The translations under genes were made by a program, and so were the position numbers. Of a stretch of DNA of 64,000 bases, positions 1 to 64,000 are shown in pieces (positions within the stretch are counted from its first letter, which is position 1; each line of letters opens with the position of its first letter). Source of the DNA: Escherichia phage vB_EcoM_SA20RB; sequence record OL960581; one strand, 5' to 3'. The notes beneath the pieces were generated by a model. That model did not search any database. It saw only the letters and a list, made by a program, of their open reading frames with translations, and was not told the origin of the DNA.

Positions 1-167
1 TTGCCAAAAAGCCCAAATGTGATGGCTTCTAACATAGTAGACTTACCACCGCCATTTCGTCCAGTAATAAGAGTTTTTTGAACCTTATCTAGTTGAATGT
101 CAATAGGATTTCCACCTACTGACATTATATTTTGATACCTAACTCGGTTTAGTTTAAAATTCTTCAC
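1..167 (-). CDS. 46: Recombination endonuclease subunit gp46 (Rad50/SbcC-like ATPase), N-terminal fragment running off the window
   Basis: Minus-strand translation from GTG at 167 gives VKNFKLNRVRYQNIMSVGGNPIDIQLDKVQKTLITGRNGGGKSTMLEAITFGLFG with a Walker A motif; matches the gp46 N-terminus from memory; SD-like AAGGA upstream; not in the ORF track because it is truncated. Confidence 0.8.
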   Translation of the reverse strand, partial: MKNFKLNRVRYQNIMSVGGNPIDIQLDKVQKTLITGRNGGGKSTMLEAITFGLFG

Positions 168-427
168 AAAAGATTCCTTTTAATGTATCTTTTAGACCAT
201 TCTATCATATCATCATAATCTAAAAAGTATTCATCAAATTCAGCCATGCAAACAACACCTTGTGCTGCTTTTGATGTGATATAAATTATTCCAACATATC
301 TAGAATCTTCTTCGGTGTAATCAATATTTGCTATGAATTCATCATTAATGTCAAATGTCGAAAACTTCACAGTATGCATCCTTAATACAAGATACAGCCA
401 TATCTTGTAATGATTTAGGTGTATCAT
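164..427 (-). CDS. Hypothetical small protein between 47 and 46 (46.1-like); true start may be the internal Met near 379
   Basis: ORF-track 87 aa; its TGA stop overlaps the GTG start of 46 (GTGA coupling). Confidence 0.45.
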   Translation of the reverse strand: MIHLNHYKIWLYLVLRMHTVKFSTFDINDEFIANIDYTEEDSRYVGIIYITSKAAQGVVCMAEFDEYFLDYDDMIEWSKRYIKRNLL

Positions 428-614
428 TATCTAAAATGTTGAAGTTAAAAGATACAGCCCAGTCAGTGCAGACCGTAACCTTTTTAATACAATTATCTTC
501 AACCTCTAGCGGTTCAAACCAATATTCAATAATTTCTTTATGCCCAATATCATCTTTTACTTCGCATTCAAAATGCTGACTCATCATAACATTTTTAAAT
601 TCATCAAAAGTCAT
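351..614 (-). CDS. Hypothetical small protein (46.2-like)
   Basis: ORF-track 87 aa; its ATG overlaps the gp47 stop (ATGA coupling). Confidence 0.5.
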   Translation of the reverse strand: MTFDEFKNVMMSQHFECEVKDDIGHKEIIEYWFEPLEVEDNCIKKVTVCTDWAVSFNFNILDNDTPKSLQDMAVSCIKDAYCEVFDI

Positions 615-1630
615 TGTGTTGCCTCTACATATAACTGATTTGCATATTGAATAAGTGCTTCGCGATCAGAATCAGTGATGTCTGGAATTGCATTAATGTA
701 TTCTTCCATCAACGTCTGAAGAGATTGAACTTCAACTTCTTCACTATCATCTGACTCGACAGAGTTATCAATCTTTGACACAACTCGTAATGAATGCACA
801 ACTTTTTCTAGTTCAGATTCGAACTTCGTCAGATTTTTGTCTACTTCAGTTACTATAACACGCACTGACAGATTTGTAAAATCTTTATAGTCAATTTTTC
901 CCTTAAATGGATATTGAATTCGACGATGCCAAGTAGTGTTGTTTGGAATAAATTCCATTCGTTCTGTTTCTGTATCAAACATCCAGAACCCACGAGGGTC
1001 ATTCTCGTCACCCGCAGTTAGTGTCCATGGTGTCCCAATATATCTGACGTTAGCAGCCTCAGAGATAGTATGGAAGTGACCAGACCACACTTCTTTGTAA
1101 GTCTTAAGGAAATCAGGTTCAAGACCGTGAGATTTCATTCCTTTATAAAAATAAAATCCATTCAGTTCCCAGTGACCAACACAAAAAGAAGCAGATGAAG
1201 TTTTGATGTGTTCAAGAATTTCACCAGTGTTTTCTTCACACATCCAAGGAATTAAATCAATCAAACATCCGTCAAAATCTACTGTAGTAGGCTTATCATA
1301 TACTTTAACATTAGGATATTTAGCCAAAAGCTCAGTAGAAGCATTTGGATGCATTACATTTTTATAGTGGAGATCGTGATTTCCTACAATAGTATGTAAT
1401 GTGATTCCAGCGGCATCAAGCATTTGAACTATTTCACGGGCAAACTCCATAGTTTTATGCGTGATCGCTTTTCGTACATCAAAAATATCACCGTATTGAA
1501 TCCATACAGTAATTCCATTTTTCTTAGAATATTCTATCGCTTGCTTAATTCCATCAATTTGAATACCGCGAATCCATTCATCATCAGCTTTAACGCCTAA
1601 ATGCCAATCACCCAAGTTTAGTATTTTCAT
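611..1630 (-). CDS. 47: Recombination endonuclease subunit gp47 (Mre11/SbcD-like phosphoesterase)
   Basis: 339 aa; N-terminus MKILNLGDWHLG and GNHD metallophosphatase motifs; length matches T4 gp47; adjacent to 46. Confidence 0.93.
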   Translation of the reverse strand: MKILNLGDWHLGVKADDEWIRGIQIDGIKQAIEYSKKNGITVWIQYGDIFDVRKAITHKTMEFAREIVQMLDAAGITLHTIVGNHDLHYKNVMHPNASTELLAKYPNVKVYDKPTTVDFDGCLIDLIPWMCEENTGEILEHIKTSSASFCVGHWELNGFYFYKGMKSHGLEPDFLKTYKEVWSGHFHTISEAANVRYIGTPWTLTAGDENDPRGFWMFDTETERMEFIPNNTTWHRRIQYPFKGKIDYKDFTNLSVRVIVTEVDKNLTKFESELEKVVHSLRVVSKIDNSVESDDSEEVEVQSLQTLMEEYINAIPDITDSDREALIQYANQLYVEATQ

Positions 1631-2231
1631 GGTGTCTTTTCCATCCTAATTTAGCTGCTTTTGAAACTAGTTCTTTAATTTTTCCTTTTGTCCATTCAGG
1701 ACCAGGAGGTTCATGACATAACATTTGCTTAACTCCGTTATTATACCATTTTTTACCTTTATTATGTGATGAAGCTTTAAATTTATTTGACCTTCCTTTT
1801 ACATAACCTTCTGGAATATACGGTAAAAAGGCAGATTTTCCTGTTAATGGGTCATGTGAATGTATGTTTCCTTTACAATTATGAGAACCATATAATGGAT
1901 GATTTTGTCCTTTAATATCTCTTCCAAATGAACCTTTTGGAGCAGCATATGACATATTAAAGAATAATGGATTTTTAACCGCATCATGCAAACGTTGATA
2001 ATATAGCTCGCATTTAATAGCTTCTTCGCGTGTATCAAATTCATCTAAAATGCATGAATCAAATAAATGTGGGTTATTTGAAAGTTCTTCATTATAAATT
2101 TTCTTATACTTTTTAGATAAAACTGATCCATGATATCCGGCTAAATGCCTGTCTAAAGATGTAGATCCAATATAAAAAGGAGGAAGTTTATCTCCACTAT
2201 ATATTGTTAAATAAGTTATATATTTTTTCAT
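1608..2231 (-). CDS. GIY-YIG-like endonuclease-like protein (Seg-like), putative
   Basis: 207 aa; N-terminal YLTIYSG...FYIGSTS resembles a GIY-(X8)-YIG module; basic Gly/Lys-rich C-terminal half; overlaps the gp47 start by 23 nt. Confidence 0.5.
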   Translation of the reverse strand: MKKYITYLTIYSGDKLPPFYIGSTSLDRHLAGYHGSVLSKKYKKIYNEELSNNPHLFDSCILDEFDTREEAIKCELYYQRLHDAVKNPLFFNMSYAAPKGSFGRDIKGQNHPLYGSHNCKGNIHSHDPLTGKSAFLPYIPEGYVKGRSNKFKASSHNKGKKWYNNGVKQMLCHEPPGPEWTKGKIKELVSKAAKLGWKRHHENTKLG

Positions 2232-2391
2232 ATATCAAGAACCGTCATTGAAATGCAAAATAAAATTATTGAAATAAATCCATCTGGAGTGCTAAAGAAC
2301 CCAATCCAACACGCTCTAGTGAATAGATAAAATGCGAGAAAAAGTATCACATATCCAAGAAATATCATTATATCAAACTCCGTATAAAGCT

Positions 2392-2409
2392 AAAGGGCCG
2401 AAGCCCTTT
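2392..2409 (-). terminator. GC-rich tetraloop hairpin AAAGGGC-CGAA-GCCCTTT just 3' of agt
   Basis: Perfect palindrome; T-rich flank on both strands. Confidence 0.5.
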
Positions 2410-3610
2410 ATTTTGTAATAATGTCAAACTGTTCTTTAAAGCAGAAGCTTGAATCTTGATGCTGATACAAAAATTCATAAGCTTTTTCGCGTTCACGGTC
2501 ATAAAGAGCTCGGTCAGATGACAGTTCTTTAATACGTTCAAATGTTGATTCCATGTCATTTTCATCAAACCAAACGATACCGCTATCATGAGAAATTAAC
2601 GGAGTATTATCAACACGGAATTTTAAATTTTCGCCAGTAGATTTCCAAAATACTGGAATTGTTCCACATGCACCAAGCTCGAGATGAGTATATTCTAAAG
2701 AACGTTGTAGATATTTTTTGTCCAACTTACTCAGCTGATAACCAAATCCGGATTTACTCATGCGCTCAAGCATTTCGCTATTTACATAACGGTCAAGAAT
2801 TTGCGTTGGCAAATTAGGAGCAATTTTAATTTGGTCTACTTGATGAAGACGATAATACTCGTATGGAATTCCTTTTTCTTTAATAGGAATGAACGCAGGA
2901 GAACGTTCCAGACCTTCCATAATAGTACTTAGCCCAGCAGGTTTAAGATGTTTTTCGTGAAAATCAAACATCTGATAAAAACCTTTCCATGTAGTCGTAC
3001 GACCAATCCAACGGTTGACATTCATGTTAATTTCAGAAACATCTTTCCAGTAGGTTGATCGAACCTTCGCAATATCCATAGGAGGCTGAAAGTTGTATAC
3101 AGTCGGTGCTTCTTCAATATCATCAAACAGAGAAACTGTTTCTGGATACCATTCTTTCATCAAAACTTTATTAAAATCACCATTATCAGAATGACTAAAA
3201 ATAACATCAGCTCGACGAACAGTTTCTTCTAATCCCAAATTTCGGCGCAAAGAAAGAGAAGAATGGTCATGTTGATAAACTACAACACGAACTGAAGGTT
3301 TAATGTTATCAATAATTTTTTTATAGTTATTAATAGTGTCTTCTTCGACTGAAGTAGCAGGAACTGAATTGATAATTAGAATATCACAATCATTTACCAG
3401 CTTAAGTGTTTTATCGTATTCTTTTGCCAATAAAACCGGAATTGAAAATGATTTATAATCATGCGCGCAATTACGAGTAAATGATTTATCTTTAGCATAA
3501 ACCAAAGTTACTTCATGACCATTTTTAATAAACCAATCACGCTGCTCGAGAGAAAATTTAGTTACGCCGCAACCTTCAAGACCTCGAGCCATAAAAATAC
3601 ATACTTTCAT
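2408..3610 (-). CDS. agt: DNA alpha-glucosyltransferase
   Basis: 400 aa, matches T4 alpha-gt length and N-terminus MKVCIFMARGLEGCGVTKF. Confidence 0.9.
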   Translation of the reverse strand: MKVCIFMARGLEGCGVTKFSLEQRDWFIKNGHEVTLVYAKDKSFTRNCAHDYKSFSIPVLLAKEYDKTLKLVNDCDILIINSVPATSVEEDTINNYKKIIDNIKPSVRVVVYQHDHSSLSLRRNLGLEETVRRADVIFSHSDNGDFNKVLMKEWYPETVSLFDDIEEAPTVYNFQPPMDIAKVRSTYWKDVSEINMNVNRWIGRTTTWKGFYQMFDFHEKHLKPAGLSTIMEGLERSPAFIPIKEKGIPYEYYRLHQVDQIKIAPNLPTQILDRYVNSEMLERMSKSGFGYQLSKLDKKYLQRSLEYTHLELGACGTIPVFWKSTGENLKFRVDNTPLISHDSGIVWFDENDMESTFERIKELSSDRALYDREREKAYEFLYQHQDSSFCFKEQFDIITK

Positions 3611-3660
3611 TTAATATCCTCATTGTTTTGGTTTATTTTACCAAAAATTTATAAAGCAAT

Positions 3661-3680
3661 ATAGGAGCCGAAGCTCCTAT
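3661..3680 (-). other. Hairpin ATAGGAGC-CGAA-GCTCCTAT in the agt leader region
   Basis: Perfect inverted repeat around a CGAA tetraloop. Confidence 0.4.
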
Positions 3681-3853
3681 CCGCATAATACACCATACAG
3701 AGGCTCATTAGAGCTTCTAAATTTTATACGTTTATGTGTTATAGTTCCTTCTGCTTTAGCTTTATCATGAGACTCTTTAAAGCGCCTCATCATTTCTACT
3801 TTAGAGGAACGAATTTTATTATAATCTATTTCACAAGTCTGGGCGTTCATCTT

Positions 3854-4060
3854 TCACAGTTGCCACCATTTTTTGACTTGATAGGAATCAACCCACACTT
3901 TCATATTAGGGTCTGCTCTTACAATAGGAGGATTAACTTCTTTAATTGAACTATCATGGTATTCTTTTTCAGAAATTTTCACGCAAAGATGACCATTCAA
4001 AGATTCAGTAAATCCTGCATTAATTTTAAGACGCTTGAATTTTACGCGTGTAAGCATCAA
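3854..4060 (-). CDS. Hypothetical protein
   Basis: ORF-track 68 aa, in the minus-strand early gene series. Confidence 0.4.
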   Translation of the reverse strand: MMLTRVKFKRLKINAGFTESLNGHLCVKISEKEYHDSSIKEVNPPIVRADPNMKVWVDSYQVKKWWQL

Positions 4061-4343
4061 TCATATCCTCAATCTGCGATCTAGTAGTCTTCCAAAGAAT
4101 ACTAATGAGTTCATCGTTATATGGCTGTTTTAGAATATCCCGACTTTTCTTGATAGCATATTCGTATTGAGCAAAATTATTGTTTTCAGCTGCAATCTGA
4201 GCGTGTTTATAAAGACGGTTCAGTTCGCGTTTGTTTTTAGACAATAACTTATTTGCTTTTCTTTCTGCTTCAAGACGGTTCTTTTCTTCAATAGAAGAAA
4301 TAAGCTTTTCCACTTCATCATTAATTTCGGGTTTATCAGTCAT
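4026..4343 (-). CDS. Hypothetical protein (charged, helical)
   Basis: ORF-track 105 aa. Confidence 0.5.
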   Translation of the reverse strand: MTDKPEINDEVEKLISSIEEKNRLEAERKANKLLSKNKRELNRLYKHAQIAAENNNFAQYEYAIKKSRDILKQPYNDELISILWKTTRSQIEDMIDAYTRKIQAS

Positions 4344-4344
4344 A

Positions 4345-4563
4345 TTATTTCTCTAATATAAAATAAAAATCATCATCTGTTAAATGATACCGATAGTTTA
4401 ATTCTACACCATTAGATTTAAAAGCGGTATCATACGGATTTTCTGGATCAATATCAATGTCAAGAGCTAAAACTTCCCTGAGATACATTTTAAGTAAATA
4501 GGGAATAGCTTCAACTTCAGGTATTTCTTCCAAGAATCCGGAGAGGTTAATCGTTAGCCTCAT
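4345..4563 (-). CDS. Hypothetical protein
   Basis: ORF-track 72 aa; overlaps the gene 55 stop. Confidence 0.5.
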
Positions 4564-5104
4564 ATAAAAAATCCAAACTAGGAGAATCGTCTACAACACT
4601 TTTCTTTTCAGCCCCCGGTGTTCTATAGGTTGATTCTTCGTAATGCGTCATTTTATCGTAGATGTCTTGAATAAAAGTTTCATCTACTAACGCAACCATA
4701 TCGTCGTCACGACTGTCATAGACATTGTGAACGAAGTAACTATATTTCTTTGCAACTTCCTTACGTTCTTTTTTAATACGTTGGACGAATGCATTAAAAC
4801 AAGCTTGAGTTATATATGCATGTGGGTTTTTATATTTCGTTTCATCAAAATTATGAAGCCCCTTAATAGAAGCTTCTATACCATCTGCAATCATTTCTTG
4901 TTTCCAAGATTGGGTGTATCCTGAAAAGTTGAAACGTTTAGATAAGCCTTCTGCAATAAGCATAATGGCTAATCCGATAGTATCATTCTGACGAACTACT
5001 TTATTTGGGTCTTTATTATTTGCTAATTCTGTTTTCCAATCAATAATAGCTTGTAAAAGCTCTTTATTGTTTACGTAATTATATTTAGGCTTAGTTTCTG
5101 ACAT
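4547..5104 (-). CDS. 55: Late-promoter sigma factor gp55
   Basis: ORF 4547..5110; second Met gives [23 protein letters not shown], 185 aa as in T4 gp55. Confidence 0.92.
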
Positions 5105-5182
5105 TTTCACCTCTTAGCTCAATTCATAGATCTATTATATCATAATATTTGAAGATCTATCTTAAAGCATAGAGGATATCAG

Positions 5183-5452
5183 TTATCTAAGTAAACAGTA
5201 TGCTTGGAACACTTTCTCCATCATCTTTTTAAATTCATGAATATCTATGTAATGACTAGTTAAATCAGCATGATATAAAAAGTCTAAAAACTTTTCATGT
5301 GTGCTAGCATATTCACTTTCATTTAATTCAGAAACATGGCTTTCCCAATATCCAACACCAGTCTTATTTGGGAAAAATGAAATTTTCATGTATTGGTCAA
5401 CATAGAAAATGCCATAATTTTCAATAGTAATAGAAATATTAATAAATTTCAT
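5183..5452 (-). CDS. Hypothetical protein
   Basis: ORF-track 89 aa. Confidence 0.5.
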   Translation of the reverse strand: MKFINISITIENYGIFYVDQYMKISFFPNKTGVGYWESHVSELNESEYASTHEKFLDFLYHADLTSHYIDIHEFKKMMEKVFQAYCLLR

Positions 5453-5670
5453 ACATTCATCAACTTAGCCGCTTCGAGAGCTGCATCTAGTGAATCAAAT
5501 TGGTCAACGTATTCAATCAATTCGCCATAATTAGCGTATAACCACCATTGGCTAAATTCATACTCAAGGATGAATCCATTTCCTTCAATTTGAGTTAAAC
5601 CAATGCCATTTGTATTTACTTCATATCCGGCAAGACGTAAATCGTTAATAAGAGCTTCGTTCATATTCAT
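5449..5670 (-). CDS. Hypothetical protein
   Basis: ORF-track 73 aa; 4-nt overlap with neighbours. Confidence 0.5.
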   Translation of the reverse strand: MNMNEALINDLRLAGYEVNTNGIGLTQIEGNGFILEYEFSQWWLYANYGELIEYVDQFDSLDAALEAAKLMNV

Positions 5671-5993
5671 ACCTTAGCAATTTTCAGGTCAGCAAATTTT
5701 TTCTTGCGTTGATTTTTCATACGACGAATAGTTTTATCGGAAATTTCATGCTTTTGATAAGCTTTAGATTCTACACCAAAAGCTTTAACATCAAATTCTG
5801 ACAAGATATATTGAACCAACAATTCACGGACAGTATTGCGTCCAATTTTCTGATCATTCTGTTTCATCGTCTGATGAAGTTCTTTTTCCCATTTATCCAA
5901 AATTTGAGGAGTTACAATATCGCCTTTTTCTAGCAGAGAAACTACTTTATCATATGCATAAGAATTGATGGCGTTTTTAATTTGAATAGTCAT
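5667..5993 (-). CDS. Hypothetical protein
   Basis: ORF-track 108 aa. Confidence 0.5.
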   Translation of the reverse strand: MTIQIKNAINSYAYDKVVSLLEKGDIVTPQILDKWEKELHQTMKQNDQKIGRNTVRELLVQYILSEFDVKAFGVESKAYQKHEISDKTIRRMKNQRKKKFADLKIAKV

Positions 5994-6025
5994 ACATTAT
6001 CCTCAATTGCGTTAAAATTTTATTA

Positions 6026-6048
6026 TCCAAAAAGGGCCGAAGCCCTTA
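6026..6048 (-). terminator. Rho-independent terminator-like hairpin AAGGGC-TTCG-GCCCTT followed by a U-run on the minus transcript
   Basis: Stem-loop followed by TTTTTGG on the minus strand. Confidence 0.5.
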
Positions 6049-6246
6049 GCTAAACTGTTTGGCACCCTTCCAGCCTTCGTACATCATTGCAGCTGATATT
6101 AATATTGCTCCTGCGCATTTTGAATATTTGTGATTCCAAAACCAGTTCAGAAAAACTTCGTCATCAATACCTTGGGCTATCATATTTTCAAAGAACTGAC
6201 GACGAGCTTCGGCAATTCGTTGTGATAATTTAGATTCAGGATTCAT
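6046..6246 (-). CDS. Hypothetical protein
   Basis: ORF-track 66 aa. Confidence 0.45.
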   Translation of the reverse strand: MNPESKLSQRIAEARRQFFENMIAQGIDDEVFLNWFWNHKYSKCAGAILISAAMMYEGWKGAKQFS

Positions 6247-6462
6247 TTAAATTTTCCAGTTACCGTTTTCATCAATGAATTTAATCCAGTCATTTACTGA
6301 CCACTTAGTCGTATCGCCTTTTGGAGCGACATTTAAAGTGTATAATCCTTGTTTAAAAAGCATGCGTTTGATATTCATATTTTCCTCAGCTGTAACGATA
6401 GCACTCGTTTGATTTACGCTTAGCAACTCGTTGAGAAGTATTGTAATCAAAATCATCGTCAA
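6247..6462 (-). CDS. Hypothetical protein (start may be the internal Met near 6381)
   Basis: ORF-track 71 aa; overlaps the next ORF. Confidence 0.4.
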   Translation of the reverse strand: MTMILITILLNELLSVNQTSAIVTAEENMNIKRMLFKQGLYTLNVAPKGDTTKWSVNDWIKFIDENGNWKI

Positions 6463-6724
6463 TGTAAACTGATTTTTTCAACTTTCTTACTTCACCACGC
6501 AATTGACGATTTAACTCATCTTTAACTTCTGAATCAATGCCTTTCATTCTACGCCATTTATCTGAGCGAAAAATGTTTTCAACCATATCTTTATGACTTA
6601 CACCATCAGGAGCTTTACGCTTTCCGAAATAGTCATAATCACGAACTTTCAAGTCTTTACGACGATACGTTTTACCCATGGAGTTTAATTTCCTTAGCAA
6701 CTGAACTAAATACAGCACGATCAC
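6386..6724 (-). CDS. Hypothetical basic protein (start may be the internal Met near 6679)
   Basis: ORF-track 112 aa, Arg/Lys-rich. Confidence 0.45.
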   Translation of the reverse strand: MIVLYLVQLLRKLNSMGKTYRRKDLKVRDYDYFGKRKAPDGVSHKDMVENIFRSDKWRRMKGIDSEVKDELNRQLRGEVRKLKKSVYIDDDFDYNTSQRVAKRKSNECYRYS

Positions 6725-6854
6725 AAATCATCTGTTTATGTAACTTGAGTATAAGATAATAAACTTCAAAACCGTTTACATAAGTAACACGAACAACATT
6801 ACCATTAATAAAATAATATTGTCCCTTTTTAATTTCTTTATCAACCACAACCAT
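6672..6854 (-). CDS. Hypothetical protein
   Basis: ORF-track 60 aa, immediately downstream of the early promoter at 6885-6914. Confidence 0.45.
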   Translation of the reverse strand: MVVVDKEIKKGQYYFINGNVVRVTYVNGFEVYYLILKLHKQMICDRAVFSSVAKEIKLHG

Positions 6855-6884
6855 ATCAAATCCTCAAAGGCAATTCATATGTTA

Positions 6885-6914
6885 ATAATACCATAGTTTG
6901 AACTTCTTGTAAAC
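6885..6914 (-). promoter_or_regulatory. T4-type early promoter (-35 GTTTAC, -10 TATTAT, AT-rich UP element)
   Basis: Minus strand reads aaaataatttcacaaagttGTTTACaagaagttcaaactatggTATTAT. Confidence 0.55.
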
Positions 6915-6983
6915 AACTTTGTGAAATTATTTTAGGGAACGATAAGAAGGGAACGATAGCTTAGAATGGTAATATACAGAATG

Positions 6984-7009
6984 CGAGAAAGAAAGGCCCA
7001 GAGGGCCCG
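6984..7009 (-). terminator. Terminator-like hairpin GGGCC-CUCU-GGGCC plus U-rich tail, 3' of nrdH
   Basis: Stem-loop followed by TTTCTTTCT on the minus strand. Confidence 0.5.
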
Positions 7010-7011
7010 TC

Positions 7012-7320
7012 TTAGTCTTCTATGATATCTCTATCATATCCAAGTGAAATGAGAGTTTCTTTGAAGTGTTTAATGTTCTTTTGTCTAGAATCATTGATGA
7101 AAATGACTGGATAACGAATGTTAAGAGATGTGAATCCAGCGCGTTTAGCAAGAGATACAATCAGTGGACGATCATACTCAATCTTACCATTATTTGTAAG
7201 AACTTTATAGAAAGTAAAAGGAGCATTGAGCTCCTTTAGAAGTTTTGTAACTGATTGACATCCAGGACAACGACCTACTTCATCTGGAATTCCATAGACT
7301 TCAATCTTATTTTGTTTCAC
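7012..7320 (-). CDS. nrdH: NrdH-like glutaredoxin
   Basis: 102 aa with CPGC redox motif (GRCPGCQSV); sits beside nrdG/nrdD. Confidence 0.85.
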   Translation of the reverse strand: MKQNKIEVYGIPDEVGRCPGCQSVTKLLKELNAPFTFYKVLTNNGKIEYDRPLIVSLAKRAGFTSLNIRYPVIFINDSRQKNIKHFKETLISLGYDRDIIED

Positions 7321-7322
7321 AA

Positions 7323-7535
7323 CTATTCCTTACTAAGAGCAGCATTCAGCTTATTAGTAATTTTATCCAGACGCTCATTGAACTCGCTAGAAGACAGTCC
7401 TTTTTCTGGAGAAATCAAACTAATCACGAAAAATATAACAATAAAAGGAATAAGGAAAATAGCTCCAACTGCCATAAACAAAAAGAATGTTACGGTTGTA
7501 AGAAAATCAGCTAAACCTTTACGAAATTTATACAT
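7323..7535 (-). CDS. Small hydrophobic (membrane) protein
   Basis: 70 aa; long hydrophobic stretch FLTTVTFFLFMAVGAIFLIPFIVIFFVISLI. Confidence 0.5.
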   Translation of the reverse strand: MYKFRKGLADFLTTVTFFLFMAVGAIFLIPFIVIFFVISLISPEKGLSSSEFNERLDKITNKLNAALSKE

Positions 7536-7650
7536 ATTTTACCCTTAATTGATTAACCAAGCATTGATAAGCACTAAACTATATTGCGAATAAAATTCTG
7601 GACCAAAATGAAAAATCATATCATTTATAGTGTCCATAATATAATTCAAT

Positions 7651-8121
7651 TTAATCATGTTTCCACACCCCATCGGTATTTGACCAAAGTCGCTGATTAT
7701 CTGATCCTCGCCACAGCTTTTTGGTAGGAAGATTTTTCTCATACTTCCCATCAATAATAACATCAACATATTTAAGCATTTCTAGTTGTTTAATATCTTC
7801 AAATTTATATCCTGTCCACAACCAAATGCTTTTATTGGAATAAAGATTTTTTACTGTTTGAACCACAGAGTGAATAACATCTCGGTTATCAGGATAGAGA
7901 GGGTCTCCTCCAGTTATAGTTAATCCTTCTATATAATCATTATTCAAACATTCAATTAATTGTTCTAGTGTTTCACCAGTGAATGGAACACCATTTCTAG
8001 CATTCCATGTTGATTTATTATAACACCCTTCGCATTTATGCAAACAACCTGTAACGAAAAGAACTGTCCTGCATCCAGGACCATTAACAAAGCAGCATGG
8101 GTATATTCTGTCATAATTCAT
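7651..8121 (-). CDS. nrdG: Anaerobic ribonucleotide reductase activating protein (radical SAM)
   Basis: 156 aa; CxxxCxxC cluster in GCLHKCEGCYN; length matches T4 NrdG. Confidence 0.92.
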   Translation of the reverse strand: MNYDRIYPCCFVNGPGCRTVLFVTGCLHKCEGCYNKSTWNARNGVPFTGETLEQLIECLNNDYIEGLTITGGDPLYPDNRDVIHSVVQTVKNLYSNKSIWLWTGYKFEDIKQLEMLKYVDVIIDGKYEKNLPTKKLWRGSDNQRLWSNTDGVWKHD

Positions 8122-8950
8122 TTATATATTTCCAATTATAGCCTTCAACACTTTTACGTTCGCCATTTAAACATTTTAAAATATTTCCTTTGCTAGAAAT
8201 ATTAAAATATTTTGCTGCGTCTGGTATATAATTAAATGTTTTTAAAAGAACACCATCTTTATATGCGCCAAATAAATTAAGAGTATATTTTTCTCGAAGA
8301 CGCTGATGTTTCCTTTTCATAACCTCAGGATTTGCATACGCCAACCTCAATGAATTTCTATGTTTTTCTTTTACTTCAGGTTTTTGCATTGCTAACTTAG
8401 TTAGCCTGGAAATTTTATTTCTAACTTCGTCAGTTTTCATTGCATTTGACAAATTTAATAAAGTTTTATTTCTAACTTCAGGTTTTTGCATTGCTAACTT
8501 AGTTAGTTCTCTATGTCTTTTTCTAAAATCGTCATCCTTCCATATATTTTTCGATAATTTTGACATAGAGCGGTGAAATAATTCCTTTTCACTGGAATAC
8601 AATTTAAAAATTTCATCCAATTCATCCGCATTAAATCTATCGGTATTCGAGTTTATCATTCTATGAAAGGCATAACACATTTTACTATTGCTTGTTTTAG
8701 CTAAATAGTAATGAGCTAACGCATGGTCATAATATGACAAATTAACAATATTCCATTTATCTGTTTTATATTCAGGAAATATAGATTTGGGAAGCACGTG
8801 ATGTGCTTCCGTTTTTCCTTTTATTTTAGGATTATTATAATTTTTTGTTATCAAATCAACATATGACAATAGTAAATCATTATTTTCTTCAAATATTAAA
8901 GCTAATTTATCATTCACAAAATCGCAAGGATAAAATCTATCGTAATTCAT
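8111..8950 (-). CDS. mobC: HNH-family homing endonuclease-like protein (MobC-like) between nrdD and nrdG
   Basis: 279 aa; HNH-like EAHHVLPKS...NIVNLSYYDHALAH; repeated TKLAMQKPEV module; same position as T4 mobC. Confidence 0.75.
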   Translation of the reverse strand: MNYDRFYPCDFVNDKLALIFEENNDLLLSYVDLITKNYNNPKIKGKTEAHHVLPKSIFPEYKTDKWNIVNLSYYDHALAHYYLAKTSNSKMCYAFHRMINSNTDRFNADELDEIFKLYSSEKELFHRSMSKLSKNIWKDDDFRKRHRELTKLAMQKPEVRNKTLLNLSNAMKTDEVRNKISRLTKLAMQKPEVKEKHRNSLRLAYANPEVMKRKHQRLREKYTLNLFGAYKDGVLLKTFNYIPDAAKYFNISSKGNILKCLNGERKSVEGYNWKYINEL

Positions 8951-10230
8951 TGGTGTTTAACCCTATGCATGATTTCTTTATTTTTTCCGAGATTAAATCC
9001 GCGTTCATTCGGATTTCCCAAATAACCACAAGTTCTTCTTATTGTGTTCATCTTTTTAGGATCAGTTTCTCCACAAATAGAACAAACAAATCCGTTTTCA
9101 GTAGGAGTCATTTCATGTGTACTTCCACATGTAAAACATTTATCTACTGGCATGTTAACACCAAAATAATCTAAATGTTGTGCAGCATAATCCCATACAG
9201 CCTCAAGACCTTTTAAGTTATTTTTCATATCAGGAAGTTCAACATAAGAAATGTGACCACCTGTCGCAATGAAATGATATGGGGCTTCGCGAGAAATCTT
9301 TTCAAATGGAGTGATATTTTCTTCTACTGAAACATGGAAACTATTAGTGTACCAGCCTTTATCAGTAACATCTTTTACACTTCCATATTTTTCAGTATCA
9401 AGTTTACAGAAGCGATAACAAAGGTTTTCAGCAGGTGTAGAATACAAGCTAAAAGCAAAACCAGTTCTTTCAGTCCACTGCTTAAGACGAGCATTCATTT
9501 TAGTTAAAATTTCCTGTCCAATATCACGACCGACAAGAATATTCAATTCGTGAATACCAATGTATCCTAGGGACACTGAACTTCTACCGTTTTTAAATAA
9601 CTCAATTATGTCGTCATCAGGTTTAAGACGAACCCCGAATGCACCTTCTTGGTAAAGAATAGGAGCAACAGTAGCTTTAACTCCTTTTAAGGAACTAATT
9701 CTACACATCAATGCTTCAAAACATAAATCCATTCTCTCATTGAACAATTCGGCAAATTTCTGTTCATTGAACTGTGTTCCAATATAAGAATCTAATGCGA
9801 TACGAGGAAGATTCAGTGTTACAACACCAAGATTATTACGTCCATCAAGAATTTCATTACCAGTCGAATCTTTCCATACGCTCAAGAAACTACGGCAACC
9901 CATTGGAGAAACAGGAACAGATGAACCAGTGATAGCTCTATTGTTCTTAGCTGAAATAATATCAGGATACATCCTTTTGCTTGCACACTCTAGAGCAAGC
10001 TGCTTAATATCATAGTTCGGATCGTCTTTGTAAAGATTAACACCTTCTTCAACGAACATGACAAGTTTAGGGAAAATAGGAGTTATCCCATCACGACCAA
10101 GACCTTTGATACGATTTTTCAGAATTGCTTTCTGAATCATTCGTTCAGTCCAGTCAGTTCCCGTACCAAATGTAATTGTTACAAAAGGCGTTTGACCATT
10201 AGAGCTGAAAAGTGTATTTACTTCATCATT
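8947..10230 (-). CDS. nrdD: Anaerobic ribonucleotide reductase NrdD, exon 2 (5' boundary approximate)
   Basis: C-terminal RRTCGYLG glycyl-radical motif and CxxC...CxxC zinc site; the ORF's first ~16 codons (TTG start) are intron read-through. Confidence 0.88.
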   Translation of the reverse strand, partial: NDEVNTLFSSNGQTPFVTITFGTGTDWTERMIQKAILKNRIKGLGRDGITPIFPKLVMFVEEGVNLYKDDPNYDIKQLALECASKRMYPDIISAKNNRAITGSSVPVSPMGCRSFLSVWKDSTGNEILDGRNNLGVVTLNLPRIALDSYIGTQFNEQKFAELFNERMDLCFEALMCRISSLKGVKATVAPILYQEGAFGVRLKPDDDIIELFKNGRSSVSLGYIGIHELNILVGRDIGQEILTKMNARLKQWTERTGFAFSLYSTPAENLCYRFCKLDTEKYGSVKDVTDKGWYTNSFHVSVEENITPFEKISREAPYHFIATGGHISYVELPDMKNNLKGLEAVWDYAAQHLDYFGVNMPVDKCFTCGSTHEMTPTENGFVCSICGETDPKKMNTIRRTCGYLGNPNERGFNLGKNKEIMHRVKHQ

Positions 10231-11273
10231 ATATTCAGCATGAGTCGCAAATTCATGCCCGTTTATATGAAACAACAAAATTTGGATAGTCCATAGATAT
10301 GCAACGTTCTTTTATAGTGCTAGGATGAAAATTTAGCGCTTTAGCTGCTTCTATATAAGACGTATACTTAATACCGTCAACAACCACATATTCAGGAACT
10401 TTATGAATAGTAGTCTTAATACTCAAAACAAGAGGATGAGTTTCGACTTCACTTTCAGTGCAATTTAAATATTCCGCTGCTTTTTTAAAACTTCTAAAAG
10501 TTTTATTTTTAAGCTTTATCGATACTTGTTTTTTACTTTTTCGACTATTGATATTATTTTGCACATGTTCCTTAGATCTTCCGTTTTTAGCATAATATTC
10601 AGCTACAGAAGATTTTATATTGTTTTTATGAGATTCGGATAACACTTTACCCTTATGAGCATCTCTTAATTTTTGAATATGTTCTTCAGTATCCGGATGC
10701 TTATAAAACTTTTTACCGCCTATGGATTTATTTAAACATTTTTTGCTATAAAAATATTTACGTATGACCTCTTCTTCATGTTTTAATGCATCTTTATAAC
10801 TATCAAATGTTTTTAAAATTATCCATTTAGTAGGTGTATCAGTTTTTAAGCGTTCATTTATATACTTAGATGACGTTGTGTAAGTTTTCCAGTTTGTGGG
10901 CTTGTTTTTAATTGTTCTAAATTTTTTATAACCGATATAAATGTCGCCATTAGAAAACTTAACTAAGTATGTAAATGCGTCTTTATCTTTTATTTTAGTA
11001 CAACGTCTTTTTATCCATTTCATTGTTTCACCTCGTATTCATAAGATAATCTTATTTATACAAGATGACTGCTGCATGTCGCCATGCAGATTAGACTATA
11101 TCTTCATCTTTCGATGCCGGCCGTTTCGAATAGCATTAGCTTCTATTCTACACCGTTACATTCATCACGGTTAGTCGTTAGGCATTTAGTTCAAAAGAAC
11201 ATTTAGCACGGGATTGTCTACTAGAGAGGTTCCCCGTTTAGACCGGTTTTACATGAGCCTGAATTAAATTAAC
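10231..11273 (-). mobile_element. Group I self-splicing intron in nrdD (sunY-type), boundaries approximate
   Basis: nrdD frame broken by a stop at 11264; about 1 kb insert carrying an endonuclease ORF; ribozyme-core-like sequence CUAAACGGGGAACCUCUCUAGUAGACAAUCCCGUGCUAAAUG on the minus strand near 11150-11250. Confidence 0.8.
10253..11023 (-). CDS. Intron-encoded GIY-YIG homing endonuclease (I-TevII-like)
   Basis: 256 aa inside the nrdD intron; N-terminal FTYLVKFSNGDIYIGYKK GIY-YIG module; T4 I-TevII is 258 aa. Confidence 0.8.
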   Translation of the reverse strand: MKWIKRRCTKIKDKDAFTYLVKFSNGDIYIGYKKFRTIKNKPTNWKTYTTSSKYINERLKTDTPTKWIILKTFDSYKDALKHEEEVIRKYFYSKKCLNKSIGGKKFYKHPDTEEHIQKLRDAHKGKVLSESHKNNIKSSVAEYYAKNGRSKEHVQNNINSRKSKKQVSIKLKNKTFRSFKKAAEYLNCTESEVETHPLVLSIKTTIHKVPEYVVVDGIKYTSYIEAAKALNFHPSTIKERCISMDYPNFVVSYKRA

Positions 11274-11809
11274 TCATACGCCTGGAATGCATCGTATACG
11301 TCTTTTTCTGTTTTAGACTGGGCATAATTCAACGCATCAGCGATTTGCCATTTTTCTGCATCCTCAATATGTTTTGCATAGGTGCGTTTAACATAAGGAG
11401 AAAGTACTTTATCTACATTAGCAAAAGTCGTTCCGCCGTACTGATGTGAAGCAACCTGTGCAGTAATTTGTGCCATAATTGCAGTAGCAACGCCAATTGA
11501 TTTAGGAGTTTCAATCTGTGCATTGCCGAGCTTAAATCCGTTCTCAAGCATTCCTTTTAAATCTACTAAACAGCAATTAGTAAATGGAAGAGCAGGGGAA
11601 TAATCAATATCGTGGAAATGGATAATTCCGCTTTCATGCGCTTTCATAATAAAAGACGGGACCATATTTTTGGCAATGTGTTTAGACACAATACCAGCCA
11701 TAAGGTCCCGTTGAGTTGGAAAAACACGAGAATCTTTATTAGCATTCTCGTTCAAAAGGTCTTTATTAGTTTTATGAATCAATCCTTCAATTTCTTTTTC
11801 AATTGTCAT
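11274..11809 (-). CDS. nrdD: Anaerobic ribonucleotide reductase NrdD, exon 1 (3' boundary approximate)
   Basis: N-terminus MTIEKEIEGLIHKTNKDLLNE; ORF runs into the intron until the stop at 11264. Confidence 0.85.
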
Positions 11810-12279
11810 TTTAAACTCTTTCTAAGCTGCTTCTTAAATGAAGCTATTAATTGTGTTTTAGTGTCAGATTCATTATATTCAAATCCTCTTTGAAGCATCT
11901 CAGCCATCATTTCCTCTTTTCCTAAACGAGAAAATTCCTTTGATTTATCTCCAACGAAGTTAGGGTGAATATTATTTTGGGTGTAATCGGATTTTAAATA
12001 AGTAAGTAAATTTTCTAACCATTCAAGATAATCAACGCCTTGTCCCTTTAAGCCAGAACGATTAAATTTGTGCTTCATTTGACCTTCCGCTGCATTGCAA
12101 AGATTACAGAGCAATCCACGTACCTTTCCTGCTTTTGGTCCATTTAATTCATGGTCATGGTCAAGGTGATTAGCTTGAACATCAGGATTTAGTTCTCGTT
12201 GGCAAATTAAGCATTTACCGTTTTGTGCATTATAAAATTTCTGTTTTTCTTCTTTATATAATTTGCCAGTCAATAACAT
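11806..12279 (-). CDS. 49: Endonuclease VII (Holliday junction resolvase) gp49
   Basis: 157 aa; Cys/His-rich CLICQ...HLDHDHE...CNLCN motif; length matches T4 gp49. Confidence 0.9.
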   Translation of the reverse strand: MLLTGKLYKEEKQKFYNAQNGKCLICQRELNPDVQANHLDHDHELNGPKAGKVRGLLCNLCNAAEGQMKHKFNRSGLKGQGVDYLEWLENLLTYLKSDYTQNNIHPNFVGDKSKEFSRLGKEEMMAEMLQRGFEYNESDTKTQLIASFKKQLRKSLK

Positions 12280-12320
12280 AATAAAACCCTTACCTTAAAT
12301 AGATAAGGGTATTTATTATT

Positions 12321-12497
12321 TCAAGTATTGTAAAACATTCGATGCAATCGTTTATATTGCCGAATCATCTTTTTAGTAGGACGAGAATAAGTTCCTACAC
12401 AAGTGGTCATATTAGGGTCTGTAGAATTTCCTTTAATAAAAAGTTTCCAAACCTTACCACCATTTAACTTTTCAGTATAAATCAATTCAGTTTTCAT
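12321..12497 (-). CDS. Small hypothetical protein (about 58 aa, below the ORF-track cut-off)
   Basis: Hand translation MKTELIYTEKLNGGKVWKLF...; its ATG overlaps the upstream stop by 1 nt. Confidence 0.35.
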   Translation of the reverse strand: MKTELIYTEKLNGGKVWKLFIKGNSTDPNMTTCVGTYSRPTKKMIRQYKRLHRMFYNT

Positions 12498-12961
12498 TAA
12501 AACGCTCGGTCAGAAAAAGAAATTTGAGTTTCAAGCCATTCAATATATTCTGCTGCAGCTTGCATCAAATTTCCTTCATAACCATCATTATTTTCTTGTG
12601 CAGCTAATTTAGCTAATGCATATGAAATACGTTCACCTTGAAAAGCGGCTTTAGGTTTATGAATAGCTTGATCAACTCGTTCTACAACTTCTTCAATTTC
12701 GCCATTTTCCGCTGATTCAGTATTCCACAAGCACCAATACGTAATTGGCTTATCGTAAATGTTAATAATCTTTCCATCAGAAAGTTCAATTTCAATAATT
12801 CCAGTATCAGGTTCTATGTCGTCTTCGCATTCTTTTGCAAGTTCACGAACTTTAAAGACAGTACCTGCACTAAGTTCTGGCCAGTAATTACACAGCCCTT
12901 TATCAGCACGATTAATTCTAAACCACTTATCTACTATAATCATGTCCCATCTCCATATCAA
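12497..12961 (-). CDS. pin: Pin-like protein (putative inhibitor of host Lon protease), by synteny
   Basis: 154 aa acidic protein in the T4 pin position between 49 and nrdC. Confidence 0.55.
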   Translation of the reverse strand: MIWRWDMIIVDKWFRINRADKGLCNYWPELSAGTVFKVRELAKECEDDIEPDTGIIEIELSDGKIINIYDKPITYWCLWNTESAENGEIEEVVERVDQAIHKPKAAFQGERISYALAKLAAQENNDGYEGNLMQAAAEYIEWLETQISFSDRAF

Positions 12962-13065
12962 TTAAGTCATTTATCGTAGGTTCATTATATACTGTTTCTT
13001 CATCAGTGTAAACCGGTTCTTCCGGCTCTGGCTCTACAGTTTCCCATCTAGCCGCCCACCAAGGT

Positions 13066-13275
13066 TTAACCCCGAAGCTTATTAAGTTCTTCATAATCAA
13101 TCCAGGATTCTAATCCTGATGGCAAATCAGATTCAATTTCCCAAAGAAGTTCTTCAATTTTATGAAGACGATCTAGTTCTTCAGCAGGAATAGTAACCAT
13201 TGACGGAGCTCTTGCTACACTAATATCGTAAATCATATTTACCCCAGTTTGACCATGCAATCGCCGTATTTCCAT
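13066..13275 (-). CDS. Hypothetical protein
   Basis: ORF-track 69 aa. Confidence 0.45.
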   Translation of the reverse strand: MEIRRLHGQTGVNMIYDISVARAPSMVTIPAEELDRLHKIEELLWEIESDLPSGLESWIDYEELNKLRG

Positions 13276-13454
13276 TTAGAAATAGACTTTTCACCGTTAG
13301 AATAATAAACTTCGAGTTTAGCACGATTATTTTTAATTTGAATAACCTTTGCTGTCATCAAAGTTCCATACCCGTAATAAACTGCAACCTCATCACCTAC
13401 ATATACCGCGCTTCCGCGGTAGTCATGGATATAATCAGTTCCTTCGAGCATCAT
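13239..13454 (-). CDS. Hypothetical protein
   Basis: ORF-track 71 aa. Confidence 0.45.
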   Translation of the reverse strand: MMLEGTDYIHDYRGSAVYVGDEVAVYYGYGTLMTAKVIQIKNNRAKLEVYYSNGEKSISKWKYGDCMVKLG

Positions 13455-13714
13455 TTAAAGTATTCCCGCAATTGGTCAAATCCACCAATATGACTTCCAT
13501 CAGGAGCAAATACTTGCGGCATTGTCAAACCAATTTGAGTATCACGACCTAGTTTCGTCAGAAGCTCAGCGATTTTCTCATCATCAAAAACACCTTTTTC
13601 CGGCATAATGTTGATAAATTCAAACGGCTGTTTCTTCACAGTCAAAAGACGTTTTGCATTATCGCAATACACACATTTGTGGATGTTGCTATCATAACCA
13701 TATACTTTAAACAT
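13451..13714 (-). CDS. nrdC: Thioredoxin/glutaredoxin NrdC
   Basis: 87 aa; CVYC active site; length matches T4 NrdC. Confidence 0.85.
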   Translation of the reverse strand: MFKVYGYDSNIHKCVYCDNAKRLLTVKKQPFEFINIMPEKGVFDDEKIAELLTKLGRDTQIGLTMPQVFAPDGSHIGGFDQLREYFK

Positions 13715-13715
13715 A

Positions 13716-13958
13716 TTATTCCTTAATTCCTAGTACTTGTTTAAAAGTCTCGTCGTAATCAAGACTTTGACCCGTTTGTTCTTTATGTTTGTATATAATA
13801 TCACTTACTTCTGATAGCATATTTTTATATGAACGAGTTAAAGCAGATTTAAGCACGCTGTATCTATCAGGAAATTTACCGTGTTCATTATAATACGCTA
13901 TTGCTAATTCACGGACTGCCTTTTCAGCAATCTCCATATATTCTTTACGCTTGGTCAT
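13716..13958 (-). CDS. Hypothetical protein (nrdC.1 position)
   Basis: ORF-track 80 aa. Confidence 0.5.
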
Positions 13959-14262
13959 TTTCTTCTCGGTTAAATCGGTGTTTACAATGACGACATTTAT
14001 AACGAAGATTACTAGTCTGCCAATGAATTAATTGAACCTGTTCAGTACCACATTTTGGACAGTTCGGAACATTCTTAGAAACCCTTTCGCGGCGTTCAAC
14101 CATAACCATAATGGCATCCCAGGCTGGAGGTTTAAAATCTAAATCATCACAACCATGAATCTTTCCACGCATTTCCAGATCGTCTTCTTCACCAGCCATA
14201 ATAATTTTAATTAGACTGGAATTACTTGAAGCTGCAATATCTTCTAATAGACGCTTTTTCAT
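13945..14262 (-). CDS. Zinc-ribbon-like hypothetical protein (nrdC.2 position)
   Basis: 105 aa; CPKC...CRHC four-Cys arrangement. Confidence 0.5.
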
Positions 14263-15188
14263 TTCAATACCTCAATAGCATTACGTAAACCATTTGCTTT
14301 TGCATTAAGAGCTTTTAACAATTTAGTGTGTTCGGCAATTTGGGCTTCAACTTCAATCAAACGAGCATTGAGATATTCGCGTTCTTCGCTCAAGCTATCA
14401 ACCTTTTCTACTTTAGGTTCTTTTACAACTGGCTTATATGTATTAGGGTTCTTCAGTTTAATTAGAATACGTGAACTGTATAACATTGAACCATTATTTT
14501 CGATTTCGTCATACATTTCTACTACGTCCATGATTTTTAACATCATGCGGAGTTTATAAGATAACGAACGAATAGTTTTGTTGTGCTTATTAATTTCTCT
14601 AGCTGTCATGGTGCCGAGATTACGTGAGTAATAATAAGGAACCTGGATATTAATTAACACTGATGAACCACCTGGCTTGTGTGTTACTTCATCAGCAATA
14701 ACCCAGTCCTTAACATGAACTGTATTTGTACGGTCATCACCAGCGGTAAATAGTTTGCGAGCATGCTTAAAAAGCATATTCACTTGGTCATTGAACTGAC
14801 AAGCAAATTTATCAGCAAATTTAGTTTCAGGAATGGTAGATAACCAATCAGCCAAATGAGTCTTTTTAACATCGTTAACAATAGTAAATTCAACCAAATC
14901 GGTTATAGATGTCGCAGATTTAATGAAGCTTGGCTTCATAAAGTTTTTAATGTTATCGCGAGCTACAGTAGAAGATAACATACGAGAACGTTTAAACCAT
15001 TCAAGCAAATTGCCTAACGAATGAGAATAAGCGTTTTGAGTATCTTTACAGATATGATTTTCCTGACCAACATATTGAAGGAAATCACGAAGAATATTAT
15101 TGATTACTGCTCTGTGTCCAATCTGATAACTACGGTGTTTAGTAATAAGACTGTCAAAATAATCAATATAATGTTTACGAGTTTTCAT
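14259..15188 (-). CDS. Paralog family member A with C-terminal coiled coil (nrdC.3 position)
   Basis: 309 aa; heptad-like C-terminus; shares the F..(A/S)(R/K)(K/L)L..G(D/S)D block with the next three ORFs. Confidence 0.6.
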   Translation of the reverse strand: MKTRKHYIDYFDSLITKHRSYQIGHRAVINNILRDFLQYVGQENHICKDTQNAYSHSLGNLLEWFKRSRMLSSTVARDNIKNFMKPSFIKSATSITDLVEFTIVNDVKKTHLADWLSTIPETKFADKFACQFNDQVNMLFKHARKLFTAGDDRTNTVHVKDWVIADEVTHKPGGSSVLINIQVPYYYSRNLGTMTAREINKHNKTIRSLSYKLRMMLKIMDVVEMYDEIENNGSMLYSSRILIKLKNPNTYKPVVKEPKVEKVDSLSEEREYLNARLIEVEAQIAEHTKLLKALNAKANGLRNAIEVLK

Positions 15189-15240
15189 GTTCTTCTCACT
15201 TGGTTAATGATTTATACTCCGAGCCATCCTTGGCTTTAAA

Positions 15241-16242
15241 TTACTTAATTAACTGTAAAGCTTGTTCAAGACGATCCAGGCGATTAACAGATTCTTCCCA
15301 AATCCTTTTAGCCTGCTCATATTCTTTCTGCGCTTTATTAGAAATTTCTAGAGCTTCTTTATAAGCTTTTTCTAGTGCAATAACTTCTGGACGAATTTCT
15401 ACAGGTTCAGGCGAATCATCAAGATTATCCATTAGTTCCTCAAGTGTAATTTCTTCTTTAGGAGTATTCACAATTTCATCACATTTTTGTTGGTAAATTT
15501 CTTTATCAGTCGGTGAGTACGCACATTTCACTTCACGAAGACTAACTACAATTTTATATCCTTCCCAACCACACATATTTTTGAAAGGATATGTATGAAT
15601 ATTTTCTACTGTTTCCATACAAAGTAATGCGGTTTCTAATTGACGAGTTATAGTGCTAGCAATTGAGAAAAATTTATTAATGTTCTTTTGGTTAGTTTCT
15701 GGTGTAAAAAATCCATAATTCACAAAAATAGATACTTTATTTTTATCAAGTTCATATTCTTTTATGATAATCATATCAGAAGCCAAAGGATGAATTTGAC
15801 GATAATCGCCATAACATAATTTAGAAGCTGATTTTAGAAGTTGCTTCTTGAAAAGTCTGAAATTACTAATCCAACGACGAGTAAAAATATTCTCAGGGTC
15901 TTCTTTATTATTAAGATGATAAGAATTAACATCACCGAACCAATTATATCCTACTACATCTTTGGTTCGTTTAATTTCTTTCCCAAAATTACCAAGAATA
16001 TCCCGATTAACCAAATATGAAAGAAGACGAGACTCTTTAAAGGTTTTCTTGATAACATCTTTATCTACACGGCTAGAAATTTTACGAATTTCATGAATAA
16101 ATTTAACAGAAGAAACAATACTTGCGTCAACACTATTGAGCCATTGATTGATAATAGAAATAACGCTATTTTGACCAAACATCGGTATAGCTTTATCATC
16201 AATAACACTATTGAATGATTTGATATATTCGTTACGAGTCAT
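15241..16242 (-). CDS. Paralog family member B with C-terminal coiled coil (nrdC.4 position)
   Basis: ORF 15241..16293; start moved to ATG 16242 (MTRNEYIK) because the early promoter at 16271-16300 lies inside the longer ORF and GAGGAG precedes this ATG. Confidence 0.6.
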   Translation of the reverse strand: MTRNEYIKSFNSVIDDKAIPMFGQNSVISIINQWLNSVDASIVSSVKFIHEIRKISSRVDKDVIKKTFKESRLLSYLVNRDILGNFGKEIKRTKDVVGYNWFGDVNSYHLNNKEDPENIFTRRWISNFRLFKKQLLKSASKLCYGDYRQIHPLASDMIIIKEYELDKNKVSIFVNYGFFTPETNQKNINKFFSIASTITRQLETALLCMETVENIHTYPFKNMCGWEGYKIVVSLREVKCAYSPTDKEIYQQKCDEIVNTPKEEITLEELMDNLDDSPEPVEIRPEVIALEKAYKEALEISNKAQKEYEQAKRIWEESVNRLDRLEQALQLIK

Positions 16243-16270
16243 ATTAATCTCCTCAGTAGAAAGTAAGAAC

Positions 16271-16300
16271 ATTATACCACATCCTTGTGGCAAAGTAAAC
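16271..16300 (-). promoter_or_regulatory. T4-type early promoter (-35 GTTTAC, -10 TATAAT)
   Basis: Minus strand reads GTTTACtttgccacaaggatgtggTATAAT. Confidence 0.6.
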
Positions 16301-17328
16301 TAGTTCAGTGCATTTAGTGCATTGTTCAGTTTAGAACGTTGCTTCGTGAGATTTTTGACTTTTTCTTGAGCTTTTTCTAGCATCTTTTCAGCTTCTAACA
16401 CTTCATTAGTTGCTTTAACGAGTTCATCATCTACTGCCTTGATAGACTTCTCAATCGCATCCGCGTGCCATTTTTCAACAGGTTTAAGACTCGGATTTTC
16501 AACAGGAAGAAAATTCGCTTTATTGAATTTCCATGCATCCTTATTACCTGAACTATACATCCAAAATTTAGGATCGTTTGATGAGTAATTGGATAAATTT
16601 AAATTTAAGTTATCTTGCACTTCTTGCTTTTTCTCTTGCGTGACTTCGTCCTTTCTCAAAAAATCGTATTTAAATGAAATGATCATATCAAGTTCATATG
16701 TTGTTGTGTCTAATTTAAATCGTTCGAAATGCTGTGAAATCTTAGACTGAACAGCAGCAACAACGTCCATATACTTAAATGCTTCTGTCAACTGTGATTT
16801 AAGGCATTCGCAAATTGAAAGAGAATTTTTTGTATTAGGTTTAAAGCTAATTCGTGCAGTTCTGTTATTTTCTTTTAATGGTCTTACTTCCATCTGAAGA
16901 GTATAACCATCAAATTTCAGATTCTTTAAGTTAATATCAGAACCTTTTAATCGACTCGCAGTTGATAAAATTTGCTTTAATTGTCTACGGAACAGAGCAA
17001 TAAATCTCCATTCAATACGATAATGATTTGGATTGAAAAATCCAGATGATAAATCGACCTTACTTTGACCAACGCCTTGAACAAATAGAGGATTTTTATA
17101 ATCGATAGTTTTACAGAAATCGGTGAGCTGCTCACGAGCCGTCATTTGTGTAATATAACCCGCTTTACTAAAATTACGCACCCATTCACTGCTATTCGTA
17201 TACTTAAAGTGATGAATAACACGATTAACTTTATCAGGGTCTAAATTATTTTCACACAAAAATGTCATAACATCACGAGTATAACTGGCATTACGAACCA
17301 TATCTTCAATTTGAGAACGAGTTTTCAT
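16300..17328 (-). CDS. Paralog family member C with C-terminal coiled coil (nrdC.5 position)
   Basis: 342 aa; EWRFIALFRRQLKQILSTASRLKGSD parallels RRWISNFRLFKKQLLKSASKLCYGD in member B. Confidence 0.6.
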   Translation of the reverse strand: MKTRSQIEDMVRNASYTRDVMTFLCENNLDPDKVNRVIHHFKYTNSSEWVRNFSKAGYITQMTAREQLTDFCKTIDYKNPLFVQGVGQSKVDLSSGFFNPNHYRIEWRFIALFRRQLKQILSTASRLKGSDINLKNLKFDGYTLQMEVRPLKENNRTARISFKPNTKNSLSICECLKSQLTEAFKYMDVVAAVQSKISQHFERFKLDTTTYELDMIISFKYDFLRKDEVTQEKKQEVQDNLNLNLSNYSSNDPKFWMYSSGNKDAWKFNKANFLPVENPSLKPVEKWHADAIEKSIKAVDDELVKATNEVLEAEKMLEKAQEKVKNLTKQRSKLNNALNALN

Positions 17329-17336
17329 GGTATTCC

Positions 17337-18263
17337 TTAAGATTTAAGTAAATCAACAATTTTAATTAACTTTTCACGCTCAGATTTAGCTTTACTACTC
17401 AATCCAGATAGTCTGAAAATTTCATCGTCATATTGTTGAATAGAAATATTCAGCTCTTCAATCTGCTTATTAAAATAATCAATTTGTTCAGAATGTTTTT
17501 CGTTACTACGAACTGGTACAGGTTTTGTAGGCAATTTAGTTGAACTGGATTCATCCGGACGATAAATTAAAATACAACTTGAACCAATAGGGCATTTTGC
17601 ACCAGATGAATATTCTAATGTTCCAGCTTCTTTTAAAACTTCAAAAGCTAAACAGAGATGATGCCCCATATTAACATAATCTGTAGAGTGAGCTCTGATA
17701 TAATAATCATCTCCACGAATACTAAATTTAAAGCATTTAAGGTCTTCTGTATTATTGGTCTTAAAAATCATTTGTTTATCTAGACCTTTAGCTAATCGAG
17801 CGCCTAATGCTAATAATCGTCGTTGATTTTCCCACAAATCTGCAATCATTTGGTCAAATGATAACTTCGGCATTAGTCGACCATAAAGGTCATATCCTTT
17901 ATTGTAATTACGAAGGATTTCACTCGCATTAATACGAGACAACGCTCCAATTTTATTAAGGGCTTTCATAATGCGATTAGATAAACTCATTCCAGACCCG
18001 TTTGTTCGCTGTAAATGTTTTTCTAATCCAAATCCAATATCAACTTTAAACTTATCTAAAATTTCAGCATGAACATCTCTGTCGATAACATTCAAATCCA
18101 AAGTTGGGTTAAATCTATGAAAAAATTTATCTGGCTCTCCACGGCGAAGTACAGTCCATTCATTCATCATTTTTTTATTAACTAAAGATTTAATTACTGC
18201 ATTGACATTATTAATTACTACTGACATATTTTCCTCACTCAATTTCAATTTTACTAAATACAC
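17337..18263 (-). CDS. Paralog family member D with C-terminal coiled coil (nrdC.6 position)
   Basis: 308 aa; ADLWENQRRLLALGARLAKGLD block and coiled-coil tail. Confidence 0.6.
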   Translation of the reverse strand: MYLVKLKLSEENMSVVINNVNAVIKSLVNKKMMNEWTVLRRGEPDKFFHRFNPTLDLNVIDRDVHAEILDKFKVDIGFGLEKHLQRTNGSGMSLSNRIMKALNKIGALSRINASEILRNYNKGYDLYGRLMPKLSFDQMIADLWENQRRLLALGARLAKGLDKQMIFKTNNTEDLKCFKFSIRGDDYYIRAHSTDYVNMGHHLCLAFEVLKEAGTLEYSSGAKCPIGSSCILIYRPDESSSTKLPTKPVPVRSNEKHSEQIDYFNKQIEELNISIQQYDDEIFRLSGLSSKAKSEREKLIKIVDLLKS

Positions 18264-18642
18264 AGAATATGATTGAACAGACTACATAAGCACCACACAC
18301 AGATTGAACTAATACCATCCCAAAGAACCAAACAATATTATCAAACAGTGTCTGTTTTACGTCGAAAGGACGTAAACTTACAGTAATATTATCACCTTTT
18401 TCTATTGAAGAATACATCTCTGGGGAAATATATTCACTAAATCTATAACCGTCTTTGAGTTCATATACGGCAATAAACGATAAACTAGACCCTTTTCCTT
18501 GTGTTCCTGTAATGGTATTAACTACAGTAACATCATAATCTTTATAATGCATATAATCATTAATTGCGTAATAACCATATGCAACTACTACACATAAACA
18601 ACATATCAATAAATTCAATCTTTTAATTATCAACTGTTTCAT
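18235..18642 (-). CDS. Membrane protein with two predicted transmembrane segments
   Basis: 135 aa; hydrophobic N- and C-terminal segments. Confidence 0.55.
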   Translation of the reverse strand: MKQLIIKRLNLLICCLCVVVAYGYYAINDYMHYKDYDVTVVNTITGTQGKGSSLSFIAVYELKDGYRFSEYISPEMYSSIEKGDNITVSLRPFDVKQTLFDNIVWFFGMVLVQSVCGAYVVCSIIFCVFSKIEIE

Positions 18643-18672
18643 AATAATCTCAATTAAAAGGGCTTAGAACCA

Positions 18673-18700
18673 TTATACCATCCTTGGTATAAAGCGGTTA
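18673..18700 (-). promoter_or_regulatory. Possible early promoter with extended -10 (TGgTATAAT), weak -35
   Basis: Minus strand reads ...ggatggTATAATgg upstream of the ORF starting at 18642. Confidence 0.35.
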
Positions 18701-19225
18701 TGCGAGTACCGTCTTTAACCGTTCTTCAAACTTCCGAAGAGTATTTTGGCGTTCAGCTCTTTGCTTTTTGTAAGTTTCAATACGCTCTGAAATGAGAGTG
18801 TATCGTTCATTTACTGATTCTTTCATAAAATCAGGAATTTCACGAGAAGCTTTAATCTCGTCAAATTTATCAATAACAGCTTGCTCTTCAGCAATTAAGT
18901 TATCATACATTAAAATATCTTTCTTGATGAACTCAATATCTTCTTGAGTTACACGAGATAATTTAGATGCTTTATCCTTTTTGTACTGTTCGTTAGTATC
19001 ACGAGACCAGTGCAATGTACGATTTTTATTCGTATTTTTGTAAATTTCTACAATACCGATCTCATCAATAATAACGATCCAATTCCAACGGGATTTGTAA
19101 ATTTGTCCTCCATCAACAGTGATTTCACCTCCGATTGAGATGTCGTTAAAGAACTTGCTTTGTGCTTCAGATTTAAATTTACCATCGTTGTAATTTACCA
19201 AGTTGAAAATATCTTTAGCGTTCAT
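18698..19225 (-). CDS. Hypothetical protein
   Basis: ORF-track 175 aa; preceded by an early promoter and GGAGGA SD. Confidence 0.6.
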   Translation of the reverse strand: MNAKDIFNLVNYNDGKFKSEAQSKFFNDISIGGEITVDGGQIYKSRWNWIVIIDEIGIVEIYKNTNKNRTLHWSRDTNEQYKKDKASKLSRVTQEDIEFIKKDILMYDNLIAEEQAVIDKFDEIKASREIPDFMKESVNERYTLISERIETYKKQRAERQNTLRKFEERLKTVLA

Positions 19226-19253
19226 TTTGTGTTCCTCCGTAGTTGATAGTTGT

Positions 19254-19283
19254 ATAGTACCACAGAGGAACAGTCTTGTAAAC
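19254..19283 (-). promoter_or_regulatory. T4-type early promoter (-35 GTTTAC, -10 TACTAT) with conserved leader ACAACTATCAACTACGGAGGA
   Basis: Minus strand reads GTTTACaagactgttcctctgtggTACTATacaactatcaactacggaggaacacaaaATG. Confidence 0.6.
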
Positions 19284-19285
19284 CA

Positions 19286-19600
19286 CTAAAAGAAACTTCT
19301 TTCACAATTTTTTCCACTGAACCAGGCGCTCACTGCTTTCTTAGTCTCAGGAGCAGTGTTATCCATAAACCATTCAAAGGCAGCCTTTTTATGATTCTGG
19401 AGGGCTTCTCGGGCTTTAATCTGCTCACGGTCTATTAACACTAACATATGAGCCTTTCTTGTCACCATGGGCTTCTTATGATTTTTTGAATACTCCCAGT
19501 CATTTGTCCATCGCATTGTCGTTGCGAACTGAAATACTGCTTCTTTAATTTTAGTTTCGTAAATTTCACGAGCCTTTGAGTATAACATCATTACCTCCAT
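19286..19600 (-). CDS. Hypothetical protein
   Basis: ORF-track 104 aa. Confidence 0.5.
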   Translation of the reverse strand: MEVMMLYSKAREIYETKIKEAVFQFATTMRWTNDWEYSKNHKKPMVTRKAHMLVLIDREQIKAREALQNHKKAAFEWFMDNTAPETKKAVSAWFSGKNCERSFF

Positions 19601-19689
19601 TCACCAGTTTAATTCTAGTCATCTTTTTAATGGCAGTCCATATAATCTATTTCTGAACTGCCTTTTTGTCATAGAAGTCCTCTTATGAA

Positions 19690-20658
19690 TTATTTCAGAA
19701 GAGTAACCTCAGCAATTTCTTCCCAACCGTTTTTGTCGGTCATAATAAAGTCAGCAAGATAAAGAGCAGTACGCAGTGAAACATTGCGTAAACGGTTAAC
19801 ATTAACTTTCATCCATGATAATGCTTTATAAGTTTCTTCATCAGAAAGACCGCGCTTTTGCATCATGTCAGTTGAAAGAATAACATCTTCAACCCTGACC
19901 ATAATTTCTTCATTAGTATGAACACCCAAATCCAAATAAACCGAGCGGGACACTAATGCTTGTAAATGTGGAGCAAGTTTAGTACCACGGTCTAATTCGC
20001 GGTCAATGTCAACGTTTGTGATAAAAACAATCGTTCCTTTAAATTCAAACTCACGCTCAATGCCTTTTTCTTCTAAGTAAGAAGACGCAGTGCTCCAGCA
20101 GACTTTACGGGTCTCTCCGGTGTCCAGAGCGGCTTTTAGAAGATTAAGAATGTCCATATCAGAGAAAACATCCACATCATCAATCAAAAGGACAGAATTC
20201 TCTTCACGATTATTCCAAAGCTGCTCATAAAGACCAATACCAGAGATTTTACCATTAATGCTTTTATATTCAATGTATCCAATATCATTTGCTTTATTTA
20301 AAGCTTTATCTAAAGAATACGTTTTACCAATACCTGCTGCACCAGAGATAATCAATGAACGAATATTTCCATTAATAATACCATTCGTCATCATTCCCAT
20401 AACATTAAATCTTTTATTAATGCGGGTTTTCATATCTTCATACGATTCTTTAACTTCTTCAACCTTTACACCATCATATGAAATATCTGATTTGTAAACC
20501 CAAACACCGCGACGTTTACCGTCAATTTCAACAAAAACTTTACCATCTCCTTGTGCATCTACCGGAGCATTATCTGGGAACCATTCGCCTAAGAGCTCAA
20601 AAGTTCCAGAGATTTCTTTACCGAAGTAGATACCCTTATTGATAGTTACAGTTTTCAT
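19690..20658 (-). CDS. P-loop NTPase (Walker A GAAGIGKT, Walker B VLLIDDVD), nrdC.10 position
   Basis: ORF 19690..20670 begins at TTG; the first ATG at 20658 (MKTVTINKG) follows a GGAG SD; Walker motifs read directly from the translation. Confidence 0.65.
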   Translation of the reverse strand: MKTVTINKGIYFGKEISGTFELLGEWFPDNAPVDAQGDGKVFVEIDGKRRGVWVYKSDISYDGVKVEEVKESYEDMKTRINKRFNVMGMMTNGIINGNIRSLIISGAAGIGKTYSLDKALNKANDIGYIEYKSINGKISGIGLYEQLWNNREENSVLLIDDVDVFSDMDILNLLKAALDTGETRKVCWSTASSYLEEKGIEREFEFKGTIVFITNVDIDRELDRGTKLAPHLQALVSRSVYLDLGVHTNEEIMVRVEDVILSTDMMQKRGLSDEETYKALSWMKVNVNRLRNVSLRTALYLADFIMTDKNGWEEIAEVTLLK

Positions 20659-20692
20659 TTTATTCTCCAAATCCGTATCAGTTGATAGTTGT

Positions 20693-20722
20693 ATAGTACC
20701 ATAAAGCTTTATGCTTGTAAAC
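20693..20722 (-). promoter_or_regulatory. T4-type early promoter (-35 GTTTAC, -10 TACTAT) with conserved leader
   Basis: Minus strand reads aaaattttttcacaaaacgGTTTACaagcataaagctttatggTACTATacaactatcaac. Confidence 0.6.
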
Positions 20723-20742
20723 CGTTTTGTGAAAAAATTTTG

Positions 20743-20771
20743 AAATAAAAAAGGGAGCCCGAAGGCTCCCT
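20743..20771 (-). terminator. Rho-independent terminator (GGGAGCC-UUCG-GGCUCCC plus U6)
   Basis: Perfect stem, tetraloop, then TTTTTTATTT on the minus strand immediately 3' of the ORF ending at 20773. Confidence 0.7.
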
Positions 20772-20772
20772 A

Positions 20773-21783
20773 TCATTTATAATAACTTCGGTGGTTTTCA
20801 AGATAAACCCTCTCAAGGAAGTCATCCCAGAAACCCATGTCTACTTTTTGTTGCATACCGTTCTTAGAAGCTTCAATAGATGCTGCTTCTACTTGATCGA
20901 CCACATCTTCCAAAAACTCTTGAACAGTTTTAAATGGATGTTTACCAAGCTTCACGTCGAGAATAAATGGAGCGTCTTGGAGTGGATAGACTAAGTCACC
21001 AGTTTTGTAAATTTCCAATAGTTGGAGTCCACCACGACAAGCATGACTCAGAGCTTTCCAGTCAATACCCTCATTCGCTTCAGCCTTACGAGCACGTTCA
21101 CCATATTCAGCATCAAGTTTATTCAAAGACTGCTTAAGCTCAATAAGAGAAAGAGTTGTCTGATATTTACGACCCAACACAGTGTAGAACGTTTGTGGGC
21201 CTGTTTTCTCATGATTATGGAATACCCATTCACAGAATTCGTTCTCTGGAAGACGATGCTTAATATCTTCAACTTTAGTTCGACGCTGCTTAATGGAACC
21301 GTCTTCTTGGTAATCAACCCATTGCTCAGGGATTTGATTAACTACTTTCAATACATCACGCAATGCGGCCAAACGAGAACCCTTGACACCATATTTAGAA
21401 GCTTGCTTGCGGACATATCCTAAATAAGATTTCATGTTAGTTGTATAAAAACGAGAACGATTGTCTTGAATAAACTTCCACACATCAGGTAAATCAGATT
21501 TAACCACTAGTTCAGGTGGAGTGTGAAGCATATCTAATGCTACGGTTTCACCATCTGCTGCTAATTTAAAGAAATATTTAAGACTGTATAGTTCATGGTC
21601 AATATCATCTTTAGTGTTTTTAGATGATGTGTTGTTGGTATTTTTACTCATATGCTCTTTAACATTTCCGATAAGAATATCACGAGCAGGAGGAACAAAG
21701 ATTTCTTTAAAATCTACATCAGATTCTGGGGTAGAAGTTCCATAAAGATGACTACCAAAATAACTTTTCATTACTGTTTTCAT
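20773..21783 (-). CDS. Nucleotidyltransferase-fold protein (GS-X10-DVD signature), nrdC.11 position
   Basis: 336 aa; N-terminal FGSHLYGTSTPESDVDF matches the minimal nucleotidyltransferase pattern hG[GS]-x(9-13)-Dh[DE]h. Confidence 0.6.
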   Translation of the reverse strand: MKTVMKSYFGSHLYGTSTPESDVDFKEIFVPPARDILIGNVKEHMSKNTNNTSSKNTKDDIDHELYSLKYFFKLAADGETVALDMLHTPPELVVKSDLPDVWKFIQDNRSRFYTTNMKSYLGYVRKQASKYGVKGSRLAALRDVLKVVNQIPEQWVDYQEDGSIKQRRTKVEDIKHRLPENEFCEWVFHNHEKTGPQTFYTVLGRKYQTTLSLIELKQSLNKLDAEYGERARKAEANEGIDWKALSHACRGGLQLLEIYKTGDLVYPLQDAPFILDVKLGKHPFKTVQEFLEDVVDQVEAASIEASKNGMQQKVDMGFWDDFLERVYLENHRSYYK

Positions 21784-22226
21784 TTAACATCCTTAAATTC
21801 TATCATAGGGCAGATTTTAGATTTACTAGCTTTAAGGTATTCAACGATTACACTATTAGGATGTTCAATACCGTTTTCTTCGTCTTGTTGACGCTTCCAC
21901 GCTCTATCATACCTGACTCCTTCCCATAAACCTGAAATCTTAGCTACAATATATGCTATACCTACTGCAATAACGACAATCGTAGCAAATATCAGTACAC
22001 CAAATACGGTTCCGCCTGCGTGTAGAAGCCAGAATCCTGTAACACCAAATTGACTTAAAATAGCTTGTCCTACCACCCAACTACCTAATAGCCCCGATGT
22101 GCAAATAACACCGATAACTAAGAACGTCCACGCCATTTTCCAGAAATATTTACACAAAGAATTCGGACGCTGCCAGTAAAAGAAATCATGCATACGAACG
22201 TGCCAAGAGTTTTCATTAATAATCAT
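21780..22226 (-). CDS. Integral membrane protein
   Basis: 148 aa; long hydrophobic core; 4-nt overlap with the upstream gene. Confidence 0.55.
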   Translation of the reverse strand: MIINENSWHVRMHDFFYWQRPNSLCKYFWKMAWTFLVIGVICTSGLLGSWVVGQAILSQFGVTGFWLLHAGGTVFGVLIFATIVVIAVGIAYIVAKISGLWEGVRYDRAWKRQQDEENGIEHPNSVIVEYLKASKSKICPMIEFKDVK

Positions 22227-22228
22227 AA

Positions 22229-22750
22229 TTATCCTTTCATTGAAGGTGTAACAGTTGTTAAATACTTAATCATAGCTTCAGCTTCTGATTTTGATAATGA
22301 AATTTCTCCATTGTTTTGACGAATAGAAATAAAATCCGGATGACGGTCACCACCAGCTTTTAAAATACACATATAAGTATCAGTTTCATCTTCAATATCT
22401 GAAATGATTGAAGCAGTTCCGCATGAATGCGGTTTTTGATAAATCAATGCAGCTTTTCTTCCACCGTTTGACTGTTCATAAACTTTTAACACATCAAACA
22501 AATCACTTCTTTTATCAATAGCTAAGATGTTGTTTTCATCTTCAATGTTAAATCCTTCGGATACTTCATAAAGTGTCACCCATAAATCACCTATATCGAT
22601 AGTAGCATTTCCTTTTCCACGACTTTCAAGAGTATGACAAATTTTCTTGATTTCGTCATAACTCATTTTAATAATATCATCTCCTTGAATAAGGAAGATG
22701 TCATTTTTAAATTCAACACGAATTAAACCGCTTTCACTTGAAATAAACAT
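22229..22750 (-). CDS. Hypothetical protein, paralog pair member 1
   Basis: 173 aa; C-terminus SKSEAEAMIKYLTTVTPSM parallels TKDEAIALKTYLDSVIPTM of the next ORF. Confidence 0.55.
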   Translation of the reverse strand: MFISSESGLIRVEFKNDIFLIQGDDIIKMSYDEIKKICHTLESRGKGNATIDIGDLWVTLYEVSEGFNIEDENNILAIDKRSDLFDVLKVYEQSNGGRKAALIYQKPHSCGTASIISDIEDETDTYMCILKAGGDRHPDFISIRQNNGEISLSKSEAEAMIKYLTTVTPSMKG

Positions 22751-22756
22751 ATTTCC

Positions 22757-23314
22757 TCACTTTGAAATCATAGTTGGAATGACAGAATCAAGATAAGTCT
22801 TTAGCGCAATGGCTTCGTCTTTGGTAAATGTGACAATATGTGATCGAAAATCATCAATTTGACGAATAGTTAAGACATCTCCCTCTTCATAACATTTTGA
22901 TACATTTAAAAGAGTTTCATCATTCTGATTGCAATCGTTAGTAATAATAGCATTGCAATTTTTGAGCCATTTTAAACTATGTTTTCTTTCATTAGAATAA
23001 TAAAAATATTTAATCTTAGCTATAAAACTATCCCAATGAATAACTGATAAACACATTGACTCACTTTTAATATTAAATCCTGGGCATGAAGAATAAAAAT
23101 GAATTTTGTGCTCATCATTGATGCTTACTATTTTATCAGTATAAGGATATTCAATTTGGGTTAAATGAATGATTTCACTAGGCGTAAAATACAGCATATC
23201 GTCTTCTTGCGTCAAACGATACATGTTATTTACTTTTTCTATAGCCAATTCACCAAAAAGCGGACTAACTTCTAATACTAATCGTTTCATATTGATTCTC
23301 TTCGACTCATTCAC
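22757..23314 (-). CDS. Hypothetical protein, paralog pair member 2
   Basis: 185 aa; shared C-terminal motif with 22229..22750. Confidence 0.55.
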   Translation of the reverse strand: MNESKRINMKRLVLEVSPLFGELAIEKVNNMYRLTQEDDMLYFTPSEIIHLTQIEYPYTDKIVSINDEHKIHFYSSCPGFNIKSESMCLSVIHWDSFIAKIKYFYYSNERKHSLKWLKNCNAIITNDCNQNDETLLNVSKCYEEGDVLTIRQIDDFRSHIVTFTKDEAIALKTYLDSVIPTMISK

Positions 23315-23449
23315 AATTACATACTCCTTTGAATAATATCAATAATGTTGTTCACCAGATTATAAGTAAACATCGGGTGATAATATTGAATCATCACATA
23401 CACAACAAACAAAACTTTCATTCTCTTCTCCTTGGCAGTTGACAAGATT

Positions 23450-23479
23450 ACTATACCATAACCTTGCCAACTTGTAAAC
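23450..23479 (-). promoter_or_regulatory. T4-type early promoter (-35 GTTTAC, -10 TATAGT)
   Basis: Minus strand reads GTTTACaagttggcaaggttatggTATAGT. Confidence 0.5.
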
Positions 23480-23481
23480 CA

Positions 23482-23655
23482 TTAAATGACGTTTTCAATA
23501 AAATTCTGAAGCTTTGTGTGAGCATCAACCATGATTTTCATTTCTTCCTTTGCGAAAGCTGTACCTCTTTCACGAGAAGAATACTCATAGTCAGAAACTG
23601 CATTAGCATATTCTTCAATTAGCTTCATTAAAAACATCTGCTTTTCAGTTTTCAT
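23482..23655 (-). CDS. Small hypothetical protein (about 57 aa, below the ORF-track cut-off)
   Basis: Hand translation MKTEKQMFLMKLIEEYANAVSDYEY... Confidence 0.3.
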   Translation of the reverse strand: MKTEKQMFLMKLIEEYANAVSDYEYSSRERGTAFAKEEMKIMVDAHTKLQNFIENVI

Positions 23656-23839
23656 TATTCCACCTAATCATTTCAAGATATTGAACTAACTTAGCTTTAG
23701 ATTTATCCAAATCCTTTTTAGCTGCTTCTATACCATCGTATGAATATCCTTCACAATGCTCAACTGCCAATTGGTATGAATCTATTTCAATATCACGTGC
23801 TAATTTAATGATTTTTTCAAACTGTTCACGTGTTAGCAT
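23645..23839 (-). CDS. Hypothetical protein
   Basis: ORF-track 64 aa. Confidence 0.45.
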   Translation of the reverse strand: MLTREQFEKIIKLARDIEIDSYQLAVEHCEGYSYDGIEAAKKDLDKSKAKLVQYLEMIRWNNEN

Positions 23840-23841
23840 AC

Positions 23842-24045
23842 TTAAACTCTCGTATTATGATCGATAATTTCATCAAGAAACATATCTAAAGCTTCTACAG
23901 CATTATCAACTTTAGCTTCAAGTTCTTCAGCGCCTTTATTTGCAATGCCTGACGAAAACCAAGCAAAGTCACTAAGTTCCTCATCTGCTTTGCGAATTAA
24001 AGCTACCAATTCTTTAATTTTATCTGCTTGTTCGATACTAATCAT
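23842..24045 (-). CDS. Hypothetical protein (trimmed to the internal Met)
   Basis: ORF 23842..24081; start at 24045 removes the overlap with the upstream gene (TAATG junction). Confidence 0.4.
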   Translation of the reverse strand: MISIEQADKIKELVALIRKADEELSDFAWFSSGIANKGAEELEAKVDNAVEALDMFLDEIIDHNTRV

Positions 24046-24233
24046 TATTCCACCACATATGAAAGAGAGAATATTGCACACGCCATATGAGTTGCAGCTT
24101 CATCACACATATCATAACGTTTCTTAAGAAGTTTTTCAAGTTCTTCACTGGTAACTTCATCCATGTTGACGAAAAAATCACCATTAATGATGACGTAGAT
24201 ATTTCCTTCTTGATTAAGTGCTTCAATTTTCAT
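24045..24233 (-). CDS. Hypothetical protein (trimmed to the first ATG downstream of the promoter)
   Basis: ORF 24045..24278; the promoter at 24262-24291 lies inside the long ORF; ATG 24233 follows AAGAGGAGAA. Confidence 0.45.
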
Positions 24234-24261
24234 GATGTTCTCCTCTTTATCTGATGGTTGT

Positions 24262-24291
24262 ATAGTATCACAGCTCAAATGGAAAGTAAAC
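24262..24291 (-). promoter_or_regulatory. T4-type early promoter (-35 GTTTAC, -10 TACTAT)
   Basis: Minus strand reads GTTTACtttccatttgagctgtgaTACTATacaaccatcagataaagaggagaac. Confidence 0.6.
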
Positions 24292-24297
24292 CGGTAA

Positions 24298-24325
24298 AAT
24301 GAAAAAAGTCTCCCGAAGGAGACTA
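24298..24325 (-). terminator. Rho-independent terminator (AGUCUCC-UUCG-GGAGACU plus U-run)
   Basis: Hairpin followed by TTTTTTCATTTT on the minus strand, 3' of the ORF ending at 24329. Confidence 0.65.
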
Positions 24326-24328
24326 ATG

Positions 24329-24715
24329 TTATTCGAGGGAAAGAAGATATTTACTTTGATAAAACATTCCAGTAATATCATCTATCGTGCTTTGAATGGC
24401 TGGAGGCATTTCTTTATAAATGCTGTTAGATTGGTCTAGTATGCGATCAATCATTTTAATTGTGTCGGTAGGAAGTTTACTAGCATCTGGAATTGAAGGT
24501 GTGTATTTTCTACCAGAATACCCCAAATATTGCTCACCAAATTTATCAATCAAATCTGGTAACTCAGAGAAAATAAAATCGTATGCTTTATGTCTAGCAT
24601 AACTTTTAGTTTCAAAATGCGCAGAATGAAAATAAGCTTGTGCAGCCATTAATAAACCTAAGTATTCATCTGCCTTTGAAGGTTTTCCACTTTGTGAAAA
24701 GTCGCTGAATTTCAT
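24329..24715 (-). CDS. Hypothetical protein (rI.-1 position)
   Basis: ORF-track 128 aa; 4-nt overlap with the rI stop. Confidence 0.55.
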
Positions 24716-25005
24716 TCAGTCTCCAATTTAATGTTCATAATTCTAGCGTATGATTGTGCCATCTCCGCGCCTCGCTCTATACATTCAAAATCGGAAGAGC
24801 ACGGGTCATTTTTATAGGTCGTTCGCATAAAACTATAGAACTGTTCAGATGATTCTACGCTTTTATTTTCAAAAAGCATATAAACATGTCTAATGCCAGA
24901 TTCCATAAATTTATCAAAATGAGGATCGACATTTGCTTCAATCGGTGGAGATAAAGCAAACGCTAATCCTAGCATGGCAAATAGTGCCGTTGCTTTTAAG
25001 GCCAT
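24712..25005 (-). CDS. rI: Lysis inhibition regulator rI (membrane-anchored periplasmic protein)
   Basis: 97 aa; N-terminal signal-anchor MALKATALFAMLGLAFALS; length and position match T4 rI. Confidence 0.8.
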   Translation of the reverse strand: MALKATALFAMLGLAFALSPPIEANVDPHFDKFMESGIRHVYMLFENKSVESSEQFYSFMRTTYKNDPCSSDFECIERGAEMAQSYARIMNIKLETE

Positions 25006-25017
25006 AAAGGCCTCCTA

Positions 25018-25230
25018 TCATTTTTGTCCTGTATTTACTTTATGCCGATGCACGGCCTTAACTTTATCAAGGTATTTTTCAAAATTTCGCAATCTAGTAT
25101 AGTCTGCCGGAGATTGGTTGAGTGATACTTCTCGACGCAAAGCTGAAATGATATTTCCAACTTCCCTACGAATTTCATCTAATTGAAGAACAGTAAGATT
25201 GCGAAGTTGCTTTTCAGTTAATTGTAGCAT
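25018..25230 (-). CDS. Hypothetical protein (rI.1 position)
   Basis: ORF-track 70 aa. Confidence 0.5.
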
Positions 25231-25272
25231 ATATACCCCTTTAGTTAGATAAACCTATTTATAACTTTTGCA

Positions 25273-25854
25273 CTAACCGAGCTTTTTAGTTAATTCATTC
25301 CAATGTTTTCTGCACAAAGAAACATAAATTTCATCACCAATACAGATTTGATTACCTTCTTTAACTGGTGTTCCATCTTCCATTAATCGAGCTGTCATAA
25401 TAGCTTTTTTACCACAATGACAAACTGCTTTTAGTTCAATAAGTTTATCTGCAATCGCCAAAAGTTCTTTAGAACCTTCAAATAATTTTCCAGCGAAATC
25501 AGTCCTTAGTCCATAAGCCATAACAGGAACATTATATGTATCAACAATTCGGCTTAATTGATGCACCTGTTCAGTTTTTAAAAACTGAGCTTCATCTACA
25601 AATACGCAATGAATATCTTTTTGTGCTTCAGCCCATTTATAGAACTCAAAAATATCCATATCATCCGTAATAATATTCGCTTCCTGTTTAATTCCAATGC
25701 GAGAAACGACTTCACAAACAGAATCGCGAGTATCAATAGCAGGTTTAAGAACTAATACACCCATTCCGCGTTCTTTATAATTATGCGCAGCAGTTAAAAG
25801 AGAAGCAGATTTTCCAGCATTCATTGCTGCATAAGTAAAAATTAAACTCGCCAT
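25273..25854 (-). CDS. tk: Thymidine kinase
   Basis: 193 aa; P-loop MNAGKSASLL and C-terminal zinc-ribbon CxxC; length matches T4 Tk. Confidence 0.92.
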   Translation of the reverse strand: MASLIFTYAAMNAGKSASLLTAAHNYKERGMGVLVLKPAIDTRDSVCEVVSRIGIKQEANIITDDMDIFEFYKWAEAQKDIHCVFVDEAQFLKTEQVHQLSRIVDTYNVPVMAYGLRTDFAGKLFEGSKELLAIADKLIELKAVCHCGKKAIMTARLMEDGTPVKEGNQICIGDEIYVSLCRKHWNELTKKLG

Positions 25855-25863
25855 ATCACCTTC

Positions 25864-26049
25864 TTAAAGCGTATTCACATAAGCTATTAATTCGTTTTCT
25901 TTCTTATCAAACCGGTCAGCAAATTCTTCTTGCTGTTCGGGAGATAGCGGGCCGTATTCATCATAAAAGGTGTTTGCTTCTGTATGCTCATCTAGAAGTT
26001 CATGGATAAGCTCAAACAATTTATCTTTTTGTTCTTTACTCAGACTCAT
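25864..26049 (-). CDS. Hypothetical acidic protein (tk.1 position)
   Basis: ORF-track 61 aa. Confidence 0.5.
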   Translation of the reverse strand: MSLSKEQKDKLFELIHELLDEHTEANTFYDEYGPLSPEQQEEFADRFDKKENELIAYVNTL

Positions 26050-26215
26050 ATATTAATTTCCAGGAGTTTTAAAATAATTCGCTTTTGCTTAAATATTTCC
26101 ATAGTTAAATGGTCAGTATCTTTTTGACCGATTCCAATAGCAAAACCTTTATTAACAGCGAGTTCAATTAAATTATCAAGCTCACGTAACACTTCATATT
26201 GTAACTCAAAACTAT

Positions 26216-26443
26216 TCATTTTGGTTTACCTTCTTTAACGAAATCGGGATAAGGATAAAATCCTGAATAAAATCCTTCACCTTTATGATTGATGCATCCT
26301 TTATTAGAACAATAGCACCAATAGTCGAAATCACAAGCCATTTCATCATTACATAAAGCAAAAACAACCGGCCATTTACACTTTTCACAATGGGCATTTT
26401 TAAGAATACTAGTTTGGCTCATAACCATGTAACCTTTAAGCAA
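26216..26443 (-). CDS. Cys-rich small protein (putative zinc-binding), tk.2 position
   Basis: 75 aa with 9 Cys (CEKCKW...CNDEMACDFDYWCYCSNKGC). Confidence 0.5.
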   Translation of the reverse strand: MLKGYMVMSQTSILKNAHCEKCKWPVVFALCNDEMACDFDYWCYCSNKGCINHKGEGFYSGFYPYPDFVKEGKPK

Positions 26444-26631
26444 TATTCTTCTACATGTTGTTTACGACCTTTCCTATCAATAAAGGTATATTCAACAAAT
26501 GTTCCAATATAGTCTTTATCTACATCATGAGGACTATTAATTGGGCATTTAGTACGGCAAATGCGTTCCCATTGACGAATAATTTCTGCTTTGTTTTTAG
26601 GATCAAACGGATGCGGGTAATGTACTTTCAT
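26419..26631 (-). CDS. Hypothetical protein (tk.3 position)
   Basis: ORF-track 70 aa. Confidence 0.5.
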   Translation of the reverse strand: MKVHYPHPFDPKNKAEIIRQWERICRTKCPINSPHDVDKDYIGTFVEYTFIDRKGRKQHVEEYCLKVTWL

Positions 26632-27082
26632 AATCCACCACTATTAAATCAATATCAGGAGTAAACATGTCGATTAATTTAGAAACCTTATCCCAATCAC
26701 CGCCAGCAATACCACAACCTATGCGTGGAATGTAAATTACTGGTTTAAACAAAAGGGTCTCTGCCTGTAGATTTAATTCTATCATGCAGTTTACTAAAGC
26801 ACCATAATCAAGATTAGGACCCGGTTCGTATTGCGTATACAGGTTATAGCATATACCAAATCCCGTAGGACTATGTTTAAAAACAATAGACATATCGCCT
26901 AATTTATCGCGAGAACCGTACTCGGTAGTAGTTTTATCTATTTCTAAAATTTTAGGATAGGCCCTCGCTAATTGACCCGCTACACCTGAACCCATAGTAT
27001 GAAAGCAGTTGCACCCGTGCGCAATAATATTACCTTGAAGAAATAGGGCGACAATATCGCCCTTGATATATTTTACAATCAT
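26603..27082 (-). CDS. Macro-domain-like protein (putative ADP-ribose binding/hydrolase), tk.4 position
   Basis: 159 aa; HGCNCFHTMGSGVAGQL and IPRIGCGIAGGDWDKV resemble macro-domain glycine-rich loops. Confidence 0.55.
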   Translation of the reverse strand: MIVKYIKGDIVALFLQGNIIAHGCNCFHTMGSGVAGQLARAYPKILEIDKTTTEYGSRDKLGDMSIVFKHSPTGFGICYNLYTQYEPGPNLDYGALVNCMIELNLQAETLLFKPVIYIPRIGCGIAGGDWDKVSKLIDMFTPDIDLIVVDYESTLPASV

Positions 27083-27426
27083 CTAGTACTCAATCCTCGA
27101 TTATAAGAATCTACCAAACGGTCAACCATTGAATGACAAGCGGCTTTATCTTTCTCCTCCGCAACTGAACATTCTAAGGTATTCCACTTTTTAGCATATC
27201 GTTTTAACAATGTATCATTTTTATATCTACTTGATTTATCTCTTTCTCCGTCTTTATATGCATATATTAATTTCTGCGCAAATTCAGCTTGGCATGCTTT
27301 ATTTTTCCCACAATAATCTGCCGCAGTGCGATTTACATATTCTCTAATTTCAGTATATGATGTATCTGCTGACGCAGAAGCAGAAAATGAAATTAATCCT
27401 ATACATAAAACCAAAATTTTAGTCAT
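27079..27426 (-). CDS. Secreted small protein in the T4 vs position (115 aa as T4 Vs); function uncertain
   Basis: N-terminal signal peptide MTKILVLCIGLISFSASASA; synteny only. Confidence 0.45.
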   Translation of the reverse strand: MTKILVLCIGLISFSASASADTSYTEIREYVNRTAADYCGKNKACQAEFAQKLIYAYKDGERDKSSRYKNDTLLKRYAKKWNTLECSVAEEKDKAACHSMVDRLVDSYNRGLSTR

Positions 27427-27964
27427 TTACTATTTCCAAAAGTTTATTATTTTTAAGGTAATTAGCCTTTTCTAGGACTTCAGAAGCATATTTAGAACCT
27501 GCTTTAACATTCCATCCCGAATTATAAGAGGATATTGCTTTTCTTATATCACCCTTATGTATATTTAACCAATAAGAAAGTTCAATGTACGCCCAGGAAG
27601 CTGAATTGGATCGTTTATTCAACATTCTTTTTATTTCGGCATCGGTCATATTATAACCAAGTTCCTTAACTCTTGCTCGCATAGTAGGCAAATAATTTTG
27701 GAACATTCCGTAGGCGTGATGCTTTGGTTTAGATTTTAAATTAACTCCGGCAGAGCTTTCTTGCCATAAAATAGCAGCCATTATATGACCCAATCCGCTC
27801 TTGTGGATGTTTTTGTGTGTTTTATATTTTCCATCCTTAGAAAATTGTTCCCCGAATTGATATGCGTAGCGCATGTTATCGAGTTGGACATTACTGAAAG
27901 TATGCTCGGAGCTATGTGCCATCATTGAAATGGCCAATAGACCAGCGAGTAGTGCTTTTCTCAT
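27419..27964 (-). CDS. Secreted lytic transglycosylase-like protein (vs.1 position)
   Basis: 181 aa; signal peptide; SLT-like WQESS...AYGMFQ motif. Confidence 0.55.
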   Translation of the reverse strand: MRKALLAGLLAISMMAHSSEHTFSNVQLDNMRYAYQFGEQFSKDGKYKTHKNIHKSGLGHIMAAILWQESSAGVNLKSKPKHHAYGMFQNYLPTMRARVKELGYNMTDAEIKRMLNKRSNSASWAYIELSYWLNIHKGDIRKAISSYNSGWNVKAGSKYASEVLEKANYLKNNKLLEIVND

Positions 27965-27971
27965 GCTTACC

Positions 27972-28433
27972 TCATTGAGTTTTAATTACGGCTTTAGAAG
28001 CCTTTCCTGGTAAACGACGACTGTTGATAATTGCCATCCTACATTGAAGTGACGGGTCTTTGAACTTCGCGTTAGGTTTACAAACTGTAAATCCAAGCCA
28101 AAGATTTCCATCTGTGATTTCTAAACGTCCAGGACGATATTCAACCCCATCAATAAAATCCTCGTCAATGTCAGGACGCGGAGGCATACTCAGGAATTCA
28201 TTAACTTCTAAAACATGGTCTTTTATTTTGTGGAATAATTCAAAAACATATGTCTCATCAATCTCCCGTTGAATTGCACGATCAAGAAGATGTTGAGAAT
28301 ATTTTAGATGAAACGATGAGACCCCTGCTGCTTTTGATGCCTCACGAATCTCATTGTTAATTTGACGAAACTCCGACTCAAAGTGACGACGAAGTTTATT
28401 TCGACGGATAAAAACTTCTGTATTGATAGTCAT
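27972..28433 (-). CDS. regB: Site-specific endoribonuclease RegB
   Basis: 153 aa; N-terminus MTINTEVFIRRNKLRRHFESEF; length and position match T4 RegB; early promoter directly upstream. Confidence 0.85.
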   Translation of the reverse strand: MTINTEVFIRRNKLRRHFESEFRQINNEIREASKAAGVSSFHLKYSQHLLDRAIQREIDETYVFELFHKIKDHVLEVNEFLSMPPRPDIDEDFIDGVEYRPGRLEITDGNLWLGFTVCKPNAKFKDPSLQCRMAIINSRRLPGKASKAVIKTQ

Positions 28434-28460
28434 GTTATTCTCCTCTTAACTGATAGAAAA

Positions 28461-28490
28461 ATTATACCACAGTCAAGAGGAAAAGTAAAC
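28461..28490 (-). promoter_or_regulatory. T4-type early promoter (-35 GTTTAC, -10 TATAAT) for regB
   Basis: Minus strand reads GTTTACttttcctcttgactgtggTATAATttttctatcagttaagaggagaataacATG. Confidence 0.65.
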
Positions 28491-28492
28491 AA

Positions 28493-28813
28493 TTATTCTT
28501 TAAATCTAATCAATTTATTCATAGACTTTGTAACTTCTGCACGAACCTCATGTAGGTTTTTAAGCTGTTCAAGACGCTGCTCATAGTAAGCAATTTCATC
28601 TTCTTCGAGACAGTCCTGTGAATCTTCTTTAAGATAACGTGCATAGTCCTGGAAAGCTTTACGGACTACTTCCTGGAAGTCATCAAGACTTTGAATTTTC
28701 TTAGGAGCAACAGATACACGACGAGGGGCAGTATAATACTCATAACCAAACCCTGCGCTTAATTGGGCCATTAATATTTTTCCTCTGGTTGGAACACAGC
28801 ACGACAAGCCCAC
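28493..28813 (-). CDS. Hypothetical protein (vs.3 position)
   Basis: ORF-track 106 aa. Confidence 0.5.
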
Positions 28814-29037
28814 ATACTGGCTTCTTTGAGTTTCGTTTTAGCAATAGTTAACTGATCGAGACTTTCAGCATAATTCTTCGCGAATTCACAGTCTTCACAA
28901 TTATTTAGTGCTTCCCAGAATTCATCATACAAAGCATCAAAGATAAGTCCTAAACGAACTTCAGCGTCTTTGATAGCATTCACTTTACCGATTTTCTCTT
29001 CAGTATGTGGTTTATAACCTTTAATGTCTTCAATCAT
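28771..29037 (-). CDS. Vs.4-position protein, possible Acb2-like cyclic-oligonucleotide sponge (by synteny)
   Basis: 88 aa helical acidic protein, second ORF after regB; assignment from memory that T4 Vs.4 is Acb2. Confidence 0.45.
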
Positions 29038-29251
29038 ATTTTACTTCCTCACCAGTACCTAAATCATATTCAACTAAACGAATAGGCTCATGAATGCCAT
29101 AACCCTGAACAGAAATTTCTGTCGTAGGATAAATTCCATCAATATCACCCATATTCCATGCTTCATTAAATTGCTGTTCGCCTGAATTACTAAACCACTC
29201 GGCGAAAGCATTTAGCACATCTTTAGAACCTTCAATAATTATCTTTGCCAT
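29030..29251 (-). CDS. Hypothetical protein (vs.5 position)
   Basis: ORF-track 73 aa. Confidence 0.5.
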   Translation of the reverse strand: MAKIIIEGSKDVLNAFAEWFSNSGEQQFNEAWNMGDIDGIYPTTEISVQGYGIHEPIRLVEYDLGTGEEVKYD

Positions 29252-29613
29252 TACAAACTCTCAGTAAAGGTACGAGCGATAACGTCGCGCTGCTGTTCCG
29301 GAGTTAGAGAGTTAAAGCGAACTGCATAACCGGATACACGGATGGTCAGCTGCGGATATTTTTCCGGATGCTTAACTGCATCTTCCAGAGTTTCACGACG
29401 CAGAACGTTAACGTTCAGGTGTTGACCACCTTCAATTTTAACTGTAGGCTGTTGCTCAATTTCAATTTCACGGGCATGCAAACCATAGAAAATTTCTGGG
29501 TCTACAAAAGAGTCCTCTTTAAAGGTTTTAGAGACAATAATTCGTGCTTGAATACCATCTTCAAAATAAATAGTACCTTTATGTGTGCCTTCAAGAATTT
29601 GATATGCTTTCAT
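29251..29613 (-). CDS. GrcA/YfiD-like autonomous glycyl-radical cofactor (vs.6 position)
   Basis: 120 aa; C-terminal [56 protein letters not shown] is a glycyl-radical domain signature. Confidence 0.8.
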
Positions 29614-29620
29614 ATAAACC

Positions 29621-29848
29621 TCAATTAGAAAATAAATTTATCCAAGATTGTTCTTTAATTAAAAATGGCTCAGAATCATATGCCATTAAACTCTGTGTGA
29701 TTAGTCCTTTAAAAGGCCCATCAATAAATTCCATGGTAAAATATGGAATTTTATTCATTAGCCGTGCATTAGGAGCCGTGCACAAAACTCTGCATCCTTT
29801 GAATACGCCTTTTTGTAATTTGTATTGCTTAGGATAAAATTCGCTCAA
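29621..29848 (-). CDS. Hypothetical protein (vs.7 position)
   Basis: ORF-track 75 aa. Confidence 0.5.
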
Positions 29849-29948
29849 AATGTTATTTTTTTTGCCAAAATTTCAAAATGATTCACCAATTTATTTTTAA
29901 TAGTTTTTGGTGAAAAATAAAGATATTCGAAAAGCTGAGTGTCTGTCA

Positions 29949-30491
29949 TCATTGCATTCCGATTACGAAAAACTGCGGACGAGTAATACCACCAATGCAG
30001 CATTTACTATTGCAGCAGTGTTGCACAGTTTCAATATGAATATCGTAAATTTTATCCATATCAGGAGATTTAACAGGCTCATCGATTATATACAAAATTC
30101 GAGAAAGCGATAAACCTCTGAACTTGCTACCTCTATTACCAACAAAACTACGGACAGAATCAGTAAATAAACGGAATCGAATATCATCGCTAGAATAACG
30201 AGAAAATTCTTTTTTAATGCGGCCCGCAGAAATTTTAGCGTAAGCTGAAGTATTAGAAAGAACAATAACTGTTCCACCATCATACAACCAATTAGCGGCA
30301 AAATTAGTTACTGCAGTTGATTTACCAGATTGTCTGCCACCATCTAAACGAAGTGTACAATATTCTTTAAATAAATGCGACGAATCAGGTACATAAAATC
30401 CACTATTACAAATTTCTTCTACTCTAGCATCAGAATGGTGTGTAAAAGCATTCATCAGGGATAGATAAGGACCAGTTAAAAATGTTCTCAT
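29949..30491 (-). CDS. Small P-loop NTPase-like protein (Walker A GGRQSGKST, Walker B-like ILYIIDEP)
   Basis: 180 aa; motifs read from the translation; sits where T4 has vs.8/denV. Confidence 0.5.
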   Translation of the reverse strand: MRTFLTGPYLSLMNAFTHHSDARVEEICNSGFYVPDSSHLFKEYCTLRLDGGRQSGKSTAVTNFAANWLYDGGTVIVLSNTSAYAKISAGRIKKEFSRYSSDDIRFRLFTDSVRSFVGNRGSKFRGLSLSRILYIIDEPVKSPDMDKIYDIHIETVQHCCNSKCCIGGITRPQFFVIGMQ

Positions 30492-30631
30492 TTCTTCTCT
30501 CTAAGTTTGGGCCATTCCATGGCGCATGAATTGTCCATTTCTGTATTTACCCATTACCGCACTTGGGCTCGACCTTATTACAGGTTGGCGGGAATCCCTC
30601 ACAGAATCATGAGGTCCAGGTTGTTCCCATA

Positions 30632-31105
30632 TTATTTGAACGATTTAACGTACTGAATAGAACCTTTACTATTCACGAAAGCGATTTTACCATTTTTATT
30701 ATACATGGTAGCAGTACGCTGATAGCCATAAGTTTGCTTACCAGATTGATAACCAACTAATGCAAAATTATCTTCACCCATTTTATTCTGTTTAGCACGA
30801 ATGCGTTCATGACCATGTGCCATAAGAACCTTAGCATCACCAGTTGCAATGGATCTACGAGTTTTTTCATCTTCAACTGTATTAACAAAGTCGTCAAATG
30901 AATCAAATTTAGCATGAGATTTATTATACAGTTTTCCATCTACTGCATAATTATATCCCTGTACATCCATCTCAACTTCTGTACCATCATCCAATACAGC
31001 AGTGATTTTCTGTCCTTTTTTAAATTTCAAAAGATCAGTAAAAGATTCAGCAATAATTTGAGAATTAATAGCTGCTTCAGTAATAAATTCTTGATATGTT
31101 TTCAT
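30632..31105 (-). CDS. Internal-protein-like protein with capsid-targeting-sequence-like N-terminus
   Basis: 157 aa; N-terminus MKTYQEFITEAAINS resembles the ipI leader MKTFKEFTST; occupies the T4 ipII/ipIII locus next to e; early promoter upstream. Confidence 0.55.
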   Translation of the reverse strand: MKTYQEFITEAAINSQIIAESFTDLLKFKKGQKITAVLDDGTEVEMDVQGYNYAVDGKLYNKSHAKFDSFDDFVNTVEDEKTRRSIATGDAKVLMAHGHERIRAKQNKMGEDNFALVGYQSGKQTYGYQRTATMYNKNGKIAFVNSKGSIQYVKSFK

Positions 31106-31159
31106 GTGTTTCCTTTAAATATTTTAATTAGTAATCTATTTATTTAAGTAACTGTGAAT

Positions 31160-31189
31160 ATACTATCACAGTTTTAGGAGAAAGTAAAC
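31160..31189 (-). promoter_or_regulatory. T4-type early promoter (-35 GTTTAC, -10 TAGTAT)
   Basis: Minus strand reads GTTTACtttctcctaaaactgtgaTAGTAT. Confidence 0.5.
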
Positions 31190-31193
31190 AACT

Positions 31194-32162
<969 letters not shown>

Positions 32163-32181
<19 letters not shown>

Positions 32182-32525
32182 TCAATCACAAACTCTTTCA
32201 TTGATTCATTTTCAATATAAGACATGTAGCTATTATATTCTTTTAATTGTATTTTGTAATCCTTTTTTCTTTGCCAATTTATTTTAAAATTATCATAATG
32301 AAAATATAACATGGTACCAAAGAATGAAAATGATGAAATCGCTATAGTATAGTGAAGTTCACTCCAAACTTCTGTTATATTTACTGTGCCGTCGATGTTT
32401 AAAATAAGACAGTCAATTAACAATCCAAAAAGACTACCCGCAAGAGCTGCAGCCAACGCCACAGCAAAAATTAAAAATGACTCAGGAAGAGAATATTTGG
32501 CTTTATTTAGTTTTGGCTTTTGCAT
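32163..32525 (-). CDS. Membrane protein (e.2 position)
   Basis: 120 aa; hydrophobic segment FLIFAVALAAALAGSLFGLLIDCLIL. Confidence 0.5.
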
Positions 32526-32920
32526 CGTGATTCCTTAACAAATTTCATAATTTCATTAAATTCATACATATCAAGTTTAAGCTGATGTTCCTTTTTAATC
32601 TTTTTACACTGAGCTTTCCATTCACGTACACGTTTACGATAATGTCTTCCTTGATACCAGTATCCTACCCAATTTACGGGTACTAATAAAAGTGGAACTA
32701 TTAATGGAAGAATTAGCATTAACACAAGTATTTCGCCAGAATCAATATCAGTCATAACATCTAAAACACCTCCAATAATCAGTAGAATTACAAATGATAT
32801 GAGTATAACAGGACCTATTAATACATCAGTAGAAATTATCTGGCGCTTTAATTCATACTTTAAGGGTTTACTTGGAAGATACATTGATGGCTTTGACATA
32901 TTCTCTACATTCCTTAACAA
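32507..32920 (-). CDS. Membrane protein (e.3 position)
   Basis: 137 aa; two hydrophobic segments. Confidence 0.5.
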   Translation of the reverse strand: MLRNVENMSKPSMYLPSKPLKYELKRQIISTDVLIGPVILISFVILLIIGGVLDVMTDIDSGEILVLMLILPLIVPLLLVPVNWVGYWYQGRHYRKRVREWKAQCKKIKKEHQLKLDMYEFNEIMKFVKESRCKSQN

Positions 32921-33479
32921 ATTTTTCTAGTAATAAATCGCTTTCAAAATTAGGATTTTCCACGAATTTATCAAAAAGATCATCAACAATGGTTAAAATA
33001 TTCTTTTTGCTAAGAATACGTTTATTTTCATGCTTCGTTTCAGAATCAACTATAAGAGTAAAGAAATATTTCTTTCCCTGAAATTTTACCGTAGTATCAA
33101 TATAAAATAAATTTGACTTTTGTAAATTACGTTTAAACCATGCGTCACTTAAACTATAAACGCCAAGATAATCATAATCGTCGTTTAAATAACAAACTGT
33201 CCATTCAGGAGAAATGAAATCAGTAAATTCAACATCAAAATCACACGTCAATGAATGAATTGATTCAATACTTTTAATGAGTATTCCAGGACGTATTAAA
33301 GACTTTTTACCTCTGGAAAATCTTCCAGAAAGACTTTCATTAGTTTCATATGAAGAACCCCAATAATAATTACGTCCTTCTGCCATACGTTTAAGAGCAT
33401 TTAATAATTGGTCTGGAACATCAACCTGTCTTTGGAACTCTTCAAACATTGAATTGAAATCAATTTGCATTCTTCTCAT
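32868..33479 (-). CDS. Hypothetical protein (e.4 position)
   Basis: ORF-track 203 aa. Confidence 0.55.
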   Translation of the reverse strand: MRRMQIDFNSMFEEFQRQVDVPDQLLNALKRMAEGRNYYWGSSYETNESLSGRFSRGKKSLIRPGILIKSIESIHSLTCDFDVEFTDFISPEWTVCYLNDDYDYLGVYSLSDAWFKRNLQKSNLFYIDTTVKFQGKKYFFTLIVDSETKHENKRILSKKNILTIVDDLFDKFVENPNFESDLLLEKFVKECREYVKAINVSSK

Positions 33480-33499
33480 TCCTATTTACTCCAAGTAAT

Positions 33500-33515
33500 A
33501 GGGGCCGAAGCCCCT
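33500..33515 (-). other. Hairpin AGGGGC-CGAA-GCCCCT (stability element or weak terminator)
   Basis: Perfect GC stem with tetraloop; few following U residues. Confidence 0.4.
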
Positions 33516-33520
33516 TATCA

Positions 33521-34114
33521 TTATTTCAGAGAATTAATGTATTCCTGAACATCGGCAGAGGTAGTTTCAACCCCAGAAATATTACCATTAAAGGTTTCAA
33601 CTCGAGCAAGAGTATCTTCAATATCAACTTTAGTCAGTGCTGCAATTTCAACTACATCATCAGCAGTACTAATTCCGAGGGCATTTGCGGCGCGAGTTTC
33701 ACGGATATATTCCAATTTAACTGCAAGTTCTTGGCGAGCATCATCCAATTCAACTACTTTCTTGGCGATTTCAATTCGCATTTCAGCATAACCATCAGCT
33801 TTAGTAGTCAACTGCTCAGCTGTTCGACGATATAGTAAACCAAGTTTAGCATGCATTGTTACATCTTGACCTTCGGAAAGGAGCTTGCGAATTTCACGCT
33901 CTTTTGATTCGGCCTGTTTATTCTTTTCAATAACAAGTTCACGAATACGTTTTTCTTCATTAATAGATTTAATAGAAGCAGTTTTTAGATCTTTAATTTT
34001 ATCAAGCAATTTTGCTGCTGCGGCAGTATACTGCTCTTCAACAGATAGATTTTTAGCCATAGCAGAACCAAGTTTAGTGCGAATAAAATCAACAATTTTC
34101 TTCAGTGTGTTCAT
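33521..34114 (-). CDS. Long alpha-helical coiled-coil protein (e.5 position), weakly PspA/IM30-like
   Basis: 197 aa; charged heptad-rich composition. Confidence 0.5.
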
Positions 34115-34160
34115 AGTATTTCCTTAGGTTGATTAAGATTTAAAATCCATGAGAGTATTA

Positions 34161-34334
34161 TACTCCGGATAGTTTGTAAACTATTTTAACATCGCCTTTT
34201 GCTGCTTTATAACCTTCAGCCCAAGATACAACCGAGTTTTTATCCGAAGATTCAAATTCTGGCATTGGGCTTTCGCCAATGTTCACGCAGTATGTTTCTT
34301 CATTTTCGTCAAACCAAATAATTAAAGTAGTCAT
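34161..34334 (-). CDS. Small hypothetical protein (about 57 aa; e.6 position)
   Basis: Hand translation MTTLIIWFDENEETYCVNIGESPMPEFESSDKNSVVSWAEGYKAAKGDVKIVYKLSGV. Confidence 0.35.
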
Positions 34335-34403
34335 TTATTTCTCCGTTTCTGTATTTGTTTTTGATAAGTCTATAATAACACCGTCCTTGGTGTTTGTACA
34401 CAA

Positions 34404-34679
34404 TTATTTCATATTATTGAAATATTCTTCTGCGATTTCGTCGTTATCATGGTAAACTTTAGAAGACAGTTTAACATAACTTTCAGCAGTGAACATGTTA
34501 ATCACAACCTTTACAGTATACCACTGACCATCTTCATTACCCATTACTGCGTAAGTTTCAAACATCGGATGGTCAGGACCGATAACTTTAATATCATTCA
34601 CTGTACGACCGAAATCTTCTGAAACGCATTTCATAAAGAAGTTGAACAGTTCGCCGTAATTATCCATTTCATTCTCCAA
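34404..34679 (-). CDS. Hypothetical protein (e.7 position)
   Basis: ORF-track 91 aa; early promoter and conserved leader upstream. Confidence 0.55.
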   Translation of the reverse strand: MENEMDNYGELFNFFMKCVSEDFGRTVNDIKVIGPDHPMFETYAVMGNEDGQWYTVKVVINMFTAESYVKLSSKVYHDNDEIAEEYFNNMK

Positions 34680-34710
34680 GTTATTTTCTGTATCAGTAGT
34701 TGATAGTTGT

Positions 34711-34740
34711 ATAGTACCATGGAAGAACGGGGATGTAAAC
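34711..34740 (-). promoter_or_regulatory. T4-type early promoter (-35 GTTTAC, -10 TACTAT) with conserved leader
   Basis: Minus strand reads aaaaaattttttcacaaaactGTTTACatccccgttcttccatggTACTATacaactatcaactac. Confidence 0.6.
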
Positions 34741-34872
34741 AGTTTTGTGAAAAAATTTTTTAAAAAGTTTTAGGGAATTCTAGGACAGGGAGGGGAAATC
34801 AAAGGATAGGATAATATATTATAAAGGGTATAAACTAAATGATGCCTAGAGAGGCCCGGAAAGGCCTAGATA

Positions 34873-34903
34873 CCAAAAAGCCCCAACCTTTTGGTCGGGG
34901 CTA
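34873..34903 (-). terminator. Rho-independent terminator (AGCCCCGACC-AAAA-GGUUGGGGCU plus U-run)
   Basis: Stem-loop followed by TTTTTGG on the minus strand, directly 3' of the ORF ending at 34910. Confidence 0.7.
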
Positions 34904-34909
34904 AGAATG

Positions 34910-35383
34910 TTATTTGATTTGTTTAGCAGACCAAATGCGATCTTTAATAATTTTTTGGATGTCTTCAACATACTCTAGGTCATGAGCATGTGGATTATCT
35001 TTGAAACTATGAGCTCGCGCAAGTTTCTGGCCTTCGGTCTTAATTATCAAAAGTTCTTTAAGAATTGCTTCATACCTAGAGATAATTCCTTTAGCAATAT
35101 TTTTTTCTTGTGCTGCTTTAGGGTCAGCCTTAGGAGCAGGTTTACCTGAAGCCTTTGCAAAAGCAGCTCCAGTAGCAACTAAACTTTTCCAGGCCATACT
35201 AACTGCATTCCCTGTAAATCCTTCGGCTTTCATATCACGAGCAAATTGGAATCGTGATTCATCGGAAGCATCTTTATAGGAATATTTACCCGCGGCAATG
35301 GCTGCTTTTGCGACAGCTTGAATTTCGGTGCTAGATGCTTCATTTAACGCCGCTTCATTTAAAAATTGAGCATATGATTTCAT
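34910..35383 (-). CDS. Late-expressed protein with capsid-targeting-sequence-like N-terminus (e.8 position)
   Basis: 157 aa; N-terminus MKSYAQFLNEAALNEAS parallels MKTYQEFITEAAINS of 30632..31105; exact late promoter TATAAATA upstream; flanked by terminators. Confidence 0.6.
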   Translation of the reverse strand: MKSYAQFLNEAALNEASSTEIQAVAKAAIAAGKYSYKDASDESRFQFARDMKAEGFTGNAVSMAWKSLVATGAAFAKASGKPAPKADPKAAQEKNIAKGIISRYEAILKELLIIKTEGQKLARAHSFKDNPHAHDLEYVEDIQKIIKDRIWSAKQIK

Positions 35384-35419
35384 CTTATTTCCTGTTTTAA
35401 TTCGTGGTTTTAATATACT

Positions 35420-35427
35420 TATTTATA
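35420..35427 (-). promoter_or_regulatory. Late promoter TATAAATA
   Basis: Exact TATAAATA on the minus strand about 37 nt upstream of the ATG at 35383. Confidence 0.6.
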
Positions 35428-35458
35428 CTAAAAAGCCCCAACCTTTCGGTCGGGGCTA
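35426..35458 (-). terminator. Rho-independent terminator (AGCCCCGACC-GAAA-GGUUGGGGCU plus U5) ending the stable-RNA/tRNA transcript
   Basis: Stem-loop followed by TTTTT on the minus strand. Confidence 0.7.
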
Positions 35459-35461
35459 AGC

Positions 35462-35770
35462 CTTGCGGCAACCTTGTCGGGGTTCCACCTGCTAAGGCAA
35501 GTGTTTGTACGAAACGCCGGGATTCGAACCCGGTTATTAAGCAGTTGACGCTACTCAATATTTTTAAAAGGCCATATCTCGACCATATCCGAACGTTCCG
35601 TCAAAAACGCTACTCGGCTTACGGCAAAGATATTTCCTCGAATCGATAATTCGGTGCGCCGTTTCTGCTGTGATGTAAGAGGGCATCAATAAACGCAAAG
35701 ATTATTAACGCAATTCCTTACTCAGGGAACATCAGTCCGACGACTTACCGGTAGCGACCCGGTTTCTCAT
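35462..35770 (-). ncRNA. Small stable RNA region (T4 rnaC/rnaD-like), boundaries not resolved
   Basis: Non-coding stretch between tRNA-Arg and the terminator; contains a tRNA-like T-arm CCGGGTTCGAATCCCGG (minus strand, near 35517-35533). Confidence 0.4.
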
Positions 35771-35771
35771 T

Positions 35772-35848
35772 TGGTCGAGGCAGAAGGATTCTAACCTTCA
35801 ACCAACGGATTAGAAATCCGTTGCTCTATACAATTGAGCTATGCCCCG
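35772..35848 (-). tRNA. tRNA-Arg (anticodon UCU), CCA encoded
   Basis: Hand fold: acceptor CGGGGCA/UGCCUCG, D stem GCUC/GAGC, anticodon stem ACGGA/UCCGU with loop UUUCUAA, T stem GAAGG/CCUUC. Confidence 0.8.
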
Positions 35849-35851
35849 TAA

Positions 35852-36517
35852 TTAAAATTTCATTTTTCGACCTTTAAACCATCCTTCTGGAATTGGGTCA
35901 GTTTTCTTAATACGTTTAGAAACTTTTTCATCTAATGAATGAATCCACATCATACCAAATTGGGAATTCTTTTCACCCTGTTGATGTTTATTTCTGGCGT
36001 GAGATTCTTTCATTTTATTAATAGTTTCAGGAGTATGGGTCTTACCCAAGAAAGATTTAGTATTTAAAAATTTCTCTCTATACTTAGGATTATCCCAAAG
36101 CTGTTTAAACCTTTCTGAACCCATTTTACGATATTTTTCTTTAAGGTCTGGGTCGTTCTCAAATCTGGTTTTAAAAGCAGCAGCCCCTTTTAAGGAAGCT
36201 TCTTTCTTTTTATCCAAATATTCTTTAGTGTTTAAATGGTCCCAACCACCTTCACCACCTAATTTCAAATTATAAACATCAAGGCGCTTTAAAAACTCTT
36301 CAGTCACAATATTCTTTTCTGACTCAAACATAGAGGTTTTATCGTCAAAGAACTCTAATATTTCTTTAGAGAAATTTTCTATACCATACTTGTCTTGGGC
36401 TCTTTTTAATAATTTACCAGAACCCATATATCCATCATCTAAATTTTCGGTAGAATGAGCGCCTATATAGATTTTATTATTAATTTTATTTGTTATTTTA
36501 TAAGTGTAATGGAACAT
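35852..36517 (-). CDS. segB: GIY-YIG homing endonuclease SegB
   Basis: 221 aa; N-terminal YTYKITNKINNKIYIGAHST GIY-YIG motif; lies inside the tRNA cluster as T4 segB does. Confidence 0.85.
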   Translation of the reverse strand: MFHYTYKITNKINNKIYIGAHSTENLDDGYMGSGKLLKRAQDKYGIENFSKEILEFFDDKTSMFESEKNIVTEEFLKRLDVYNLKLGGEGGWDHLNTKEYLDKKKEASLKGAAAFKTRFENDPDLKEKYRKMGSERFKQLWDNPKYREKFLNTKSFLGKTHTPETINKMKESHARNKHQQGEKNSQFGMMWIHSLDEKVSKRIKKTDPIPEGWFKGRKMKF

Positions 36518-36558
36518 AAATATCTCCTATTTCTAAGAGTATTTATGTTCCCAAAATA

Positions 36559-36630
36559 TGGCCCTGGGTGGAATTGAACCACCATCTGGCGATTATGAGT
36601 CGCTTGCTTGAACCTTCCAGCTACAGGGCC
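36559..36630 (-). tRNA. tRNA with CAU anticodon (Ile by T4 synteny; Met-like anticodon)
   Basis: Hand fold: acceptor GGCCCUG/CAGGGCC, anticodon loop CUCAUAA, T arm GGUGG-UUCAAUU-CCACC. Confidence 0.75.
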
Positions 36631-36636
36631 TTGATA

Positions 36637-36709
36637 TGCTGATTGACGGAATCGAACCGCCGACCTTCTCATTACAAGTGAGTTGCTCTACCTACTGAGC
36701 TAAATCAGC
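36637..36709 (-). tRNA. tRNA-Thr (UGU)
   Basis: Hand fold: acceptor GCUGAUU/AAUCAGC, anticodon stem ACUCA/UGAGA with loop CUUGUAA, T arm GGCGG-UUCGAUU-CCGUC. Confidence 0.8.
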
Positions 36710-36716
36710 GAAATTA

Positions 36717-36803
36717 CGGAGGCGATAGGATTTGAACCTATGAGTCGCCGGAGCGACTGCCGGTTTTCAAGACCGGTGCATTAAACCACTCTGCCACGCC
36801 TCC
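36717..36803 (-). tRNA. tRNA-Ser (UGA), long variable arm
   Basis: Hand fold: acceptor GGAGGCG/CGCCUCC, anticodon loop CUUGAAA, variable arm, T arm UUCAAAU. Confidence 0.8.
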
Positions 36804-36805
36804 AG

Positions 36806-36879
36806 TCTCCGCGGCAGGATTTGAACCTGCGACATTCTGCTCCCAAAGCAGACGCTCTACCAAACTGAGCTACACGGAG
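36806..36879 (-). tRNA. tRNA-Pro (UGG)
   Basis: Hand fold: anticodon stem UCUGC/GCAGA with loop UUUGGGA; T arm GCAGG-UUCAAAU-CCUGC. Confidence 0.8.
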
Positions 36880-36891
36880 TAAATTAAATTT

Positions 36892-36963
<72 letters not shown>

Positions 36964-36969
36964 AAACTT

Positions 36970-37056
36970 TGGTACGAGAAGTGGGACTCGAACCCACAAG
37001 GAAATCATTCCGCAGCATTTTAAGTGCTGTGCCTTTACCAATTTGGCCATTCTCGC
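36970..37056 (-). tRNA. tRNA-Leu (UAA), long variable arm, CCA encoded
   Basis: Hand fold: anticodon stem CAGCA/UGCUG with loop CUUAAAA; T arm GUGGG-UUCGAGU-CCCAC. Confidence 0.8.
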
Positions 37057-37057
37057 G

Positions 37058-37130
37058 CTGGGAATAAAGGACTCGAACCTTTGCATCTAGCAGTCAAAGT
37101 GCTGTGCCTTACCAACTTGGCTAATTCCCA
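37058..37130 (-). tRNA. tRNA-Gln (UUG)
   Basis: Hand fold: acceptor UGGGAAU/AUUCCCA, anticodon loop CUUUGAC, T arm AAAGG-UUCGAGU-CCUUU. Confidence 0.8.
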
Positions 37131-37227
37131 ATTATTAACAAAGGCTCTCAAACAAGAACCCTTGATGATAGATGGTATTAATCAGTGCGGTATGAGTTAA
37201 TAATAACAAATAATTCTTAAAGCATAT

Positions 37228-37521
37228 TTACCATTTATGATAATACATATTTACGATGCATTCAAGACCCAAAGGATTCTTGAAAATATCATATTCAAGA
37301 GGACCTTTTTCTGTTTCAATAAAGAAATCAAAATTTACTGTATTAAATGTACGGTCTTCCTTTACTAATTTAACTTGAGAAGATGAACGGTCAATGTAAA
37401 CCTTTTCAACTTCAAAATATGTTAAAATGCCATAATCATCAATCAAGGCTTTAGCTGCTTCTTGATCATATTTATATCCATTTTCAATGGATGATACTTT
37501 CGCATAAAGAATCATTATCAA
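37228..37521 (-). CDS. Hypothetical protein
   Basis: ORF-track 97 aa; 4-nt overlap with the upstream gene. Confidence 0.5.
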   Translation of the reverse strand: MIMILYAKVSSIENGYKYDQEAAKALIDDYGILTYFEVEKVYIDRSSSQVKLVKEDRTFNTVNFDFFIETEKGPLEYDIFKNPLGLECIVNMYYHKW

Positions 37522-37898
37522 CCTTCATCAACAATAGTGTGCGTATTGGCATTTACAATTTGCCACCAATCAAAGCGATTGGAACCATAATCTGGTTTGT
37601 TTTCATTTTCTTTGATAATGTCACGGAGTTCATCTTCGGTAGCGGCTTTCGCTATTAAATCAGCATATCCACCACGAGGATAATAATTATCACCTGCAAA
37701 AAGTAAAAAGTTTGGTTTAATGTTATTGAACTCTTCAAGAGTAATAACTTTTCCTGACGGTTGAACAATCTCTACATATTTATATCCCAATTTTTGAGCA
37801 GCATCTACTGCTTCAAGCAAAGTATCATGAGCCCATCCAATTTGACAACCTGGCTTTTCAGATGGATTAGCCTGATAATCCGCATACACTTTGTACAT
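37518..37898 (-). CDS. Hypothetical protein (start trimmed to the Met at 37898 to avoid overlap)
   Basis: ORF 37518..37937 (139 aa); internal start MYKVYADYQ. Confidence 0.5.
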   Translation of the reverse strand: MYKVYADYQANPSEKPGCQIGWAHDTLLEAVDAAQKLGYKYVEIVQPSGKVITLEEFNNIKPNFLLFAGDNYYPRGGYADLIAKAATEDELRDIIKENENKPDYGSNRFDWWQIVNANTHTIVDEG

Positions 37899-37899
37899 T

Positions 37900-38085
37900 C
37901 TATTCACCTTTAGAAATTTTATCCATAACGATAGCAATTAAACCAATTAAAAATGCTACTACAAGTGAAAAAACATTTTCTGCTGTAGTCAATAATCCGC
38001 ATATAAATCCAACAAACATTGAAAAACTAAAAGCAGAAGCAGAAATTGCAATAGCAACATTTCGAATTAATTCACAACGTTTCAT
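37900..38085 (-). CDS. Small membrane protein
   Basis: 61 aa, mostly hydrophobic; early promoter upstream. Confidence 0.5.
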   Translation of the reverse strand: MKRCELIRNVAIAISASAFSFSMFVGFICGLLTTAENVFSLVVAFLIGLIAIVMDKISKGE

Positions 38086-38113
38086 TTTATTCTCCTCGGT
38101 AGTTGATAGGGTA

Positions 38114-38143
38114 ATAGTATCACAACTAAAACCCTATGTAAAC
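38114..38143 (-). promoter_or_regulatory. T4-type early promoter (-35 GTTTAC, -10 TACTAT)
   Basis: Minus strand reads aatatttcacaaagttGTTTACatagggttttagttgtgaTACTATtaccctatcaactaccgaggag. Confidence 0.6.
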
Positions 38144-38161
38144 AACTTTGTGAAATATTTA

Positions 38162-38449
38162 TTACAAAAGATTTTTAGCAATAATCTTGAGATGTGCTGC
38201 AGAAATGTGTTTAGCTTTAAACAACGCAGTTTCTTCGGCAGGAGAGATAACGATTGTAGCACCATCCTTTTTAGCAGACCACCCATCACCTAGGTAAACA
38301 GTACCTTTGATTTCTTCGCCATCAACCAAGCTAATCATTGGTTTACCTTCTCGTCCTTTATTTGCTTTAATAACTTCAGAAGTAAGAGTAGCTTCAGTAA
38401 TAGTAGAAACCGGGGTAGTTGTAGAAGTAAATTCTTTGAAAGTTTTCAT
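38162..38449 (-). CDS. ipI: Internal protein I precursor (packaged head protein with capsid-targeting leader)
   Basis: 95 aa as T4 IPI precursor; N-terminus MKTFKEFTSTTTP; adjacent to 57B. Confidence 0.75.
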   Translation of the reverse strand: MKTFKEFTSTTTPVSTITEATLTSEVIKANKGREGKPMISLVDGEEIKGTVYLGDGWSAKKDGATIVISPAEETALFKAKHISAAHLKIIAKNLL

Positions 38450-38479
38450 TTTATTTTCCTAATTAATTTTGATGAGATA

Positions 38480-38509
38480 ATAGTATCACTACCTCATCAA
38501 CGTGTAAAC
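38480..38509 (-). promoter_or_regulatory. T4-type early promoter (-35 GTTTAC, -10 TACTAT) upstream of ipI
   Basis: Minus strand reads taatttcacaaagttGTTTACacgttgatgaggtagtgaTACTAT. Confidence 0.6.
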
Positions 38510-38521
38510 AACTTTGTGAAA

Positions 38522-39218
<697 letters not shown>

Positions 39219-39219
<1 letters not shown>

Positions 39220-39932
39220 TATAGTACCTTTAGTGTATTTTTAATTTTAGAAAAAAGTTCTTCAAGAGAACCATCGTTTGTAATTACTAAATCGCCATCA
39301 CGAATTGGCAATCCAGCTTCTGTAATATGTGTATCATTGGATTTTTGACCAGGACGAACTACATGAATTACTGTAGCACCCATCGCCCTAGCCGCATCCA
39401 TTTCATGATCTTGACGAGTATCAGGAACAATATAGTAATCATAACCTGAGTTAAATTTATCAAGATAATCTAAAGCAAATAATTTTACCCAATACATGCG
39501 GTCGAAGTTATTAACAATCAAATCCGTACCTAGGGCTTGCATCAGACGACGGACTGACCATTGATCTTCAATATTATTTATAACGTCAGCAATCTTGTTA
39601 AATGCTACGAAATTAACTGCGTCATCAAAAACAAACACACCTTTAATTGGACTTTTACTATTAAGATAGCAAAATGCTTGTCCCATAATCGTAATTACTT
39701 CTAATTTAGTCAGATTTAAATTAGTCTCACGATCATAGTCAATTCCTTCAAACTCTTTACGAGTTAAGCAAGGATAGTCAGTGTTTGCTGCAAATACGCC
39801 CCATGCATAAGCCAATGCATCCTTAATAGGACCAGCAAGTTGATATTTAACTGCAGAATAATTATTCATAATAAAATCTGCAGTAGTATCTTTTCCACTA
39901 CGCTTTACACCACTTAAAAAGATTAGTTTCAT
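39219..39932 (-). CDS. 1: Deoxynucleoside monophosphate kinase gp1
   Basis: 237 aa; P-loop GVKRSGKDT; position matches T4 gene 1. Confidence 0.88.
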
Positions 39933-39981
39933 ATGTTTCTCCTCAAATTTAGTTAAGATTATAACACATGAAACTGAAGCA

Positions 39982-40512
39982 TTAAACTTCTGCTATAATT
40001 TTTCCATCTTTTTCTACTTGAAAATACGTATAAGGAATCGTTGCTGTGCATACTAAGGCTGGGTCTGAATCTTCTGTGTAGCTAAATTCTACTTCAGACA
40101 GGTCAGAAACCCAAGGCTTATAAAAATTTATTGACATCACGATTTCAGTTTTACTATTATCTAAAATGTAAAGCGTAATGTATTCAGGACCTGTTTTTTG
40201 GGCAGTATTTTCGCCTGTAAGATAGTTGCTAGTTCCTAGCATCCATTCATACATTCCTATCCACGACTTAAGTTCTTCATCAACTATAAATCTCACAATG
40301 AGTGGGTCGTACTCAAATGTAACACCTGGACGTTGTGCTCGGCCTAGTCCAAACGGCCCAGTCACGGTATCAGTAACAGGTATCCTAATTCCCGGAATAG
40401 GAACTGACTGAGCATTTAAAGTAAAAGCAGATGTAGTATTACTATGCGGTATTGATACTACAAAGTTAGTTGTATTTGCTTGGTTAAAAATTTGTTGTAG
40501 TGCTTGCGACAT
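39982..40512 (-). CDS. 3: Tail completion / tube terminator protein gp3
   Basis: ORF 39982..40593 trimmed to MSQALQQIF... (176 aa, matching T4 gp3). Confidence 0.8.
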   Translation of the reverse strand: MSQALQQIFNQANTTNFVVSIPHSNTTSAFTLNAQSVPIPGIRIPVTDTVTGPFGLGRAQRPGVTFEYDPLIVRFIVDEELKSWIGMYEWMLGTSNYLTGENTAQKTGPEYITLYILDNSKTEIVMSINFYKPWVSDLSEVEFSYTEDSDPALVCTATIPYTYFQVEKDGKIIAEV

Positions 40513-40618
40513 ATATTCCTCATAATGCTTCATAAATGTTAGTGGTATAATGGGTCTAAGTCCCTTCCATTCAATTCCAATTAGAACAAACAATAGAAAA
40601 GAATGGAAGATAATAGAA

Positions 40619-41443
40619 TTAGATATTTGACCAGACTTTGTTTGCAGAGAAACGTTTTCCTTTTGAAACGAACTGCTGAAGTGGCATTAACACAACGTTC
40701 GCCCAGTCTTTCGGGGCGATTTCAACAAGGCTACCCATAATATTACCAGGTATATATGCCTTAATCATTTGGTCTGCACCCCTAAATCCTTTCACTTGAC
40801 TCCAATCAATTTTTAATTTCGTTTTATTAGTAATAGTAGGTGTATTCGAATATTGCTTTAAAAGCTCTTCTAGAAATTGCTGACGAGCTTTAGGTGGAAT
40901 ATAGTGCAAGTTCAATCCGTACATTAAATTATGTTTACCTAAACCAAGGTAAATTATCAAAGGAAATTTATCCCAGTAAGGAAGAGTTTCCTTGTGTTTA
41001 GCATCATAAGCAAAAGCATATATTCGCCCCGGCTGCGGGCGAACAACTTTATGTCCTTTTACTTGCTTAATAGTTTCAGCAAACCACTTTCTGGTTTTAT
41101 TATTAATTGCTGCACCTTCATTACGAATTTTATCACGCAATGTTTGCCTGAATGAATTTATCATAAGCAGTTGTCTTTCTTGCTTATTGAGCTTATTCAT
41201 TGGTTTTGATTCAAGATTTTGAATCTTTTCGGCAGTTTTAATTCCTGAAGCATATTTTGACATTGCCGAAGTAAACGTAGAGTATTTGATTCCTCTTTCT
41301 TCAGCAAATTGCTTTCCTGTCATTCCTTTTGCTTTGGCCTTTTTGTATTCAAGACCTATCTGAATCCATTTCTTTTCGTTTAATGATTGCTTAACCTTTG
41401 GAACTTGGGGATTGCTTTCATTAATTATTTGAAAAATAGCCAT
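40619..41443 (-). CDS. 2: DNA end-protector protein gp2
   Basis: 274 aa; length and position match T4 gp2. Confidence 0.88.
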
Positions 41444-41895
41444 TATGCCCCCTTAAAGCCAAGAGCTCGTAATCCATCTTCTGTTAGAATTCTAAATTTT
41501 ATTCCACGTTTTTCAGCTAAAGCTTGCGCTGCTTTCCATTTATCAGTATTAACGGAATATGTATAAATTTCATTCATAAATCTTTTCTTCGCTGCGGTTG
41601 TTAGATGTGCCGGTTTAACTGGTGGTTGTGTTTCTTTTTTAGGCTTTATTTCAATAAAAAATTCTTGTCCAGAAGAATCTTTCATCCAAATATCCATGAA
41701 GTATCTACGTTTTTTCCCTTCTGCATTACAAAAATAAGGAATTACTGCTGTTTCACTACCCCATGCAATAATTTCTGGATTTTTATCTAACCATTCAAAA
41801 AAGAATTTTTCCCAATTTGATCTATACGTAATTTTTTTAGGGTCACCTCTATATTTTGATATATTTTTAGGAACCCATTTTCCAGAATATGCCAT
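41443..41895 (-). CDS. 4: Head completion protein gp4
   Basis: 150 aa; length and position match T4 gp4. Confidence 0.88.
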
Positions 41896-41906
41896 TGGAT
41901 TCTCCT

Positions 41907-41914
41907 TATAAATA
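41907..41914 (+). promoter_or_regulatory. Late promoter TATAAATA for gene 53
   Basis: Exact TATAAATA on the plus strand 29 nt upstream of the gene 53 ATG. Confidence 0.6.
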
Positions 41915-41921
41915 GATAATA

Positions 41922-41929
41922 TATTTATA
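41922..41929 (-). promoter_or_regulatory. Late promoter TATAAATA for gene 4 (divergent from the gene 53 promoter)
   Basis: Exact TATAAATA on the minus strand about 27 nt upstream of the gene 4 ATG. Confidence 0.6.
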
Positions 41930-41942
41930 AACAGGAGGGCCC

Positions 41943-42533
41943 ATGCTCTTTACATTTTTTGATCCGATTGAATATGCGGCCAAAACGGTGAATAAAAACG
42001 CGCCGACTATTCCTATGACAGATATTTTTAGAAACTATAAAGACTATTTCAAACGTGCTCTTGCAGGATACCGCTTACGTACTTATTATATTAAAGGTTC
42101 ACCACGCCCGGAAGAATTAGCAAATGCTATATATGGAAATCCGCAGTTGTATTGGGTTTTATTGATGTGTAATGATAATTATGATCCGTATTATGGATGG
42201 ATTACTTCGCAAGAAGCTGCTTATCAAGCATCTATACAAAAATACAAAAACGTAGGTGGAGACCAAATAGTATATCATGTGAATGAGAACGGTGAAAAAT
42301 TTTATAATTTAATATCATACGATGATAATCCATATGTTTGGTATGACAAAGGCGATAAAGCTAGAAAATATCCTCAATATGAAGGAGCACTTGCTGCGGT
42401 CGATACGTATGAAGCTGCTGTTCTTGAAAATGAAAAACTTCGTCAAATAAAAATAATAGCAAAATCAGACATCAATTCATTTATGAACGACCTTATACGT
42501 ATAATGGAGAAATCTTATGGAAATGATAAGTAA
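41943..42533 (+). CDS. 53: Baseplate wedge protein gp53
   Basis: 196 aa; length and position match T4 gp53. Confidence 0.9.
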   Translation: MLFTFFDPIEYAAKTVNKNAPTIPMTDIFRNYKDYFKRALAGYRLRTYYIKGSPRPEELANAIYGNPQLYWVLLMCNDNYDPYYGWITSQEAAYQASIQKYKNVGGDQIVYHVNENGEKFYNLISYDDNPYVWYDKGDKARKYPQYEGALAAVDTYEAAVLENEKLRQIKIIAKSDINSFMNDLIRIMEKSYGNDK

Positions 42534-44244
42534 TAACCTTAATTGGTTTGTTGGTGTTGTTGAAGATAGAATGGACCCATTAAAATTAGGTCGTGTTCGT
42601 GTTCGTGTAGTTGGTCTGCATCCACCTCAAAGAGCCCAAGGCGATGTAATGGGTATTCCAACTGATAAATTACCATGGATGTCAGTTATTCAACCTATAA
42701 CTTCTGCAGCAATGTCTGGAATTGGAGGCTCCGTTACTGGTCCAGTAGAAGGAACTAGAGTTTATGGTCATTTTTTAGACAAATGGAAAACTAACGGAAT
42801 TGTCCTTGGCACGTATGGTGGAATAGTTCGCGAAAAGCCTAATAGACTTGAAGGATTTTCTGACCCGACTGGACAGTATCCTAGACGTCTAGGAAATGAT
42901 ACTAACGTATTAAACCAAGGCGGAGAAGTAGGATATGATTCGTCTTCTAATATTATCCAAGATAGCAATCTAGACACTGCGATAAATCCTGATGATAGAC
43001 CGCTATCAGAAATTCCAACTGATGATAATCCAAATATGTCAATGGCTGAAATGCTTCGCCGTGATGAAGGATTAAGACTAAAAGTTTATTGGGATACTGA
43101 AGGATATCCGACAATTGGCATTGGTCATCTTATCATGAAGCAGCCAGTTCGTGATATGACTCAAATTAATAAAGTTTTATCAAAACAAGTTGGTCGTGAA
43201 ATTACTGGAAATCCAGGTTCTATTACAATGGAAGAAGCGGTAACTTTATTTGAACGTGATTTAGCTGATATGCAACGTGACATTAAATCGCATTCTAAAG
43301 TTGGCCCAGTTTGGCAGGCAGTTAATCGTTCTCGTCAAATGGCATTAGAAAATATGGCATTTCAGATGGGTGTTGGCGGTGTAGCTAAATTTAACACAAT
43401 GTTAACTGCTATGTTAGCCGGAGATTGGGAAAAAGCATATAAAGCTGGTCGTGATTCATTGTGGTATCAACAAACAAAAGGCCGTGCATCCCGTGTTACC
43501 ATGATTATTCTTACGGGAAATTTGGAATCATACGGTATTGAAGTGAAAACACCGGCTAGGTCTTTGTCAGCAATGGCTGCTACTGTAGCAAAGTCTTCTG
43601 ACCCGGCTGACCCTCCTATTCCGAATGATTCAAGAATTTTATTCAAAGAACCTGTTTCTTCATATAAAGGTGAATATCCGTATGTTCACACAATGGAAAC
43701 TGAAAGCGGTCATATTCAGGAATTTGATGATACCCCGGGACAAGAACGATACAGATTAGTTCATCCGACTGGAACATATGAGGAAGTATCACCGTCAGGA
43801 AGAAGAACAAGAAAAACTGTTGATAATTTGTATGATATAACAAATGCTGATGGTAATTTTTTGGTAGCTGGCGATAAAAAGACTAACGTCGGTGGATCAG
43901 AAATTTATTACAACATGGATAATCGTCTTCACCAAATAGATGGAAGCAATACAATATTTGTACGTGGCGATGAAACTAAGACGGTTGAAGGTAATGGAAC
44001 TATCCTAGTAAAAGGTAATGTTACTATTGTAGTTGAAGGTAATGCTGACATTACAGTTAAAGGAGATGCTACCACTTTAGTTGAAGGAAATCAGACTAAT
44101 ACAGTAAATGGAAATCTTTCTTGGAAAGTTGCTGGGACAGTTGATTGGGACGTTGGCGGTGATTGGACAGAAAAAATGGCATCTATGAGTTCTATTTCAT
44201 CTGGTCAATACACAATTGATGGATCGAGGATTGACATTGGCTAA
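42517..44244 (+). CDS. 5: Baseplate hub / cell-puncturing protein gp5 with lysozyme domain
   Basis: 575 aa; internal lysozyme domain (MAEMLRRDEGLRLKVYWDTEGYPTIGIGHL) paralogous to e; C-terminal VEGN beta-helix repeats. Confidence 0.95.
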   Translation: MEMISNNLNWFVGVVEDRMDPLKLGRVRVRVVGLHPPQRAQGDVMGIPTDKLPWMSVIQPITSAAMSGIGGSVTGPVEGTRVYGHFLDKWKTNGIVLGTYGGIVREKPNRLEGFSDPTGQYPRRLGNDTNVLNQGGEVGYDSSSNIIQDSNLDTAINPDDRPLSEIPTDDNPNMSMAEMLRRDEGLRLKVYWDTEGYPTIGIGHLIMKQPVRDMTQINKVLSKQVGREITGNPGSITMEEAVTLFERDLADMQRDIKSHSKVGPVWQAVNRSRQMALENMAFQMGVGGVAKFNTMLTAMLAGDWEKAYKAGRDSLWYQQTKGRASRVTMIILTGNLESYGIEVKTPARSLSAMAATVAKSSDPADPPIPNDSRILFKEPVSSYKGEYPYVHTMETESGHIQEFDDTPGQERYRLVHPTGTYEEVSPSGRRTRKTVDNLYDITNADGNFLVAGDKKTNVGGSEIYYNMDNRLHQIDGSNTIFVRGDETKTVEGNGTILVKGNVTIVVEGNADITVKGDATTLVEGNQTNTVNGNLSWKVAGTVDWDVGGDWTEKMASMSSISSGQYTIDGSRIDIG

Positions 44245-44773
44245 TATACTTCCAATGAGCGCTGATTTAGGAGAATCCATGGAAGGTTCTTCTATCGACG
44301 TCACCTTTACCGCTCAATTAGAAACAGGTGAAACGTTAGTATCTATAAATATAACTAGTTACGAAGAAACTTCTGGGGTTTTAGTAGAAGAAAATCGTTT
44401 ATATGGAACGTATGAATCTGTATTTGGATTTGGAAATGACGCATTGAAATATCGTTTAGATAATGAATTTAAAACTGCTGCTTCATGGGAAGACCTTCCA
44501 ACTGATTCTAATACTCAGTTATATTTATGGAAAGCTCCTCAAAACCTCCAGAAGACATTCACTTACGAAGTAACATTAATATATGACTACCAAGAACAAG
44601 GTGAATCTGGAGGTTCTGGCAGTAATTCTAGGTCATCTTCTGATACTACTGAACCGACGAATCCTCCAGCTCCAATAAGAAAAACTCTTGTTAAAAATTA
44701 CACAAAAACTATAGTTGGAAATTGGAGTCGTTGGGCTAATAAATTGAGAAGCTACGTGTATGAGAGGCCATAA
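44216..44773 (+). CDS. 5.1: Gene 5.1-like hypothetical protein
   Basis: 185 aa ORF between 5 and 5.4. Confidence 0.6.
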
Positions 44774-45067
44774 ATGTCAGGATTGAGTTATGATAAGTGT
44801 GTTACTGCCGGCCATGAAGCATGGCCTCCAACAGTTGTGAATGCTACACAAAGTAAAGTATTCACTGGAGGAATTGCTGTTCTCGTAGCAGGCGATCCAA
44901 TTACAGAACATACAGAAATTAAAAAGCCATATGAAACACATGGCGGAGTGACACAACCTAGAACTTCTAAGGTATATGTCACTGGAAAGAAAGCTGTTCA
45001 AATGGCTGATCCAATATCATGCGGTGATACTGTGGCTCAGGCATCATCTAAAGTATTCATTAAATAG
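44774..45067 (+). CDS. 5.4: PAAR-repeat spike-tip protein gp5.4
   Basis: 97 aa; length and position match T4 gp5.4. Confidence 0.8.
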
Positions 45068-45075
45068 GATTTAAA

Positions 45076-47058
45076 ATGGCAAATACCCCTGTAAATTATC
45101 AATTAACAAGAACAGCAAATGCTATTCCCGAGATATTCGTCGGGGGTACATTTGCTGAAATAAAACAAAACCTCATTGAATGGCTTAATGGCCAAAATGA
45201 ATTTTTGGATTATGATTTTGAAGGCTCAAGATTAAACGTTCTGTGCGACCTTTTGGCTTATAATACATTATACATTCAGCAGTTTGGTAATGCTGCCTTG
45301 TATGAAAGCTTTATGCGTACTGCTAATTTGCGTAGTTCAGTAGTTCAAGCTGCACAAGATAATGGATATTTACCTACTTCAAAATCAGCTGCTCAAACTG
45401 AAATTATGCTAACTTGTACAGATGCATTGAATAGAAATTACATTACTATTCCTCGTGGTACTCGCTTTTTAGCATATGCAAAAGATACTTCCGTTAATCC
45501 TTACAACTTTGTATCTACTGAAGATGTTATTGCTATTCGTGATAAAAATAACCAATATTTTCCACGTTTAAAATTGGCCCAGGGACGTATAGTAAGAACT
45601 GAAATCATTTATGATAAATTAACACCTATTATCATTTATGACAAAAATATAGATAGAAACCAAGTTAAATTATACGTTGATGGAGCAGAATGGATTAACT
45701 GGACAAGAAAGTCAATGGTTCATGCTGGTTCTACATCAACAATTTACTACATGCGTGAAACTATTGATGGAAATACCGAGTTTTATTTTGGTGAAGGCGA
45801 GATTTCTGTTAATGCGGCAGAAGGAGCATTGACTGCTAATTATATTGGAGGTCTTAAACCTACCCAGAACTCTACGATTGTTATTGAGTACATCAGTACT
45901 AACGGTGCAGATGCGAATGGCGCAGTCGGATTTTCATATGCAGATACATTAACAAATATAACTGTCATCAATATTAATGAAAATCCAAACGATGACCCAG
46001 ATTTTGTTGGGGCAGATGGCGGCGGTGATCCAGAAGATATTGAGCGTATTCGCGAATTGGGTACTATTAAACGCGAAACCCAGCAACGCTGCGTAACTGC
46101 GACTGACTATGATACATTCGTTTCAGAGAGATTTGGTTCTATTATTCAAGCAGTTCAGACGTTCACTGATTCTACTAAACCTGGTTATGCATTTATTGCT
46201 GCTAAACCTAAATCAGGTCTGTATTTAACTACCGTACAGCGCGAAGATATTAAAAATTATCTCAAAGACTATAATTTAGCTCCTATTACACCATCAATTA
46301 TTTCTCCTAATTATCTTTTTATTAAGACTAATTTAAAAGTCACATATGCTTTAAATAAGCTGCAAGAATCCGAACAGTGGCTCGAAGGTCAAATAATTGA
46401 TAAAATTGATCGTTATTATACAGAAGATGTAGAAATTTTTAACTCATCTTTCGCTAAATCTAAGATGTTGACATATGTAGATGATGCAGATCATTCTATC
46501 ATTGGTTCATCAGCGACAATTCAAATTGTTCGTGAAGTACAAAACTTCTATAAAACGCCTGAAGCGGGTATTAAATACAATAATCAAATAAAAGATCGTT
46601 CTATGGAATCTAATACGTTTTCATTTAATTCTGGACGAAAGGTTGTAAATCCTGATACTGGTTTAGAAGAAGATGTATTATATGACGTCCGCATAGTATC
46701 AACAGACCGAGATTCTAAAGGAATTGGTAAAGTTATTATTGGTCCATTTGCTTCTGGCGATGTTACAGAAAATGAAAACATTCAGCCGTATACAGGCAAC
46801 GATTTTAACAAATTAGCAAATTCTGATGGACGCGACAAATACTATGTTATCGGTGAAATAAATTATCCAGCTGACATGATTTATTGGAATATCGCTAAAA
46901 TTAATTTAACATCTGAAAAATTTGAAGTTCAGACTATTGAATTATATTCTGACCCAACCGATGATGTTATCTTTACTCGTGATGGTTCACTGATTGTATT
47001 TGAAAATGACTTACGTCCACAATACTTAACTATCGATTTGGAGCCTATATCACAATGA
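45076..47058 (+). CDS. 6: Baseplate wedge protein gp6
   Basis: 660 aa; length and position match T4 gp6. Confidence 0.93.
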   Translation: MANTPVNYQLTRTANAIPEIFVGGTFAEIKQNLIEWLNGQNEFLDYDFEGSRLNVLCDLLAYNTLYIQQFGNAALYESFMRTANLRSSVVQAAQDNGYLPTSKSAAQTEIMLTCTDALNRNYITIPRGTRFLAYAKDTSVNPYNFVSTEDVIAIRDKNNQYFPRLKLAQGRIVRTEIIYDKLTPIIIYDKNIDRNQVKLYVDGAEWINWTRKSMVHAGSTSTIYYMRETIDGNTEFYFGEGEISVNAAEGALTANYIGGLKPTQNSTIVIEYISTNGADANGAVGFSYADTLTNITVININENPNDDPDFVGADGGGDPEDIERIRELGTIKRETQQRCVTATDYDTFVSERFGSIIQAVQTFTDSTKPGYAFIAAKPKSGLYLTTVQREDIKNYLKDYNLAPITPSIISPNYLFIKTNLKVTYALNKLQESEQWLEGQIIDKIDRYYTEDVEIFNSSFAKSKMLTYVDDADHSIIGSSATIQIVREVQNFYKTPEAGIKYNNQIKDRSMESNTFSFNSGRKVVNPDTGLEEDVLYDVRIVSTDRDSKGIGKVIIGPFASGDVTENENIQPYTGNDFNKLANSDGRDKYYVIGEINYPADMIYWNIAKINLTSEKFEVQTIELYSDPTDDVIFTRDGSLIVFENDLRPQYLTIDLEPISQ

Positions 47059-50000
47059 CAGTAAAAGCACCTTCAGTCACTAGTCTCAGAATTTCCAAGT
47101 TATCCGCAAATCAGGTGCAAGTACGCTGGGATGACGTTGGTGCTAATTTCTACTATTTTGTAGAAATCGCTGAGACAAAAACAAACTCGGGGGAAAATCT
47201 CCCGAGTAATCAATACAGATGGATTAACTTAGGATATACTGCAAATAACAGCTTCTTTTTTGATGATGCTGATCCATTGACATCATACATTATCAGAGTA
47301 GCTACAGCTGCGCAAGATTTTGAGCAGTCTGATTGGATTTATACCGAAGAGTTTGAAACTTTTGCTACAAATGCTTATACATTTCAAAACATGATTGAAA
47401 TGCAATTAGCCAATAAATTCATTCAGGAAAAATTTACTCTTAATAATTCTGATTATGTCAATTTTAATAATGACACTATAATGGCTGCATTGATGAATGA
47501 ATCATTTCAATTCAGCCCATCATATGTTGATGTTTCATCAATAAGTAATTTTATTATTGGTGAAAATGAGTATCATGAAATACAAGGTTCTATTCAGCAA
47601 GTATGTAAGGATATTAACCGAGTTTATTTGATGGAATCAGAAGGGATTTTATACCTTTTTGAGCGCTATCAGCCTGTAGTTAAAGTATCCAATGATAAAG
47701 GACAAACTTGGAAAGCTGTAAAGCTCTTCAATGACCGTGTAGGATATCCTTTATCTAAGACAGTATATTACCAATCTGCGAACACAACATACGTTCTAGG
47801 ATACGATAAGATTTTCTATGGCCGCAAATCGACTGATGTTAGATGGTCAGCTGATGATGTCAGATTTAGTTCTCAGGATATAACATTTGCTAAACTTGGC
47901 GACCAATTACATTTAGGATTTGATGTAGAAATTTTTGCCACCTACGCAACTTTGCCAGCGAATGTATATCGCATTGCAGAAGCTATTACTTGCACCGATG
48001 ATTACATTTACGTTGTCGCCAGAGACAAAGTTAGATACATAAAAACTAGTAATGCACCTATAGATTCTGATCCATTATCTCCAACATATTCGGAAAGGCT
48101 TTTTGAACCTGATACAATGACTATAACCGGAAATCCTAAAGCAGTATGCTATAAAATGGATTCTATTGGTGATAAAGTTTTTGCTCTTATTATTGGTGAA
48201 GTTGAAACATTAAATGCTAATCCTAGAACATCAAAAATAATTGATTCTGCTGATAAAGGAATATATGTTTTAAATCACGACACAAAAACATGGAAAAGAG
48301 TTTTTGGCAACACTGAAGAAGAAAGAAGACGTATTCAACCAGGATATGCGAATATGTCAACTGACGGTAAATTAGTTTCTCTATCATCGAGTAATTTTAA
48401 ATTTTTAAGTGATAATGTTGTTAATGACCCTGAAACTGCAGCAAAATATCAGTTAATCGGTGCTGTTAAATATGAATTTCCTCGTGAATGGTTAGCTGAT
48501 AAGCATTATCATATGATGGCATTTATAGCAGATGAAAAGTCTGATTGGGAAACTTTTACTCCTCAGCCGATGAAATACTATGCAGAACCATTCTTTAACT
48601 GGTCTAAAAAATCTAACACACGTTGTTGGATAAACAACTCAGATAGGGTTGTAGTAGTTTATGCTGATTTAAAATACACTAAAGTTATAGAAAATATTCC
48701 GGAAACATCACCAGATAGATTAGTTCATGAATACTGGGATGATGGCGATTGTACTATAGTAATGCCAAATGTTAAATTCACTGGATTTAAAAAATATGCA
48801 TCTGGGATGCTTTTCTATAAAGCCTCTGGTGAAATAATTTCTTACTATGATTTTAACTATCGTGTTAGAGACACTGTCGAAATTATTTGGAAGCCAACTG
48901 GAGTATTTTTAAAAGCATTTTTACAAAACCAAGAGCACGAAACCCCTTGGTCGCCTGAAGAAGAGCGTGGATTAGCTGACCCTGATTTAAGACCATTGAT
49001 TGGCACAATGATGCCTGATTCTTATTTGTTGCAGGATTCGAATTTTGAGGCATTTTGCGAAGCATATATTCAGTATCTTTCTGATGGATATGGAACCCAG
49101 TATAACAATTTACGAAATTTAATTCGTAACAAATATCCACGAGAAGAGCATGCATGGGAATATTTGTGGTCAGAGATATATAAAAGAAACATTTATTTAA
49201 ATGCTGACAAACGTGATGCTGTTGCAAGATTTTTCGAATCACGTAGCTATGATTTTTATTCTACTAAAGGAATTGAAGCATCATACAAATTTCTTTTTAA
49301 AGTTCTTTATAATGAAGAGGTTGAAATTGAAATTGAATCTGGGGCTGGTACTGAATATGATATAATCGTTCAATCTGATTCTTTGACTGAAGACTTAGTA
49401 GGACAAACGATTTATACAGCTACAGGAAGATGTAATGTTACTTATATAGAAAGAAGCTATTCTAATGGTAAATTGCAATGGACCGTAACTATTCATAATC
49501 TTTTGGGAAGATTGATTGCCGGTCAAGAAGTTAAAGCAGAAAGACTTCCTAGTTTTGAAGGCGAAATTATTCGTGGAGTTAAAGGGAAGGATTTGCTTCA
49601 AAATAATATAGACTATATTAATAGAAGTCGATCATATTATGTAATGAAAATTAAATCCAATTTACCTTCTTCCCGCTGGAAATCTGACGTTATTCGTTTT
49701 GTTCATCCAGTAGGATTTGGATTTATAGCAATTACCCTTTTAACGATGTTTATTAATGTTGGTTTAACTCTTAAACATACAGAGACCATAATTAATAAAT
49801 ACAAAAACTATAAATGGGATTCTGGATTGCCTACTGAATATGCTGATAGAGTAGCTAAATTGACTCCGACTGGTGAAATTGAGCATGATTCGGTAACAGG
49901 CGAAGCAATTTATGAGCCTGGCCCAATGGCTGGTGTAGAATATCCTCTTCCTGATGACTATAATGCTGAAAATAACAATTCAATATTTCAAGGTCAATTG

Positions 50001-50153
50001 CCGTCTGAACGACGTAAATTAATGAGTCCTCTATTTGACGCATCTGGAACAACATTTGCACAATTTAGGGATTTAGTTAATAAACGTCTAAAAGATAATA
50101 TAGGAAATCCAAGAGACCCTGAAAATCCAACACAGGTTAAAATAGATGAATGA
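47055..50153 (+). CDS. 7: Baseplate wedge protein gp7
   Basis: 1032 aa; length and position match T4 gp7. Confidence 0.93.
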   Translation: MTVKAPSVTSLRISKLSANQVQVRWDDVGANFYYFVEIAETKTNSGENLPSNQYRWINLGYTANNSFFFDDADPLTSYIIRVATAAQDFEQSDWIYTEEFETFATNAYTFQNMIEMQLANKFIQEKFTLNNSDYVNFNNDTIMAALMNESFQFSPSYVDVSSISNFIIGENEYHEIQGSIQQVCKDINRVYLMESEGILYLFERYQPVVKVSNDKGQTWKAVKLFNDRVGYPLSKTVYYQSANTTYVLGYDKIFYGRKSTDVRWSADDVRFSSQDITFAKLGDQLHLGFDVEIFATYATLPANVYRIAEAITCTDDYIYVVARDKVRYIKTSNAPIDSDPLSPTYSERLFEPDTMTITGNPKAVCYKMDSIGDKVFALIIGEVETLNANPRTSKIIDSADKGIYVLNHDTKTWKRVFGNTEEERRRIQPGYANMSTDGKLVSLSSSNFKFLSDNVVNDPETAAKYQLIGAVKYEFPREWLADKHYHMMAFIADEKSDWETFTPQPMKYYAEPFFNWSKKSNTRCWINNSDRVVVVYADLKYTKVIENIPETSPDRLVHEYWDDGDCTIVMPNVKFTGFKKYASGMLFYKASGEIISYYDFNYRVRDTVEIIWKPTGVFLKAFLQNQEHETPWSPEEERGLADPDLRPLIGTMMPDSYLLQDSNFEAFCEAYIQYLSDGYGTQYNNLRNLIRNKYPREEHAWEYLWSEIYKRNIYLNADKRDAVARFFESRSYDFYSTKGIEASYKFLFKVLYNEEVEIEIESGAGTEYDIIVQSDSLTEDLVGQTIYTATGRCNVTYIERSYSNGKLQWTVTIHNLLGRLIAGQEVKAERLPSFEGEIIRGVKGKDLLQNNIDYINRSRSYYVMKIKSNLPSSRWKSDVIRFVHPVGFGFIAITLLTMFINVGLTLKHTETIINKYKNYKWDSGLPTEYADRVAKLTPTGEIEHDSVTGEAIYEPGPMAGVEYPLPDDYNAENNNSIFQGQLPSERRKLMSPLFDASGTTFAQFRDLVNKRLKDNIGNPRDPENPTQVKIDE

Positions 50154-51150
50154 TTCAAGTGTTATCTATCGTGCGATAGTTACTTCAAAATTTAGAACAG
50201 AAAAAATGTTGAATTTTTATAATTCAATTGGAAGTGGTCCGGATAAAAACACTATCTTTATCACATTTGGAAGATCAGAACCATGGTCATCAAATGAAAA
50301 TGAGGTGGGCTTTGCTCCACCTTATCCTACCGATTCCGTATTAGGTGTAACTGACATGTGGACTCATATGATGGGAACCGTAAAGGTTCTTCCATCTATG
50401 CTTGATGCAGTTATTCCTCGTCGAGATTGGGGAGATACTAGATATCCGGATCCATACACATTTAGAATTAACGATATTGTAGTGTGTAACTCAGCTCCTT
50501 ACAATGCTACTGAATCAGGCGCAGGCTGGTTAGTATATCGCTGTTTAGATGTTCCTGATACCGGAATGTGTTCAATAGCATCTTTAACTGATAAAGATGA
50601 ATGCCTTAAGTTAGGTGGAAAATGGACTCCTTCTGTTAGGTCAATGACTCCTCCTGAAGGTCGAGGAGACGCGGAAGGAACAATCGAACCCGGCGACGGA
50701 TATGTTTGGGAATATCTTTTTGAGATTCCGCCTGATGTATCTATAAATAGATGCACGAATGAATATATCGTGGTTCCTTGGCCTGAGGAATTAAAAGAAG
50801 ACCCGGCTAGATGGGGATATGAAGATAATCTCACTTGGCAACAAGATGATTTTGGATTAATTTACCGTGTTAAGGCAAATACTATTCGTTTTAAAGCATA
50901 TTTAGATTCAGTTTATTTTCCTGAGGCTGCATTGCCGGGAAATAAAGGATTTAGACAAATATCAATAATCACGAATCCTCTTGAAGCTAAAGCTCATCCA
51001 AATGACCCAAACGTTAAAGCTGAAAAGGATTATTATGATCCGGAAGATTTAATGAGGCATTCGGGCGAAATGATTTATATGGAAAATAGGCCACCTATTA
51101 TCATGGCAATGGATCAAACAGAAGAAATCAATATTCTGTTTACATTTTAA
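50146..51150 (+). CDS. 8: Baseplate wedge protein gp8
   Basis: 334 aa; length and position match T4 gp8. Confidence 0.93.
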   Translation: MNDSSVIYRAIVTSKFRTEKMLNFYNSIGSGPDKNTIFITFGRSEPWSSNENEVGFAPPYPTDSVLGVTDMWTHMMGTVKVLPSMLDAVIPRRDWGDTRYPDPYTFRINDIVVCNSAPYNATESGAGWLVYRCLDVPDTGMCSIASLTDKDECLKLGGKWTPSVRSMTPPEGRGDAEGTIEPGDGYVWEYLFEIPPDVSINRCTNEYIVVPWPEELKEDPARWGYEDNLTWQQDDFGLIYRVKANTIRFKAYLDSVYFPEAALPGNKGFRQISIITNPLEAKAHPNDPNVKAEKDYYDPEDLMRHSGEMIYMENRPPIIMAMDQTEEINILFTF

Positions 51151-51155
51151 CTTAA

Positions 51156-51182
51156 GGGAGCCCATGGGCTCCCTTTTTCTTT
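51156..51182 (+). terminator. Rho-independent terminator (GGGAGCCC-AUGGGCUCCC plus U-run) after gene 8
   Basis: GC-rich palindrome followed by TTTTTCTTT on the plus strand. Confidence 0.7.
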
Positions 51183-51189
51183 ATAAATA
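51182..51189 (+). promoter_or_regulatory. Late promoter TATAAATA for gene 9
   Basis: Exact TATAAATA about 25 nt upstream of the gene 9 ATG. Confidence 0.6.
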
Positions 51190-51213
51190 CTATAAACTCA
51201 TAAGGAAACCGCT

Positions 51214-52080
51214 ATGTTCATTCAAGAACCAAAGAAATTGATTGATACCGGCGAAATTGGTAACGCTTCTACTGGTGATATCTTATTCGACGGTGGTAAT
51301 AAAATTAATAGTGATTTTAACGCAATTTATAATGCGTTTGGCGATCAACGTAAAATGGCAGTAGCAAATGGAACTGGAGCAGATGGCCAAATTATCCATG
51401 CTACTGGATATTATCAAAAACACTCTATTGCAGAGTACGCAACTCCGGTAAAAGTTGGCACTAGGCATGATATTGATACCTCTACTGTAGGTGTTAAAGT
51501 TATCATTGAAAGAGGCGAACTTGGCGATTGCGTTGAATTTATTAACTCAAATGGATCTATATCAGTTACTAATCCTTTAACGATTCAAGCGATTGATTCA
51601 ATTAAAGGTGTTTCGGGTAATTTAGTAGTAACTAGCCCATATAGTAAAGTAACTTTACGCTGTATTTCATCTGATAATTCTACATCGGTTTGGAATTATT
51701 CTATTGAAAGCATGTTTGGACAAAAGGAATCACCAGCTGAAGGTACATGGAATATTTCTACATCCGGATCAGTTGATATTCCATTATTTCATCGCACTGA
51801 ATACAATATGGCTAAATTGCTAGTTACATGCCAATCAGTAGATGGAAGAAAAATTAAAACAGCAGAAATAAATATTCTTGTGGATACTGTTAATTCAGAG
51901 GTCATTTCTTCTGAATATGCTGTCATGCGGGTTGGGAATGAAACCGAAGAAGACGAAATCGCTAATATTGCATTTAGTATTAAAGAAAATTATGTAACGG
52001 CGACTATAAGTTCTCCAACTGTCGGTATGAGAGCAGCAGTTAAAGTTATCGCTACGCAGAAAATCGGGGTGGCTCAATAA
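51214..52080 (+). CDS. 9: Baseplate wedge / long-tail-fibre socket protein gp9
   Basis: 288 aa; length and position match T4 gp9. Confidence 0.93.
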   Translation: MFIQEPKKLIDTGEIGNASTGDILFDGGNKINSDFNAIYNAFGDQRKMAVANGTGADGQIIHATGYYQKHSIAEYATPVKVGTRHDIDTSTVGVKVIIERGELGDCVEFINSNGSISVTNPLTIQAIDSIKGVSGNLVVTSPYSKVTLRCISSDNSTSVWNYSIESMFGQKESPAEGTWNISTSGSVDIPLFHRTEYNMAKLLVTCQSVDGRKIKTAEINILVDTVNSEVISSEYAVMRVGNETEEDEIANIAFSIKENYVTATISSPTVGMRAAVKVIATQKIGVAQ

Positions 52081-53888
52081 TGAAACAAAATATTAATATC
52101 GGTAATGTTGTTGATGATGGTACCGGTGACTACCTGCGTAAAGGTGGTATAAAAATAAATGAAAACTTTGATGAGCTTTATTATGAGCTTGGTGATGGAG
52201 ATGTTCCATATTCAGCCGGTGCCTGGAAAACTTATGATGCTTCATCTGGTCAAACATTAAAAGCTGAATGGGGAAAATCATACGCTATTAATACCTCTTC
52301 TGGAAGAGTAACTATAAATCTTCCAAAAGGAACTGTCAATGATTACAACAAGGTAATTAGAGCTAGAGACGTATTTGCTACATGGAACGTCAATCCAGTT
52401 ACACTAGTAGCTGCTTCCGGCGATACGATTAAAGGGTCTGCAGTACCAGTTGAAATTAATGTTCAATTCAGCGATTTGGAATTAGTGTATTGTGCCCCAG
52501 GACGTTGGGAATATGTCAAAAATAAGCAAATTGACAAAATTACCAGTTCAGACATTAGTAATGTAGCTCGTAAAGAATTTTTAGTCGAAGTCCAAGGACA
52601 AACTGACTTTTTAGATGTTTTCCGTGGAACTAGTTATAATGTAAATAACATCAGAGTAAAACATCGCGGTAACGAATTGTATTACGGCGATGTATTTAGT
52701 GAAAACAGCGATTTTGGCTCTCCGGGCGAAAACGAAGGTGAATTAGTTCCTCTTGATGGATTTAATATTCGATTAAGACAGCCTTGTAATATTGGTGATA
52801 CTGTTCAAATTGAAACATTTATGGATGGCGTATCACAGTGGAGAAGTTCATATACAAGACGTCAAATTAGAGTGTTAGATTCAAAATTAACGTCAAAAAC
52901 TTCTTTAGAAGGAAGCATTTACGTTACTGATTTATCAACAATGAAATCAATTCCGTTTTCAGCTTTTGGATTAATTCCAGGTGAACCTATTAATCCTAAT
53001 TCTCTTGAGGTCCGTTTTAATGGAATTTTACAAGAATTGGCTGGAACAGTTGGAATGCCATTATTTCATTGCGTTGGTGCCGATTCAGACGATGAAGTAG
53101 AATGCTCTGTTTTAGGTGGAACTTGGGAACAGTCTCATACAGACTATTCAGTTGAAACTGATGAAAACGGCATACCGGAAATTTTACATTTCGATAGAGT
53201 ATTTGAGCATGGCGATATTATCAATATCACCTGGTTTAATAATGATTTAGGTACATTATTAACAAAAGATGAGATTATTGATGAAACTGATAATCTCTAT
53301 GTATCGCAAGGACCAGGAGTAGATATTTCCGGTGATGTAAATTTAACAGACTTCGATAAAATTGGTTGGCCAAATGTAGAAGCAGTTCAATCTTATCAAC
53401 GTGAATTTAATGCTGTTTCAAATATCTTTGATACGATTTATCCTATTGGAACTATATATGAAAACGCTGTTAATCCAAATAACCCTGTTACATATATGGG
53501 ATTCGGCTCATGGAAATTATTTGGGCAAGGAAAAGTTTTAGTTGGATGGAATGAAGATATTTCGGACCCTAACTTTGCTCTAAATAACAACGATTTAGAT
53601 TCGGGCGGAAATCCTTCACATACTGCAGGCGGAACAGGTGGTTCTACTTCTGTTACATTGGAAAATGCTAATCTTCCTGCAACTGAGACAGATGAAGAAG
53701 TTCTAATAGTTGATGAAAATGGATCAGTCATTGTTGGTGGATGTCAATACGATCCAGATGAATCCGGTCCAGTTTACACGAAATACCGTGAAGCTAAAGC
53801 ATCTACTAACTCTACTCACACTCCGCCAACATCAATAACTAACATTCAACCATATATTACAGTTTATCGTTGGATAAGGATTGCATAA
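52080..53888 (+). CDS. 10: Baseplate wedge protein gp10
   Basis: 602 aa; length and position match T4 gp10. Confidence 0.93.
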
Positions 53889-54547
53889 TGAGTTTACTTA
53901 ATAATAAAGCGGGAGTTATTTCCCGCTTAGCCGATTTTCTTGGTTTTAGACCTAAAACTGGTGACATCGATGTAATGAATCGTCAATCGGTTGGGTCAGT
54001 GACAATTTCTCAATTAGCGAAAGGATTTTATGAACCAAACGTAGAATCAGCTATTAATGATGTTCATAATTTTTCTATAAAAGACGTTGGTACAATTATT
54101 ACTAATAAAACTGGCGTTTCTCCTGAGGGTGTTTCTCAAACTGATTATTGGGCATTTTCAGGAACTGTGACAGATGATTCGCTTCCTCCTGGTTCTCCTG
54201 TTACTGTATTAGTATTTGGTCTTCCAGTTTCAGCAACAACCGGAATGACAGCTATCGAGTTTGTTGCCAAAGTTCGTGTTGCGCTACAAGAAGCTATTGC
54301 GTCATTTACTGCTATTAATTCATATAAAGACCATCCAACTGACGGTAGTAAATTAGAAGTTACTTATTTAGATAATCAGAAACATGTATTAAGCACATAT
54401 TCTACATATGGAATAACTATTTCCCAAGAAATTATTTCAGAATCTAAGCCTGGATATGGCACATGGAATTTGCTTGGTGCACAAACTGTAACTTTAGATA
54501 ATCAGCAAACTCCAATAGTACTTTATCATTTTGAGAGAACAGCATGA
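53888..54547 (+). CDS. 11: Baseplate wedge protein gp11
   Basis: ORF 53870..54547 trimmed to the ATG at 53888 (MSLLNNK, 219 aa as T4 gp11); TAATG overlap with the gene 10 stop. Confidence 0.9.
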
Positions 54548-56127
54548 GTAATAATACATATCAACACGTTTCTAATGAATCTCGCTATGTAAAATTTGAT
54601 CCAACTGGTACAAATTTTCCAGCAGAGATTACTGATGTTCAGGCTGCTATAGCAGCCATTTCTCCTGCTGGTGTAAATGGAGTTCCTGACGCATCATCAA
54701 CAACAAAGGGAATTTTATTTCTTGCCACTGAACAGGAAGTTATCGACGGAACTGATAATACCAAAGCAGTTACACCAGCAACGTTGGCAACAAGATTATC
54801 TTATCCAAACGCAACTGAAACTGTTTACGGATTAACAAGATATTCAACCAATGATGAAGCAATTGCCGGAGTTAATAATGAATCTTCTATAACTCCTGCT
54901 AAATTTACTGTTGCCCTTAATAATGTCTTTGAAACACGAGTTTCAACTGAATCATCAAATGGAGTTATTAAAATTTCATCTCTACCACAAGCATTAGCTG
55001 GCGCAGATGATACTACTGCGATGACTCCATTAAAAACACAGCAGTTAGCTATTAAATTAATTGCGCAAATCGCTCCTTCTGAAACCACAGCTACCGAATC
55101 GGACCAAGGTGTTGTTCAATTAGCGACAGTAGCTCAAGTTCGTCAAGGAACCTTAAGAGAAGGCTATGCAATTTCTCCTTATACGCTAATGAATTCTACT
55201 GCTACTGAAGAATATAAAGGCGTAATTAAATTAGGAACACAATCAGAAGTTAACTCGAATAATGCTTCTGTTGCGGTTACTGGCGCAACTCTTAATGGTC
55301 GTGGTTCTACAACGTCAATGAGAGGCGTAGTTAAATTAACTACAACCGCCGGCTCACAGAGTGGAGGTGATGCTTCATCAGCACTAGCTTGGAATGCTGA
55401 CGTTATCCACCAAAGAGGTGGTCAAACGATTAATGGAACACTTCGCATTAATAATACGCTCACAATAGCTTCAGGCGGAGCAAATATTACCGGAACAGTT
55501 AACATGACTGGTGGTTATATTCAAGGTAAGCGTGTTGTAACGCAGAATGAAATAGATAGAACTATTCCTGTCGGAGCTATTATGATGTGGGCGGCTGATA
55601 GCCTTCCTAGTGATGCTTGGCGCTTCTGTCATGGCGGAACTGTTTCAGCATCAGATTGTCCATTATATGCTTCTAGAATTGGAACAAGATACGGCGGAAG
55701 TTCATCAAATCCTGGATTACCTGATATGCGTGGCCTTTTTGTTCGCGGCTCTGGTCGTGGCTCTCACTTAACAAATCCAAACGTTAATGGTAATGACCAA
55801 TTTGGCAAGCCTAGATTAGGCGTAGGTTGTACCGGTGGATATGTTGGCGAAGTACAAAAACAGCAGATGTCTTATCATAAACACGCTGGCGGATTTGGTG
55901 AGCATGATGATTCTGGAGCATTCGGTAATACCCGTAGATCAAATTTTGTTGGTACACGTAAAGGACTTGACTGGGATAACCGTTCATACTTCACCAATGA
56001 CGGTTATGAAATTGACCCAGCATCACAACGAAATTCCAAATATACACTAAATCGTCCTGAATTAATTGGAAATGAAACACGTCCATGGAACATTTCTTTA
56101 AACTACATAATTAAGGTAAAAGAATGA
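54544..56127 (+). CDS. 12: Short tail fibre protein gp12
   Basis: 527 aa; length and position match T4 gp12. Confidence 0.93.
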
Positions 56128-57587
56128 CAGATATTGTACTGAATGACTTACCATTCGTTGACGGCCCTCCTGCAGAGGGCCAGAGCCGCATTTCCTGGAT
56201 TAAAAACGGCGAAGAAATATTAGGAGCTGACACACAGTATGGAAGTGAAGGTTCAATGAATAGACCTACAGTTTCTGTACTAAGAAATGTTGAAGTTCTT
56301 GATAAAAACATTGGAATACTTAAAACATCTTTAGAATCCGCGAATAGTGATATTAAAACAATTCAGGGCATCTTAGATGTATCTGGTGATATTGAAGCTT
56401 TGGCCCAAATAAGTATCAATAAAAAGGATATTTCTGACCTTAAAACGCTAACCAGTGAACATACAGAAATATTAAATGGGACTAATAGTACGGTTGACAG
56501 CATTCTTGCTGATATTGGTCCATTTAACTCCGAGGCCAACTCTGTATACAGAACGATCAGAAATGATTTACTATGGATAAAGCGTGAACTTGGACAATAC
56601 ACAGGTCAAGATATTAATGGTCTTCCTGTTGTAGGAAATCCTAGCACAGGAATGAAGCATCGCATTATTAATAATACTGATGTCATCACTTCACAGGGAA
56701 TACGTTTAAGCGAATTAGAAGCAAAATTCATTGAATCTGATGTAGGTTCTTTGACTATTGAAGTTGGTAATCTTCGCGAAGAGCTTGGACCGAAACCACC
56801 TTCATTTTCACAAAACATCTACAGTCGTTTAAATGAAATTGACACTAAACAGACAACAGTTGAGTCTGACATTAGTGCTATTAAGACCTCAATAGGATAT
56901 CCAGGAAATAATTCGATTATTACGAGTGTTAATACAAACACTGATAATATTGCATCTATTAATTTAGAGCTAAATCAAAGTGGAGGTATTAAACAGCGTT
57001 TAACCGTTATTGAAACTTCTATTGGTTCAGATGATATTCCTTCGAGTATTAAAGGCCAAATCAAAGATAATACAACTTCAATCGAAGCTCTAAATGGAAT
57101 CGTCGGTGAAAACACTTCATCTGGTTTAAGAGCGAATGTTTCGTGGTTAAACCAAATTGTTGGAACTGATTCTAGCGGTGGACAACCTTCTCCTCCTGGG
57201 TCTCTTTTAAACCGAGTTTCTACAATTGAAACTTCTGTTTCAGGCTTGAATAACGATGTTCAAAACCTACAAGTAGAGATTGGTAATAACAGCACAGGAA
57301 TTAAAGGGCAAGTTGTAGCGTTAAATACTTTAGTAAATGGAACTAATCCAAACGGTTCAACTGTTGAAGAACGCGGATTAACCAATTCAATAAAAGCTAA
57401 CGAAACCAACATTGCGTCAGTTACACAAGAAGTGAATACAGCCAAAGGTAGTATATCTTCTCTGCAAGGCGATGTTCAAGCTCTACAAGAAGCAGGTTAT
57501 ATTCCTGAAGCTCCAAAAGATGGTCAAGCTTACGTTCGTAAAGACGGCGAGTGGGTATTACTTTCTACCTTTTTATCACCAGCATAA
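56124..57587 (+). CDS. wac: Fibritin (whisker antigen control protein)
   Basis: 487 aa; extended coiled-coil; C-terminal foldon-like [27 protein letters not shown]. Confidence 0.95.
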
Positions 57588-57590
57588 CAT

Positions 57591-59321
<1,731 letters not shown>

Positions 59322-59362
59322 TAAATATTATAAACTAATTAAAGCCCAGATTAGGAGAAATC

Positions 59363-62503
<3,141 letters not shown>

Positions 62504-62531
62504 TATTAAAGCATATTAAAGAGGATTAAAA

Positions 62532-64000
62532 ATGACTTTATTATCTCCGGGCATTGAGCTCAAAGAAACTACGGTTCAAAGCACCGTGGTTAATAACTCT
62601 ACTGGTACAGCAGCTTTGGCCGGTAAATTCCAGTGGGGTCCTGCTTTTCAGATCAAACAGGTTACAAATGAAGTAGATTTAGTTAATACTTTTGGTCAAC
62701 CTACAGCTGAAACTGCTGACTATTTTATGTCTGCAATGAATTTCTTACAATACGGAAATGATTTGCGAGTTGTGCGTGCTGTCGATAGAGATACCGCTAA
62801 AAACTCATCTCCGATTGCTGGTAATATTGAATACACTATTTCTACCCCAGGTAGTAACTACGCGGTTGGAGATAAAATCACAGTTAAGTATGTTTCAGAA
62901 GACATTGAAACGGAAGGTAAAATTACCGAAGTAGATGCTGATGGAAAAATTAAGAAAATTAATATTCCTACCGCAAAAATTATCGCTAAAGCGAAAGAAG
63001 TTGGTGAATATCCAGCATTAGGTTCTAACTGGACCGCGGAAATTTCTTCGTCTTCCTCTGGTTTAGCTGCAGTAATAACCCTTGGAAAAATTATTACTGA
63101 TTCTGGTATTTTATTAGCTGAAATTGAAAATGCTGAAGCTGCCATGACAGCGGTTGAATTTCAAACAAATCTTGAAAAATATGGAATTCCAGGAGTAGTA
63201 GCTCTTTATCCAGGTGAGTTGGGCGATAAAATCGAAATTGAAATCGTATCTAAAGCTGACTACGCAAAAGGTGCTTCTGCATTACTCCCAATTTATCCAG
63301 GTGGCGGAACACGCGCATCTACTGCCAAAGCAGTGTTTGGATATGGACCACAAACTGATTCACAATACGCTATTATAGTTCGTCGCAATGATGCTATTGT
63401 TCAAAGCGTTGTTCTTTCAACAAAGCGCGGTGAAAAAGATATTTACGATAGTAACATCTATATTGATGACTTTTTCGCAAAAGGTGGTTCAGAATATATT
63501 TTCGCAACTGCACAAAACTGGCCAGAAGGCTTCTCTGGAATTTTAACTCTGTCTGGCGGATTATCATCAAATGCTGAAGTAACAGCAGGAGATTTGATGG
63601 AAGCTTGGGACTTTTTTGCTGACCGTGAATCCGTTGATGTTCAGTTGTTTATTGCTGGCTCTTGTGCCGGTGAATCTTTAGAAACAGCATCTACTGTCCA
63701 AAAACATGTTGTTTCAATCGGGGATGCTCGCCAAGATTGCTTGGTATTGTGCTCACCACCGCGTGAAACTGTAGTTGGAATTCCTGTAACTCGTGCTGTT
63801 GATAACTTAGTCAATTGGAGAACTGCAACTGGTTCATACACTGATAATAACTTTAATATCAGTTCAACCTATGCAGCAATTGATGGTAACTACAAGTATC
63901 AGTATGACAAATATAATGATGTAAATCGTTGGGTTCCATTAGCAGCTGATATTGCTGGTTTATGCGCAAGAACTGATAACGTTTCTCAGACTTGGATGTC
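62532..64000 (+). CDS. 18: Tail sheath protein gp18, N-terminal part (runs off the window)
   Basis: Translation from ATG 62532 gives MTLLSPGIELKETTVQSTVVNNSTGTAALAGKFQWGPAFQIKQV, read as the gp18 N-terminus from memory; open to the window end. Confidence 0.9.
   Translation, partial: MTLLSPGIELKETTVQSTVVNNSTGTAALAGKFQWGPAFQIKQVTNEVDLVNTFGQPTAETADYFMSAMNFLQYGNDLRVVRAVDRDTAKNSSPIAGNIEYTISTPGSNYAVGDKITVKYVSEDIETEGKITEVDADGKIKKINIPTAKIIAKAKEVGEYPALGSNWTAEISSSSSGLAAVITLGKIITDSGILLAEIENAEAAMTAVEFQTNLEKYGIPGVVALYPGELGDKIEIEIVSKADYAKGASALLPIYPGGGTRASTAKAVFGYGPQTDSQYAIIVRRNDAIVQSVVLSTKRGEKDIYDSNIYIDDFFAKGGSEYIFATAQNWPEGFSGILTLSGGLSSNAEVTAGDLMEAWDFFADRESVDVQLFIAGSCAGESLETASTVQKHVVSIGDARQDCLVLCSPPRETVVGIPVTRAVDNLVNWRTATGSYTDNNFNISSTYAAIDGNYKYQYDKYNDVNRWVPLAADIAGLCARTDNVSQTWM

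What the first reader, a model, noticed from the sequence alone, without database searches (positions are those of the whole stretch)
1608..2231. Possible GIY-YIG-like endonuclease between gene 47 and alpha-gt
The 207-aa ORF has an N-terminal YLTIYSG...FYIGSTS module and a basic Gly/Lys-rich C-terminal half, both typical of Seg-type homing endonucleases, and it overlaps the gene 47 start by 23 nt. I do not recall a homing endonuclease at this position in T4, so it may be a lineage-specific insertion.
Basis: partly seen in the sequence, partly recalled or inferred. Interest (0 to 1): 0.5.

Follow-up and report, generated by a model that had tools for sequence, protein, structure and literature searches.

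The report
Seg-type homing endonuclease beside gene 47
The 207-codon ORF is a real, selfish "homing endonuclease" gene of the GIY-YIG type, present in about one in eight T4-like coliphages directly in front of the recombination nuclease gene 47; it is an ordinary though unnamed member of a well-known class.

Summary
Window 1608-2231 (-) is an intact 207-aa ORF that overlaps gene 47 by 23 nt and is absent from T4.

It is a 601-nt insertion between 47.1 and 47, bounded by a 7-nt direct repeat (ATGAAAA).

The N-terminal ~100 residues are a GIY-YIG domain:
- Pfam gives 19.9 bits for the ORF (below cut-off) and 25.4 bits for the family consensus (above it).
- Y7, Y20-I-G22, E75 and N92 are invariant in homologues.

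The C-terminal half is basic and Lys/Gly-rich (pI ~10).

The gene occurs in ~68 of ~500-580 database phages that carry this locus. It is under purifying selection (pN/pS ~0.06).

Carriers differ from non-carriers by four synonymous changes in gene 47 codons 3-6 and by nothing else fixed within about 1 kb on either side.

Homologues sit at the same spot upstream of gene 47 in five Tevenvirinae genera. In two of these genera the first 300-360 nt of gene 47 look imported along with the insert.

Best reading: a free-standing Seg-like homing endonuclease that targets the 5' end of gene 47. Cleavage has not been tested. This is a new member of a known kind, of modest interest. The RefSeq label "HNH endonuclease" is wrong.

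The parts
1608..2231 (-). 207-aa ORF: a free-standing GIY-YIG (Seg-type) homing endonuclease gene
   Evidence: ORF list. PHROG 10820 at 2e-93 and phrog_314 'homing endonuclease' at 3e-18. Pfam GIY-YIG. Fold hits to I-TevI. pN/pS ~0.06.
1932..2231 (-). Residues 1-100: predicted GIY-YIG catalytic domain. Candidate active-site residues are Y7, Y20-I21-G22, R28, E75 and N92.
1608..1931 (-). Residues 101-207: flexible linker plus a basic Lys/Gly-rich putative DNA-binding region. It contains a G-x-NHPLYG motif and two beta-hairpins, one of them KKWYNNG...P.W.KG. The last 7 codons are read from gene 47 DNA.
   Evidence: Composition: pI 9.97. Model elements E123-136 and E161-172. IPEGY/W-x-KGR is shared with SegB. 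More distant homologues carry NUMOD3 repeats here.
1631..2231 (-). 601-nt segment inserted relative to the empty T4-type 47.1/47 junction
   Evidence: The anchor-to-anchor distance is 640 nt in carriers and 39 nt in T4, RB27, AugustSocin, ECML-134, RB32 and ime09. BLAST boundaries against T4.
2225..2231 (-). Upstream copy of the 7-nt direct repeat ATGAAAA (the ORF's start codon, overlapping the 47.1 stop)
   Evidence: Junction sequences.
1624..1630 (-). Downstream copy of the 7-nt direct repeat ATGAAAA (start of gene 47)
   Evidence: Junction sequences. The SHFML-26 empty site equals a deletion between the two repeats.
1613..1622 (-). Four synonymous substitutions in gene 47 codons 3-6 (ATT TTA AAT TTA becomes ATA CTA AAC TTG) linked to the insert. 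This is the candidate recognition-site immunity patch.
   Evidence: These are the only fixed differences between 7 carriers and 6 non-carriers in 1 kb to the left and 1.3 kb to the right. The carrier-type 50-mer is at >=99% identity in 71 records, and about 500 others are at <=92%.
611..1630 (-). Gene 47 (Mre11/SbcD-like nuclease subunit): the constant downstream neighbour and the likely target gene
   Evidence: Annotation by homology to T4. Homologous endonuclease genes abut gene 47 in 5 genera. Diverged 5' tracts of gene 47 in AV109 and IME08.
2228..2368 (-). Gene 47.1 (46-aa predicted membrane protein): the upstream neighbour, whose stop overlaps the endonuclease start
   Evidence: PHROG 6693 at 1.5e-31. 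T4 annotation of 47.1. Sequence.

Best explanation
The ORF encodes a free-standing homing endonuclease of the GIY-YIG class, built like the T4 Seg proteins. It has an N-terminal catalytic domain, a flexible linker and a basic C-terminal DNA-binding region.

Proposed mechanism (inferred). In a mixed infection with a T4-like phage that lacks the gene, the protein binds the empty 47.1/47 junction, which is the very start of gene 47. It then makes a double-strand break there or nearby. The break is repaired by recombination from the carrier genome, which copies the 601-nt gene and a variable stretch of gene 47 into the recipient.

Self-protection (inferred). The carrier's own copy is protected because the insertion splits the site, and because gene 47 codons 3-6 are synonymously recoded.

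Expression (inferred). The gene has no promoter of its own. It rides in the a-gt/47.1/47 transcription unit and is translationally interlocked: ATGA with 47.1 upstream, and a 23-nt overlap with gene 47 downstream.

What is shown: the fold and family, the insertion anatomy, the sporadic distribution, purifying selection, the linked recoding, the same site in five genera, and the imported flanks.

What is inferred: nuclease activity, the exact target, and homing itself.
For: Fold and family:
- Pfam GIY-YIG is the only hit.
- The family consensus scores 25.4 bits, above the 22.6 cut-off. That equals the score of the window's own segB gene (25.5 bits), which lies between tRNA-Arg and the CAU-anticodon tRNA as in T4.
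- The motif YIGxxSxxxLxxGYxGS is shared with SegB.
- Foldseek's top three hits are all I-TevI.
- Y7, Y20, I21, G22, E75 and N92 are invariant in 33 homologues.

Mobility:
- The insert is an exact 601 nt between 7-nt repeats.
- It is present in 68 records, against roughly 500-580 that hold the locus.
- Carriers belong to several Tequatrovirus species.
- pN/pS is about 0.06.

Target:
- The only fixed carrier/non-carrier differences are four synonymous changes 9-18 nt from the junction.
- Gene 47 codon 4 is TTR in the three non-carriers examined (T4, RB69, JS98) and CTN in four carriers from four genera.
- Homologues abut gene 47 in Tequatro-, Jiaoda-, Dhaka-, Roskilde- and Mosigvirus, while their upstream neighbours differ.
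- About 20 homologue clusters end in ...EN(S/T)..., which is gene 47's ATGAAAAT read in another frame.

Flank import:
- AV109 versus RB69: gene 47 is 60-73% identical over the first 360 nt and 97-100% after that.
- IME08 versus JS98: 78-87% over the first 300 nt, then 92-98%.
Against: - No cleavage or homing experiment exists for this protein or its family in the papers searched.
- The ORF's own Pfam score is below the curated cut-off.
- Sequence searches against PDB chains found nothing.
- The canonical Arg position is not conserved in the family: R/K in 27, N in 5 and Q in 1 of 33.
- The four linked substitutions lie 9-18 nt from the insert, so linkage alone would keep them associated. They also change the endonuclease's own overlapping tail (NFKFR to NTKLG), so they need not be immunity changes.
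- ERS-1 carries the insert with T4-type alleles, though that record is UNVERIFIED and full of frameshifts.
- No NUMOD3 or other DNA-binding Pfam domain is detected in this particular protein.
Confidence: 0.8

Rival explanations
1. It is a former homing endonuclease that has been domesticated or has lost nuclease activity. It would now act as a DNA-binding protein, a regulator of the 47.1/47/46 operon, or a general weapon against competing phages rather than as a self-propagating element.
For: Purifying selection (pN/pS ~0.06) is also expected for a domesticated gene. The canonical Arg column is variable. The tight translational interlock with essential gene 47 would make loss costly whether or not the gene still homes.
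Against: The sporadic ~12-14% distribution across species, the empty site in SHFML-26, the conserved insertion site in five genera, and the imported gene 47 flanks are signatures of ongoing mobility. E75, N92 and both Tyr residues are invariant.
Confidence: 0.12
2. It is an HNH endonuclease, as labelled in RefSeq records and in PHROG 10820.
For: The label 'HNH endonuclease' appears on PHROG 10820 and on many RefSeq CDS.
Against: There is no HNH-family Pfam hit even at E<=10. The only catalytic-domain signal is GIY-YIG. Both fold searches return GIY-YIG domains and no beta-beta-alpha-Me proteins. Other depositors call homologues 'GIY-YIG homing endonuclease'.
Confidence: 0.01
3. It is a homing endonuclease, but its cleavage site is not at the start of gene 47. 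The site would lie further away, for example deeper in gene 47 or in a-gt, as with SegF and SegG, which by my recollection cut a few hundred bp from their genes.
For: The diverged tracts in AV109 and IME08 extend 300-360 nt into gene 47. The SHFML-26 empty site carries the recoded codons without the gene, which a break on the gene 47 side of those codons could produce. Carriers vary less than non-carriers in the 3' part of a-gt (20 versus 89 variable sites over window 2600-2999), though the non-carriers were sampled to be diverse.
Against: No fixed carrier/non-carrier differences exist anywhere in the ~2.3 kb of flank examined except codons 3-6. The insertion point is identical to the nucleotide relative to gene 47's ATG in all genera.
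Confidence: 0.25

Closest known systems
SegB of phage T4 (free-standing GIY-YIG homing endonuclease in the tRNA cluster; PMC2330249)
   Same: Both are free-standing genes in a T-even genome and are similar in size (207 versus 221 aa). Their Pfam GIY-YIG scores are equally weak (25.4 for the family consensus versus 25.5). They share YIGxxSxxxLxxGYxGS after the YIG strand and a C-terminal IPEG(Y/W)xKGR motif. The window's own segB copy sits at 35855-36517 between tRNA genes.
   Different: Overall BLASTP similarity is marginal (best E 0.003 over 13 residues). SegB has a detectable NUMOD3 motif, and this ORF does not. The insertion site and presumed target differ: the start of gene 47 here, tRNA genes for SegB. 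SegB's activity is demonstrated, while this protein's is not.
I-TevI (intron-encoded GIY-YIG homing endonuclease of T4 td)
   Different: This gene is free-standing rather than intron-encoded. It has no Zn finger or helix-turn-helix detectable (C118 is not conserved). Sequence similarity is undetectable by HMMER against PDB.
SegF and SegG of T4 (intronless homing / localized marker exclusion; cited in PMC1564403 and PMC2988022)
   Same: The biology is the same: a free-standing GIY-YIG gene inserted between conserved genes, predicted to cut the neighbouring conserved gene in phages that lack it, with nearby markers replaced. The AV109/RB69 and IME08/JS98 comparisons show such replacement.
   Different: The locus and protein subfamily differ. 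Here the gene's 3' end overlaps the presumed target gene's start codon, and its last codons are encoded by the target gene.

Membership tests
GIY-YIG nuclease superfamily (Pfam PF01541 / clan CL0418) | Profile match at or above the curated cut-off (22.6 bits) for this sequence itself | tested here: not met
   19.9 bits, E 9.3e-4, residues 4-84 against profile 2-74. It is the only Pfam hit but falls below the cut-off.
GIY-YIG nuclease superfamily (Pfam PF01541 / clan CL0418) | Profile match at family level | tested here: met
   The consensus of the 33-member N-domain alignment scores 25.4 bits (E 1.8e-5), above 22.6. Thirteen of 33 members hit individually, best at 2.4e-5.
GIY-YIG nuclease superfamily (Pfam PF01541 / clan CL0418) | Three-stranded sheet flanked by helices (the GIY-YIG fold) | tested here: met
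GIY-YIG nuclease superfamily (Pfam PF01541 / clan CL0418) | 'GIY' Tyr on strand 1, and 'YIG' Tyr-x-Gly on strand 2 | tested here: met
   Y7 and Y20-I21-G22 are invariant in 33 homologues. They lie in model strands 4-11 and 19-25.
GIY-YIG nuclease superfamily (Pfam PF01541 / clan CL0418) | Conserved Arg on the helix after the YIG strand (R27 in I-TevI) | tested here: inconclusive
   R28 lies in helix 26-30 of this ORF, but the column is R/K in 27, N in 5 and Q in 1 of 33. The window's segB copy has N at the aligned position, and T4 SegB is an active enzyme (PMC2330249).
GIY-YIG nuclease superfamily (Pfam PF01541 / clan CL0418) | Metal-binding Glu (E75 in I-TevI) and C-terminal Asn (N90 in I-TevI) | tested here: met
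   E75 is invariant and sits four residues after the invariant A71. N92 is also invariant. A local HMM alignment puts I-TevI residues 45-69 opposite ORF residues 46-70. The equivalence is positional and was not checked structurally.
GIY-YIG nuclease superfamily (Pfam PF01541 / clan CL0418) | Mg-dependent DNA cleavage | not testable with these tools
   No experiment is available, and no paper on this protein was found.
Free-standing (Seg-type) phage homing endonuclease genes | Stand-alone ORF between conserved genes, with precise presence/absence among close relatives | tested here: met
   The 601-nt insert lies between 47.1 and 47. It is in 68 of roughly 500-580 records that carry the locus. 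T4, RB27, RB32, ECML-134, ime09 and AugustSocin have the empty site.
Free-standing (Seg-type) phage homing endonuclease genes | Catalytic domain fused to modular DNA-binding elements (NUMOD-type) | tested here: inconclusive
   The basic C-terminal half with predicted beta-hairpins is present. No NUMOD Pfam hit was found in this ORF. Fourteen of 33 homologues carry NUMOD3 in the same place.
Free-standing (Seg-type) phage homing endonuclease genes | Sequence differences at or near the insertion site that distinguish carrier from target genomes | tested here: met
   Four synonymous changes in gene 47 codons 3-6 are the only fixed differences. Database counts are 71 at >=99% identity to the carrier type against about 500 at <=92%. 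Gene 47 codon 4 is CTN in carriers and TTR in non-carriers across genera. Whether these changes confer resistance is untested.
Free-standing (Seg-type) phage homing endonuclease genes | Co-conversion or replacement of flanking DNA | tested here: met
   AV109 versus RB69, and IME08 versus JS98: the gene 47 5' end is strongly diverged next to the insert and near-identical beyond it, and the upstream small ORFs are replaced.
Free-standing (Seg-type) phage homing endonuclease genes | Cleavage of the endonuclease-less allele, and preferential inheritance in mixed infection | not testable with these tools
   This requires cleavage assays and phage crosses.
HNH endonucleases (database label for this protein) | HNH / beta-beta-alpha-metal motif or profile match | tested here: not met
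   No HNH-clan Pfam family appears at E<=10. Neither fold search lists an HNH protein.

The most novel reading that the evidence does not exclude
This endonuclease family may have evolved a dedicated partnership with the start of the Mre11-like gene 47. Its reading frame is locked between 47.1 and 47: an ATGA overlap upstream, and a tail encoded by gene 47's first codons downstream. Translation of the selfish gene could therefore set the expression of the nuclease that resects the breaks it makes. On this reading the element would modulate the host phage's recombination machinery to favour its own homing, rather than being a passive passenger.
Probability: 0.08. Interest if true: 0.5.

Novelty: new member of a known kind. 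Interest (0 to 1): 0.27.

Why it matters
The finding adds one more free-standing GIY-YIG homing endonuclease to the T-even repertoire, at a site (47.1/47) that the 2010 review's table of T4 endonucleases (PMC2988022) does not list. It gives a concrete, testable target, namely the first ~20 nt of the essential Mre11-like gene 47.

It also offers natural material for studying the life cycle of such elements. Carriers, sensitive empty sites and one recoded empty site (SHFML-26) all exist among sequenced phages, some of them in the public BASEL collection.

On the practical side, the finding corrects a propagated misannotation ('HNH endonuclease'). It also flags an unannotated copy in IME08. It does not change how such elements are understood.

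Tried and rejected
Searches that found nothing:
- Sequence searches of the ORF and of the family profile against all PDB chains gave no meaningful hits.
- hhalign of the family alignment against a single I-TevI sequence matched only a spurious 19-column stretch in the C-terminal part.
- NCBIfam gave no hit.
- The afdb50 fold library was unavailable.

Expression signals, also blank:
- Sigma-70-like sites are no more frequent than in shuffles (11 found versus 12.4 expected).
- The nearest T4 late-promoter box TATAAATA upstream on the minus strand is at 11053-11060.
- The ORF's start region has no unusual RNA structure (z = 0.53).

Corrected first impressions:
- I first read the shortened copies in KNP1/KNP5 as natural internal deletions. 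Translation shows a run of N, which is an assembly gap, so they are not evidence of decay.
- ERS-1's frameshifts sit in an UNVERIFIED record and were not used as evidence.
- Carriers show lower diversity than non-carriers in a-gt. I did not rely on this, because the non-carrier sample was deliberately spread across the identity range.

Literature: searches for a named endonuclease at this locus found none.
Full report
**1. The observation**

Window 1608..2231 on the minus strand is an ATG-initiated ORF of 207 codons.

- It starts MKKYITYLTIYSGDKLPPFYIGSTS.
- Residues 101-207 have pI 9.97, with 17 Lys and 13 Gly out of 107.
- Downstream lies gene 47 (611..1630, minus strand). The two frames overlap by 23 nt (1608-1630).
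- Upstream lies a 46-codon ORF (2228..2368). It matches PHROG 6693 and T4 gene 47.1. Its TGA overlaps the ORF's ATG (ATGA).
- alpha-gt lies at 2408..3610.

**2. A precise insertion relative to T4**

T4 (NC_000866) has 47 / 47.1 / a-gt / mobB and nothing else in this stretch.

- BLAST of the window against T4 aligns 1-1630 and 2225-3598 and leaves the ORF unmatched.
- Junction sequences from six genomes without the ORF (T4, RB27, AugustSocin, ECML-134, RB32, ime09) read ...CTTGATAT ATGAAAA TTTTAAATTTAGGTGAT....
- Genomes with the ORF read ...CTTGATAT ATGAAAA AATATAT...[ORF]...CACC ATGAAAA TACTAAACTTGGGTGAT....
- The insert is therefore exactly 601 nt, bounded by a 7-nt direct repeat. That repeat supplies the start codon both of the new ORF and of gene 47.
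- The ORF's last seven codons (H-E-N-T-K-L-G) are read from gene 47's first 23 nt in another frame.

**3. What the protein is**

Sequence evidence:
- Pfam returns a single family, GIY-YIG (PF01541), at E 9.3e-4 and 19.9 bits. This is just under the 22.6-bit cut-off.
- PHROGs places it in phrog_10820 (2e-93, labelled 'HNH endonuclease') and phrog_314 ('homing endonuclease', 3e-18).
- A database search found 173 relatives. In an alignment of 33 full-length relatives, the N-terminal ~100 residues are well conserved. The C-terminal part is modular and variable.
- Thirteen of the 33 hit Pfam GIY-YIG individually, and 14 carry NUMOD3 repeats.
- The consensus of the N-domain scores 25.4 bits, above the cut-off. 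The window's own segB gene scores the same, 25.5 bits. That gene sits at 35855-36517 between tRNA-Arg and the CAU-anticodon tRNA, which is T4 SegB's site.
- The ORF shares the stretch YIGxxSxxxLxxGYxGS with segB, plus a C-terminal IPEG(Y/W)xKGR motif.

Structural evidence:
- An AlphaFold2 model is confident for residues 1-95 (pLDDT above 90). Its topology is beta-beta-alpha-alpha-beta-alpha.
- Foldseek's top three hits are all I-TevI (probability 0.98-1.0, target TM 0.56-0.64).
- No HNH signal appears in any search, so the 'HNH endonuclease' label in RefSeq records and on PHROG 10820 is a misnomer.

**4. Catalytic residues**

- Invariant in the family are Y7 (the 'GIY' Tyr), Y20-I21-G22 ('YIG'), A71/E75 and N92. 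I equate E75 with the metal-ligand Glu and N92 with the motif-E Asn of I-TevI. That equivalence is positional, and the I-TevI sequence came from memory.
- The canonical Arg is less clear. This ORF has R28 in the short helix after the YIG strand. Across the family that column is R/K in 27, N in 5 and Q in 1 of 33. The window's segB copy has N at the aligned position, and T4 SegB is an active enzyme (PMC2330249).
- Near-invariant R68 and the invariant GYxGS motif may contribute to the active site. I could not resolve this without model coordinates.

**5. Distribution and selection**

- The ORF occurs at 95-100% identity in 68 phage records. The surrounding locus occurs in roughly 500-580 records. 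That is about 12-14%, spread over several Tequatrovirus species and hosts.
- Among intact copies, synonymous differences dominate. For the window versus TadeuszReichstein there are 17 synonymous and 4 non-synonymous differences, giving pS 0.136 and pN 0.008. The protein is therefore under purifying selection.
- The shortened KNP1/KNP5 copies contain runs of N, which are assembly gaps.
- The ERS-1 copy is frameshifted, in an UNVERIFIED record. Neither is good evidence of decay.

**6. Where the target probably is**

- I compared 7 carriers with 6 non-carriers over 1 kb to the left and 1.3 kb to the right. The only fixed differences are four synonymous substitutions in gene 47 codons 3-6: ATT TTA AAT TTA becomes ATA CTA AAC TTG, at window 1613, 1616, 1621 and 1622.
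- A 50-nt query carrying the carrier-type codons matches 71 records at >=99% identity. About 500 others match at <=92%.
- One of the 71, SHFML-26, has an empty site with the recoded codons. This is exactly the product of a deletion between the two 7-nt repeats. It could equally be a resistant empty site.
- Related genes (50-78% protein identity) lie immediately upstream of gene 47 in Jiaodavirus KPV15, Dhakavirus IME08 (intact but unannotated), Roskildevirus FBB1 and Mosigvirus AV109. Their upstream neighbours differ.
- About 20 homologue clusters end in ...EN(S/T/N)..., which is gene 47's ATGAAAAT read out of frame. All of these sit at the same nucleotide position.
- Gene 47 codon 4 is TTR in the non-carriers T4, RB69 and JS98. 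It is CTN in carriers from four genera.
- The region encodes MKILNLGDWH, the N-terminal Asp-x-His metal-binding motif of Mre11/SbcD-type phosphoesterases (general knowledge). Conserved sequences of this kind are typical targets for homing endonucleases.

**7. Evidence of horizontal movement with flanks**

- AV109 (carrier) and RB69 (non-carrier) are 97-100% identical over the 3' two-thirds of gene 47. They are only 60-73% identical over the first 360 nt next to the insert.
- IME08 versus JS98 shows the same pattern: 78-87% over the first 300 nt, then 92-98%.
- In AV109 a 1.46-kb cassette replaces 0.8 kb that includes a-gt.2 and a-gt.3. In IME08 a 607-nt segment replaces 157 nt that includes 47.1.
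- These are the footprints expected from break repair that copies the endonuclease gene plus adjacent donor DNA.

**8. Expression**

- Nothing resembling a dedicated promoter stands out.
- A hairpin follows a-gt (2391-2410).
- 47.1 has a GGAG Shine-Dalgarno sequence.
- The ORF start overlaps the 47.1 stop, and the ORF end overlaps the gene 47 start.
- I infer co-transcription with the a-gt/47.1/47 unit and translational coupling. This is inference only.

**9. Verdict**

This is a free-standing GIY-YIG homing endonuclease gene of the Seg type, absent from T4 and inserted at the 47.1/47 junction. It most likely targets the first codons of gene 47.

- Cleavage and homing are not demonstrated.
- I found no paper naming or characterising it.
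- Several GenBank depositors already annotate it as a putative homing endonuclease.
- It is a new member of a known kind, of modest interest. Its use lies in the clean natural series of occupied, empty-sensitive and empty-recoded sites, and in correcting the 'HNH' label.

Noticed in passing
window 3611-3860 (between a-gt and a-gt.3): The window lacks mobB, the HNH homing endonuclease gene that T4 carries between a-gt and a-gt.2. As in RB27 and RB32, a-gt is followed directly by a 57-aa a-gt.2-like ORF at 3677-3850.
   Followed up: partly
window 35855-36517 (-): A segB orthologue of 221 aa with GIY-YIG plus a weak NUMOD3 signal. It lies between tRNA-Arg (35772-35848) and a CAU-anticodon tRNA (36559-36630), inside an 8-tRNA cluster.
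   Followed up: partly
window 10256-11038 (-) and 8114-8956 (-): Two further endonuclease-like ORFs. The first is a 261-aa stop-to-stop reading frame (ATG at its sixth codon) matching SegE_GIY-YIG plus NUMOD1, possibly I-TevII-like. The second is a 281-aa stop-to-stop frame with an I-HmuI NUMOD-like C-terminus, possibly a mob-type HNH gene.
   Followed up: no
L005 1-536, L010 1-560, L020 1-87 (ECML-134, PhiZZ23, SHFML-26): These phages carry an 855-nt CDS annotated 'homing endonuclease' immediately downstream of 46.1, where T4 and RB27 have the start of gene 46. It is another sporadic endonuclease gene in the same neighbourhood.
   Followed up: no
L015 ~1870-2500 (IME08, NC_014260): An intact 208-aa homologue of the ORF is not annotated in IME08, and the gp47 CDS there is annotated too long (1104 nt) because it runs into the endonuclease's 3' end.
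   Followed up: yes
L014 1500-2560 (KPV15, NC_055715): Both the endonuclease homologue and gene 47 are split by frameshifts in KPV15. Gene 47's N-terminus (MKIIHSGDWH...) is annotated as a separate 39-aa protein. Sequencing errors are the likely cause, since gene 47 is essential.
   Followed up: partly
L020 1490-1610 (SHFML-26, NC_031011): An empty 47.1/47 junction that nevertheless carries the four carrier-type synonymous codons in gene 47. This is either a precise loss of the endonuclease gene through its 7-nt repeats or a resistant empty site.
   Followed up: yes
RefSeq records and PHROG 10820: The family is widely labelled 'HNH endonuclease', although every profile and fold result points to GIY-YIG.
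   Followed up: yes
homologues P0029-P0043 (e.g. Klebsiella phage Mexia ~5.8 kb; IME281; Yersinia TG1): A sister group keeps the same N-terminal domain. It has NUMOD3 repeats and a different C-terminus (...GFPEGSYKNILRQFERKYND), and it sits at other genome positions. This suggests that the DNA-binding module was swapped when the target changed.
   Followed up: no

Follow-up and report, generated by a model that had tools for sequence, protein, structure and literature searches.

ORF279, a 279-residue ORF that lies between nrdD and nrdG in a T4-like (Tequatrovirus) phage, the source of the 64,000-nt window analyzed here (the whole stretch of DNA examined), is probably a free-standing, Mob-like HNH homing-endonuclease gene of an 829-bp cassette that interrupts codon 14 of nrdG at nt 40|41 and keeps the reading frame. 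The native nrdG start, together with its ATGA overlap with nrdD, now serves the endonuclease, and the first 13 residues of ORF279 are therefore NrdG residues, while the 3' end of the cassette provides nrdG nt 1-40 anew, by which full-length nrdG is rebuilt. A literature search found no paper describing the ORF279 protein.

The nrdD-nrdG Locus

An earlier reading of the DNA without database searches (hereafter the sequence-only reading) had placed an ORF between nrdD and nrdG, where it is indeed found, on the minus strand and with an ATG start (Table 1). In insert-free phages, the ATGA overlap couples nrdD straight to nrdG and is the native nrdD/nrdG junction. The N-termini of ORF279, MNYDRFYPCDFVN, and of NrdG, MNYDRIYPCCFVN, are identical at 11 of 13 residues. 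At the other end of the gene, the TGA stop codon of ORF279 (8111-8113) sits 8 nt into the cassette-borne nrdG copy, so that stop and start overlap by 11 nt. The new nrdG ATG has no recognizable Shine-Dalgarno sequence in front of it, the matches found in a sigma-70 promoter scan were at the chance level, and an Rfam scan of positions 7000-12500, the nrdD intron included, returned no RNA family.

Table 1. Features of the nrdD-nrdG locus, with positions in the 64,000-nt window
Feature	Position	Strand	Basis or remark
nrdD exon 2	8947-10278	-	stop TGA 8947-8949 overlaps ATG 8948-8950 as ATGA
Native nrdG nt 1-40 (codons 1-13 and first base of codon 14), now endonuclease codons 1-13	8911-8950	-	39/40 nt identical to insert-free IME339 nrdG start
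ORF279, probable free-standing Mob-like HNH homing-endonuclease gene, 279 aa, ATG start	8111-8950	-	between nrdD and nrdG
HNH (beta-beta-alpha-metal) core, residues 47-84: EAHHV, NIVNL, YYDHALAHYYLAK	8699-8812	-	AlphaFold, invariant residues, T4 MobC homology
Five 51-nt (17-aa) helical NUMOD3-like units, residues 142-226	8273-8527	-	units in register, predicted helices
32-bp repeat copy in unit 1, encoding LTKLAMQKPEV	8475-8506	-	perfect match
32-bp repeat copy in unit 3, encoding (L)TKLAMQKPEV	8373-8404	-	perfect match
C-terminal beta-beta-helix-turn-helix module (NUMOD1/I-HmuI-like), residues 227-275	8126-8272	-	sub-cutoff Pfam, PHROG, AlphaFold
Insert, 829 bp: endonuclease codons 14-279 and replacement nrdG nt 1-40	8082-8910	-	gap in insert-free phages, repeat spacing, junction alignment
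Cassette-borne nrdG nt 1-40, D10C haplotype	8082-8121	-	encodes MNYDRIYPCCFVN in 10/10 carrier loci, two genera
nrdG, anaerobic ribonucleotide reductase activase, 156 aa, intact	7651-8121	-	Pfam Fer4_12 (E 2.4e-48) and Radical_SAM

Insert Boundaries and Origin of the Two nrdG Starts

Insert-free Tequatroviruses, in which nrdD is joined directly to nrdG, align with the query except for precisely 829 nt (a 1701-nt query vs. an 872-nt match). The two 5' ends in the window (8082-8122 and 8911-8951) form a direct repeat with 76% identity over 41 nt and a spacing of 829 nt. The sequence-only reading had described the ORF start as nearly that of NrdG with DNA differing at synonymous positions, and alignment at both the DNA and the protein level agrees: five codons with synonymous differences and two with residue changes (F6I and D10C) separate the starts. 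The similarity of the ORF279 start to the nrdG of insert-free phage IME339 stops at GTGAATG|AT, where nrdG reads on as GTGAATG|GC, and comparison with T4-like phages lacking the insert places the insertion site at nrdG nt 40|41. The 39/40-nt match to IME339 nrdG also counters the view that the N-terminal identity arose by chance or reflects low complexity.

The cassette is shared with Klebsiella phages of the genus Jiaodavirus, in which the insert boundaries are the same as in Tequatrovirus. In Jiaodavirus carriers L004, L039, and L040 the endonuclease starts with MNFDRIYPSDFVN, and the corresponding 40-nt segment is identical to, or in L040 within 1 nt of, the nrdG of insert-free Jiaodavirus phages (L022 and L030). 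The downstream nrdG, for its part, starts with MNYDRIYPCCFVN in every carrier of both genera, the remainder of nrdG being lineage-specific, and codons 1-13 of the cassette-borne nrdG show 5 synonymous and 0 non-synonymous differences between the genera. These comparisons indicate that the N-terminus of ORF279 is the original nrdG start, which belongs to the recipient, and that the downstream nrdG start is a replacement copy traveling with the insert across genera. The earlier suggestion that insertion had duplicated or captured the nrdG start is thus borne out by insert-free phages of two genera.

The HNH Core

The PHROG families, homology with T4 MobC and an AlphaFold motif all agree with the earlier assignment of the ORF as an HNH endonuclease, on which Pfam is silent. 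ORF279 matches PHROG 655 'homing endonuclease' (E 5.7e-37), its residues 23-103 match PHROG 12434 'HNH endonuclease' (E 4.7e-15), and in BLASTP its residues 42-101 align with residues 22-79 of T4 MobC at 38% identity over 60 residues (E 1e-7), a stretch of T4 MobC that holds its PF01844 match (27.6 bits vs. a cutoff of 21.4). In the AlphaFold models (pLDDT 77.7 for the full-length protein and 87.2 for the N-terminal domain), two strands (47-51 and 68-72) and a helix (73-84) fall on the HH...N...H...H motif as a strand-strand-helix, with pLDDT of about 77-92 for this block in the full-length model and 88-94 in the N-terminal domain model. The family alignment shows no variation at H50, H51, N67, H76, or H80. 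Pfam reported no HNH family in the whole ORF279 protein and none at E<=10 on its N-terminal half, and NCBIfam gave nothing useful for ORF279. When the full-length model was searched against the PDB with Foldseek, the best match was I-HmuI (1u3e), with a probability of 0.94 but an E of 0.33, over 82 columns at 17% identity. Sub-threshold Pfam matches of ORF279 to GerD, SRI, and DnaI_N fall on the helical repeat and were disregarded.

The Tandem Repeat Array and the C-terminal Module

The window contains two perfect copies, and no more, of the 32-bp repeat ACTTCAGGTTTTTGCATTGCTAACTTAGTTAG, against 0 expected from 100 shuffles. The sequence-only reading had recognized this repeat and its 102-nt spacing correctly, but had placed the copies at 8383-8414 and 8485-8516, 10 nt away from their positions in Table 1. 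Its observation that TKLAMQKPEV occurs twice with a degenerate copy in between also holds, within an array that is longer and comprises five units, for which AlphaFold predicts helices at residues 140-153, 157-170, 174-188, 191-206, and 208-222. Both 32-bp copies carry the two Jiaodavirus-specific synonymous changes, and in a natural variant (L041/P0002) exactly 34 aa (102 nt) between the copies are missing; the repeat units are evidently evolving in concert.

The tandem DNA-binding modules that had been proposed find support in the five 17-aa helices, in the C-terminal beta-beta-helix-turn-helix (HTH) module and in the NUMOD matches of a homologue, P0007. Profile searches with ORF279 itself were divided for these modules as for the HNH core. 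Pfam NUMOD3 (PF07460) gave no match at E<=10 on the repeat region, and PF22083 (I-HmuI_NUMOD-like; 21.1 bits, cutoff 27, E 2.4e-4) and PF07453 (NUMOD1; 17.3 bits, cutoff 22.8, E 5.8e-3, residues 235-272) were matched below their cutoffs. A further match, to PHROG 7140 'intron encoded nuclease', spans residues 228-278. P0007 (E 2.5e-12 to ORF279) scores above the cutoff for NUMOD1 and I-HmuI_NUMOD and also for NUMOD3 (23.6 bits vs. 20.4), the motif of which aligns with the ORF279 units; these units are best called NUMOD3-like. In the AlphaFold model the C-terminal module consists of strands 227-231 and 234-239 and helices 242-248 and 254-261. It is the most conserved part of ORF279, with a pN/pS of 0.04, compared with 0.16 for the HNH half.

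Distribution and Selection

ORF279 is carried by about 21 Tequatrovirus records, with proteins that are 99-100% identical, and by 10 Klebsiella-phage records, with 86% orthologues; these ~31 records label it 'homing endonuclease' or 'mobC' (for instance, 'mobC' in phage PST). The site is empty in about 540 records and holds segH or T4 mobC in others, a presence/absence polymorphism at one precise site. An IMG/VR search did not find the ORF279 cassette, which beyond the phage records was seen only in one Logan contig. Between the two genera, dN is 0.073, dS is 0.90 and omega is ~0.08, values that indicate purifying selection on ORF279 and therefore a protein that is kept functional. The dS of 0.90 approximates the nrdG value and thus does not point to recent mobility. 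Phage BF15 has a frameshifted ORF279 copy, in line with the decay that genes of this kind usually go through.

Proposed Mechanism of Homing

We propose that the ORF279 enzyme would recognize an uninterrupted, Asp10-type nrdG 5' end across nt 40|41, with a DNA-binding arm of approximately five NUMOD3-like helices and the HTH that would hold a long site. The enzyme would cut nearby, and double-strand-break repair from the carrier genome would copy the cassette into the recipient. Carriers would escape cutting in that their upstream copy is without the 3' half of the site and their downstream copy is of the Cys10 haplotype. The 32-bp repeat would be a by-product of the tandem DNA-binding modules, with gene conversion presumably keeping the units identical, and the two identical units may also recombine and thereby delete two units.

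The Cys10 Haplotype

The D10C haplotype consists of GAT>TGC at nt 28-30 together with nt 16 A, 18 A, and 24 A/G in all carriers, with nt 12 C in the Tequatrovirus carriers only and nt 21 C in some. Asp10 is found in 27/27 insert-free T4-like loci from IMG/VR, a collection in which no Cys10 allele was found, and in approximately 540 insert-free phage records. Cys10 is found in all 10 ORF279 carriers, in all three segH carriers and in only three insert-free records. Compared with the target allele, the carrier allele has the site split at nt 40|41 and, in 10/10 carriers, a rebuilt copy with GAT>TGC and the changes at nt 16, 18, and 24. We infer that the Cys10 haplotype may be a cleavage-resistant allele.

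That Cys10 is private to the ORF279 cassette was considered and dropped: a metagenome pattern scan and the phages RB3 and PP01 place the haplotype 3' of segH, which encodes an unrelated GIY-YIG enzyme (in RB3, PP01, and one metagenome contig), and a blastn search with a chimeric query recovered it from the insert-free phages U5, ESh24, and ERS-1, in which a native nrdD 3' end is followed by a Cys10-type nrdG.

Because the haplotype adjoins segH and occurs in insert-free phages, Cys10 could, instead of conferring immunity to ORF279, reflect SegH resistance gained through recombination, or a neutral polymorphism carried along by linkage. We regard this as possible but somewhat unlikely. The segH carrier PP01 and the ORF279 carrier OMNI12 are identical across nt 1-40 and segH directly adjoins the haplotype, as resistance to SegH would have it, and T4, which bears mobC, has Asp10. 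However, the peptide is unchanged in the carriers of both genera while 5 of about 6 synonymous sites in the 13 codons differ, and a neutral change is improbable where three bases of a codon are swapped at a residue that 27/27 other T4-like NrdG proteins share. The issue bears on the immunity step alone, not on the main explanation. A broader proposal, to which we attach little confidence, is that the nrdD/nrdG junction may be the scene of a three-way contest in which SegH and ORF279 share a circulating Cys10 resistance haplotype, which remains as a lone scar in U5-type phages, and in which translation of nrdG needs read-through of the endonuclease gene.

Alternative Explanations

ORF279 might no longer be a mobile endonuclease gene. 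The ORF might instead be kept for the translation of nrdG by read-through, or have been recruited for another DNA-binding role, and the lack of a recognizable Shine-Dalgarno sequence for the rebuilt nrdG, the 11-nt stop/start overlap, the old divergence between the genera (dS 0.90), the tightest constraint on the C-terminal DNA-binding module (pN/pS 0.04) and the rarity of the cassette outside ~31 phage records all agree with such a role. Nevertheless, the catalytic HH/N/H/H residues are invariant, the pN/pS of 0.16 for the HNH half reflects more constraint than mere upkeep of an ORF needs, and the patchy occurrence of the gene among near-identical Tequatroviruses, with segH or T4 mobC as alternatives, is the pattern of active homing. 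The frameshift in BF15 further indicates that the ORF can go while the nrdG frame stays intact, and loss of mobility is in our view improbable.

Because of the 40-nt repeat, the boundaries of the insert are formally ambiguous, and the cassette might have brought the upstream, Asp10-type copy into the nrdD/nrdG boundary of a Cys10-type phage like U5; a native nrdD 3' end next to a Cys10-type nrdG, in the absence of the insert, does exist in U5, ESh24, and ERS-1. Such an origin is very improbable. The upstream copy varies by genus and matches the local insert-free allele, the reverse of what it predicts, and the peptide encoded by the downstream copy does not vary between the genera, this copy being unlike the local Jiaodavirus allele. 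The U5-type alleles could equally have arisen by loss of the cassette through recombination between the two copies within their first 11 nt, which are identical.

It is scarcely credible that the N-terminal likeness is a motif of Mob-type HNH proteins or a coincidence rather than nrdG-derived: an MNYxxIY start is common to T4 MobB (MNYLNIYNLLI), T4 MobC (MNYDRIYSNLV) and the MobC-like proteins of Cronobacter phage leB (MNYHKIYNSLI) and Klebsiella phage R2_1 (MNYKRIYDQLI), the last encoded by a gene that does not adjoin nrdG, so that the motif belongs to the Mob family, but the match of ORF279 extends through PCDFVN and over 39/40 nt of the local insert-free nrdG, its Jiaodavirus orthologues switch to their own nrdG variant, Y3F and C9S included, its relatives P0004-P0008 are without the MNYDR start, and it is residues 30-37 of ORF279, rather than its N-terminus, that correspond to the Mob-family 'Y..LI' helix. 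A family motif is contradicted for ORF279 and is the better reading for T4 MobC.

Implications

Selfish genes that invade essential loci without killing the host have a model in the free-standing homing endonucleases of T-even phages, and the presence of one cassette in two genera is a clean natural experiment in which recipient and element sequence can be separated base by base. The locus ties two unrelated endonucleases, SegH and the HNH protein ORF279, to one target haplotype, in which a three-base nrdG codon swap is a candidate resistance determinant. If nrdG does depend on read-through of the endonuclease gene, this dependence would be addiction-like and would shield the selfish gene from deletion. 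Practical gains are modest and comprise a better annotation, ORF279 not being mobC, and a candidate HNH enzyme for long sites, the DNA-binding repeats of which are modular and recombine.

Comparison with Known Systems

T4 MobC is encoded at the same locus and in the same orientation as ORF279, its stop codon overlaps the nrdG ATG by the same 11 nt (...WKY..EL*), and its HNH motif, too, precedes a C-terminal HTH. It differs in length (210 vs. 279 aa) and is without the five-unit helical array, and T4 nrdG keeps Asp10, unlike that of the ORF279 carriers. Judged by these sequence comparisons, ORF279 is not an orthologue of T4 MobC. A tblastn search with T4 MobC (E<=1e-20) returned 62 records, 32 of the T4 type with at least 95% identity and 30 distant ones with <60% identity, a set in which ORF279 carriers are not expected because the match between ORF279 and MobC reaches only E 1e-7. 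The MNYDRIYSNLV start of T4 MobC is a Mob-family motif and, unlike that of ORF279, is not demonstrably nrdG-derived; that it represents a second nrdG capture was considered and dropped, MNYxxIY being found in the MobB, leB, and R2_1 genes as well.

SegH, a free-standing GIY-YIG homing endonuclease, reportedly replaces mobC in RB3, LZ2, PP01, and other phages, a finding that is attributed to Sandegren, Nord and Sjoberg in 2005. Like ORF279, segH lies between nrdD and nrdG, in carriers with exactly the same Cys10 nrdG 5' haplotype, and its product has NUMOD3-type helices and a C-terminal HTH. Unlike ORF279, it has a GIY-YIG catalytic domain, is translated from a start codon of its own and extends up to the nrdG ATG with nothing duplicated, and its carriers have a diverged nrdD C-terminus (...MKEMVKRVKHA) that ORF279 carriers do not. 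I-HmuI of Bacillus phage SPO1 (1u3e) resembles ORF279 in its HNH core, extended helices and C-terminal HTH; it is an intron-encoded nickase, whereas ORF279 is free-standing and has the longer helical array.

Homing genes that split a host gene include mobE in nrdA of Aeh1 and mobA with T4 genes 39/60 (PMC2988022; PMC3045599; bioRxiv 10.1101/2022.08.31.505936). As in ORF279, a Mob-type gene lies within a conserved nucleotide-metabolism gene and a structural work-around rescues host function. The host gene in those cases stays split in two or depends on translational bypassing, whereas in the case of ORF279 the duplicated 5' end restores the whole nrdG and the displaced start is translated as part of the endonuclease. 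ORF279 is a tidy, though rather ordinary, example of how homing genes settle without breaking the host gene.

The nrdD-nrdG locus

The window belongs to a T4-like phage with the genes of the nrdD-nrdG region on the minus strand, including ORF279, a Mob-like HNH homing-endonuclease gene whose product has 279 aa. A GIY-YIG ORF sits in the intervening sequence that splits nrdD, at the position of T4 I-TevII; no Rfam match to a group I intron was obtained at the gathering threshold in 7000-12500.

Genes of the nrdD-nrdG region in the window
Feature	Coordinates	Strand	Remarks
gp49 endonuclease VII	11806-12279	minus	
nrdD exon 1	11264-11809	minus	
GIY-YIG intron ORF resembling I-TevII	10253-11023	minus	256 aa; Pfam SegE_GIY-YIG and NUMOD1
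nrdD exon 2	8947-10278	minus	
ORF279	8111-8950	minus	
nrdG	7651-8121	minus	followed by a 55.8-like gene, nrdH and gp55

The nrdD/nrdG site is a known hot spot, occupied by T4 mobC and segH (PMC2988022; bioRxiv 10.1101/2022.08.31.505936). In the phage collection it holds T4-type mobC (at least 95% identity) about 32 times, segH (at least 90% identity) about 71 times and ORF279 about 31 times, and is empty about 540 times. The region is 96.5-98% identical to the window in 21 Tequatrovirus records with ORF279, and the flanks alone match in hundreds of further records. ORF279 is already annotated in GenBank; a literature search found no paper on ORF279, its nrdG-start fusion or the shared haplotype. 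ORF279 is a further homing endonuclease at this hot spot, with a neat and testable architecture.

Native and cassette-borne nrdG starts

As read from the sequence alone, ORF279 starts with MNYDRFYPCDFVN and nrdG with MNYDRIYPCCFVN, and a direct repeat of 41 nt, with 76% identity and a spacing of 829 nt, covers the two 5' ends. In insert-free Tequatroviruses (IME339 and nine IMG/VR contigs), the nrdD stop and nrdG start are joined via an ATGA overlap and nrdG opens with ATGAATTATGATAGATTTTATCCTTGCGATTTTGTGAATGGC, with which ORF279 agrees at 39 of its first 40 nt; the similarity stops within codon 14, where GTGAATG is followed by AT in ORF279 and by GC in nrdG. Ten positions distinguish the window nrdG start from the insert-free one; the differences include F6I and the whole-codon change GAT to TGC (D10C). 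Therefore, the native nrdG start belongs to ORF279. On this comparison, the window nrdG uses a start copy delivered by the 829-bp insert (8082-8910). The sequence-only reading, in which the insertion duplicated or captured the nrdG start, is borne out, with the native start on ORF279 and the insert's copy on the downstream nrdG.

In Klebsiella phages of Jiaodavirus, an 86%-identical ORF279 orthologue lies ahead of nrdG and starts with MNFDRIYPSDFVN, which over 40 nt equals the nrdG start of the insert-free Jiaodavirus-type contigs L022 and L030, apart from a difference of at most 1 nt in L040 (phage KP01), while the carriers' downstream nrdG also opens with MNYDRIYPCCFVN before continuing with Jiaodavirus-type sequence. 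Thus, each genus has its own local upstream copy, and it is the downstream copy that moves with the endonuclease. The moving 13 codons show five synonymous and no amino-acid differences between Tequatrovirus and Jiaodavirus.

Several other features were observed around the two starts. In Jiaodavirus-type phages, a further ORF of 77 aa lies between nrdD and nrdG and overlaps each by 29 nt (carrier L004, 2296-2529; L022 and L030, 2796-3029), and the endonuclease of these phages takes over the coupling to this ORF, not to nrdD. A (TA)n run at the endonuclease stop/nrdG start varies in length (window 8111-8125; Tequatrovirus contig L041, 1690-1710; L040, 2410-2425): with the window sequence ATATATAAATG the protein ends in KYINEL and the overlap is 11 nt, and with one TA more in L041 and KP01 it ends in KYI and TAA abuts ATG, the slip being identical in the two lineages. 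Directly 3' of the insertion junction, a palindrome flagged as terminator-like (GTCCTG-GATG-CAGGAC, 8066-8081, minus strand) codes for the conserved NrdG GPGCR motif and has a weaker form, CCCTG...CAGGG, in insert-free alleles; the endonuclease target may include this hairpin. nrdG is also mosaic across phages (segH metagenome contig L042, 480-950; L004, 3327-3797; T4, L002, 6447-6917): the central region is GQLFTMNTVKELASHLSKSY... in T4, the segH contig and Jiaodavirus phages and GVPFTGETLEQLIECLNNDY... in the window and most Tequatroviruses, and in the C-terminal third T4, L042 and the window resemble one another but L004 differs.

The ORF279 protein and its internal repeat

The expected HNH and NUMOD modules were found in part. 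PHROG matches include a 'homing endonuclease' family at E 5.7e-37 and an 'HNH endonuclease' family at E 4.7e-15. At E 1e-7, residues 42-101 align to the part of T4 MobC holding an above-cutoff Pfam HNH match, and in the distant homologue P0007 Pfam NUMOD3, NUMOD1 and I-HmuI_NUMOD all score above cutoff; in ORF279 itself, Pfam made no HNH or NUMOD3 call and gave only sub-threshold NUMOD1 and I-HmuI_NUMOD-like matches at residues 235-272. The family alignment shows no variation at H50, H51, N67, H76 and H80, and AlphaFold (pLDDT 77.7 for the full length, 87.2 for residues 1-128) predicts a strand-strand-helix element on the H50-H80 motif, followed by five helices that recur every 17 residues (140-222) and, at 227-275, a beta-beta-HTH. 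The PHROG matches, the invariant HH/N/H/H residues and the modelled five-helix array with HTH uphold the view of an endonuclease with tandem DNA-binding modules. The omega of ~0.08 between genera (dN 0.073, dS 0.90) indicates purifying selection on the protein.

The perfect 32-bp repeat has two copies, occurs nowhere else in the window and is not expected by chance; its coordinates, first read 10 nt too high, are 8373-8404 and 8475-8506, in the third and first, respectively, of five 51-nt units that span 8273-8527. In Jiaodavirus carriers, two synonymous changes specific to that lineage (AAGCTAGC, AAAAGCC) occur in both copies, and PST has one of them in a single copy, a pattern that reads as the signature of gene conversion between units. 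One Tequatrovirus contig from a public sequencing run has a gene variant for 242 aa, in which precisely the 102 nt separating the repeats are missing. The shared changes and this loss mark the repeat as an actively recombining part of the modular DNA-binding arm. Comparable repeat recombination is described for ICP1 homing endonucleases (PMC10055350).

In BF15 (L036, 1551-1705), the 5' part of the endonuclease gene is frameshifted by a single inserted base, and the sole ORF annotated for it is a truncated one of 228 aa; the gene is decaying here, with the downstream nrdG frame intact. In the window, an inverted repeat with a 9-bp stem (GGAAGCAC-GTGAT-GTGCTTCC, 8790-8810, plus strand, antisense to ORF279), followed by a T-rich run, overlies the catalytic EAHHVLP codons and was flagged as terminator-like on the non-coding strand.

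Distribution of the Cys10 haplotype

Asp10 (GAT) at nrdG codon 10 is the type of ~540 insert-free records, is found in all 27 of the other nrdG genes from insert-free T4-like loci (54-97% identity) and is kept by T4, a mobC carrier. A scan for the Cys10 (TGC) allele pattern found no match in IMG/VR and one contig in metagenomes, where the allele lies downstream of a GIY-YIG gene, SegH. The segH carriers RB3 and PP01 have the same nrdG 5' haplotype as ORF279 carriers, PP01 being identical to the ORF279 carrier OMNI12 over nt 1-40. A chimeric query of the native nrdD end and the Cys10 nrdG start identified three insert-free phages, U5, ESh24 and ERS-1, which have exactly this junction. The association of the Cys10 haplotype with an endonuclease gene at the site is tight and non-exclusive, and we infer that this haplotype is a candidate cleavage-resistant allele. 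Recombination between the two copies, which are identical over their first 11 nt, could have removed the cassette and left the U5-type phages as scars. The nrdD end of these phages is native, in contrast to that of segH carriers: the nrdD C-terminus of the latter is strongly diverged (...VVPWNLGKMKEMVKRVKHA vs ...NERGFNLGKNKEIMHRVKHQ; RB3, L043, 1440-1505; PP01, L044, 965-1028), and with Cys10 nrdG both segH flanks therefore differ from the empty allele.

Proposed mechanism of insertion

As aligned here, the cassette is inserted in frame between nt 40 and 41 of nrdG, the nrdD-coupled start is captured by the endonuclease, and the cassette brings a new start that makes nrdG whole again, with an 11-nt overlap between this start and the endonuclease stop. 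We propose that the long helical arm and HTH would recognise an intact Asp10-type site spanning the junction, that the cut would be made near it and that the break would be repaired from the carrier genome. The alignments suggest that the DNA is broken very near the point of insertion, because nt 1-40 of each recipient lineage are kept up to the junction. The carrier may be self-immune through splitting of the site upstream and the Cys10 haplotype downstream.

Comparison with Mob proteins

Mob-type HNH proteins have an N-terminal MNYxxIYxxLI that itself resembles the NrdG start MNYDRIY (T4, L002, mobB 1886-2680 and mobC 6907-7539; L048, 1201-1842; L049, 1201-1959), and T4 mobC and nrdG are identical at 19/21 of their first nucleotides. 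This MNYxxIY likeness may have aided mobC in settling ahead of nrdG. T4 MobC starts with MNYDRIY, the family motif common to MobB and the leB and R2_1 genes; this start was rejected as a second nrdG-start capture since the motif is family-wide. T4 MobC was also rejected as the orthologue of ORF279, with 38% identity over 60 residues only and unequal lengths (210 aa vs 279 aa). Among its T-even paralogues, ORF279 comes nearest to one that T6 has at a different locus (36%) and to T4 MobD (32%).

Follow-up and report, generated by a model that had tools for sequence, protein, structure and literature searches.

The nrdD gene of Escherichia phage vB_EcoM_SA20RB (sequence record OL960581) is interrupted by what we interpret as a mobile, self-splicing group I intron of subgroup IA2, which carries the gene for a homologue of the endonuclease I-TevII and sits at the position of the sunY/nrdD intron of phage T4. 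We put the probability of this reading at about 0.92. NrdD is the large subunit of the anaerobic ribonucleotide reductase. The DNA analysed, called the window below, is a 64,000-nucleotide stretch of this record, and all positions refer to it.

The source of the window is placed by its sequence among the T4-like phages (Tequatrovirus), the first 20 kb being 96–97% identical to several deposited Tequatrovirus phages over approximately 93% of this length. The neighbourhood of nrdD lies entirely on the minus strand and consists of gene 49 (endonuclease VII), nrdD itself, a gene for a free-standing HNH endonuclease, and nrdG, with gene 49 and nrdG in the same order around nrdD as in T4. In T4 the gene between nrdD and nrdG is mobC (PMC2988022). 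For the window ORF between nrdD and nrdG we considered mobE and dropped it; this ORF is neither mobE nor mobC.

Two minus-strand open reading frames in the program-made ORF list correspond to nrdD. The frame at 11809..11264 is the 5′ part, with the C-terminus ...DVYDAFQAYELI*, and the frame at 10278..8947 is the 3′ part and includes ...YNDEVNTLFSSNG. The former matches positions 1–141 of the Pfam NRDD profile (E = 1.2e-40) and the latter positions 145–562 (E = 1.3e-122) together with the glycine-radical domain; since the two sets of profile positions are consecutive, the frames are parts of one gene. Between them lies an insertion of 1045 nt (11271..10227). Exon 1 (11272..11809, minus strand), whose junction was set against intronless alleles, comprises codons 1–179 and the first base of codon 180 and ends ...GCGUAUGAGU, with U at 11272, while exon 2 (8947..10226, minus strand) begins AUGAAGUAAAU, with A at 10226, and by its spliced translation runs from the last two bases of codon 180 to the stop codon. 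Joining them gives a NrdD of 605 amino acids that reads ...QAYE-Y-EVNTLF across the junction. UFV-AREG1 and RB14 carry intronless alleles with which this protein is colinear and which read GCTTATGAATATGAAGTAAAT at this point with no gap, and the junction is uninterrupted in approximately 620 phage records. Shifting the boundary by 1 nt in either direction loses the match to the intronless alleles, and the splice sites are thereby fixed through homology to those alleles combined with the group I rules of a U before the 5′ site and a G before the 3′ site. At the true junction exon 2 has neither a start codon nor a ribosome-binding site of its own, the TTG start listed for its frame being internal to the intron.

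The original prediction had placed a group I intron in nrdD at 10231–11273. The location was right, while the ends were off by 4 and 2 nt and the strand, which is minus, had not been stated. Its “YND” at the point where the nrdD frame resumes turned out to be in-frame read-through of the intron, as exon 2 starts at A10226. That nrdD is split by a group I intron is upheld by the consecutive NRDD profile parts, by the T4 insertion site and by the covariance-model search that had been proposed as a check. In a search of positions 10100–11400 the Rfam model RF00028 matched 11340..11072 on the minus strand with 72.4 bits (E = 3.9e-18; gathering score 50) over its full length, positions 1–253, and this match spans the region near 11150–11250 that had been picked out by eye as resembling a ribozyme core. 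On this E-value (4e-18) and that of the endonuclease ORF against I-TevII (1e-101), the insertion is a group I intron and not a chance resemblance. The Rfam run over the whole window at gathering thresholds reported 8 tRNAs only and missed the intron; the miss is due to the speed filters and is therefore no evidence of absence. For comparison, the T4 nrdD intron, known from experiment to self-splice, scores 105.3 bits with RF00028, above the window intron (72 vs 105), and a natural ORF-deleted copy of the window allele scores 70.9.

The intron (10227..11271, minus strand) starts UAAUUUAAUUC and ends ...GAAUAUAAUG, that is, ...UAAUG with the terminal G at 10227, and its removal restores the host reading frame exactly. 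Its first 201 nt (11071..11271, minus strand) hold the ribozyme core, made up of the P1 loop with the internal guide sequence, P3, P4, P5, P6, P6a, P7, P7.1, P7.2, P8, and P9. The guide sequence GCUCAU (intron nt 14–19; 11253..11258, minus strand) pairs with the last six bases of exon 1, AUGAGU (11277..11272), to give a P1 of 6 bp with a U·G wobble at the 5′ splice site. Folding for P1–P9, the other check proposed with the prediction, bore it out: the minimum free energy (MFE) fold of the exon plus intron nt 1–203 yields P1, P3, P4, P5, P6, P6a, P7.1, P7.2, P8, and P9. P3 is CCGGUC/GGCCGG and P8 has 4 bp only. P7, GACUA/UAGUC, forms the usual pseudoknot, and neither of its strands varies among the six related introns examined. 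The segment covering J8/7, P7′ and P9, which starts AAGAUAUAGUCU, is 91–94% identical to the T4 nrdD, td, and HMD-6 introns. Subgroup IA2 is marked by extra helices, P7.1 and P7.2, between P7 and P3′ in the classification of Michel and Westhof. Both are present here and in the MFE fold (ACCGU/ACGGU and GAAUAG/CUAUUC respectively), and by this mark the intron belongs to IA2, the phage T4 type.

At the 3′ end the intron runs through CGGG, the P9.2 hairpin and UGAAUAUAAUG to the splice site, a layout found also in the td, HMD-6, and nepoznato introns. P9.2 (10237..10259, minus strand) is GGCAUGA/UCAUGCU in the MFE fold, with GCAUGA/UCAUGC as its core helix, and contains the stop codon UGA of the endonuclease ORF, UGAAUAUAAUG and the 3′ splice site coming after it. 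A 4-bp P10 is possible, as a candidate strand UUCA (11260..11263, minus strand), read from the sequence, is complementary to UGAA at positions +2 to +5 of exon 2 (10225..10222). For P9.1, inspection by eye found no long-range pairing of the region after P9 with the region before CGGG, and the local hairpin that follows P9 is the better candidate.

To compare the fold with that of the T4 nrdD intron the helices were parsed by hand, because a MAFFT alignment of six intron cores misplaced P7.1 and P7.2 of T4 and td; in this parse the P9 helix of the Aeromonas phage was out of register, and its row is disregarded. Thirteen base pairs have changed on both sides and still pair (two in P3, two in P4, three in P6a, two in P7.1, and four in P9.2), pairing is also kept in one that differs on a single side, and no pair is broken. 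The changes in P9.2 affect four of its six core pairs, the T4 helix being GUAGAG/CUCUAC. P7.2 and P8 differ in length from those of T4 and are fully paired in each intron. Such a number of compensatory changes with no broken pair indicates that the two lineages have both been under selection for the same RNA fold. Our confidence that the window intron would splice is high.

The homing endonuclease ORF (10253..11023, minus strand; 256 amino acids plus stop) lies 3′ of the core, starting 48 nt past the end of P9 and ending 25 nt ahead of the 3′ splice site. BLASTP against T4 I-TevII (258 amino acids) gives a full-length alignment of 257 columns (E = 1e-101), which has 56% identity, 72% positives and two gaps of one residue each, the identity being even along the protein at 52–63% per 50-residue block. 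This degree of identity settles the family to which the ORF belongs. Between the two genes pN is 0.30 and pS 0.66, and the resulting dN/dS of approximately 0.25 points to purifying selection on the ORF.

Profile searches give a fainter picture of the same protein. Its N-terminal domain is of the GIY-YIG type, with residues 9–86 matching the Pfam family SegE_GIY-YIG (PF19835) by the small margin of 26.6 bits against a cutoff of 25, and residues 171–193 in the C-terminal part match NUMOD1 (25.3 bits, cutoff 22.8), a predicted separate DNA-binding module. The ORF also gives a weak I-HmuI NUMOD-like match. It matches PHROG 314, “homing endonuclease”, with E = 3.6e-29. T4 I-TevII itself scores lower on SegE_GIY-YIG (21.6 bits), and neither protein matches the canonical GIY-YIG model PF01541 at E ≤ 0.01, a model on which I-TevI reaches 68.8 bits; as I-TevII is also weak on these profiles, the weak signal is a trait of the I-TevII branch and not of the window copy. 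The motif positions FTY...YIG, HEE, and LNKS are common to the ORF and I-TevII and probably include the catalytic residues. NCBIfam holds no family for either protein, a search of PDB sequences with the ORF returned no match at E ≤ 1, and a single-sequence AlphaFold2 model (mean pLDDT 50.4, pTM 0.25) was of too low a quality to be compared with known folds. Table 1 of PMC2988022 counts I-TevII among the active GIY-YIG enzymes, and our confidence that the product of the window ORF cleaves DNA is moderate to high on the strength of its sequence.

The ORF is preceded by signals that could control its expression. Directly 3′ of P9, at the position of P9.1, is a hairpin (11028..11068, minus strand) with a stem of 11 bp capped by an inner stem of 6 bp, which has a predicted stability of −17.3 kcal/mol (z = −4.6; none of 200 shuffled sequences was as stable). 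Its 3′ arm buries the Shine-Dalgarno sequence GAGG (11034..11031), seven bases upstream of the endonuclease AUG. The T4 counterpart folds equivalently, at −15.8 kcal/mol. A motif search located TATAAATA, the consensus of the T4 late promoter, within the 5′ arm of the hairpin (11053..11060, minus strand). With 14 copies against 10.9 expected, the window shows no enrichment of this motif, which therefore takes its weight only from its placement, shared with the T4 copy, and from the published regulation in T4 (PMC2988022). Regulation of I-TevII by a late promoter and a hairpin that sequesters the ribosome-binding site has been described (PMC2988022); the anatomy of the window fits this model, and by analogy the timing of expression may be similar.

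The closest well-known relative is thus the T4 nrdD (sunY) intron, which the original prediction took the insertion to match together with I-TevII. This was correct as to the kind of element and the insertion site, and the intact 256-residue GIY-YIG frame predicted within the insertion proved to be the I-TevII homologue described above, but the two elements are not identical. They share the gene and the exact insertion point (...UAUGAGU/AUGAAGU..., the slash marking the insertion), the P1 guide GCUCAU, and the set of helices, P7.1, P7.2, and P9.2 among them. The T4 ORF also lies 3′ of the core, between the hairpin at the P9.1 position and P9.2, is likewise preceded by the TATAAATA motif and the sequestering hairpin, and has in common with the window ORF its start, MKW, and its C-terminal ...VSYKR. 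The introns are nevertheless only 66.4% identical in nucleotide sequence over 97% of the length, and they differ in length (1045 nt in the window, 1033 nt in T4). The window ORF is two residues shorter (256 vs 258) and has its stop within P9.2; P7.2 has 6 bp closing a 9-nt loop where T4 has 5 bp closing one of 4 nt; P8, whose 4 bp close a GAAA loop, is shorter than in T4; the hairpin upstream of the ORF has the additional 6-bp inner stem; and the silent sites of the flanking exons are unlike those of T4.

The distribution of the two types was determined in a collection of 50,697 phage records. Translated matches to the ORF fall into two classes. The first comprises 44 records with at least 95% identity, 40 of which have at least 99%, and the second comprises the remaining full-length matches, at approximately 56%, from T4 and its derivatives including T4T and from RB55, PST, fPS-2, U5, and others. 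Nothing in the collection lies between these classes, and beyond them there are only distant N-terminal matches near 31–34%. With nucleotide identities of 66.4% and protein identities of 56%, such a division into discrete classes makes the window element a homologous sister allele and not the T4 element. The whole locus is found at a coverage of at least 80% in approximately 43 records (best identity 99.6%), and the intron is present in approximately 43 and absent from approximately 620 related phages. Approximately 40 deposited Tequatrovirus genomes hold the window allele almost unchanged. The allele has therefore already been deposited many times, under generic annotation: its endonuclease is labelled “homing endonuclease”, “intron-associated endonuclease 2” or “putative GIY-YIG family homing endonuclease”, and nrdD is usually listed in these records as two CDSs. 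Text searches of the literature found no paper on the window allele, although their coverage was incomplete and they are weak evidence that it is undescribed.

The exons around the insertion site carry traces of the element. Five alleles were compared, and their exons differ only by silent changes at third codon positions. Within the 120-nt flanks these fall between −50 and +38 of the insertion site, except for one at +119 that is unique to the window; the rest of the flanks is identical. Position −2 is G in all three intron-bearing alleles examined and A in both intronless ones, which have the codon GAA for GAG and would give an A·C mismatch in P1. Phage 215Ecol030PP has the same intron with an internal deletion in the ORF (479 nt) and the exon markers of the window only up to +20, and in two other phages the ORF aligns in two pieces, which we read as probable frameshifts. 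These signs of mobility and decay match the cycle in which a homing endonuclease invades, becomes fixed, and decays.

Three other explanations were weighed against the reading of a mobile, self-splicing sister allele. That the element is simply phage T4's own nrdD intron with I-TevII would account for the same gene, insertion site and ORF position and for gene 49 and nrdG being in T4 order, and it was ruled out by the identities of 66.4% and 56% and the two discrete ORF classes; the differences in intron and ORF length add to this, as do the best matches of the 20-kb stretch, which are other Tequatrovirus phages at 96–97%. We give it practically no chance. It is also very improbable that the insertion does not splice at all and has left nrdD either as a pseudogene or as a gene split into two polypeptides, in the manner of Aeh1 nrdA split by mobE. 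Public annotations of the locus do give two separate nrdD CDSs, and phages are known in which split ribonucleotide reductase genes function without splicing (PMC3653736). Against this stand a complete group I core with 13 compensatory pairs and none broken relative to a self-splicing homologue, the U·G pair at the 5′ splice site, the terminal G and the exact restoration of frame. Exon 2 also lacks a start codon and a ribosome-binding site at the true junction, and exon position −2 is G where the intron is present and A where it is absent, as pairing in P1 requires.

The remaining explanation, that the intron splices while its endonuclease is inactive, or has drifted to a target preference other than that of I-TevII, so that the element is now inherited only vertically, is unlikely, although it deserves more weight than could be given to a split gene. 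The protein has diverged from I-TevII by 44%, its GIY-YIG profile match is marginal, the equivalent of the catalytic Arg has no confident assignment in the alignment, and the decayed copies of the window allele in other phages demonstrate that decay does occur in this lineage. The window ORF, however, retains its full length, uninterrupted by frameshift or stop, with a dN/dS of approximately 0.25, and it has kept the promoter, ribosome-binding site, and hairpin as well as the motif positions it shares with I-TevII. Moreover, a 100% identical protein occurs in many phages isolated on different hosts, and roughly 40 records are at or above 99%, a pattern more in keeping with recent spread than with slow vertical decay.

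The preferred reading, a mobile intron with a working endonuclease gene, draws on observed anatomy, homology, structural covariation, purifying selection, and patchy distribution, from which splicing, expression timing, and cleavage are predicted. nrdD would be transcribed through the intron, and the 5′ 200 nt of the intron would fold into the catalytic core. With the guide sequence GCUCAU paired to the exon-1 end AUGAGU, an external guanosine would attack just after the wobble-paired U; exon ligation directed by the terminal G at 10227 would then yield the mRNA for the 605-residue NrdD. In early read-through transcripts the ribosome-binding site of the endonuclease would be locked in the hairpin; late transcription from the TATAAATA promoter, beginning within the 5′ arm, would give RNA that lacks this arm and allows translation. 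The endonuclease would be expected to cut the intronless nrdD of co-infecting phages shortly downstream of the insertion site, and repair templated by an intron-bearing genome would transfer the intron, together with exon sequence close to it, to the genome that was cut, a process known as homing.

The core of the intron does not resemble a single relative throughout. Intron nt 30–71, the 42 nt of P4–P5–P6, show 100% identity to the td intron carried by T6 and many Tequatrovirus phages, compared with 80% to T4 nrdD, and J6/7–P7 is also identical to td. P7.1, in contrast, is 95% identical to the HMD-6 nrdD intron vs 80% to T4, and for the P1 region the highest identity, 84%, is to T4 nrdD. This pattern suggests that segments have been exchanged between related introns. 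Bryk and Belfort are said to have reported recombination between T4 introns experimentally in 1990.

The introns to which these segments point differ from that of the window in other respects. The td intron of T4 and T6, with I-TevI, has the same IA2 architecture, and likewise combines a GIY-YIG-type endonuclease with late promoter and hairpin regulation (PMC2988022). It lies, however, at another site in another host gene, has a P2, and holds its ORF in the P6a loop rather than 3′ of the core, and I-TevI matches the canonical Pfam GIY-YIG model, which the window ORF does not. The introns of HMD-6 and nepoznato (Phapecoctavirus-like) are also in nrdD, use the same guide sequence GCUCAU, have a P7.2 of the same size class, and are approximately 80% identical to the window in the core over intron nt 14–203, but they occupy a different nrdD site (...SMG/CRSF...) and have an HNH ORF in the P6a loop.

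A broader picture can be drawn from these comparisons, although we offer it tentatively and think it somewhat more likely to fail than to hold in full. It would have two anciently diverged alleles, 66% identical in nucleotide and 56% in protein sequence with no intermediates among the 50,697 records, occupying one nrdD homing site in Tequatrovirus phages, with the window type commoner than that of T4 in natural isolates. The core of the window type would be a recombinant mosaic, P4–P6 being identical to td and P7.1/P7.2 closest to the Phapecoctavirus nrdD intron, and the two endonucleases may differ in their tolerance of the silent variants at +8 to +38.

As for annotation, nrdD in this phage is better given as a single joined CDS, 11809..11272 plus 10226..8947 on the minus strand, rather than as two fragments, and the 256-residue ORF is better named an I-TevII-like intron endonuclease. 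The element is complete and of a kind already very well known, and it offers useful comparative material and no new principle. What it means for this family is that a clearly distinct sister allele of the classic T4 nrdD intron is widespread in field isolates and supplies compensatory-change data for the structure of the ribozyme, stages in the decay of the endonuclease, and hints of recombination between introns. If the tolerances of the two endonucleases do differ, the pair would be a natural system for studying isoschizomer-like competition between homing endonucleases and the shuffling of intron domains.

The core of the nrdD intron contains a 42-nt P4-P5-P6 block (intron nt 30-71, window 11201..11242, minus strand) that in sequence comparison matches the td intron carried by T6 and many Tequatrovirus phages at 100% identity, whereas within these 42 nt the T4 nrdD intron is only 80% identical to the window intron. 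A gene conversion or a shuffling of domains between td and nrdD introns may lie behind this pattern. Comparison of nrdD alleles shows that silent third-position differences crowd into positions -50 to +38 of the intron insertion site (window 11272..11321 and 10189..10226, minus strand), with just one more difference, at +119, in the rest of the 120-nt flanks. The cluster is either a polymorphism of the homing site or a co-conversion tract.

The endonuclease ORF is eroded in some copies of the intron. Escherichia phage 215Ecol030PP (PP328843.1, 448..926 of its locus) carries the window's nrdD intron allele in an internally deleted form of 479 nt, from which most of the ORF has been lost, and the core still scores 70.9 bits against RF00028, the Rfam group I intron model. 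In vB_EcoM_F1 and 236Ecol005PP the ORF aligns as two pieces, which probably reflects frameshifts.

Related introns occur in other phages. In HMD-6 and the Phapecoctavirus nepoznato, nrdD is split by a related IA2 intron with a core approximately 80% identical to that of the window intron and the guide sequence GCUCAU common to all. The insertion site (…SMG|CRSF…) differs from that of the window intron, and the ORF is of the HNH type, housed in the P6a loop. With the ORF in place these introns score 32.9 and 39.3 bits respectively, under the RF00028 gathering score of 50, and are therefore likely to be overlooked by routine annotation. The nrdD gene of Vibrio phage F90 (368..2668 of its locus) is annotated as three pieces, the first two separated by an HNH endonuclease ORF, and directly after this ORF positions 1501..1637 match nt 85-204 of the window intron core at 73% identity. 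Here, too, an intron probably splits nrdD. In Aeromonas phage 2L372D the large terminase gene is interrupted, at about 783..1065 of its locus, by a group I intron that belongs to the same family but has no ORF (85.3 bits, RF00028); the gene is annotated as two CDSs with nothing between them.

Beyond the intron, the window contains a cluster of eight tRNA genes (35775..37130, minus strand; Rfam search, 59.9-72.9 bits) that resembles the tRNA region of T4. Between nrdD and nrdG lies a 279-aa HNH/NUMOD-like homing endonuclease ORF (8111..8950, minus strand), which overlaps the stop codon of nrdD as well as the start of nrdG. T4 has mobC at this position (PMC2988022), but the window ORF is not mobC, the sole match being 38% identity across 60 aa around the HNH motif. 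A profile search matched the ORF to PHROG 655 (E = 5.7e-37), and it is present at at least 95% identity in about 21 phage records, such as vB_Eco_OMNI12. Its first 13 residues, MNYDRFYPCDFVN, echo the NrdG start, MNYDRIYPCCFVN, at 11 of 13 positions. This N-terminus has the look of a second copy of the target gene's 5′ end, left behind when a free-standing endonuclease gene inserted.

Follow-up and report, generated by a model that had tools for sequence, protein, structure and literature searches.

The minus strand of Escherichia phage vB_EcoM_SA20RB (sequence record OL960581), in the 64,000-nucleotide stretch analysed here (the window), carries a promoter-like element many times over, and an earlier note on this DNA had pointed out that several copies share, beyond the -35 and -10 hexamers, a downstream leader and an AT-rich upstream block. 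What are these elements, and does the likeness of their flanks reflect selection on the 5' untranslated region itself or recent promoter duplication? The window comes from a Tequatrovirus (a T4-like coliphage), is 96-98.5% identical to many records, and can be compared with T4 site by site. As we argue below, the elements are very probably classical T4-type early promoters, each with a short leader, making up a regulatory cassette of about 100 bp that recurs before many prereplicative genes.

A motif confined to one strand

Scanning the window for GTTTAC-N15-19-TAYWAT yields 11 matches, every one of them on the minus strand, against an expectation of 0.45 +/- 0.72 (none of 100 shuffles reached 11). 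This 24-fold enrichment is carried throughout by the form GTTTAC-N18-TAYWAT, to which all 11 exact matches conform; a gap of 18 nt from GTTTAC to the -10 hexamer is equivalent to a 17-bp sigma70 spacer. The same gap is found at all nine promoters listed in the earlier note (the coordinates of which hold without exception), at the matches starting at 6440 and 12984, and at three good one-mismatch sites that the list had missed: 23450 (TATAGT), 31160 (TAGTAT) and 34372 (GTGTAC). The sites, without exception on the minus strand, span 6.4 to 38.5 kb, and the late block (plus strand, 42-64 kb) gave no credible one in the motif scan. An unbiased search for direct repeats between 5 and 42 kb converges on the same elements, in that the three largest families (D1, six copies of 71 nt; D2, three of 68 nt; D3, four of 33 nt) are early promoter elements.

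The motif count of the earlier note holds, with a correction besides the three omissions: two of the exact matches lie inside genes and lack TGn in register. These are 6440-6469, within gene 55.5 and before 55.4, and 12984-13013, within gene 49.1 and before pin, where the upstream sequence is also G+C-rich. Judged by sequence context, both are uncertain as promoters and may be inactive.

Aligning the 11 exact matches, as had been proposed, reveals information well beyond the core. T at -15 and G at -14 each occur in 9/11; position -40 is A in all (11/11) and -48 is T in 10/11. Information peaks at A-40, T-48, TG at -15/-14 and a start-site block, C-2 T-1 A+1 T+2 C+3 A+4 (note that TAYWAT at -10 is imposed by the search pattern and that all +1 positions are predictions from spacing; our literature search turned up no Cappable-seq or TSS-mapping paper for T4). 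An A/T-rich UP element whose A-tract lies near -40 to -44 is present at the sites, with the exception of 12984.

Might these be chance sigma70-like matches in A/T-rich DNA, or else MotA/AsiA-dependent middle promoters? A generic sigma70 scan does return 88 sites between 19 and 39 kb compared to 77 +/- 9 in shuffled sequence, which makes generic matches uninformative and leaves the T4-specific motif as the only one that discriminates; that motif, however, is the one enriched and restricted to a single strand. A middle promoter does lie nearby, at 39958 before gene 1, and is classed as such by its MotA box, but TGCTT at -30 occurs in 0/12 of the sites considered here, all of which have GTTTAC or, at 34372, GTGTAC at -36 to -31. 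Given, moreover, that all sites are orthologous to conserved T4 sites, either origin is scarcely conceivable.

Correspondence with T4 early promoters

Each site has a counterpart at the same position in T4, mapped by position and gene, with 93-99% identity. The T4 counterparts lie upstream of 55.6, nrdC.4, nrdC.8, nrdC.10, mobD.5, regB, e.8, trna.4 and ipI; they are intergenic, and the promoters are co-oriented with the prereplicative genes downstream. Gene starts agree with the T4 annotation. This includes the three start codons that the earlier note had moved because a promoter fell inside a long open reading frame: 16242, 20658 and 24233 coincide with the starts given for nrdC.4, nrdC.10 and mobD.5 in T4.

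The simplest elements (all on the minus strand) are those before the 55.6 orthologue, identified by motif and T4 orthology, where the core (-35 GTTTAC to -10 TATTAT, 6885-6914) is preceded by the UP element aatttcacaaagtt at 6915-6928 and followed by a predicted +1 at 6878 and the ATG at 6854, and before nrdC.4, where the core (16271-16300) overlaps the 3' end of nrdC.5, with a predicted +1 at 16264 and the ATG at 16242. The nrdC.8 element can be followed from end to end (19225-19307): UP region, core at 19254-19283, discriminator ACAACT, predicted +1 A at 19247, leader AUCAACUACGGAGGAACACAAA, and ATG at 19225. One of the sites absent from the earlier list belongs to mobD.2, with a core (GTTTAC ... 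TGGTATAGT) at 23450-23479, a leader containing GGAGAAGAGAA and the ATG at 23421.

In T4 itself the pattern has 29 exact matches, again all on the minus strand, and blocks ACAACTATCAAC or TACCCTATCAAC also precede imm.1, frd.3, motA, ndd genes and others. A 106-nt element turns up 3311 times across 545 phage records, or 6-7 times per genome, and one RefSeq record labels a paralogous copy 'predicted early promoter' beside 'terminator'. The T4 records NC_000866 and AF158101 contain no promoter features besides one 'Pe133295' note. The identification as early promoters is borne out by the orthology of every site to a T4 site before a prereplicative gene, and by the description of the regB promoter as a typical early promoter (PMC3014915).

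T4 early promoters are UP/-35/TGn/-10 promoters with additional consensus regions (Hinton 2010 review, PMC2988021; see also Nolan et al. 2006, PMC1524935). The window shares with them GTTTAC at -36 to -31, TGn, TAnnnT, an A-rich UP element at -40 to -44, the additional consensus positions, and placement before prereplicative genes. Nothing substantive sets the two apart: there are a few single-base changes, mostly in the spacer, and the deviants from the T4 type are the one GTGTAC and the two -10 hexamers TATAGT or TAGTAT. Descriptions of T4 early promoters are reportedly also to be found in Liebig & Ruger 1989 and in Wilkens & Ruger. E. coli promoters with a UP element or extended -10 (rrnB P1), T7 A1 and lambda PL likewise combine contacts by the alpha C-terminal domain and by sigma regions 4, 3 and 2 in competing for host polymerase, but the T4 type differs from them in having GTTTAC rather than TTGACA at -35, a conserved start-site block, and a response to ADP-ribosylation by Alt that has been documented (PMC2988021). 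The promoter and leader system is thus one that has already been described, and current understanding of T4 is unchanged.

A leader with a predicted RegB target and no stable fold

The shared flanks are real, albeit less uniform than had been supposed. Downstream, ACAACTATCAAC is exact at 19254, 20693 and 34711; the blocks at 24262 (ACAACCATCAG) and 38114 (TACCCTATCAAC) are variants, and TAC(C/G)GAGGA follows at 19254 and 38114 only. Upstream, 6885, 38114 and 38480 have aatttcacaaagtt without change, and 20693 and 34711 have the variant ttttttcacaaaac(g/t). Nor is all of the 12-nt 'leader' transcribed: its first six bases, ACAACT, lie between the -10 hexamer and the predicted +1 and hence constitute an untranscribed discriminator, so that half of the block is not transcript. 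The ATCA… that comes next corresponds to the start-site block conserved in the T4 early consensus.

The transcribed leaders are 22-38 nt long, A-rich, and end in a GGAG Shine-Dalgarno sequence inside the RegB-S1 target GGAGRAYARAA (Durand et al. 2006, PMC1702504). When the minus strand is scanned for this consensus between 5 and 41.9 kb, 5/6 of the best matches fall within these leaders: 11/11 at 20693 (20658-20668) and 38114 (38085-38095), both reading GGAGAATAAAA, and 10/11 at 23450, 28461 and 34711. The site has in common with those of T4 leaders that it is intergenic, lies in single-stranded RNA and overlaps the Shine-Dalgarno sequence (PMC1702504; Uzan & Miller 2010, PMC3014915). The e.8 element (34667-34764) illustrates the arrangement, with its UP region (ttttttcacaaaact), core at 34711-34740, predicted +1 at 34704, ATG at 34667 and a leader site, GGAGAATGAAA, at 34667-34677 by comparison with the RegB/S1 consensus. 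The regB gene itself (27972-28433) encodes an endoribonuclease, 152/153 identical to T4 RegB, for which GGAG in early leaders is the cleavage site. It sits in the window behind one of these promoters (promoter and leader 28433-28490, core 28461-28490, predicted +1 28454, ATG 28433), and has a GGAG Shine-Dalgarno of its own, as in the T4 system, within a putative autoregulatory site, GGAGAATAACA, at 28433-28443 (sequence match; PMC3014915). Fits are weaker elsewhere, with 8-9/11 at 19254, 24262 and 16271 and no GGAG at 6885 and 31160; good RegB substrates are predicted for some cassettes, not for all.

Early mRNAs might instead be controlled by a structured leader RNA: a riboswitch-like fold, for instance, or a target for an sRNA or for RNase III. 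The earlier note had suggested folding it, and strong hairpins do exist at 38114 (z -3.1), 38480 (z -4.7) and 31160 (z -2.8). However, these hairpins enclose the -10 hexamer and reach no further than about +1 to +4, so that most of each is missing from transcripts of its own promoter. Folded from the predicted +1, the leaders have 0 to -2.6 kcal/mol (z +0.4 to +1.5), no better than shuffles, and we rejected the idea on these grounds. Rfam finds 8 tRNA genes across the whole window and no RNA family in any leader, and the ACAAC family lacks complementarity between spacer and discriminator (0/12). A structured leader is extremely improbable; the search for a ribonuclease site, suggested along with folding, leads to the RegB/S1 site already known.

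Selection and duplication both shape the copies

If the leader does not fold, is it constrained at all? Between the window and T4, a single genome pair with nine promoters, the discriminator/start block and leader differ at 5/271 positions as opposed to 55/806 third codon positions (P=0.001), and the UP element at 4/216. Set against third codon positions, discriminator/start block, leader and UP element all accumulate changes about 3-4 times more slowly, whereas the -35/-10 spacer differs at 10/126 (7.9%), a neutral-like rate. Selection on the 5' untranslated region, one of the two alternatives put forward from the sequence, is thus upheld. Both the UP block and the start-site block, (C)CTATCAA, also recur in other Tevenvirinae lineages, namely JQD51 (no genus in the record) and CLB_P2 (Dhakavirus), and across many IMG/VR contigs; a filtered scan of DK-13 (Gaprivervirus) gave no sites.

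Conservation beyond the sigma70 contacts thus extends to the start-site block and discriminator, whose positions are constrained. What might they be constrained for? In the T4 literature, the sharp shut-off that early promoters undergo at 2-4 min and the promoter-specific stimulation by Alt-modified polymerase are still called unexplained. The block C-T-A(+1)-T-C-A, the discriminator and the covarying hairpin found around the -10 at roughly one promoter in three could conceivably be the cis-target of one of these processes, a proposal that we regard as unlikely.

The other alternative, duplication, is supported too. Paralogous copies are more alike than a column-shuffle null that preserves the consensus, in every segment from -60 to +30, and they are mosaics that have spacers, UP blocks or leaders in common in differing combinations. 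Even the loose spacer is shared between T4 copies (14/14 for 55355/146846, 14/14 for 27051/166778 and 13/14 for 2429/50944); spacer sharing is not significant in the window alone because partner copies lie elsewhere in the genome. Could neutral recent duplication or gene conversion then be the whole explanation, with UP elements and leaders alike simply because the copies are young? The shared spacers and the excess likeness in all segments are what one would expect, but the divergence of orthologous spacers, the slower change of UP element, start block and leader, and the recurrence of start-site and UP blocks in other phages make this a highly unlikely account. Taken together, the evidence for selection and the mosaic likeness of copies indicate that both alternatives hold at once.

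Cassettes, hairpins and their possible role in exchange

Arrangements of this kind have been described as promoter-early stem-loop (PeSL) cassettes in T4-type phages, with the consensus TTTACW-N17-TAYWAT for PST/T4 (Arbiol et al. 2010, PMC2839356; Comeau et al. 2014, PMC4122927). As in PeSLs, the unit repeated through hyperplastic regions combines an AT-rich block and early promoter with a stem-loop, and includes a Shine-Dalgarno sequence and start codon. Two copies in the window have a terminator directly 5' of the promoter: the complete nrdC.10 cassette (20658-20771; terminator stem-loop 20752-20771, then a T-run and UP region, core 20693-20722, predicted +1 20686, ATG 20658) and that of mobD.5 (24233-24324; terminator 24307-24324, core 24262-24291, predicted +1 24255, ATG 24233).

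Published PST/T4 stem-loops lie just 5' of the promoter, whereas about a third of promoters in the window and T4 hold the -10 in the loop instead, a subclass described for RB49/phi1 (PMC2839356, PMC4122927). The hairpin ATAGGGT/ACCCTAT encloses the -10 in the trna.4 element (38085-38157; UP aatttcacaaagtt, core 38114-38143, predicted +1 38107, ATG 38085), AACTGTGA/TCACAGTT does so in the core GTTTAC ... TAGTAT at 31160-31189, and the ipI element (38449-38523; UP aatttcacaaagtt, core 38480-38509, predicted +1 38473, ATG 38449) has a strong hairpin of the same kind. No clear stem-loop was found at 19254, 16271 and 28461.

In one clean swap, T4 e.7 is replaced by another ORF exactly between two promoters, which resembles the exchange of cassettes flanked by PeSLs; the core GTGTAC ... 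TATTAT at 34372-34401 forms the upstream edge of the replacing cassette, and the ATG of its 58-aa ORF is at 34334. At the internal-protein locus, where the core at 31160 is orthologous in position to the T4 ipIII promoter and precedes an alternative internal-protein gene, replacement occurred downstream of a retained promoter and N-terminus. Most breakpoints between window and T4 lie away from promoters, many of them beside homing-endonuclease genes. Srikant et al., who studied T4 toxIN evolution, observed recombination at microhomologies of 6-10 bp and not at promoters as such, and their paper lends promoter-mediated exchange no direct support. From the single clean case at e.7 and the mosaic pattern we infer that genes would be shuffled by recombination at these cassettes, in line with the PeSL model, in which flanking copies would recombine to give mini-circles.

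A working model and its implications

Following the T4 literature, host sigma70 RNA polymerase would bind these promoters right after DNA injection through several simultaneous contacts: the alpha C-terminal domains on aatttcacaaagtt, the A/T-rich UP element (A-tract near -40, T-tract near -47), sigma region 4 on GTTTAC, region 3 on TGn and region 2 on TAYWAT. Transcription would start at the conserved A, 7 nt past the -10, in C-T-A(+1)-T-C-A. The leader would then let ribosomes load immediately, and RegB with ribosomal protein S1 would later cut GG^AG and inactivate early mRNAs. Terminators or hairpins beside or overlapping the promoters set neighbouring cassettes apart, and the mosaic copies are homologous to one another from about -60 to +30.

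For annotation, the elements mark the starts of transcription units, fix start codons (three of which are confirmed here) and flag leaders expected to be RegB targets for inactivation. For the evolution of these phages, they mark likely sites of gene-cassette exchange, which helps to explain differences among near-identical therapeutic or typing phages.

Repeated early promoters in the window

The window holds 11 matches to GTTTAC-N15-19-TAYWAT, all on the minus strand and all between 6.4 and 38.5 kb, whereas dinucleotide-preserving shuffles lead us to expect 0.45 ± 0.72 and never reached 11. The nine promoters located in the earlier note (6885, 16271, 19254, 20693, 24262, 28461, 34711, 38114 and 38480, each named by the low coordinate of its -35/-10 core) were all checked and stand where it placed them, with a gap between hexamers of exactly 18 nt in 9/9. 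A relaxed scan, in which 24/27 matches fell on the minus strand, added three good sites that had been missed (23450, 31160 and 34372). The exact matches at 6440 and 12984 lie within genes 55.5 and 49.1 and lack an in-register TGn; the latter also lacks an A/T-rich upstream region. Among the relaxed matches is a minus-strand MotA-box middle promoter (aaTGCTTca, then TATAAT; 39958-39987) that overlaps GTTTAA, a mimic of the early -35, and lies in front of the orthologue of gene 1 (dNMP kinase). In a search of 5-42 kb for repeats irrespective of motif, no direct-repeat families were larger than the three formed by the promoter elements (6 x 71 nt, 3 x 68 nt and 4 x 33 nt), and the repeats are therefore no artefact of the chosen pattern.

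With a G+C content of ~34%, the window shares 96-98.5% identity with many T4-like (Tequatrovirus) genomes, and each of its promoters is 93-99% identical to the equivalent T4 position. On the minus strand, 6885 corresponds to the nrdH/55.6 intergenic region, 31160 to the ipIII promoter position, and the others to sites upstream of nrdC.4 (16271), nrdC.8 (19254), nrdC.10 (20693), mobD.2 (23450), mobD.5 (24262), regB (28461), e.8 (34711), trna.4 (38114) and ipI (38480). Start codons that the earlier note had moved to 16242, 20658 and 24233 coincide with the starts annotated in T4 for nrdC.4, nrdC.10 and mobD.5. Across 545 phage records, the 106-nt element of promoter 20693 is matched 3311 times, with some 6-7 matches in a T4-like genome; Yersinia phage fPS-65 carries the paralogous copy in front of motA, which its RefSeq record labels 'terminator', then 'predicted early promoter'.

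Promoter anatomy and the predicted RegB target

T4 itself contains 29 exact motif matches, all on the minus strand. There, the block ACAACTATCAAC precedes imm.1, nrdC.8, nrdC.10, e.8, frd.3, motA and ndd.6, and the variant TACCCTATCAAC precedes trna.4, frd.1 and ndd.4. Across window and T4 promoters, information content peaks at the two hexamers, at T-15 and G-14 (TGn), at A-40 and T-48, and again at C-2, T-1, A+1, T+2, C+3 and A+4. This profile agrees with the literature, where T4 early promoters are described as having the UP/-35/TGn/-10 form plus further consensus regions (PMC2988021; PMC1524935). The upstream element noted previously, aatttcacaaagtt, is the UP element. The proposed transcribed leader holds for its later part; its first six bases (ACAACT) are untranscribed discriminator, and, with +1 set at the seventh base past the -10, AUCAAC is the predicted start of the transcript.

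Measured from the predicted +1, leaders are 22-38 nt long and fold no better than shuffled sequences (MFE 0 to -2.6 kcal/mol, z +0.4 to +1.5); Rfam returned only tRNA genes across the window. The Shine-Dalgarno sequence forms the 3' end of each leader and is usually GGAG with A-rich surroundings. For the endoribonuclease RegB with S1, the literature gives GGAGRAYARAA as target, with T4 consensus GGAGAAUAAAA (PMC1702504; PMC3014915). That consensus is matched exactly at 20693 and 38114 and at 10/11 positions at 23450, 28461 and 34711, and these leaders account for 5 of the top 6 minus-strand matches between 5 and 41.9 kb. The window also encodes regB (27972-28433; 152/153 identical to T4 RegB), behind one of these early promoters and with a GGAG site of its own, in agreement with reported autoregulation. 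The suggestion of a ribonuclease recognition site in the leader was therefore right, as judged from these predicted sites, and the site is the already known RegB/S1 target. Both the observation and its interpretation hold in substance, and what was seen is the classical, already known T4 early promoter/PeSL (promoter-early stem-loop) cassette, its leader carrying a predicted RegB target.

A predicted stem enclosing the -10

Roughly one in three T4 early promoters has a -35/-10 spacer segment able to pair with its discriminator/start segment, in a stem with the -10 as its loop. Stems of at least 6 bp enclose the -10 in 8/25 T4 promoters compared to 6% for mismatched partners; T4 promoters with this feature lie at 69938, 70330, 73543, 73910, 133302, 146114, 7186 and 150734. 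Strong minus-strand folds occur in the window at promoters 38114 (38095-38145, z -3.1), 38480 (38461-38511, z -4.7) and 31160 (31135-31185, z -2.8). The full 5-nt complement is present in 24/94 unique IMG/VR instances, where 3.2 are expected, and spans at least five different discriminator sequences; the ACAAC family in that set shows it in 0/12. The arms covary among paralogues as well as in other genera and in IMG/VR contigs, and at 38480 a G.U pair in the window is G-C in T4. One of the five PeSL subclasses that Arbiol et al. distinguish in RB49/phi1 is 'overlapping the -10'; here such stems are also predicted in T4 and window promoters, and we saw no description of this subclass for T4/PST.

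Gene replacements relative to T4

Promoters 20693 and 24262 each have a canonical terminator immediately upstream. The window differs from T4 by insertion, deletion or replacement at about 17 sites, among which there is one clean promoter-to-promoter case: T4 e.7 is replaced (34132-34403) by an unrelated 58-aa ORF (34158-34334, phrog_5461). Identity stops at the e.8 stop codon, exactly at the -35 edge of an early promoter, and returns past a second promoter, a degenerate one (-10 TACTCT at 34152), just ahead of the e.6 Shine-Dalgarno sequence. Most other breakpoints lie away from promoters, with homing-endonuclease genes involved in many of them. Of these genes, mobD, mobB and segC are absent, as is e.2 of T4 (window 21785-22731, 3602-3625, 32163-32192 and 44770), with two ORFs, at 21780-22226 (membrane-protein family phrog_944) and 22229-22750 (phrog_1502), replacing mobD. 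An insertion of 520 nt with respect to T4 (34905-35424), carrying a 157-aa ORF (34910-35383, phrog_2280), has one copy of a duplicated terminator hairpin on either side (34879-34902 and 35434-35457, a 94% identical repeat). At the internal-protein locus, a single alternative internal virion protein gene (30632-31105, phrog_3155) replaces T4 denV-ipII-ipIII (1441 nt), retaining the ipIII promoter, leader and N-terminal MKTYQEFI while the remainder of the gene differs; denV has no detected orthologue there.

Evidence for selection and for recombination among copies

Two explanations had been offered for the shared leader, selection on the 5' UTR or promoter duplication, and both apply, the first given divergence counts, the second given excess similarity among copies. 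Between nine orthologous window and T4 promoters, the -35/-10 spacer (10/126 differences, 7.9%) diverges much like third codon positions of the downstream genes (55/806, 6.8%), compared to 4/216 in the UP block, 2/144 in the -35 plus extended -10/-10, and 5/271 in the discriminator/start block plus leader (P=0.001 versus third positions; P=0.008 versus spacer). For this one genome pair, the counts speak for purifying selection on leader and core alike.

Promoter copies within a genome are also more alike than a common consensus explains. Compared with a column-shuffle null, T4 has an excess of highly similar pairs in the UP block, the spacer, -6 to +12 and +13 to +30 (all P<0.001), but not from -82 to -61. 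The similarity is mosaic: T4 27051 shares its spacer with 166778 (14/14), its start block and downstream leader with 167057 (35/36) and its UP block with 70667 (21/24), while T4 2429 and 50944 have the spacer alone in common (13/14). Such a mosaic indicates that dispersed homologous copies of ~100 bp have recombined or undergone gene conversion with one another. Some copies stay homologous past the start codon and through the first codons, as do T4 27051 and 167057, both of which read ATGAAAATCGCT upstream of imm.1 and ndd.6. A piece of N-terminal (signal-like) coding sequence can therefore be part of the shuffled cassette, a parallel with the internal-protein genes.

Follow-up and report, generated by a model that had tools for sequence, protein, structure and literature searches.

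Two anciently diverged MobD.1/Y05I-family genes in the early region of a T4-like phage and the PUR/Whirly-like fold predicted for their products

Introduction

Escherichia phage vB_EcoM_SA20RB (sequence record OL960581) carries, side by side on the minus strand, two open reading frames (ORFs) of 173 and 185 aa whose products resemble each other most visibly at their C-terminal ends. Are the two genes related by descent, to which known proteins do they belong, and what might such a pair do for the phage? We addressed these questions in a window of 64,000 nucleotides, the whole stretch of DNA that was analysed. The family turned out to be catalogued already (T4 MobD.1/Y05I; Pfam PF24449 and PF24448), and the genes are an ordinary accessory pair with a mildly interesting predicted structure. 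What is added here is an assignment to the PUR/Whirly fold class on the strength of structure models, an argument for a three-repeat layout like that of Pur-alpha, in which the C-terminal motif would be the helix of a dimerising repeat, and a linkage of the family to a membrane protein gene.

Locus and gene layout

The window is a segment of a Tequatrovirus (T4-like) genome with an early region encoded on the minus strand; a query of 2 kb around the gene pair matched 503 phage records at 90-99.7% identity. Between 19.7 and 25.9 kb the minus strand carries tk, rI.1, rI, rI.-1 and several small mobD.x ORFs, then nrdC.11 and nrdC.10, all of them T4 early genes, and both the 173-aa and the 185-aa ORF are present in this run with the extents given in Table 1. 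The initial annotation placed the pair immediately downstream of the membrane protein gene. The two do adjoin it, but with all of these genes on the minus strand transcription reaches the pair first, and the pair is upstream of the membrane gene in this sense.

The run is tightly packed. The stop codon of the 185-aa ORF, the mobD.1 gene of this phage, is overlapped by the ribosome-binding site of the 173-aa gene, the membrane gene starts 2 nt past the stop of the 173-aa gene, and the stop of the membrane gene and the start of nrdC.11, which is the next gene along, share an ATGA overlap. Many genomes annotate the mobD.1 ortholog from the ATG at 23290 (177 aa), which may be its true start. The promoter-like site upstream of it resembles the T4 early promoter consensus.

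Both genes of the pair are dispensable, rapidly exchanged accessory genes whose N-domain varies and whose C-terminal unit stays constant, and the region that holds them is well known to be hypervariable in T-even phages. In T4, mobD.1 is classed both as early RNA and as early protein, its product having been detected by mass spectrometry (PMC9697503 supplements), and a viable T4 deletion spans nrdC.11 to mobD.3 (PMC9825161).

Table 1. Coordinates, in the window, of the gene pair, its predicted domains and its neighbours
Feature	Position	Strand	Remarks
Promoter-like site TTTACA-17-TATAGT, extended -10 TG	23450..23478	-	~135 nt upstream of mobD.1; consensus scan, 10/12 matches with TG
Ortholog of T4 mobD.1 (Y05I_BPT4)	22757..23314	-	185 aa from GTG at 23314, or 177 aa from ATG at 23290
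MobD.1 N-terminal domain, residues ~10-110; predicted two beta4-alpha repeats, PUR/Whirly-like, type I PC4-like	22985..23287	-	
MobD.1 C-terminal domain, residues ~111-185; predicted beta5-alpha, proposed third PUR-like repeat and dimerisation unit	22760..22984	-	
MobD.1 C-terminal motif VTFTKDEAIALKTYLDSVIPTM; predicted last strand, amphipathic helix and tail	22769..22834	-	Translation confirmed
173-aa paralog of MobD.1	22229..22750	-	BLASTP, PF24449 and PF24448, tblastn
Paralog N-terminal domain, residues 1-97; predicted PUR/Whirly-like	22460..22750	-	
Paralog C-terminal domain, residues 98-173; holds motif ISLSKSEAEAMIKYLTTVTPSM at 22238-22303	22232..22459	-	Motif translation confirmed
148-aa membrane protein gene, PHROG 944	21780..22226	-	PHROG match; co-transcribed
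nrdC.11, RlaP-type nucleotidyltransferase	20773..21783	-	Pfam PF10127 RlaP E = 3.7e-11; PHROG 388 nucleotidyltransferase; T4 annotation

Paralogy of the two genes

The two products align over nearly their full length in BLASTP (26% identity, 47% positives, E = 3e-8), and values for their identity lie between 25 and 27%. Their Smith-Waterman score of 93 compares with 31.0 +/- 5.1 for 2000 shuffles, none of which reaches 93 (z = 12). Without their C-terminal ~30 residues the two proteins still score 66, compared with 29.9 +/- 4.9 for shuffles (z = 7.3, no shuffle reaching 66), so that the similarity is not limited to the terminal motif. As to that motif, both of the peptides quoted in the initial annotation translate exactly, but its description of them as near-identical is overstated, with 9 of the 22 positions identical and about 16 similar.

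Both proteins score above the gathering threshold of PF24449 (110.5 bits for the 173-aa and 133.1 bits for the 185-aa protein; cut-off 24.9) and of PF24448 (82.6 and 76.7 bits; cut-off 27), with the two domains in N-then-C order, and both match PHROG 1502. The dN/dS ratio between orthologs is 0.09-0.20 (0.17-0.20 for the 173-aa paralog), and both genes are under purifying selection. In principle, chance or base composition could produce such similarity between AT-rich ORFs, or the ORFs might not be genes; the only point for such a view is the low pairwise identity of 26%, and against it stand the shuffle scores with and without the motif, the Pfam scores of both proteins, the dN/dS ratios and the detection of the T4 ortholog as a protein, which together refute it. 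The two adjacent genes are real, anciently diverged paralogs.

Family membership and annotation

The 185-aa protein is the ortholog of T4 MobD.1 (UniProt P39240, Y05I_BPT4). It is 87.5% identical to MobD.1 by tblastn, has homologs in 728 phage records, and is encoded in a position syntenic with T4 mobD.1, between mobD.2-type small ORFs and nrdC.11 and with collinear flanks. The 173-aa protein, for which tblastn matched 466 phage records (433 with at least 80% identity), is a paralog of MobD.1 and not an ortholog; it shares with the T4 protein the same two Pfam domains in the same order and is a deep paralog absent from T4 itself. The description of the pair as being of unknown function is true experimentally, and the published literature yielded no functional study of MobD.1/y05I, nor any of bacteriophage T4 in connection with Pur-alpha. 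The proteins are not orphans, however, as the T4 mobD.1 ortholog, the curated Pfam family and a fold recognisable in the models as PUR/Whirly (PC4-like) indicate. In hundreds of Tequatrovirus genomes these genes are labelled "hypothetical" or, wrongly, [quoted passage not shown], the latter apparently stemming from confusion with the T4 gene name mobD.1.

In Pfam, PF24449 (T4_y05I_N) and PF24448 (T4_y05I_C) bear the name "y05I-like putative transcription factor". An exhaustive HMMER search of the family profile against 1.84 billion representative proteins returned just 29 clusters, comprising full-length proteins (173-196 aa), fragments, and standalone C-domain proteins (67-87 aa). All of them belong to the MobD.1/Y05I family, and the search therefore does not connect it with any characterised family. 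Among predicted viral structures, a search retrieved the family only, under the UniProt label [quoted passage not shown], together with weak matches beyond it to uncharacterised Bacillus phage proteins. NCBIfam has no model for either paralog, neither paralog matches any PADLOC model (defence and anti-defence families) at E <= 0.1, word-indexed searches gave no additional distant family members, and an HMM scan of all six-frame ORFs within the window revealed no additional occurrence of the two domains or the membrane protein.

The standalone C-domain proteins are found in Marfavirus, Tegunavirus, Winklervirus and Moonvirus at the same locus, their genes lying between rI/rI.-1 and nrdC.11 in Klebsiella phage Marfa, Yersinia phage phiR1-RT, Serratia phage CHI14 and Citrobacter phage Merlin. 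Across the family, standalone homologs included, the most conserved columns form the C-terminal consensus (L/F)TKxEAxAL(V)xYLNSVIP(T/S)M.

Recombination and origin of the pair

In comparison with T4, homology of the window ends at 21784 and returns at 22732. Where the window has the 173-aa paralog and the membrane gene, T4 has the mobD HNH homing-endonuclease gene, and from the extent of the gap it follows that this cassette has replaced the membrane gene and all but the first ~6 codons of the paralog, which T4 has kept. In comparison with AR1 the difference is limited to the transmembrane core of the membrane gene (21852-22199). In comparison with Kelasse the MobD.1 N-domain (22893-23315) is also replaced, by an allele 47% identical, and the last ~45 codons are 94% identical in DNA. 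T2 has fragmented copies, and Dhakavirus and Mosigvirus have the MobD.1 type only. A natural chimera present on six contigs (P0011) joins a MobD.1 N-domain to a 173-type C-domain, with the break at the inter-domain linker, and is the sole copy at its locus; in a metagenomic relative (L008) a 173-type gene (P0010, 56% identical) is the sole family member at the locus.

A simple neighbour-joining tree calculated from ten sequences places the 173-type clade outside all MobD.1 types (those of Tequatrovirus, of Dhakavirus and of a more distant branch), at 20-30% identity, and the split is therefore old. This supports the ancient paralogy in the earlier proposal of an ancient tandem duplication, whereas duplication in situ is only one possible origin: the pair could have formed by duplication in place followed by losses, or by recombination stacking two alleles. 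In the latter case, phages with two long-diverged alleles of a single-copy locus would have recombined, and the sole-copy 173-type gene and the chimera imply that tandem copies could indeed also arise in this manner. Allele stacking is in keeping with the 173-type gene standing alone in the metagenomic relative, with the exclusive presence of the MobD.1 type in Dhakavirus and Mosigvirus, with the outlying position of the 173-type clade, and with the frequent recombination at this locus, where breakpoints coincide with gene or domain boundaries and the chimera has collapsed the pair into one gene. Loss of one copy from an ancestral tandem pair gives the same pattern, however, T4 has demonstrably lost its 173-type copy, of which it retains the first codons, and the tree is a simple neighbour-joining one of ten sequences; we rate allele stacking as a serious possibility whose chances fall a little short of even.

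Linkage to a membrane protein gene

In ten of the ten lineages compared (the SA20RB window, IME08, Kelasse, RB69, Marfa, phiR1-RT, CHI14, Merlin and two metagenomic contigs), a homolog of the PHROG 944 membrane gene comes directly after a y05I-domain gene of either kind, full-length or standalone, at a distance of 0-10 nt or with a short overlap. The adjacency is kept even where additional genes intervene before nrdC.11. The membrane family extends beyond the range of the y05I family, and its upstream neighbours in Pseudomonas and Aeromonas phages are unrelated. We considered these neighbours as possible cryptic y05I C-domains and rejected the idea, the HMMs finding nothing there. The adjacency may in part be inherited synteny within one phage subfamily, and the downstream membrane protein is likely a partner of the y05I proteins.

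Predicted fold

AlphaFold2 models of both paralogs, built on a shallow alignment of 26 sequences, show the same order of elements, namely four strands and a helix, again four strands and a helix, and finally five strands and a helix. The pLDDT is 80-93 in the N-terminal two-unit part and about 47-77 in the C-terminal unit. In the N-domain models, two beta-beta-beta-beta-alpha repeats are packed in one intramolecular (type I) domain. PF24448 covers residues 113-182 of MobD.1, where the model has five strands (112-163) and then a helix (165-178) at a low pLDDT of 47-64, and residues 102-171 of the 173-aa paralog, modelled as five strands and then a helix (154-167).

The structural neighbours of the models are Pur-alpha, MRP1/MRP2, Whirly p24, StWhy2, PC4/Sub1, an SsgA-like protein and two cyanobacterial proteins without assigned function; SsgA, which is annotated as a cell-division protein, is among the top three structural matches of the 173-aa model. 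The PC4-like superfamily has been defined by a two-repeat topology of ~100-150 aa, with or without sequence conservation (PMC7549692). The order b-b-b-b-a-linker-b-b-b-b-a occurs in both models, and their neighbours are members in that review. As modelled, both proteins are recognisably of the PUR/Whirly (PC4-like) fold class.

A Pfam scan at E <= 1 returned no PurA, Whirly or PC4 match for either protein, profile searches of PDB sequences with the full-length and C-domain profiles gave nothing significant and no Pur-alpha at E <= 10, and hhalign of the C-domain profile with the C-terminal domain of human PC4 (its sequence confirmed against 1pcf) was null. The best PDB-sequence match was AcrIIC5 at E = 0.22, which we treated as chance. 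There being no sequence similarity to PurA, Whirly or PC4, the link to Pur-alpha rests on predicted structures.

A possible third repeat

Within the family, several profile comparisons bear on whether the C-terminal unit is a further copy of the repeat. An HMM built from the standalone C-domain proteins alone aligns its strand-turn-strand-helix to repeat I in six of eight diverse N-domains, in a constant register and with per-sequence E-values of 1e-5 to 1e-3; repeat I and the C-domain have in common the motif I-x-Q-[ED]-D-x-[IV]-x-[LF]-T-x-x-E. In hhalign, repeat I and the C-domain (as repeat III) align with P = 0.002, in register with the predicted secondary structure; neither the pair I/II nor the pair II/III gave a signal. 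In the window scan, the reciprocal HMMs detect each other's regions. The Pfam model DUF7189 matches, below threshold, repeat I of both proteins as well as 5 of 18 C-domains. Given these HMM, hhalign and DUF7189 signals together with the topology, a three-repeat layout like that of Pur-alpha is the best reading.

A single beta4-alpha repeat alone is unlikely to be stable, and the single-repeat bacterial Pur-alpha dimerises (PMC7549692). According to the same 2020 review, Pur-alpha is the sole known protein that combines an intramolecular (type I) with an intermolecular (type II) PC4-like domain, the latter mediating dimerisation (PMC7549692). The standalone C-domain proteins of the phages parallel single-repeat bacterial Pur-alpha. 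In addition, conservation of the sequence peaks in the C-domain, where the monomer models are at their least confident, a combination that fits an obligate dimer unit. By analogy with Pur-alpha, we infer that the C-terminal unit and the standalone proteins would dimerise, and MobD.1 and the 173-aa paralog might form heterodimers with each other.

Proposed explanation and possible function

We propose that the two genes are an early, non-essential MobD.1/Y05I accessory pair whose products each have three Pur-alpha-like units and dimerise through the third, an explanation that, taken as a whole, we consider evenly poised between right and wrong. Each protein would consist of three units of beta-sheet plus helix in the arrangement of Pur-alpha. 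Units I and II of a single chain would together form a PUR/Whirly-type (type I PC4-like) domain. Unit III, incomplete by itself, would associate with its counterpart in another molecule, so that homodimers and perhaps also MobD.1/paralog heterodimers result. The C-terminal motif would be the last strand and amphipathic helix of unit III and would form the core of the dimer interface. The N-terminal domain would serve as the variable, ligand-recognising part, swapped between phages as a cassette, with the C-terminal unit held constant.

The proteins may be classical regulators that bind single-stranded DNA or RNA in the manner of Pur-alpha, Whirly and PC4, binding or unwinding nucleic acid and modulating, at an early stage of infection, the transcription of phage or host or the fate of RNA. 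The closest structures do bind nucleic acid (Pur-alpha, MRP1/2, Whirly p24, PC4/Sub1), as PC4-like folds in general bind single-stranded nucleic acids (PMC7549692), and a Whirly-fold RNA-binding protein is known from jumbo phages (PMC11077065). An RlaP-type nucleotidyltransferase is among the neighbours, the homologous membrane gene adjoins an RNA ligase in a Pseudomonas phage, and such a role is implied by the Pfam name "putative transcription factor". The family members examined are all acidic, however (pI 4.2-5.8, net charge -3 to -22), in which they differ from typical PC4-like nucleic-acid binders and which weakens this reading, and the conserved polar positions of the N-domain are mainly acidic too (E26, D39, E47, E85, the QEDD turn and the GFNIE motif). 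Moreover, neither Pfam nor the PDB profiles nor hhalign against PC4 connected the sequences with a family of nucleic-acid binders, and proteins with other roles share the fold, as the cell-division annotation of SsgA indicates. On this balance we regard a classical nucleic-acid-binding role as rather unlikely.

The same acidity suits factors that bind proteins, acting as decoys, inhibitors or adaptors against a host protein or defence system and perhaps working with, or regulating, the membrane protein; variation of the N-domain would then follow that of the target. Alleles within one genus are just 25-50% identical where the flanks are ~95% identical, the N-domain being exchanged as a cassette; the membrane gene directly follows a y05I C-domain gene in every lineage compared; and the gene, which laboratory growth does not require, has decayed or been replaced in T2 and T4, as is typical of conditionally useful accessory genes. 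There is, however, no known target and no match to a PADLOC or anti-defence family, the membrane allele of the window has been swapped without change in the paralogs, which speaks against tight co-evolution of the variable parts, and the membrane family occurs without y05I partners in Pseudomonas and Aeromonas phages. We hold the protein-binding role tentatively, as less likely than not but slightly more probable than direct nucleic-acid binding.

Given the acidity of the family and of most of its conserved surface residues, we slightly favour as ligand a basic or nucleic-acid-binding protein, or else a role with the membrane protein, over direct binding of single-stranded nucleic acid. In its most far-reaching form, the proposal would make MobD.1/Y05I the first non-eukaryotic family with the full Pur-alpha architecture, repurposed as an acidic adaptor that does not bind nucleic acid, with the paralogs heterodimerising through their C-terminal helices and acting with the membrane protein in host takeover or counter-defence; this extended version is speculative and we think it unlikely.

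Significance

The practical value of the analysis lies in the annotation of these genes in hundreds of Tequatrovirus genomes, for which it supplies a predicted fold, a domain logic (a variable N-domain and a constant, putatively dimerising C-unit) and a likely partner in the membrane protein. The gene pair opens no long-standing question. Its genes are dispensable and lie in a known hypervariable T-even region. If the three-repeat architecture is true, a layout thought to be unique to eukaryotic Pur-alpha would extend to phages, and the pair would offer a small, tractable system for the control of oligomerisation by a third repeat.

Comparison with known systems

Pur-alpha (PDB 3K44 and 5FGP for repeats I-II, 5FGO for repeat III) provides the proposed arrangement, with a sequence identity to the phage proteins of just 4-12%. 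Pur-alpha is basic whereas the phage proteins are acidic, and the C-terminal unit of the latter has five strands in the models, whose confidence there is low. The single-repeat PC4-like proteins that form dimers, including Borrelia Bpur (3N8B), PC4 (1PCF), YdbC and the PC4-like protein of phage T5 (4BG7), were matched in structure by some part of the model, and no sequence relationship to them was detected (hhalign against PC4 being null). The Whirly, MRP1/2 and SsgA-like proteins (PDB 1L3A, 3N1H, 2GIA, 3CM1) are among the closest known systems to the predicted fold. For a phage protein of this fold class that is active during infection, there is a precedent in ChmC of the nucleus-forming jumbo phages (PMC11077065). 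ChmC is described as a Whirly-fold, RNA-binding protein and comes from an unrelated phage family, whereas the y05I family is acidic.

Domain exchange and apparent gene decay

The two-domain organization of MobD.1, the 185-aa ortholog of the T4 protein, and of its tandem 173-aa paralog is reflected in the way the family varies between phages (features are listed in the table below). Compared with phage Kelasse, the exchange in MobD.1 is limited to the N-terminal PUR-like domain, the two alleles of which are 47% identical, and the last ~45 codons of the gene and the flanking genes still share about 94-95% DNA identity. A natural chimera, P0011, was found in six contigs as the sole family member at its locus, and looks as if the tandem paralogs had recombined at the linker that joins the two domains. 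The records of phage T2 present a further state of the locus, with the MobD.1 gene split into three frameshifted pieces and with fragments of 50-63 aa that are 96-100% identical to the C-domain of the 173-aa type; both genes appear to be decaying in the T2 lineage.

Coordinates of features at the MobD.1 locus and in related phages
Feature	Location	Strand	Description
Swapped MobD.1 N-domain	window 22893-23315 vs Kelasse (L004)		PUR-like domain
P0011 chimera	L009 3001-3540; L010 3001-3540		MobD.1-type N-domain + 173-type C-domain
Membrane-protein gene	21780-22226, especially 21852-22199	-	rare allele; variable transmembrane core
Membrane-protein family neighbourhood, Pakpunavirus	L013 (Pseudomonas phage C2-10_Ab02) 2001-3337		
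Promoter-like site	23450-23478	-	TTTACA, 17 nt, TATAGT with extended -10 TG
Three tandem small paralogs, Pfam DUF7438	23482-23655, 23645-23839, 23842-24081	-	directly upstream

Membrane-protein gene and its neighbours

The membrane-protein allele of the window is rare, with at least 95% identity in just seven of the 1072 phage records containing a homolog and less than 60% in all the others. Non-homology to phage AR1 is confined to the transmembrane core, the conserved ends being the first 27 nt and the last 72 nt of the gene, and the N-terminal motif SWH...LCxYFWK and the C-terminal tail KAxKSKxCPxIEF are invariant across genera. The gene adjoins an RlaP-type nucleotidyltransferase in T4-like phages (window 20773-22226), and in the Pakpunavirus neighbourhood the family member is adjoined by an RNA ligase, a phosphoesterase and an HD phosphohydrolase, so that the family may have a recurring RNA-repair neighbourhood in both groups.

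Upstream region and public annotations

The promoter-like site lies about 135 nt upstream of mobD.1, consistent with the reported early expression of this gene in T4. The DUF7438 paralogs (57-67 aa) are of the T4 mobD.3/.4/.5 type, and four or five copies are present in related contigs.

In RefSeq and other records, MobD.1 and other mobD.x ORFs are named [quoted passage not shown] (example records for homologs: AR1_102, T4p101), and nrdC.10/nrdC.11 are named "thioredoxin". Both names look like annotation errors spread from T4 gene names.

Relation to the T4 mobD cassette

Window positions 21785-22731 correspond to 7448-8258 of the T4 locus (L002), where the cassette of the HNH homing endonuclease MobD takes the exact place of the membrane-protein gene and of the 173-aa paralog minus its first ~6 codons. 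In the review by Edgell, MobD is listed without a known target site; the site may be located within or beside these two genes in phages without mobD.
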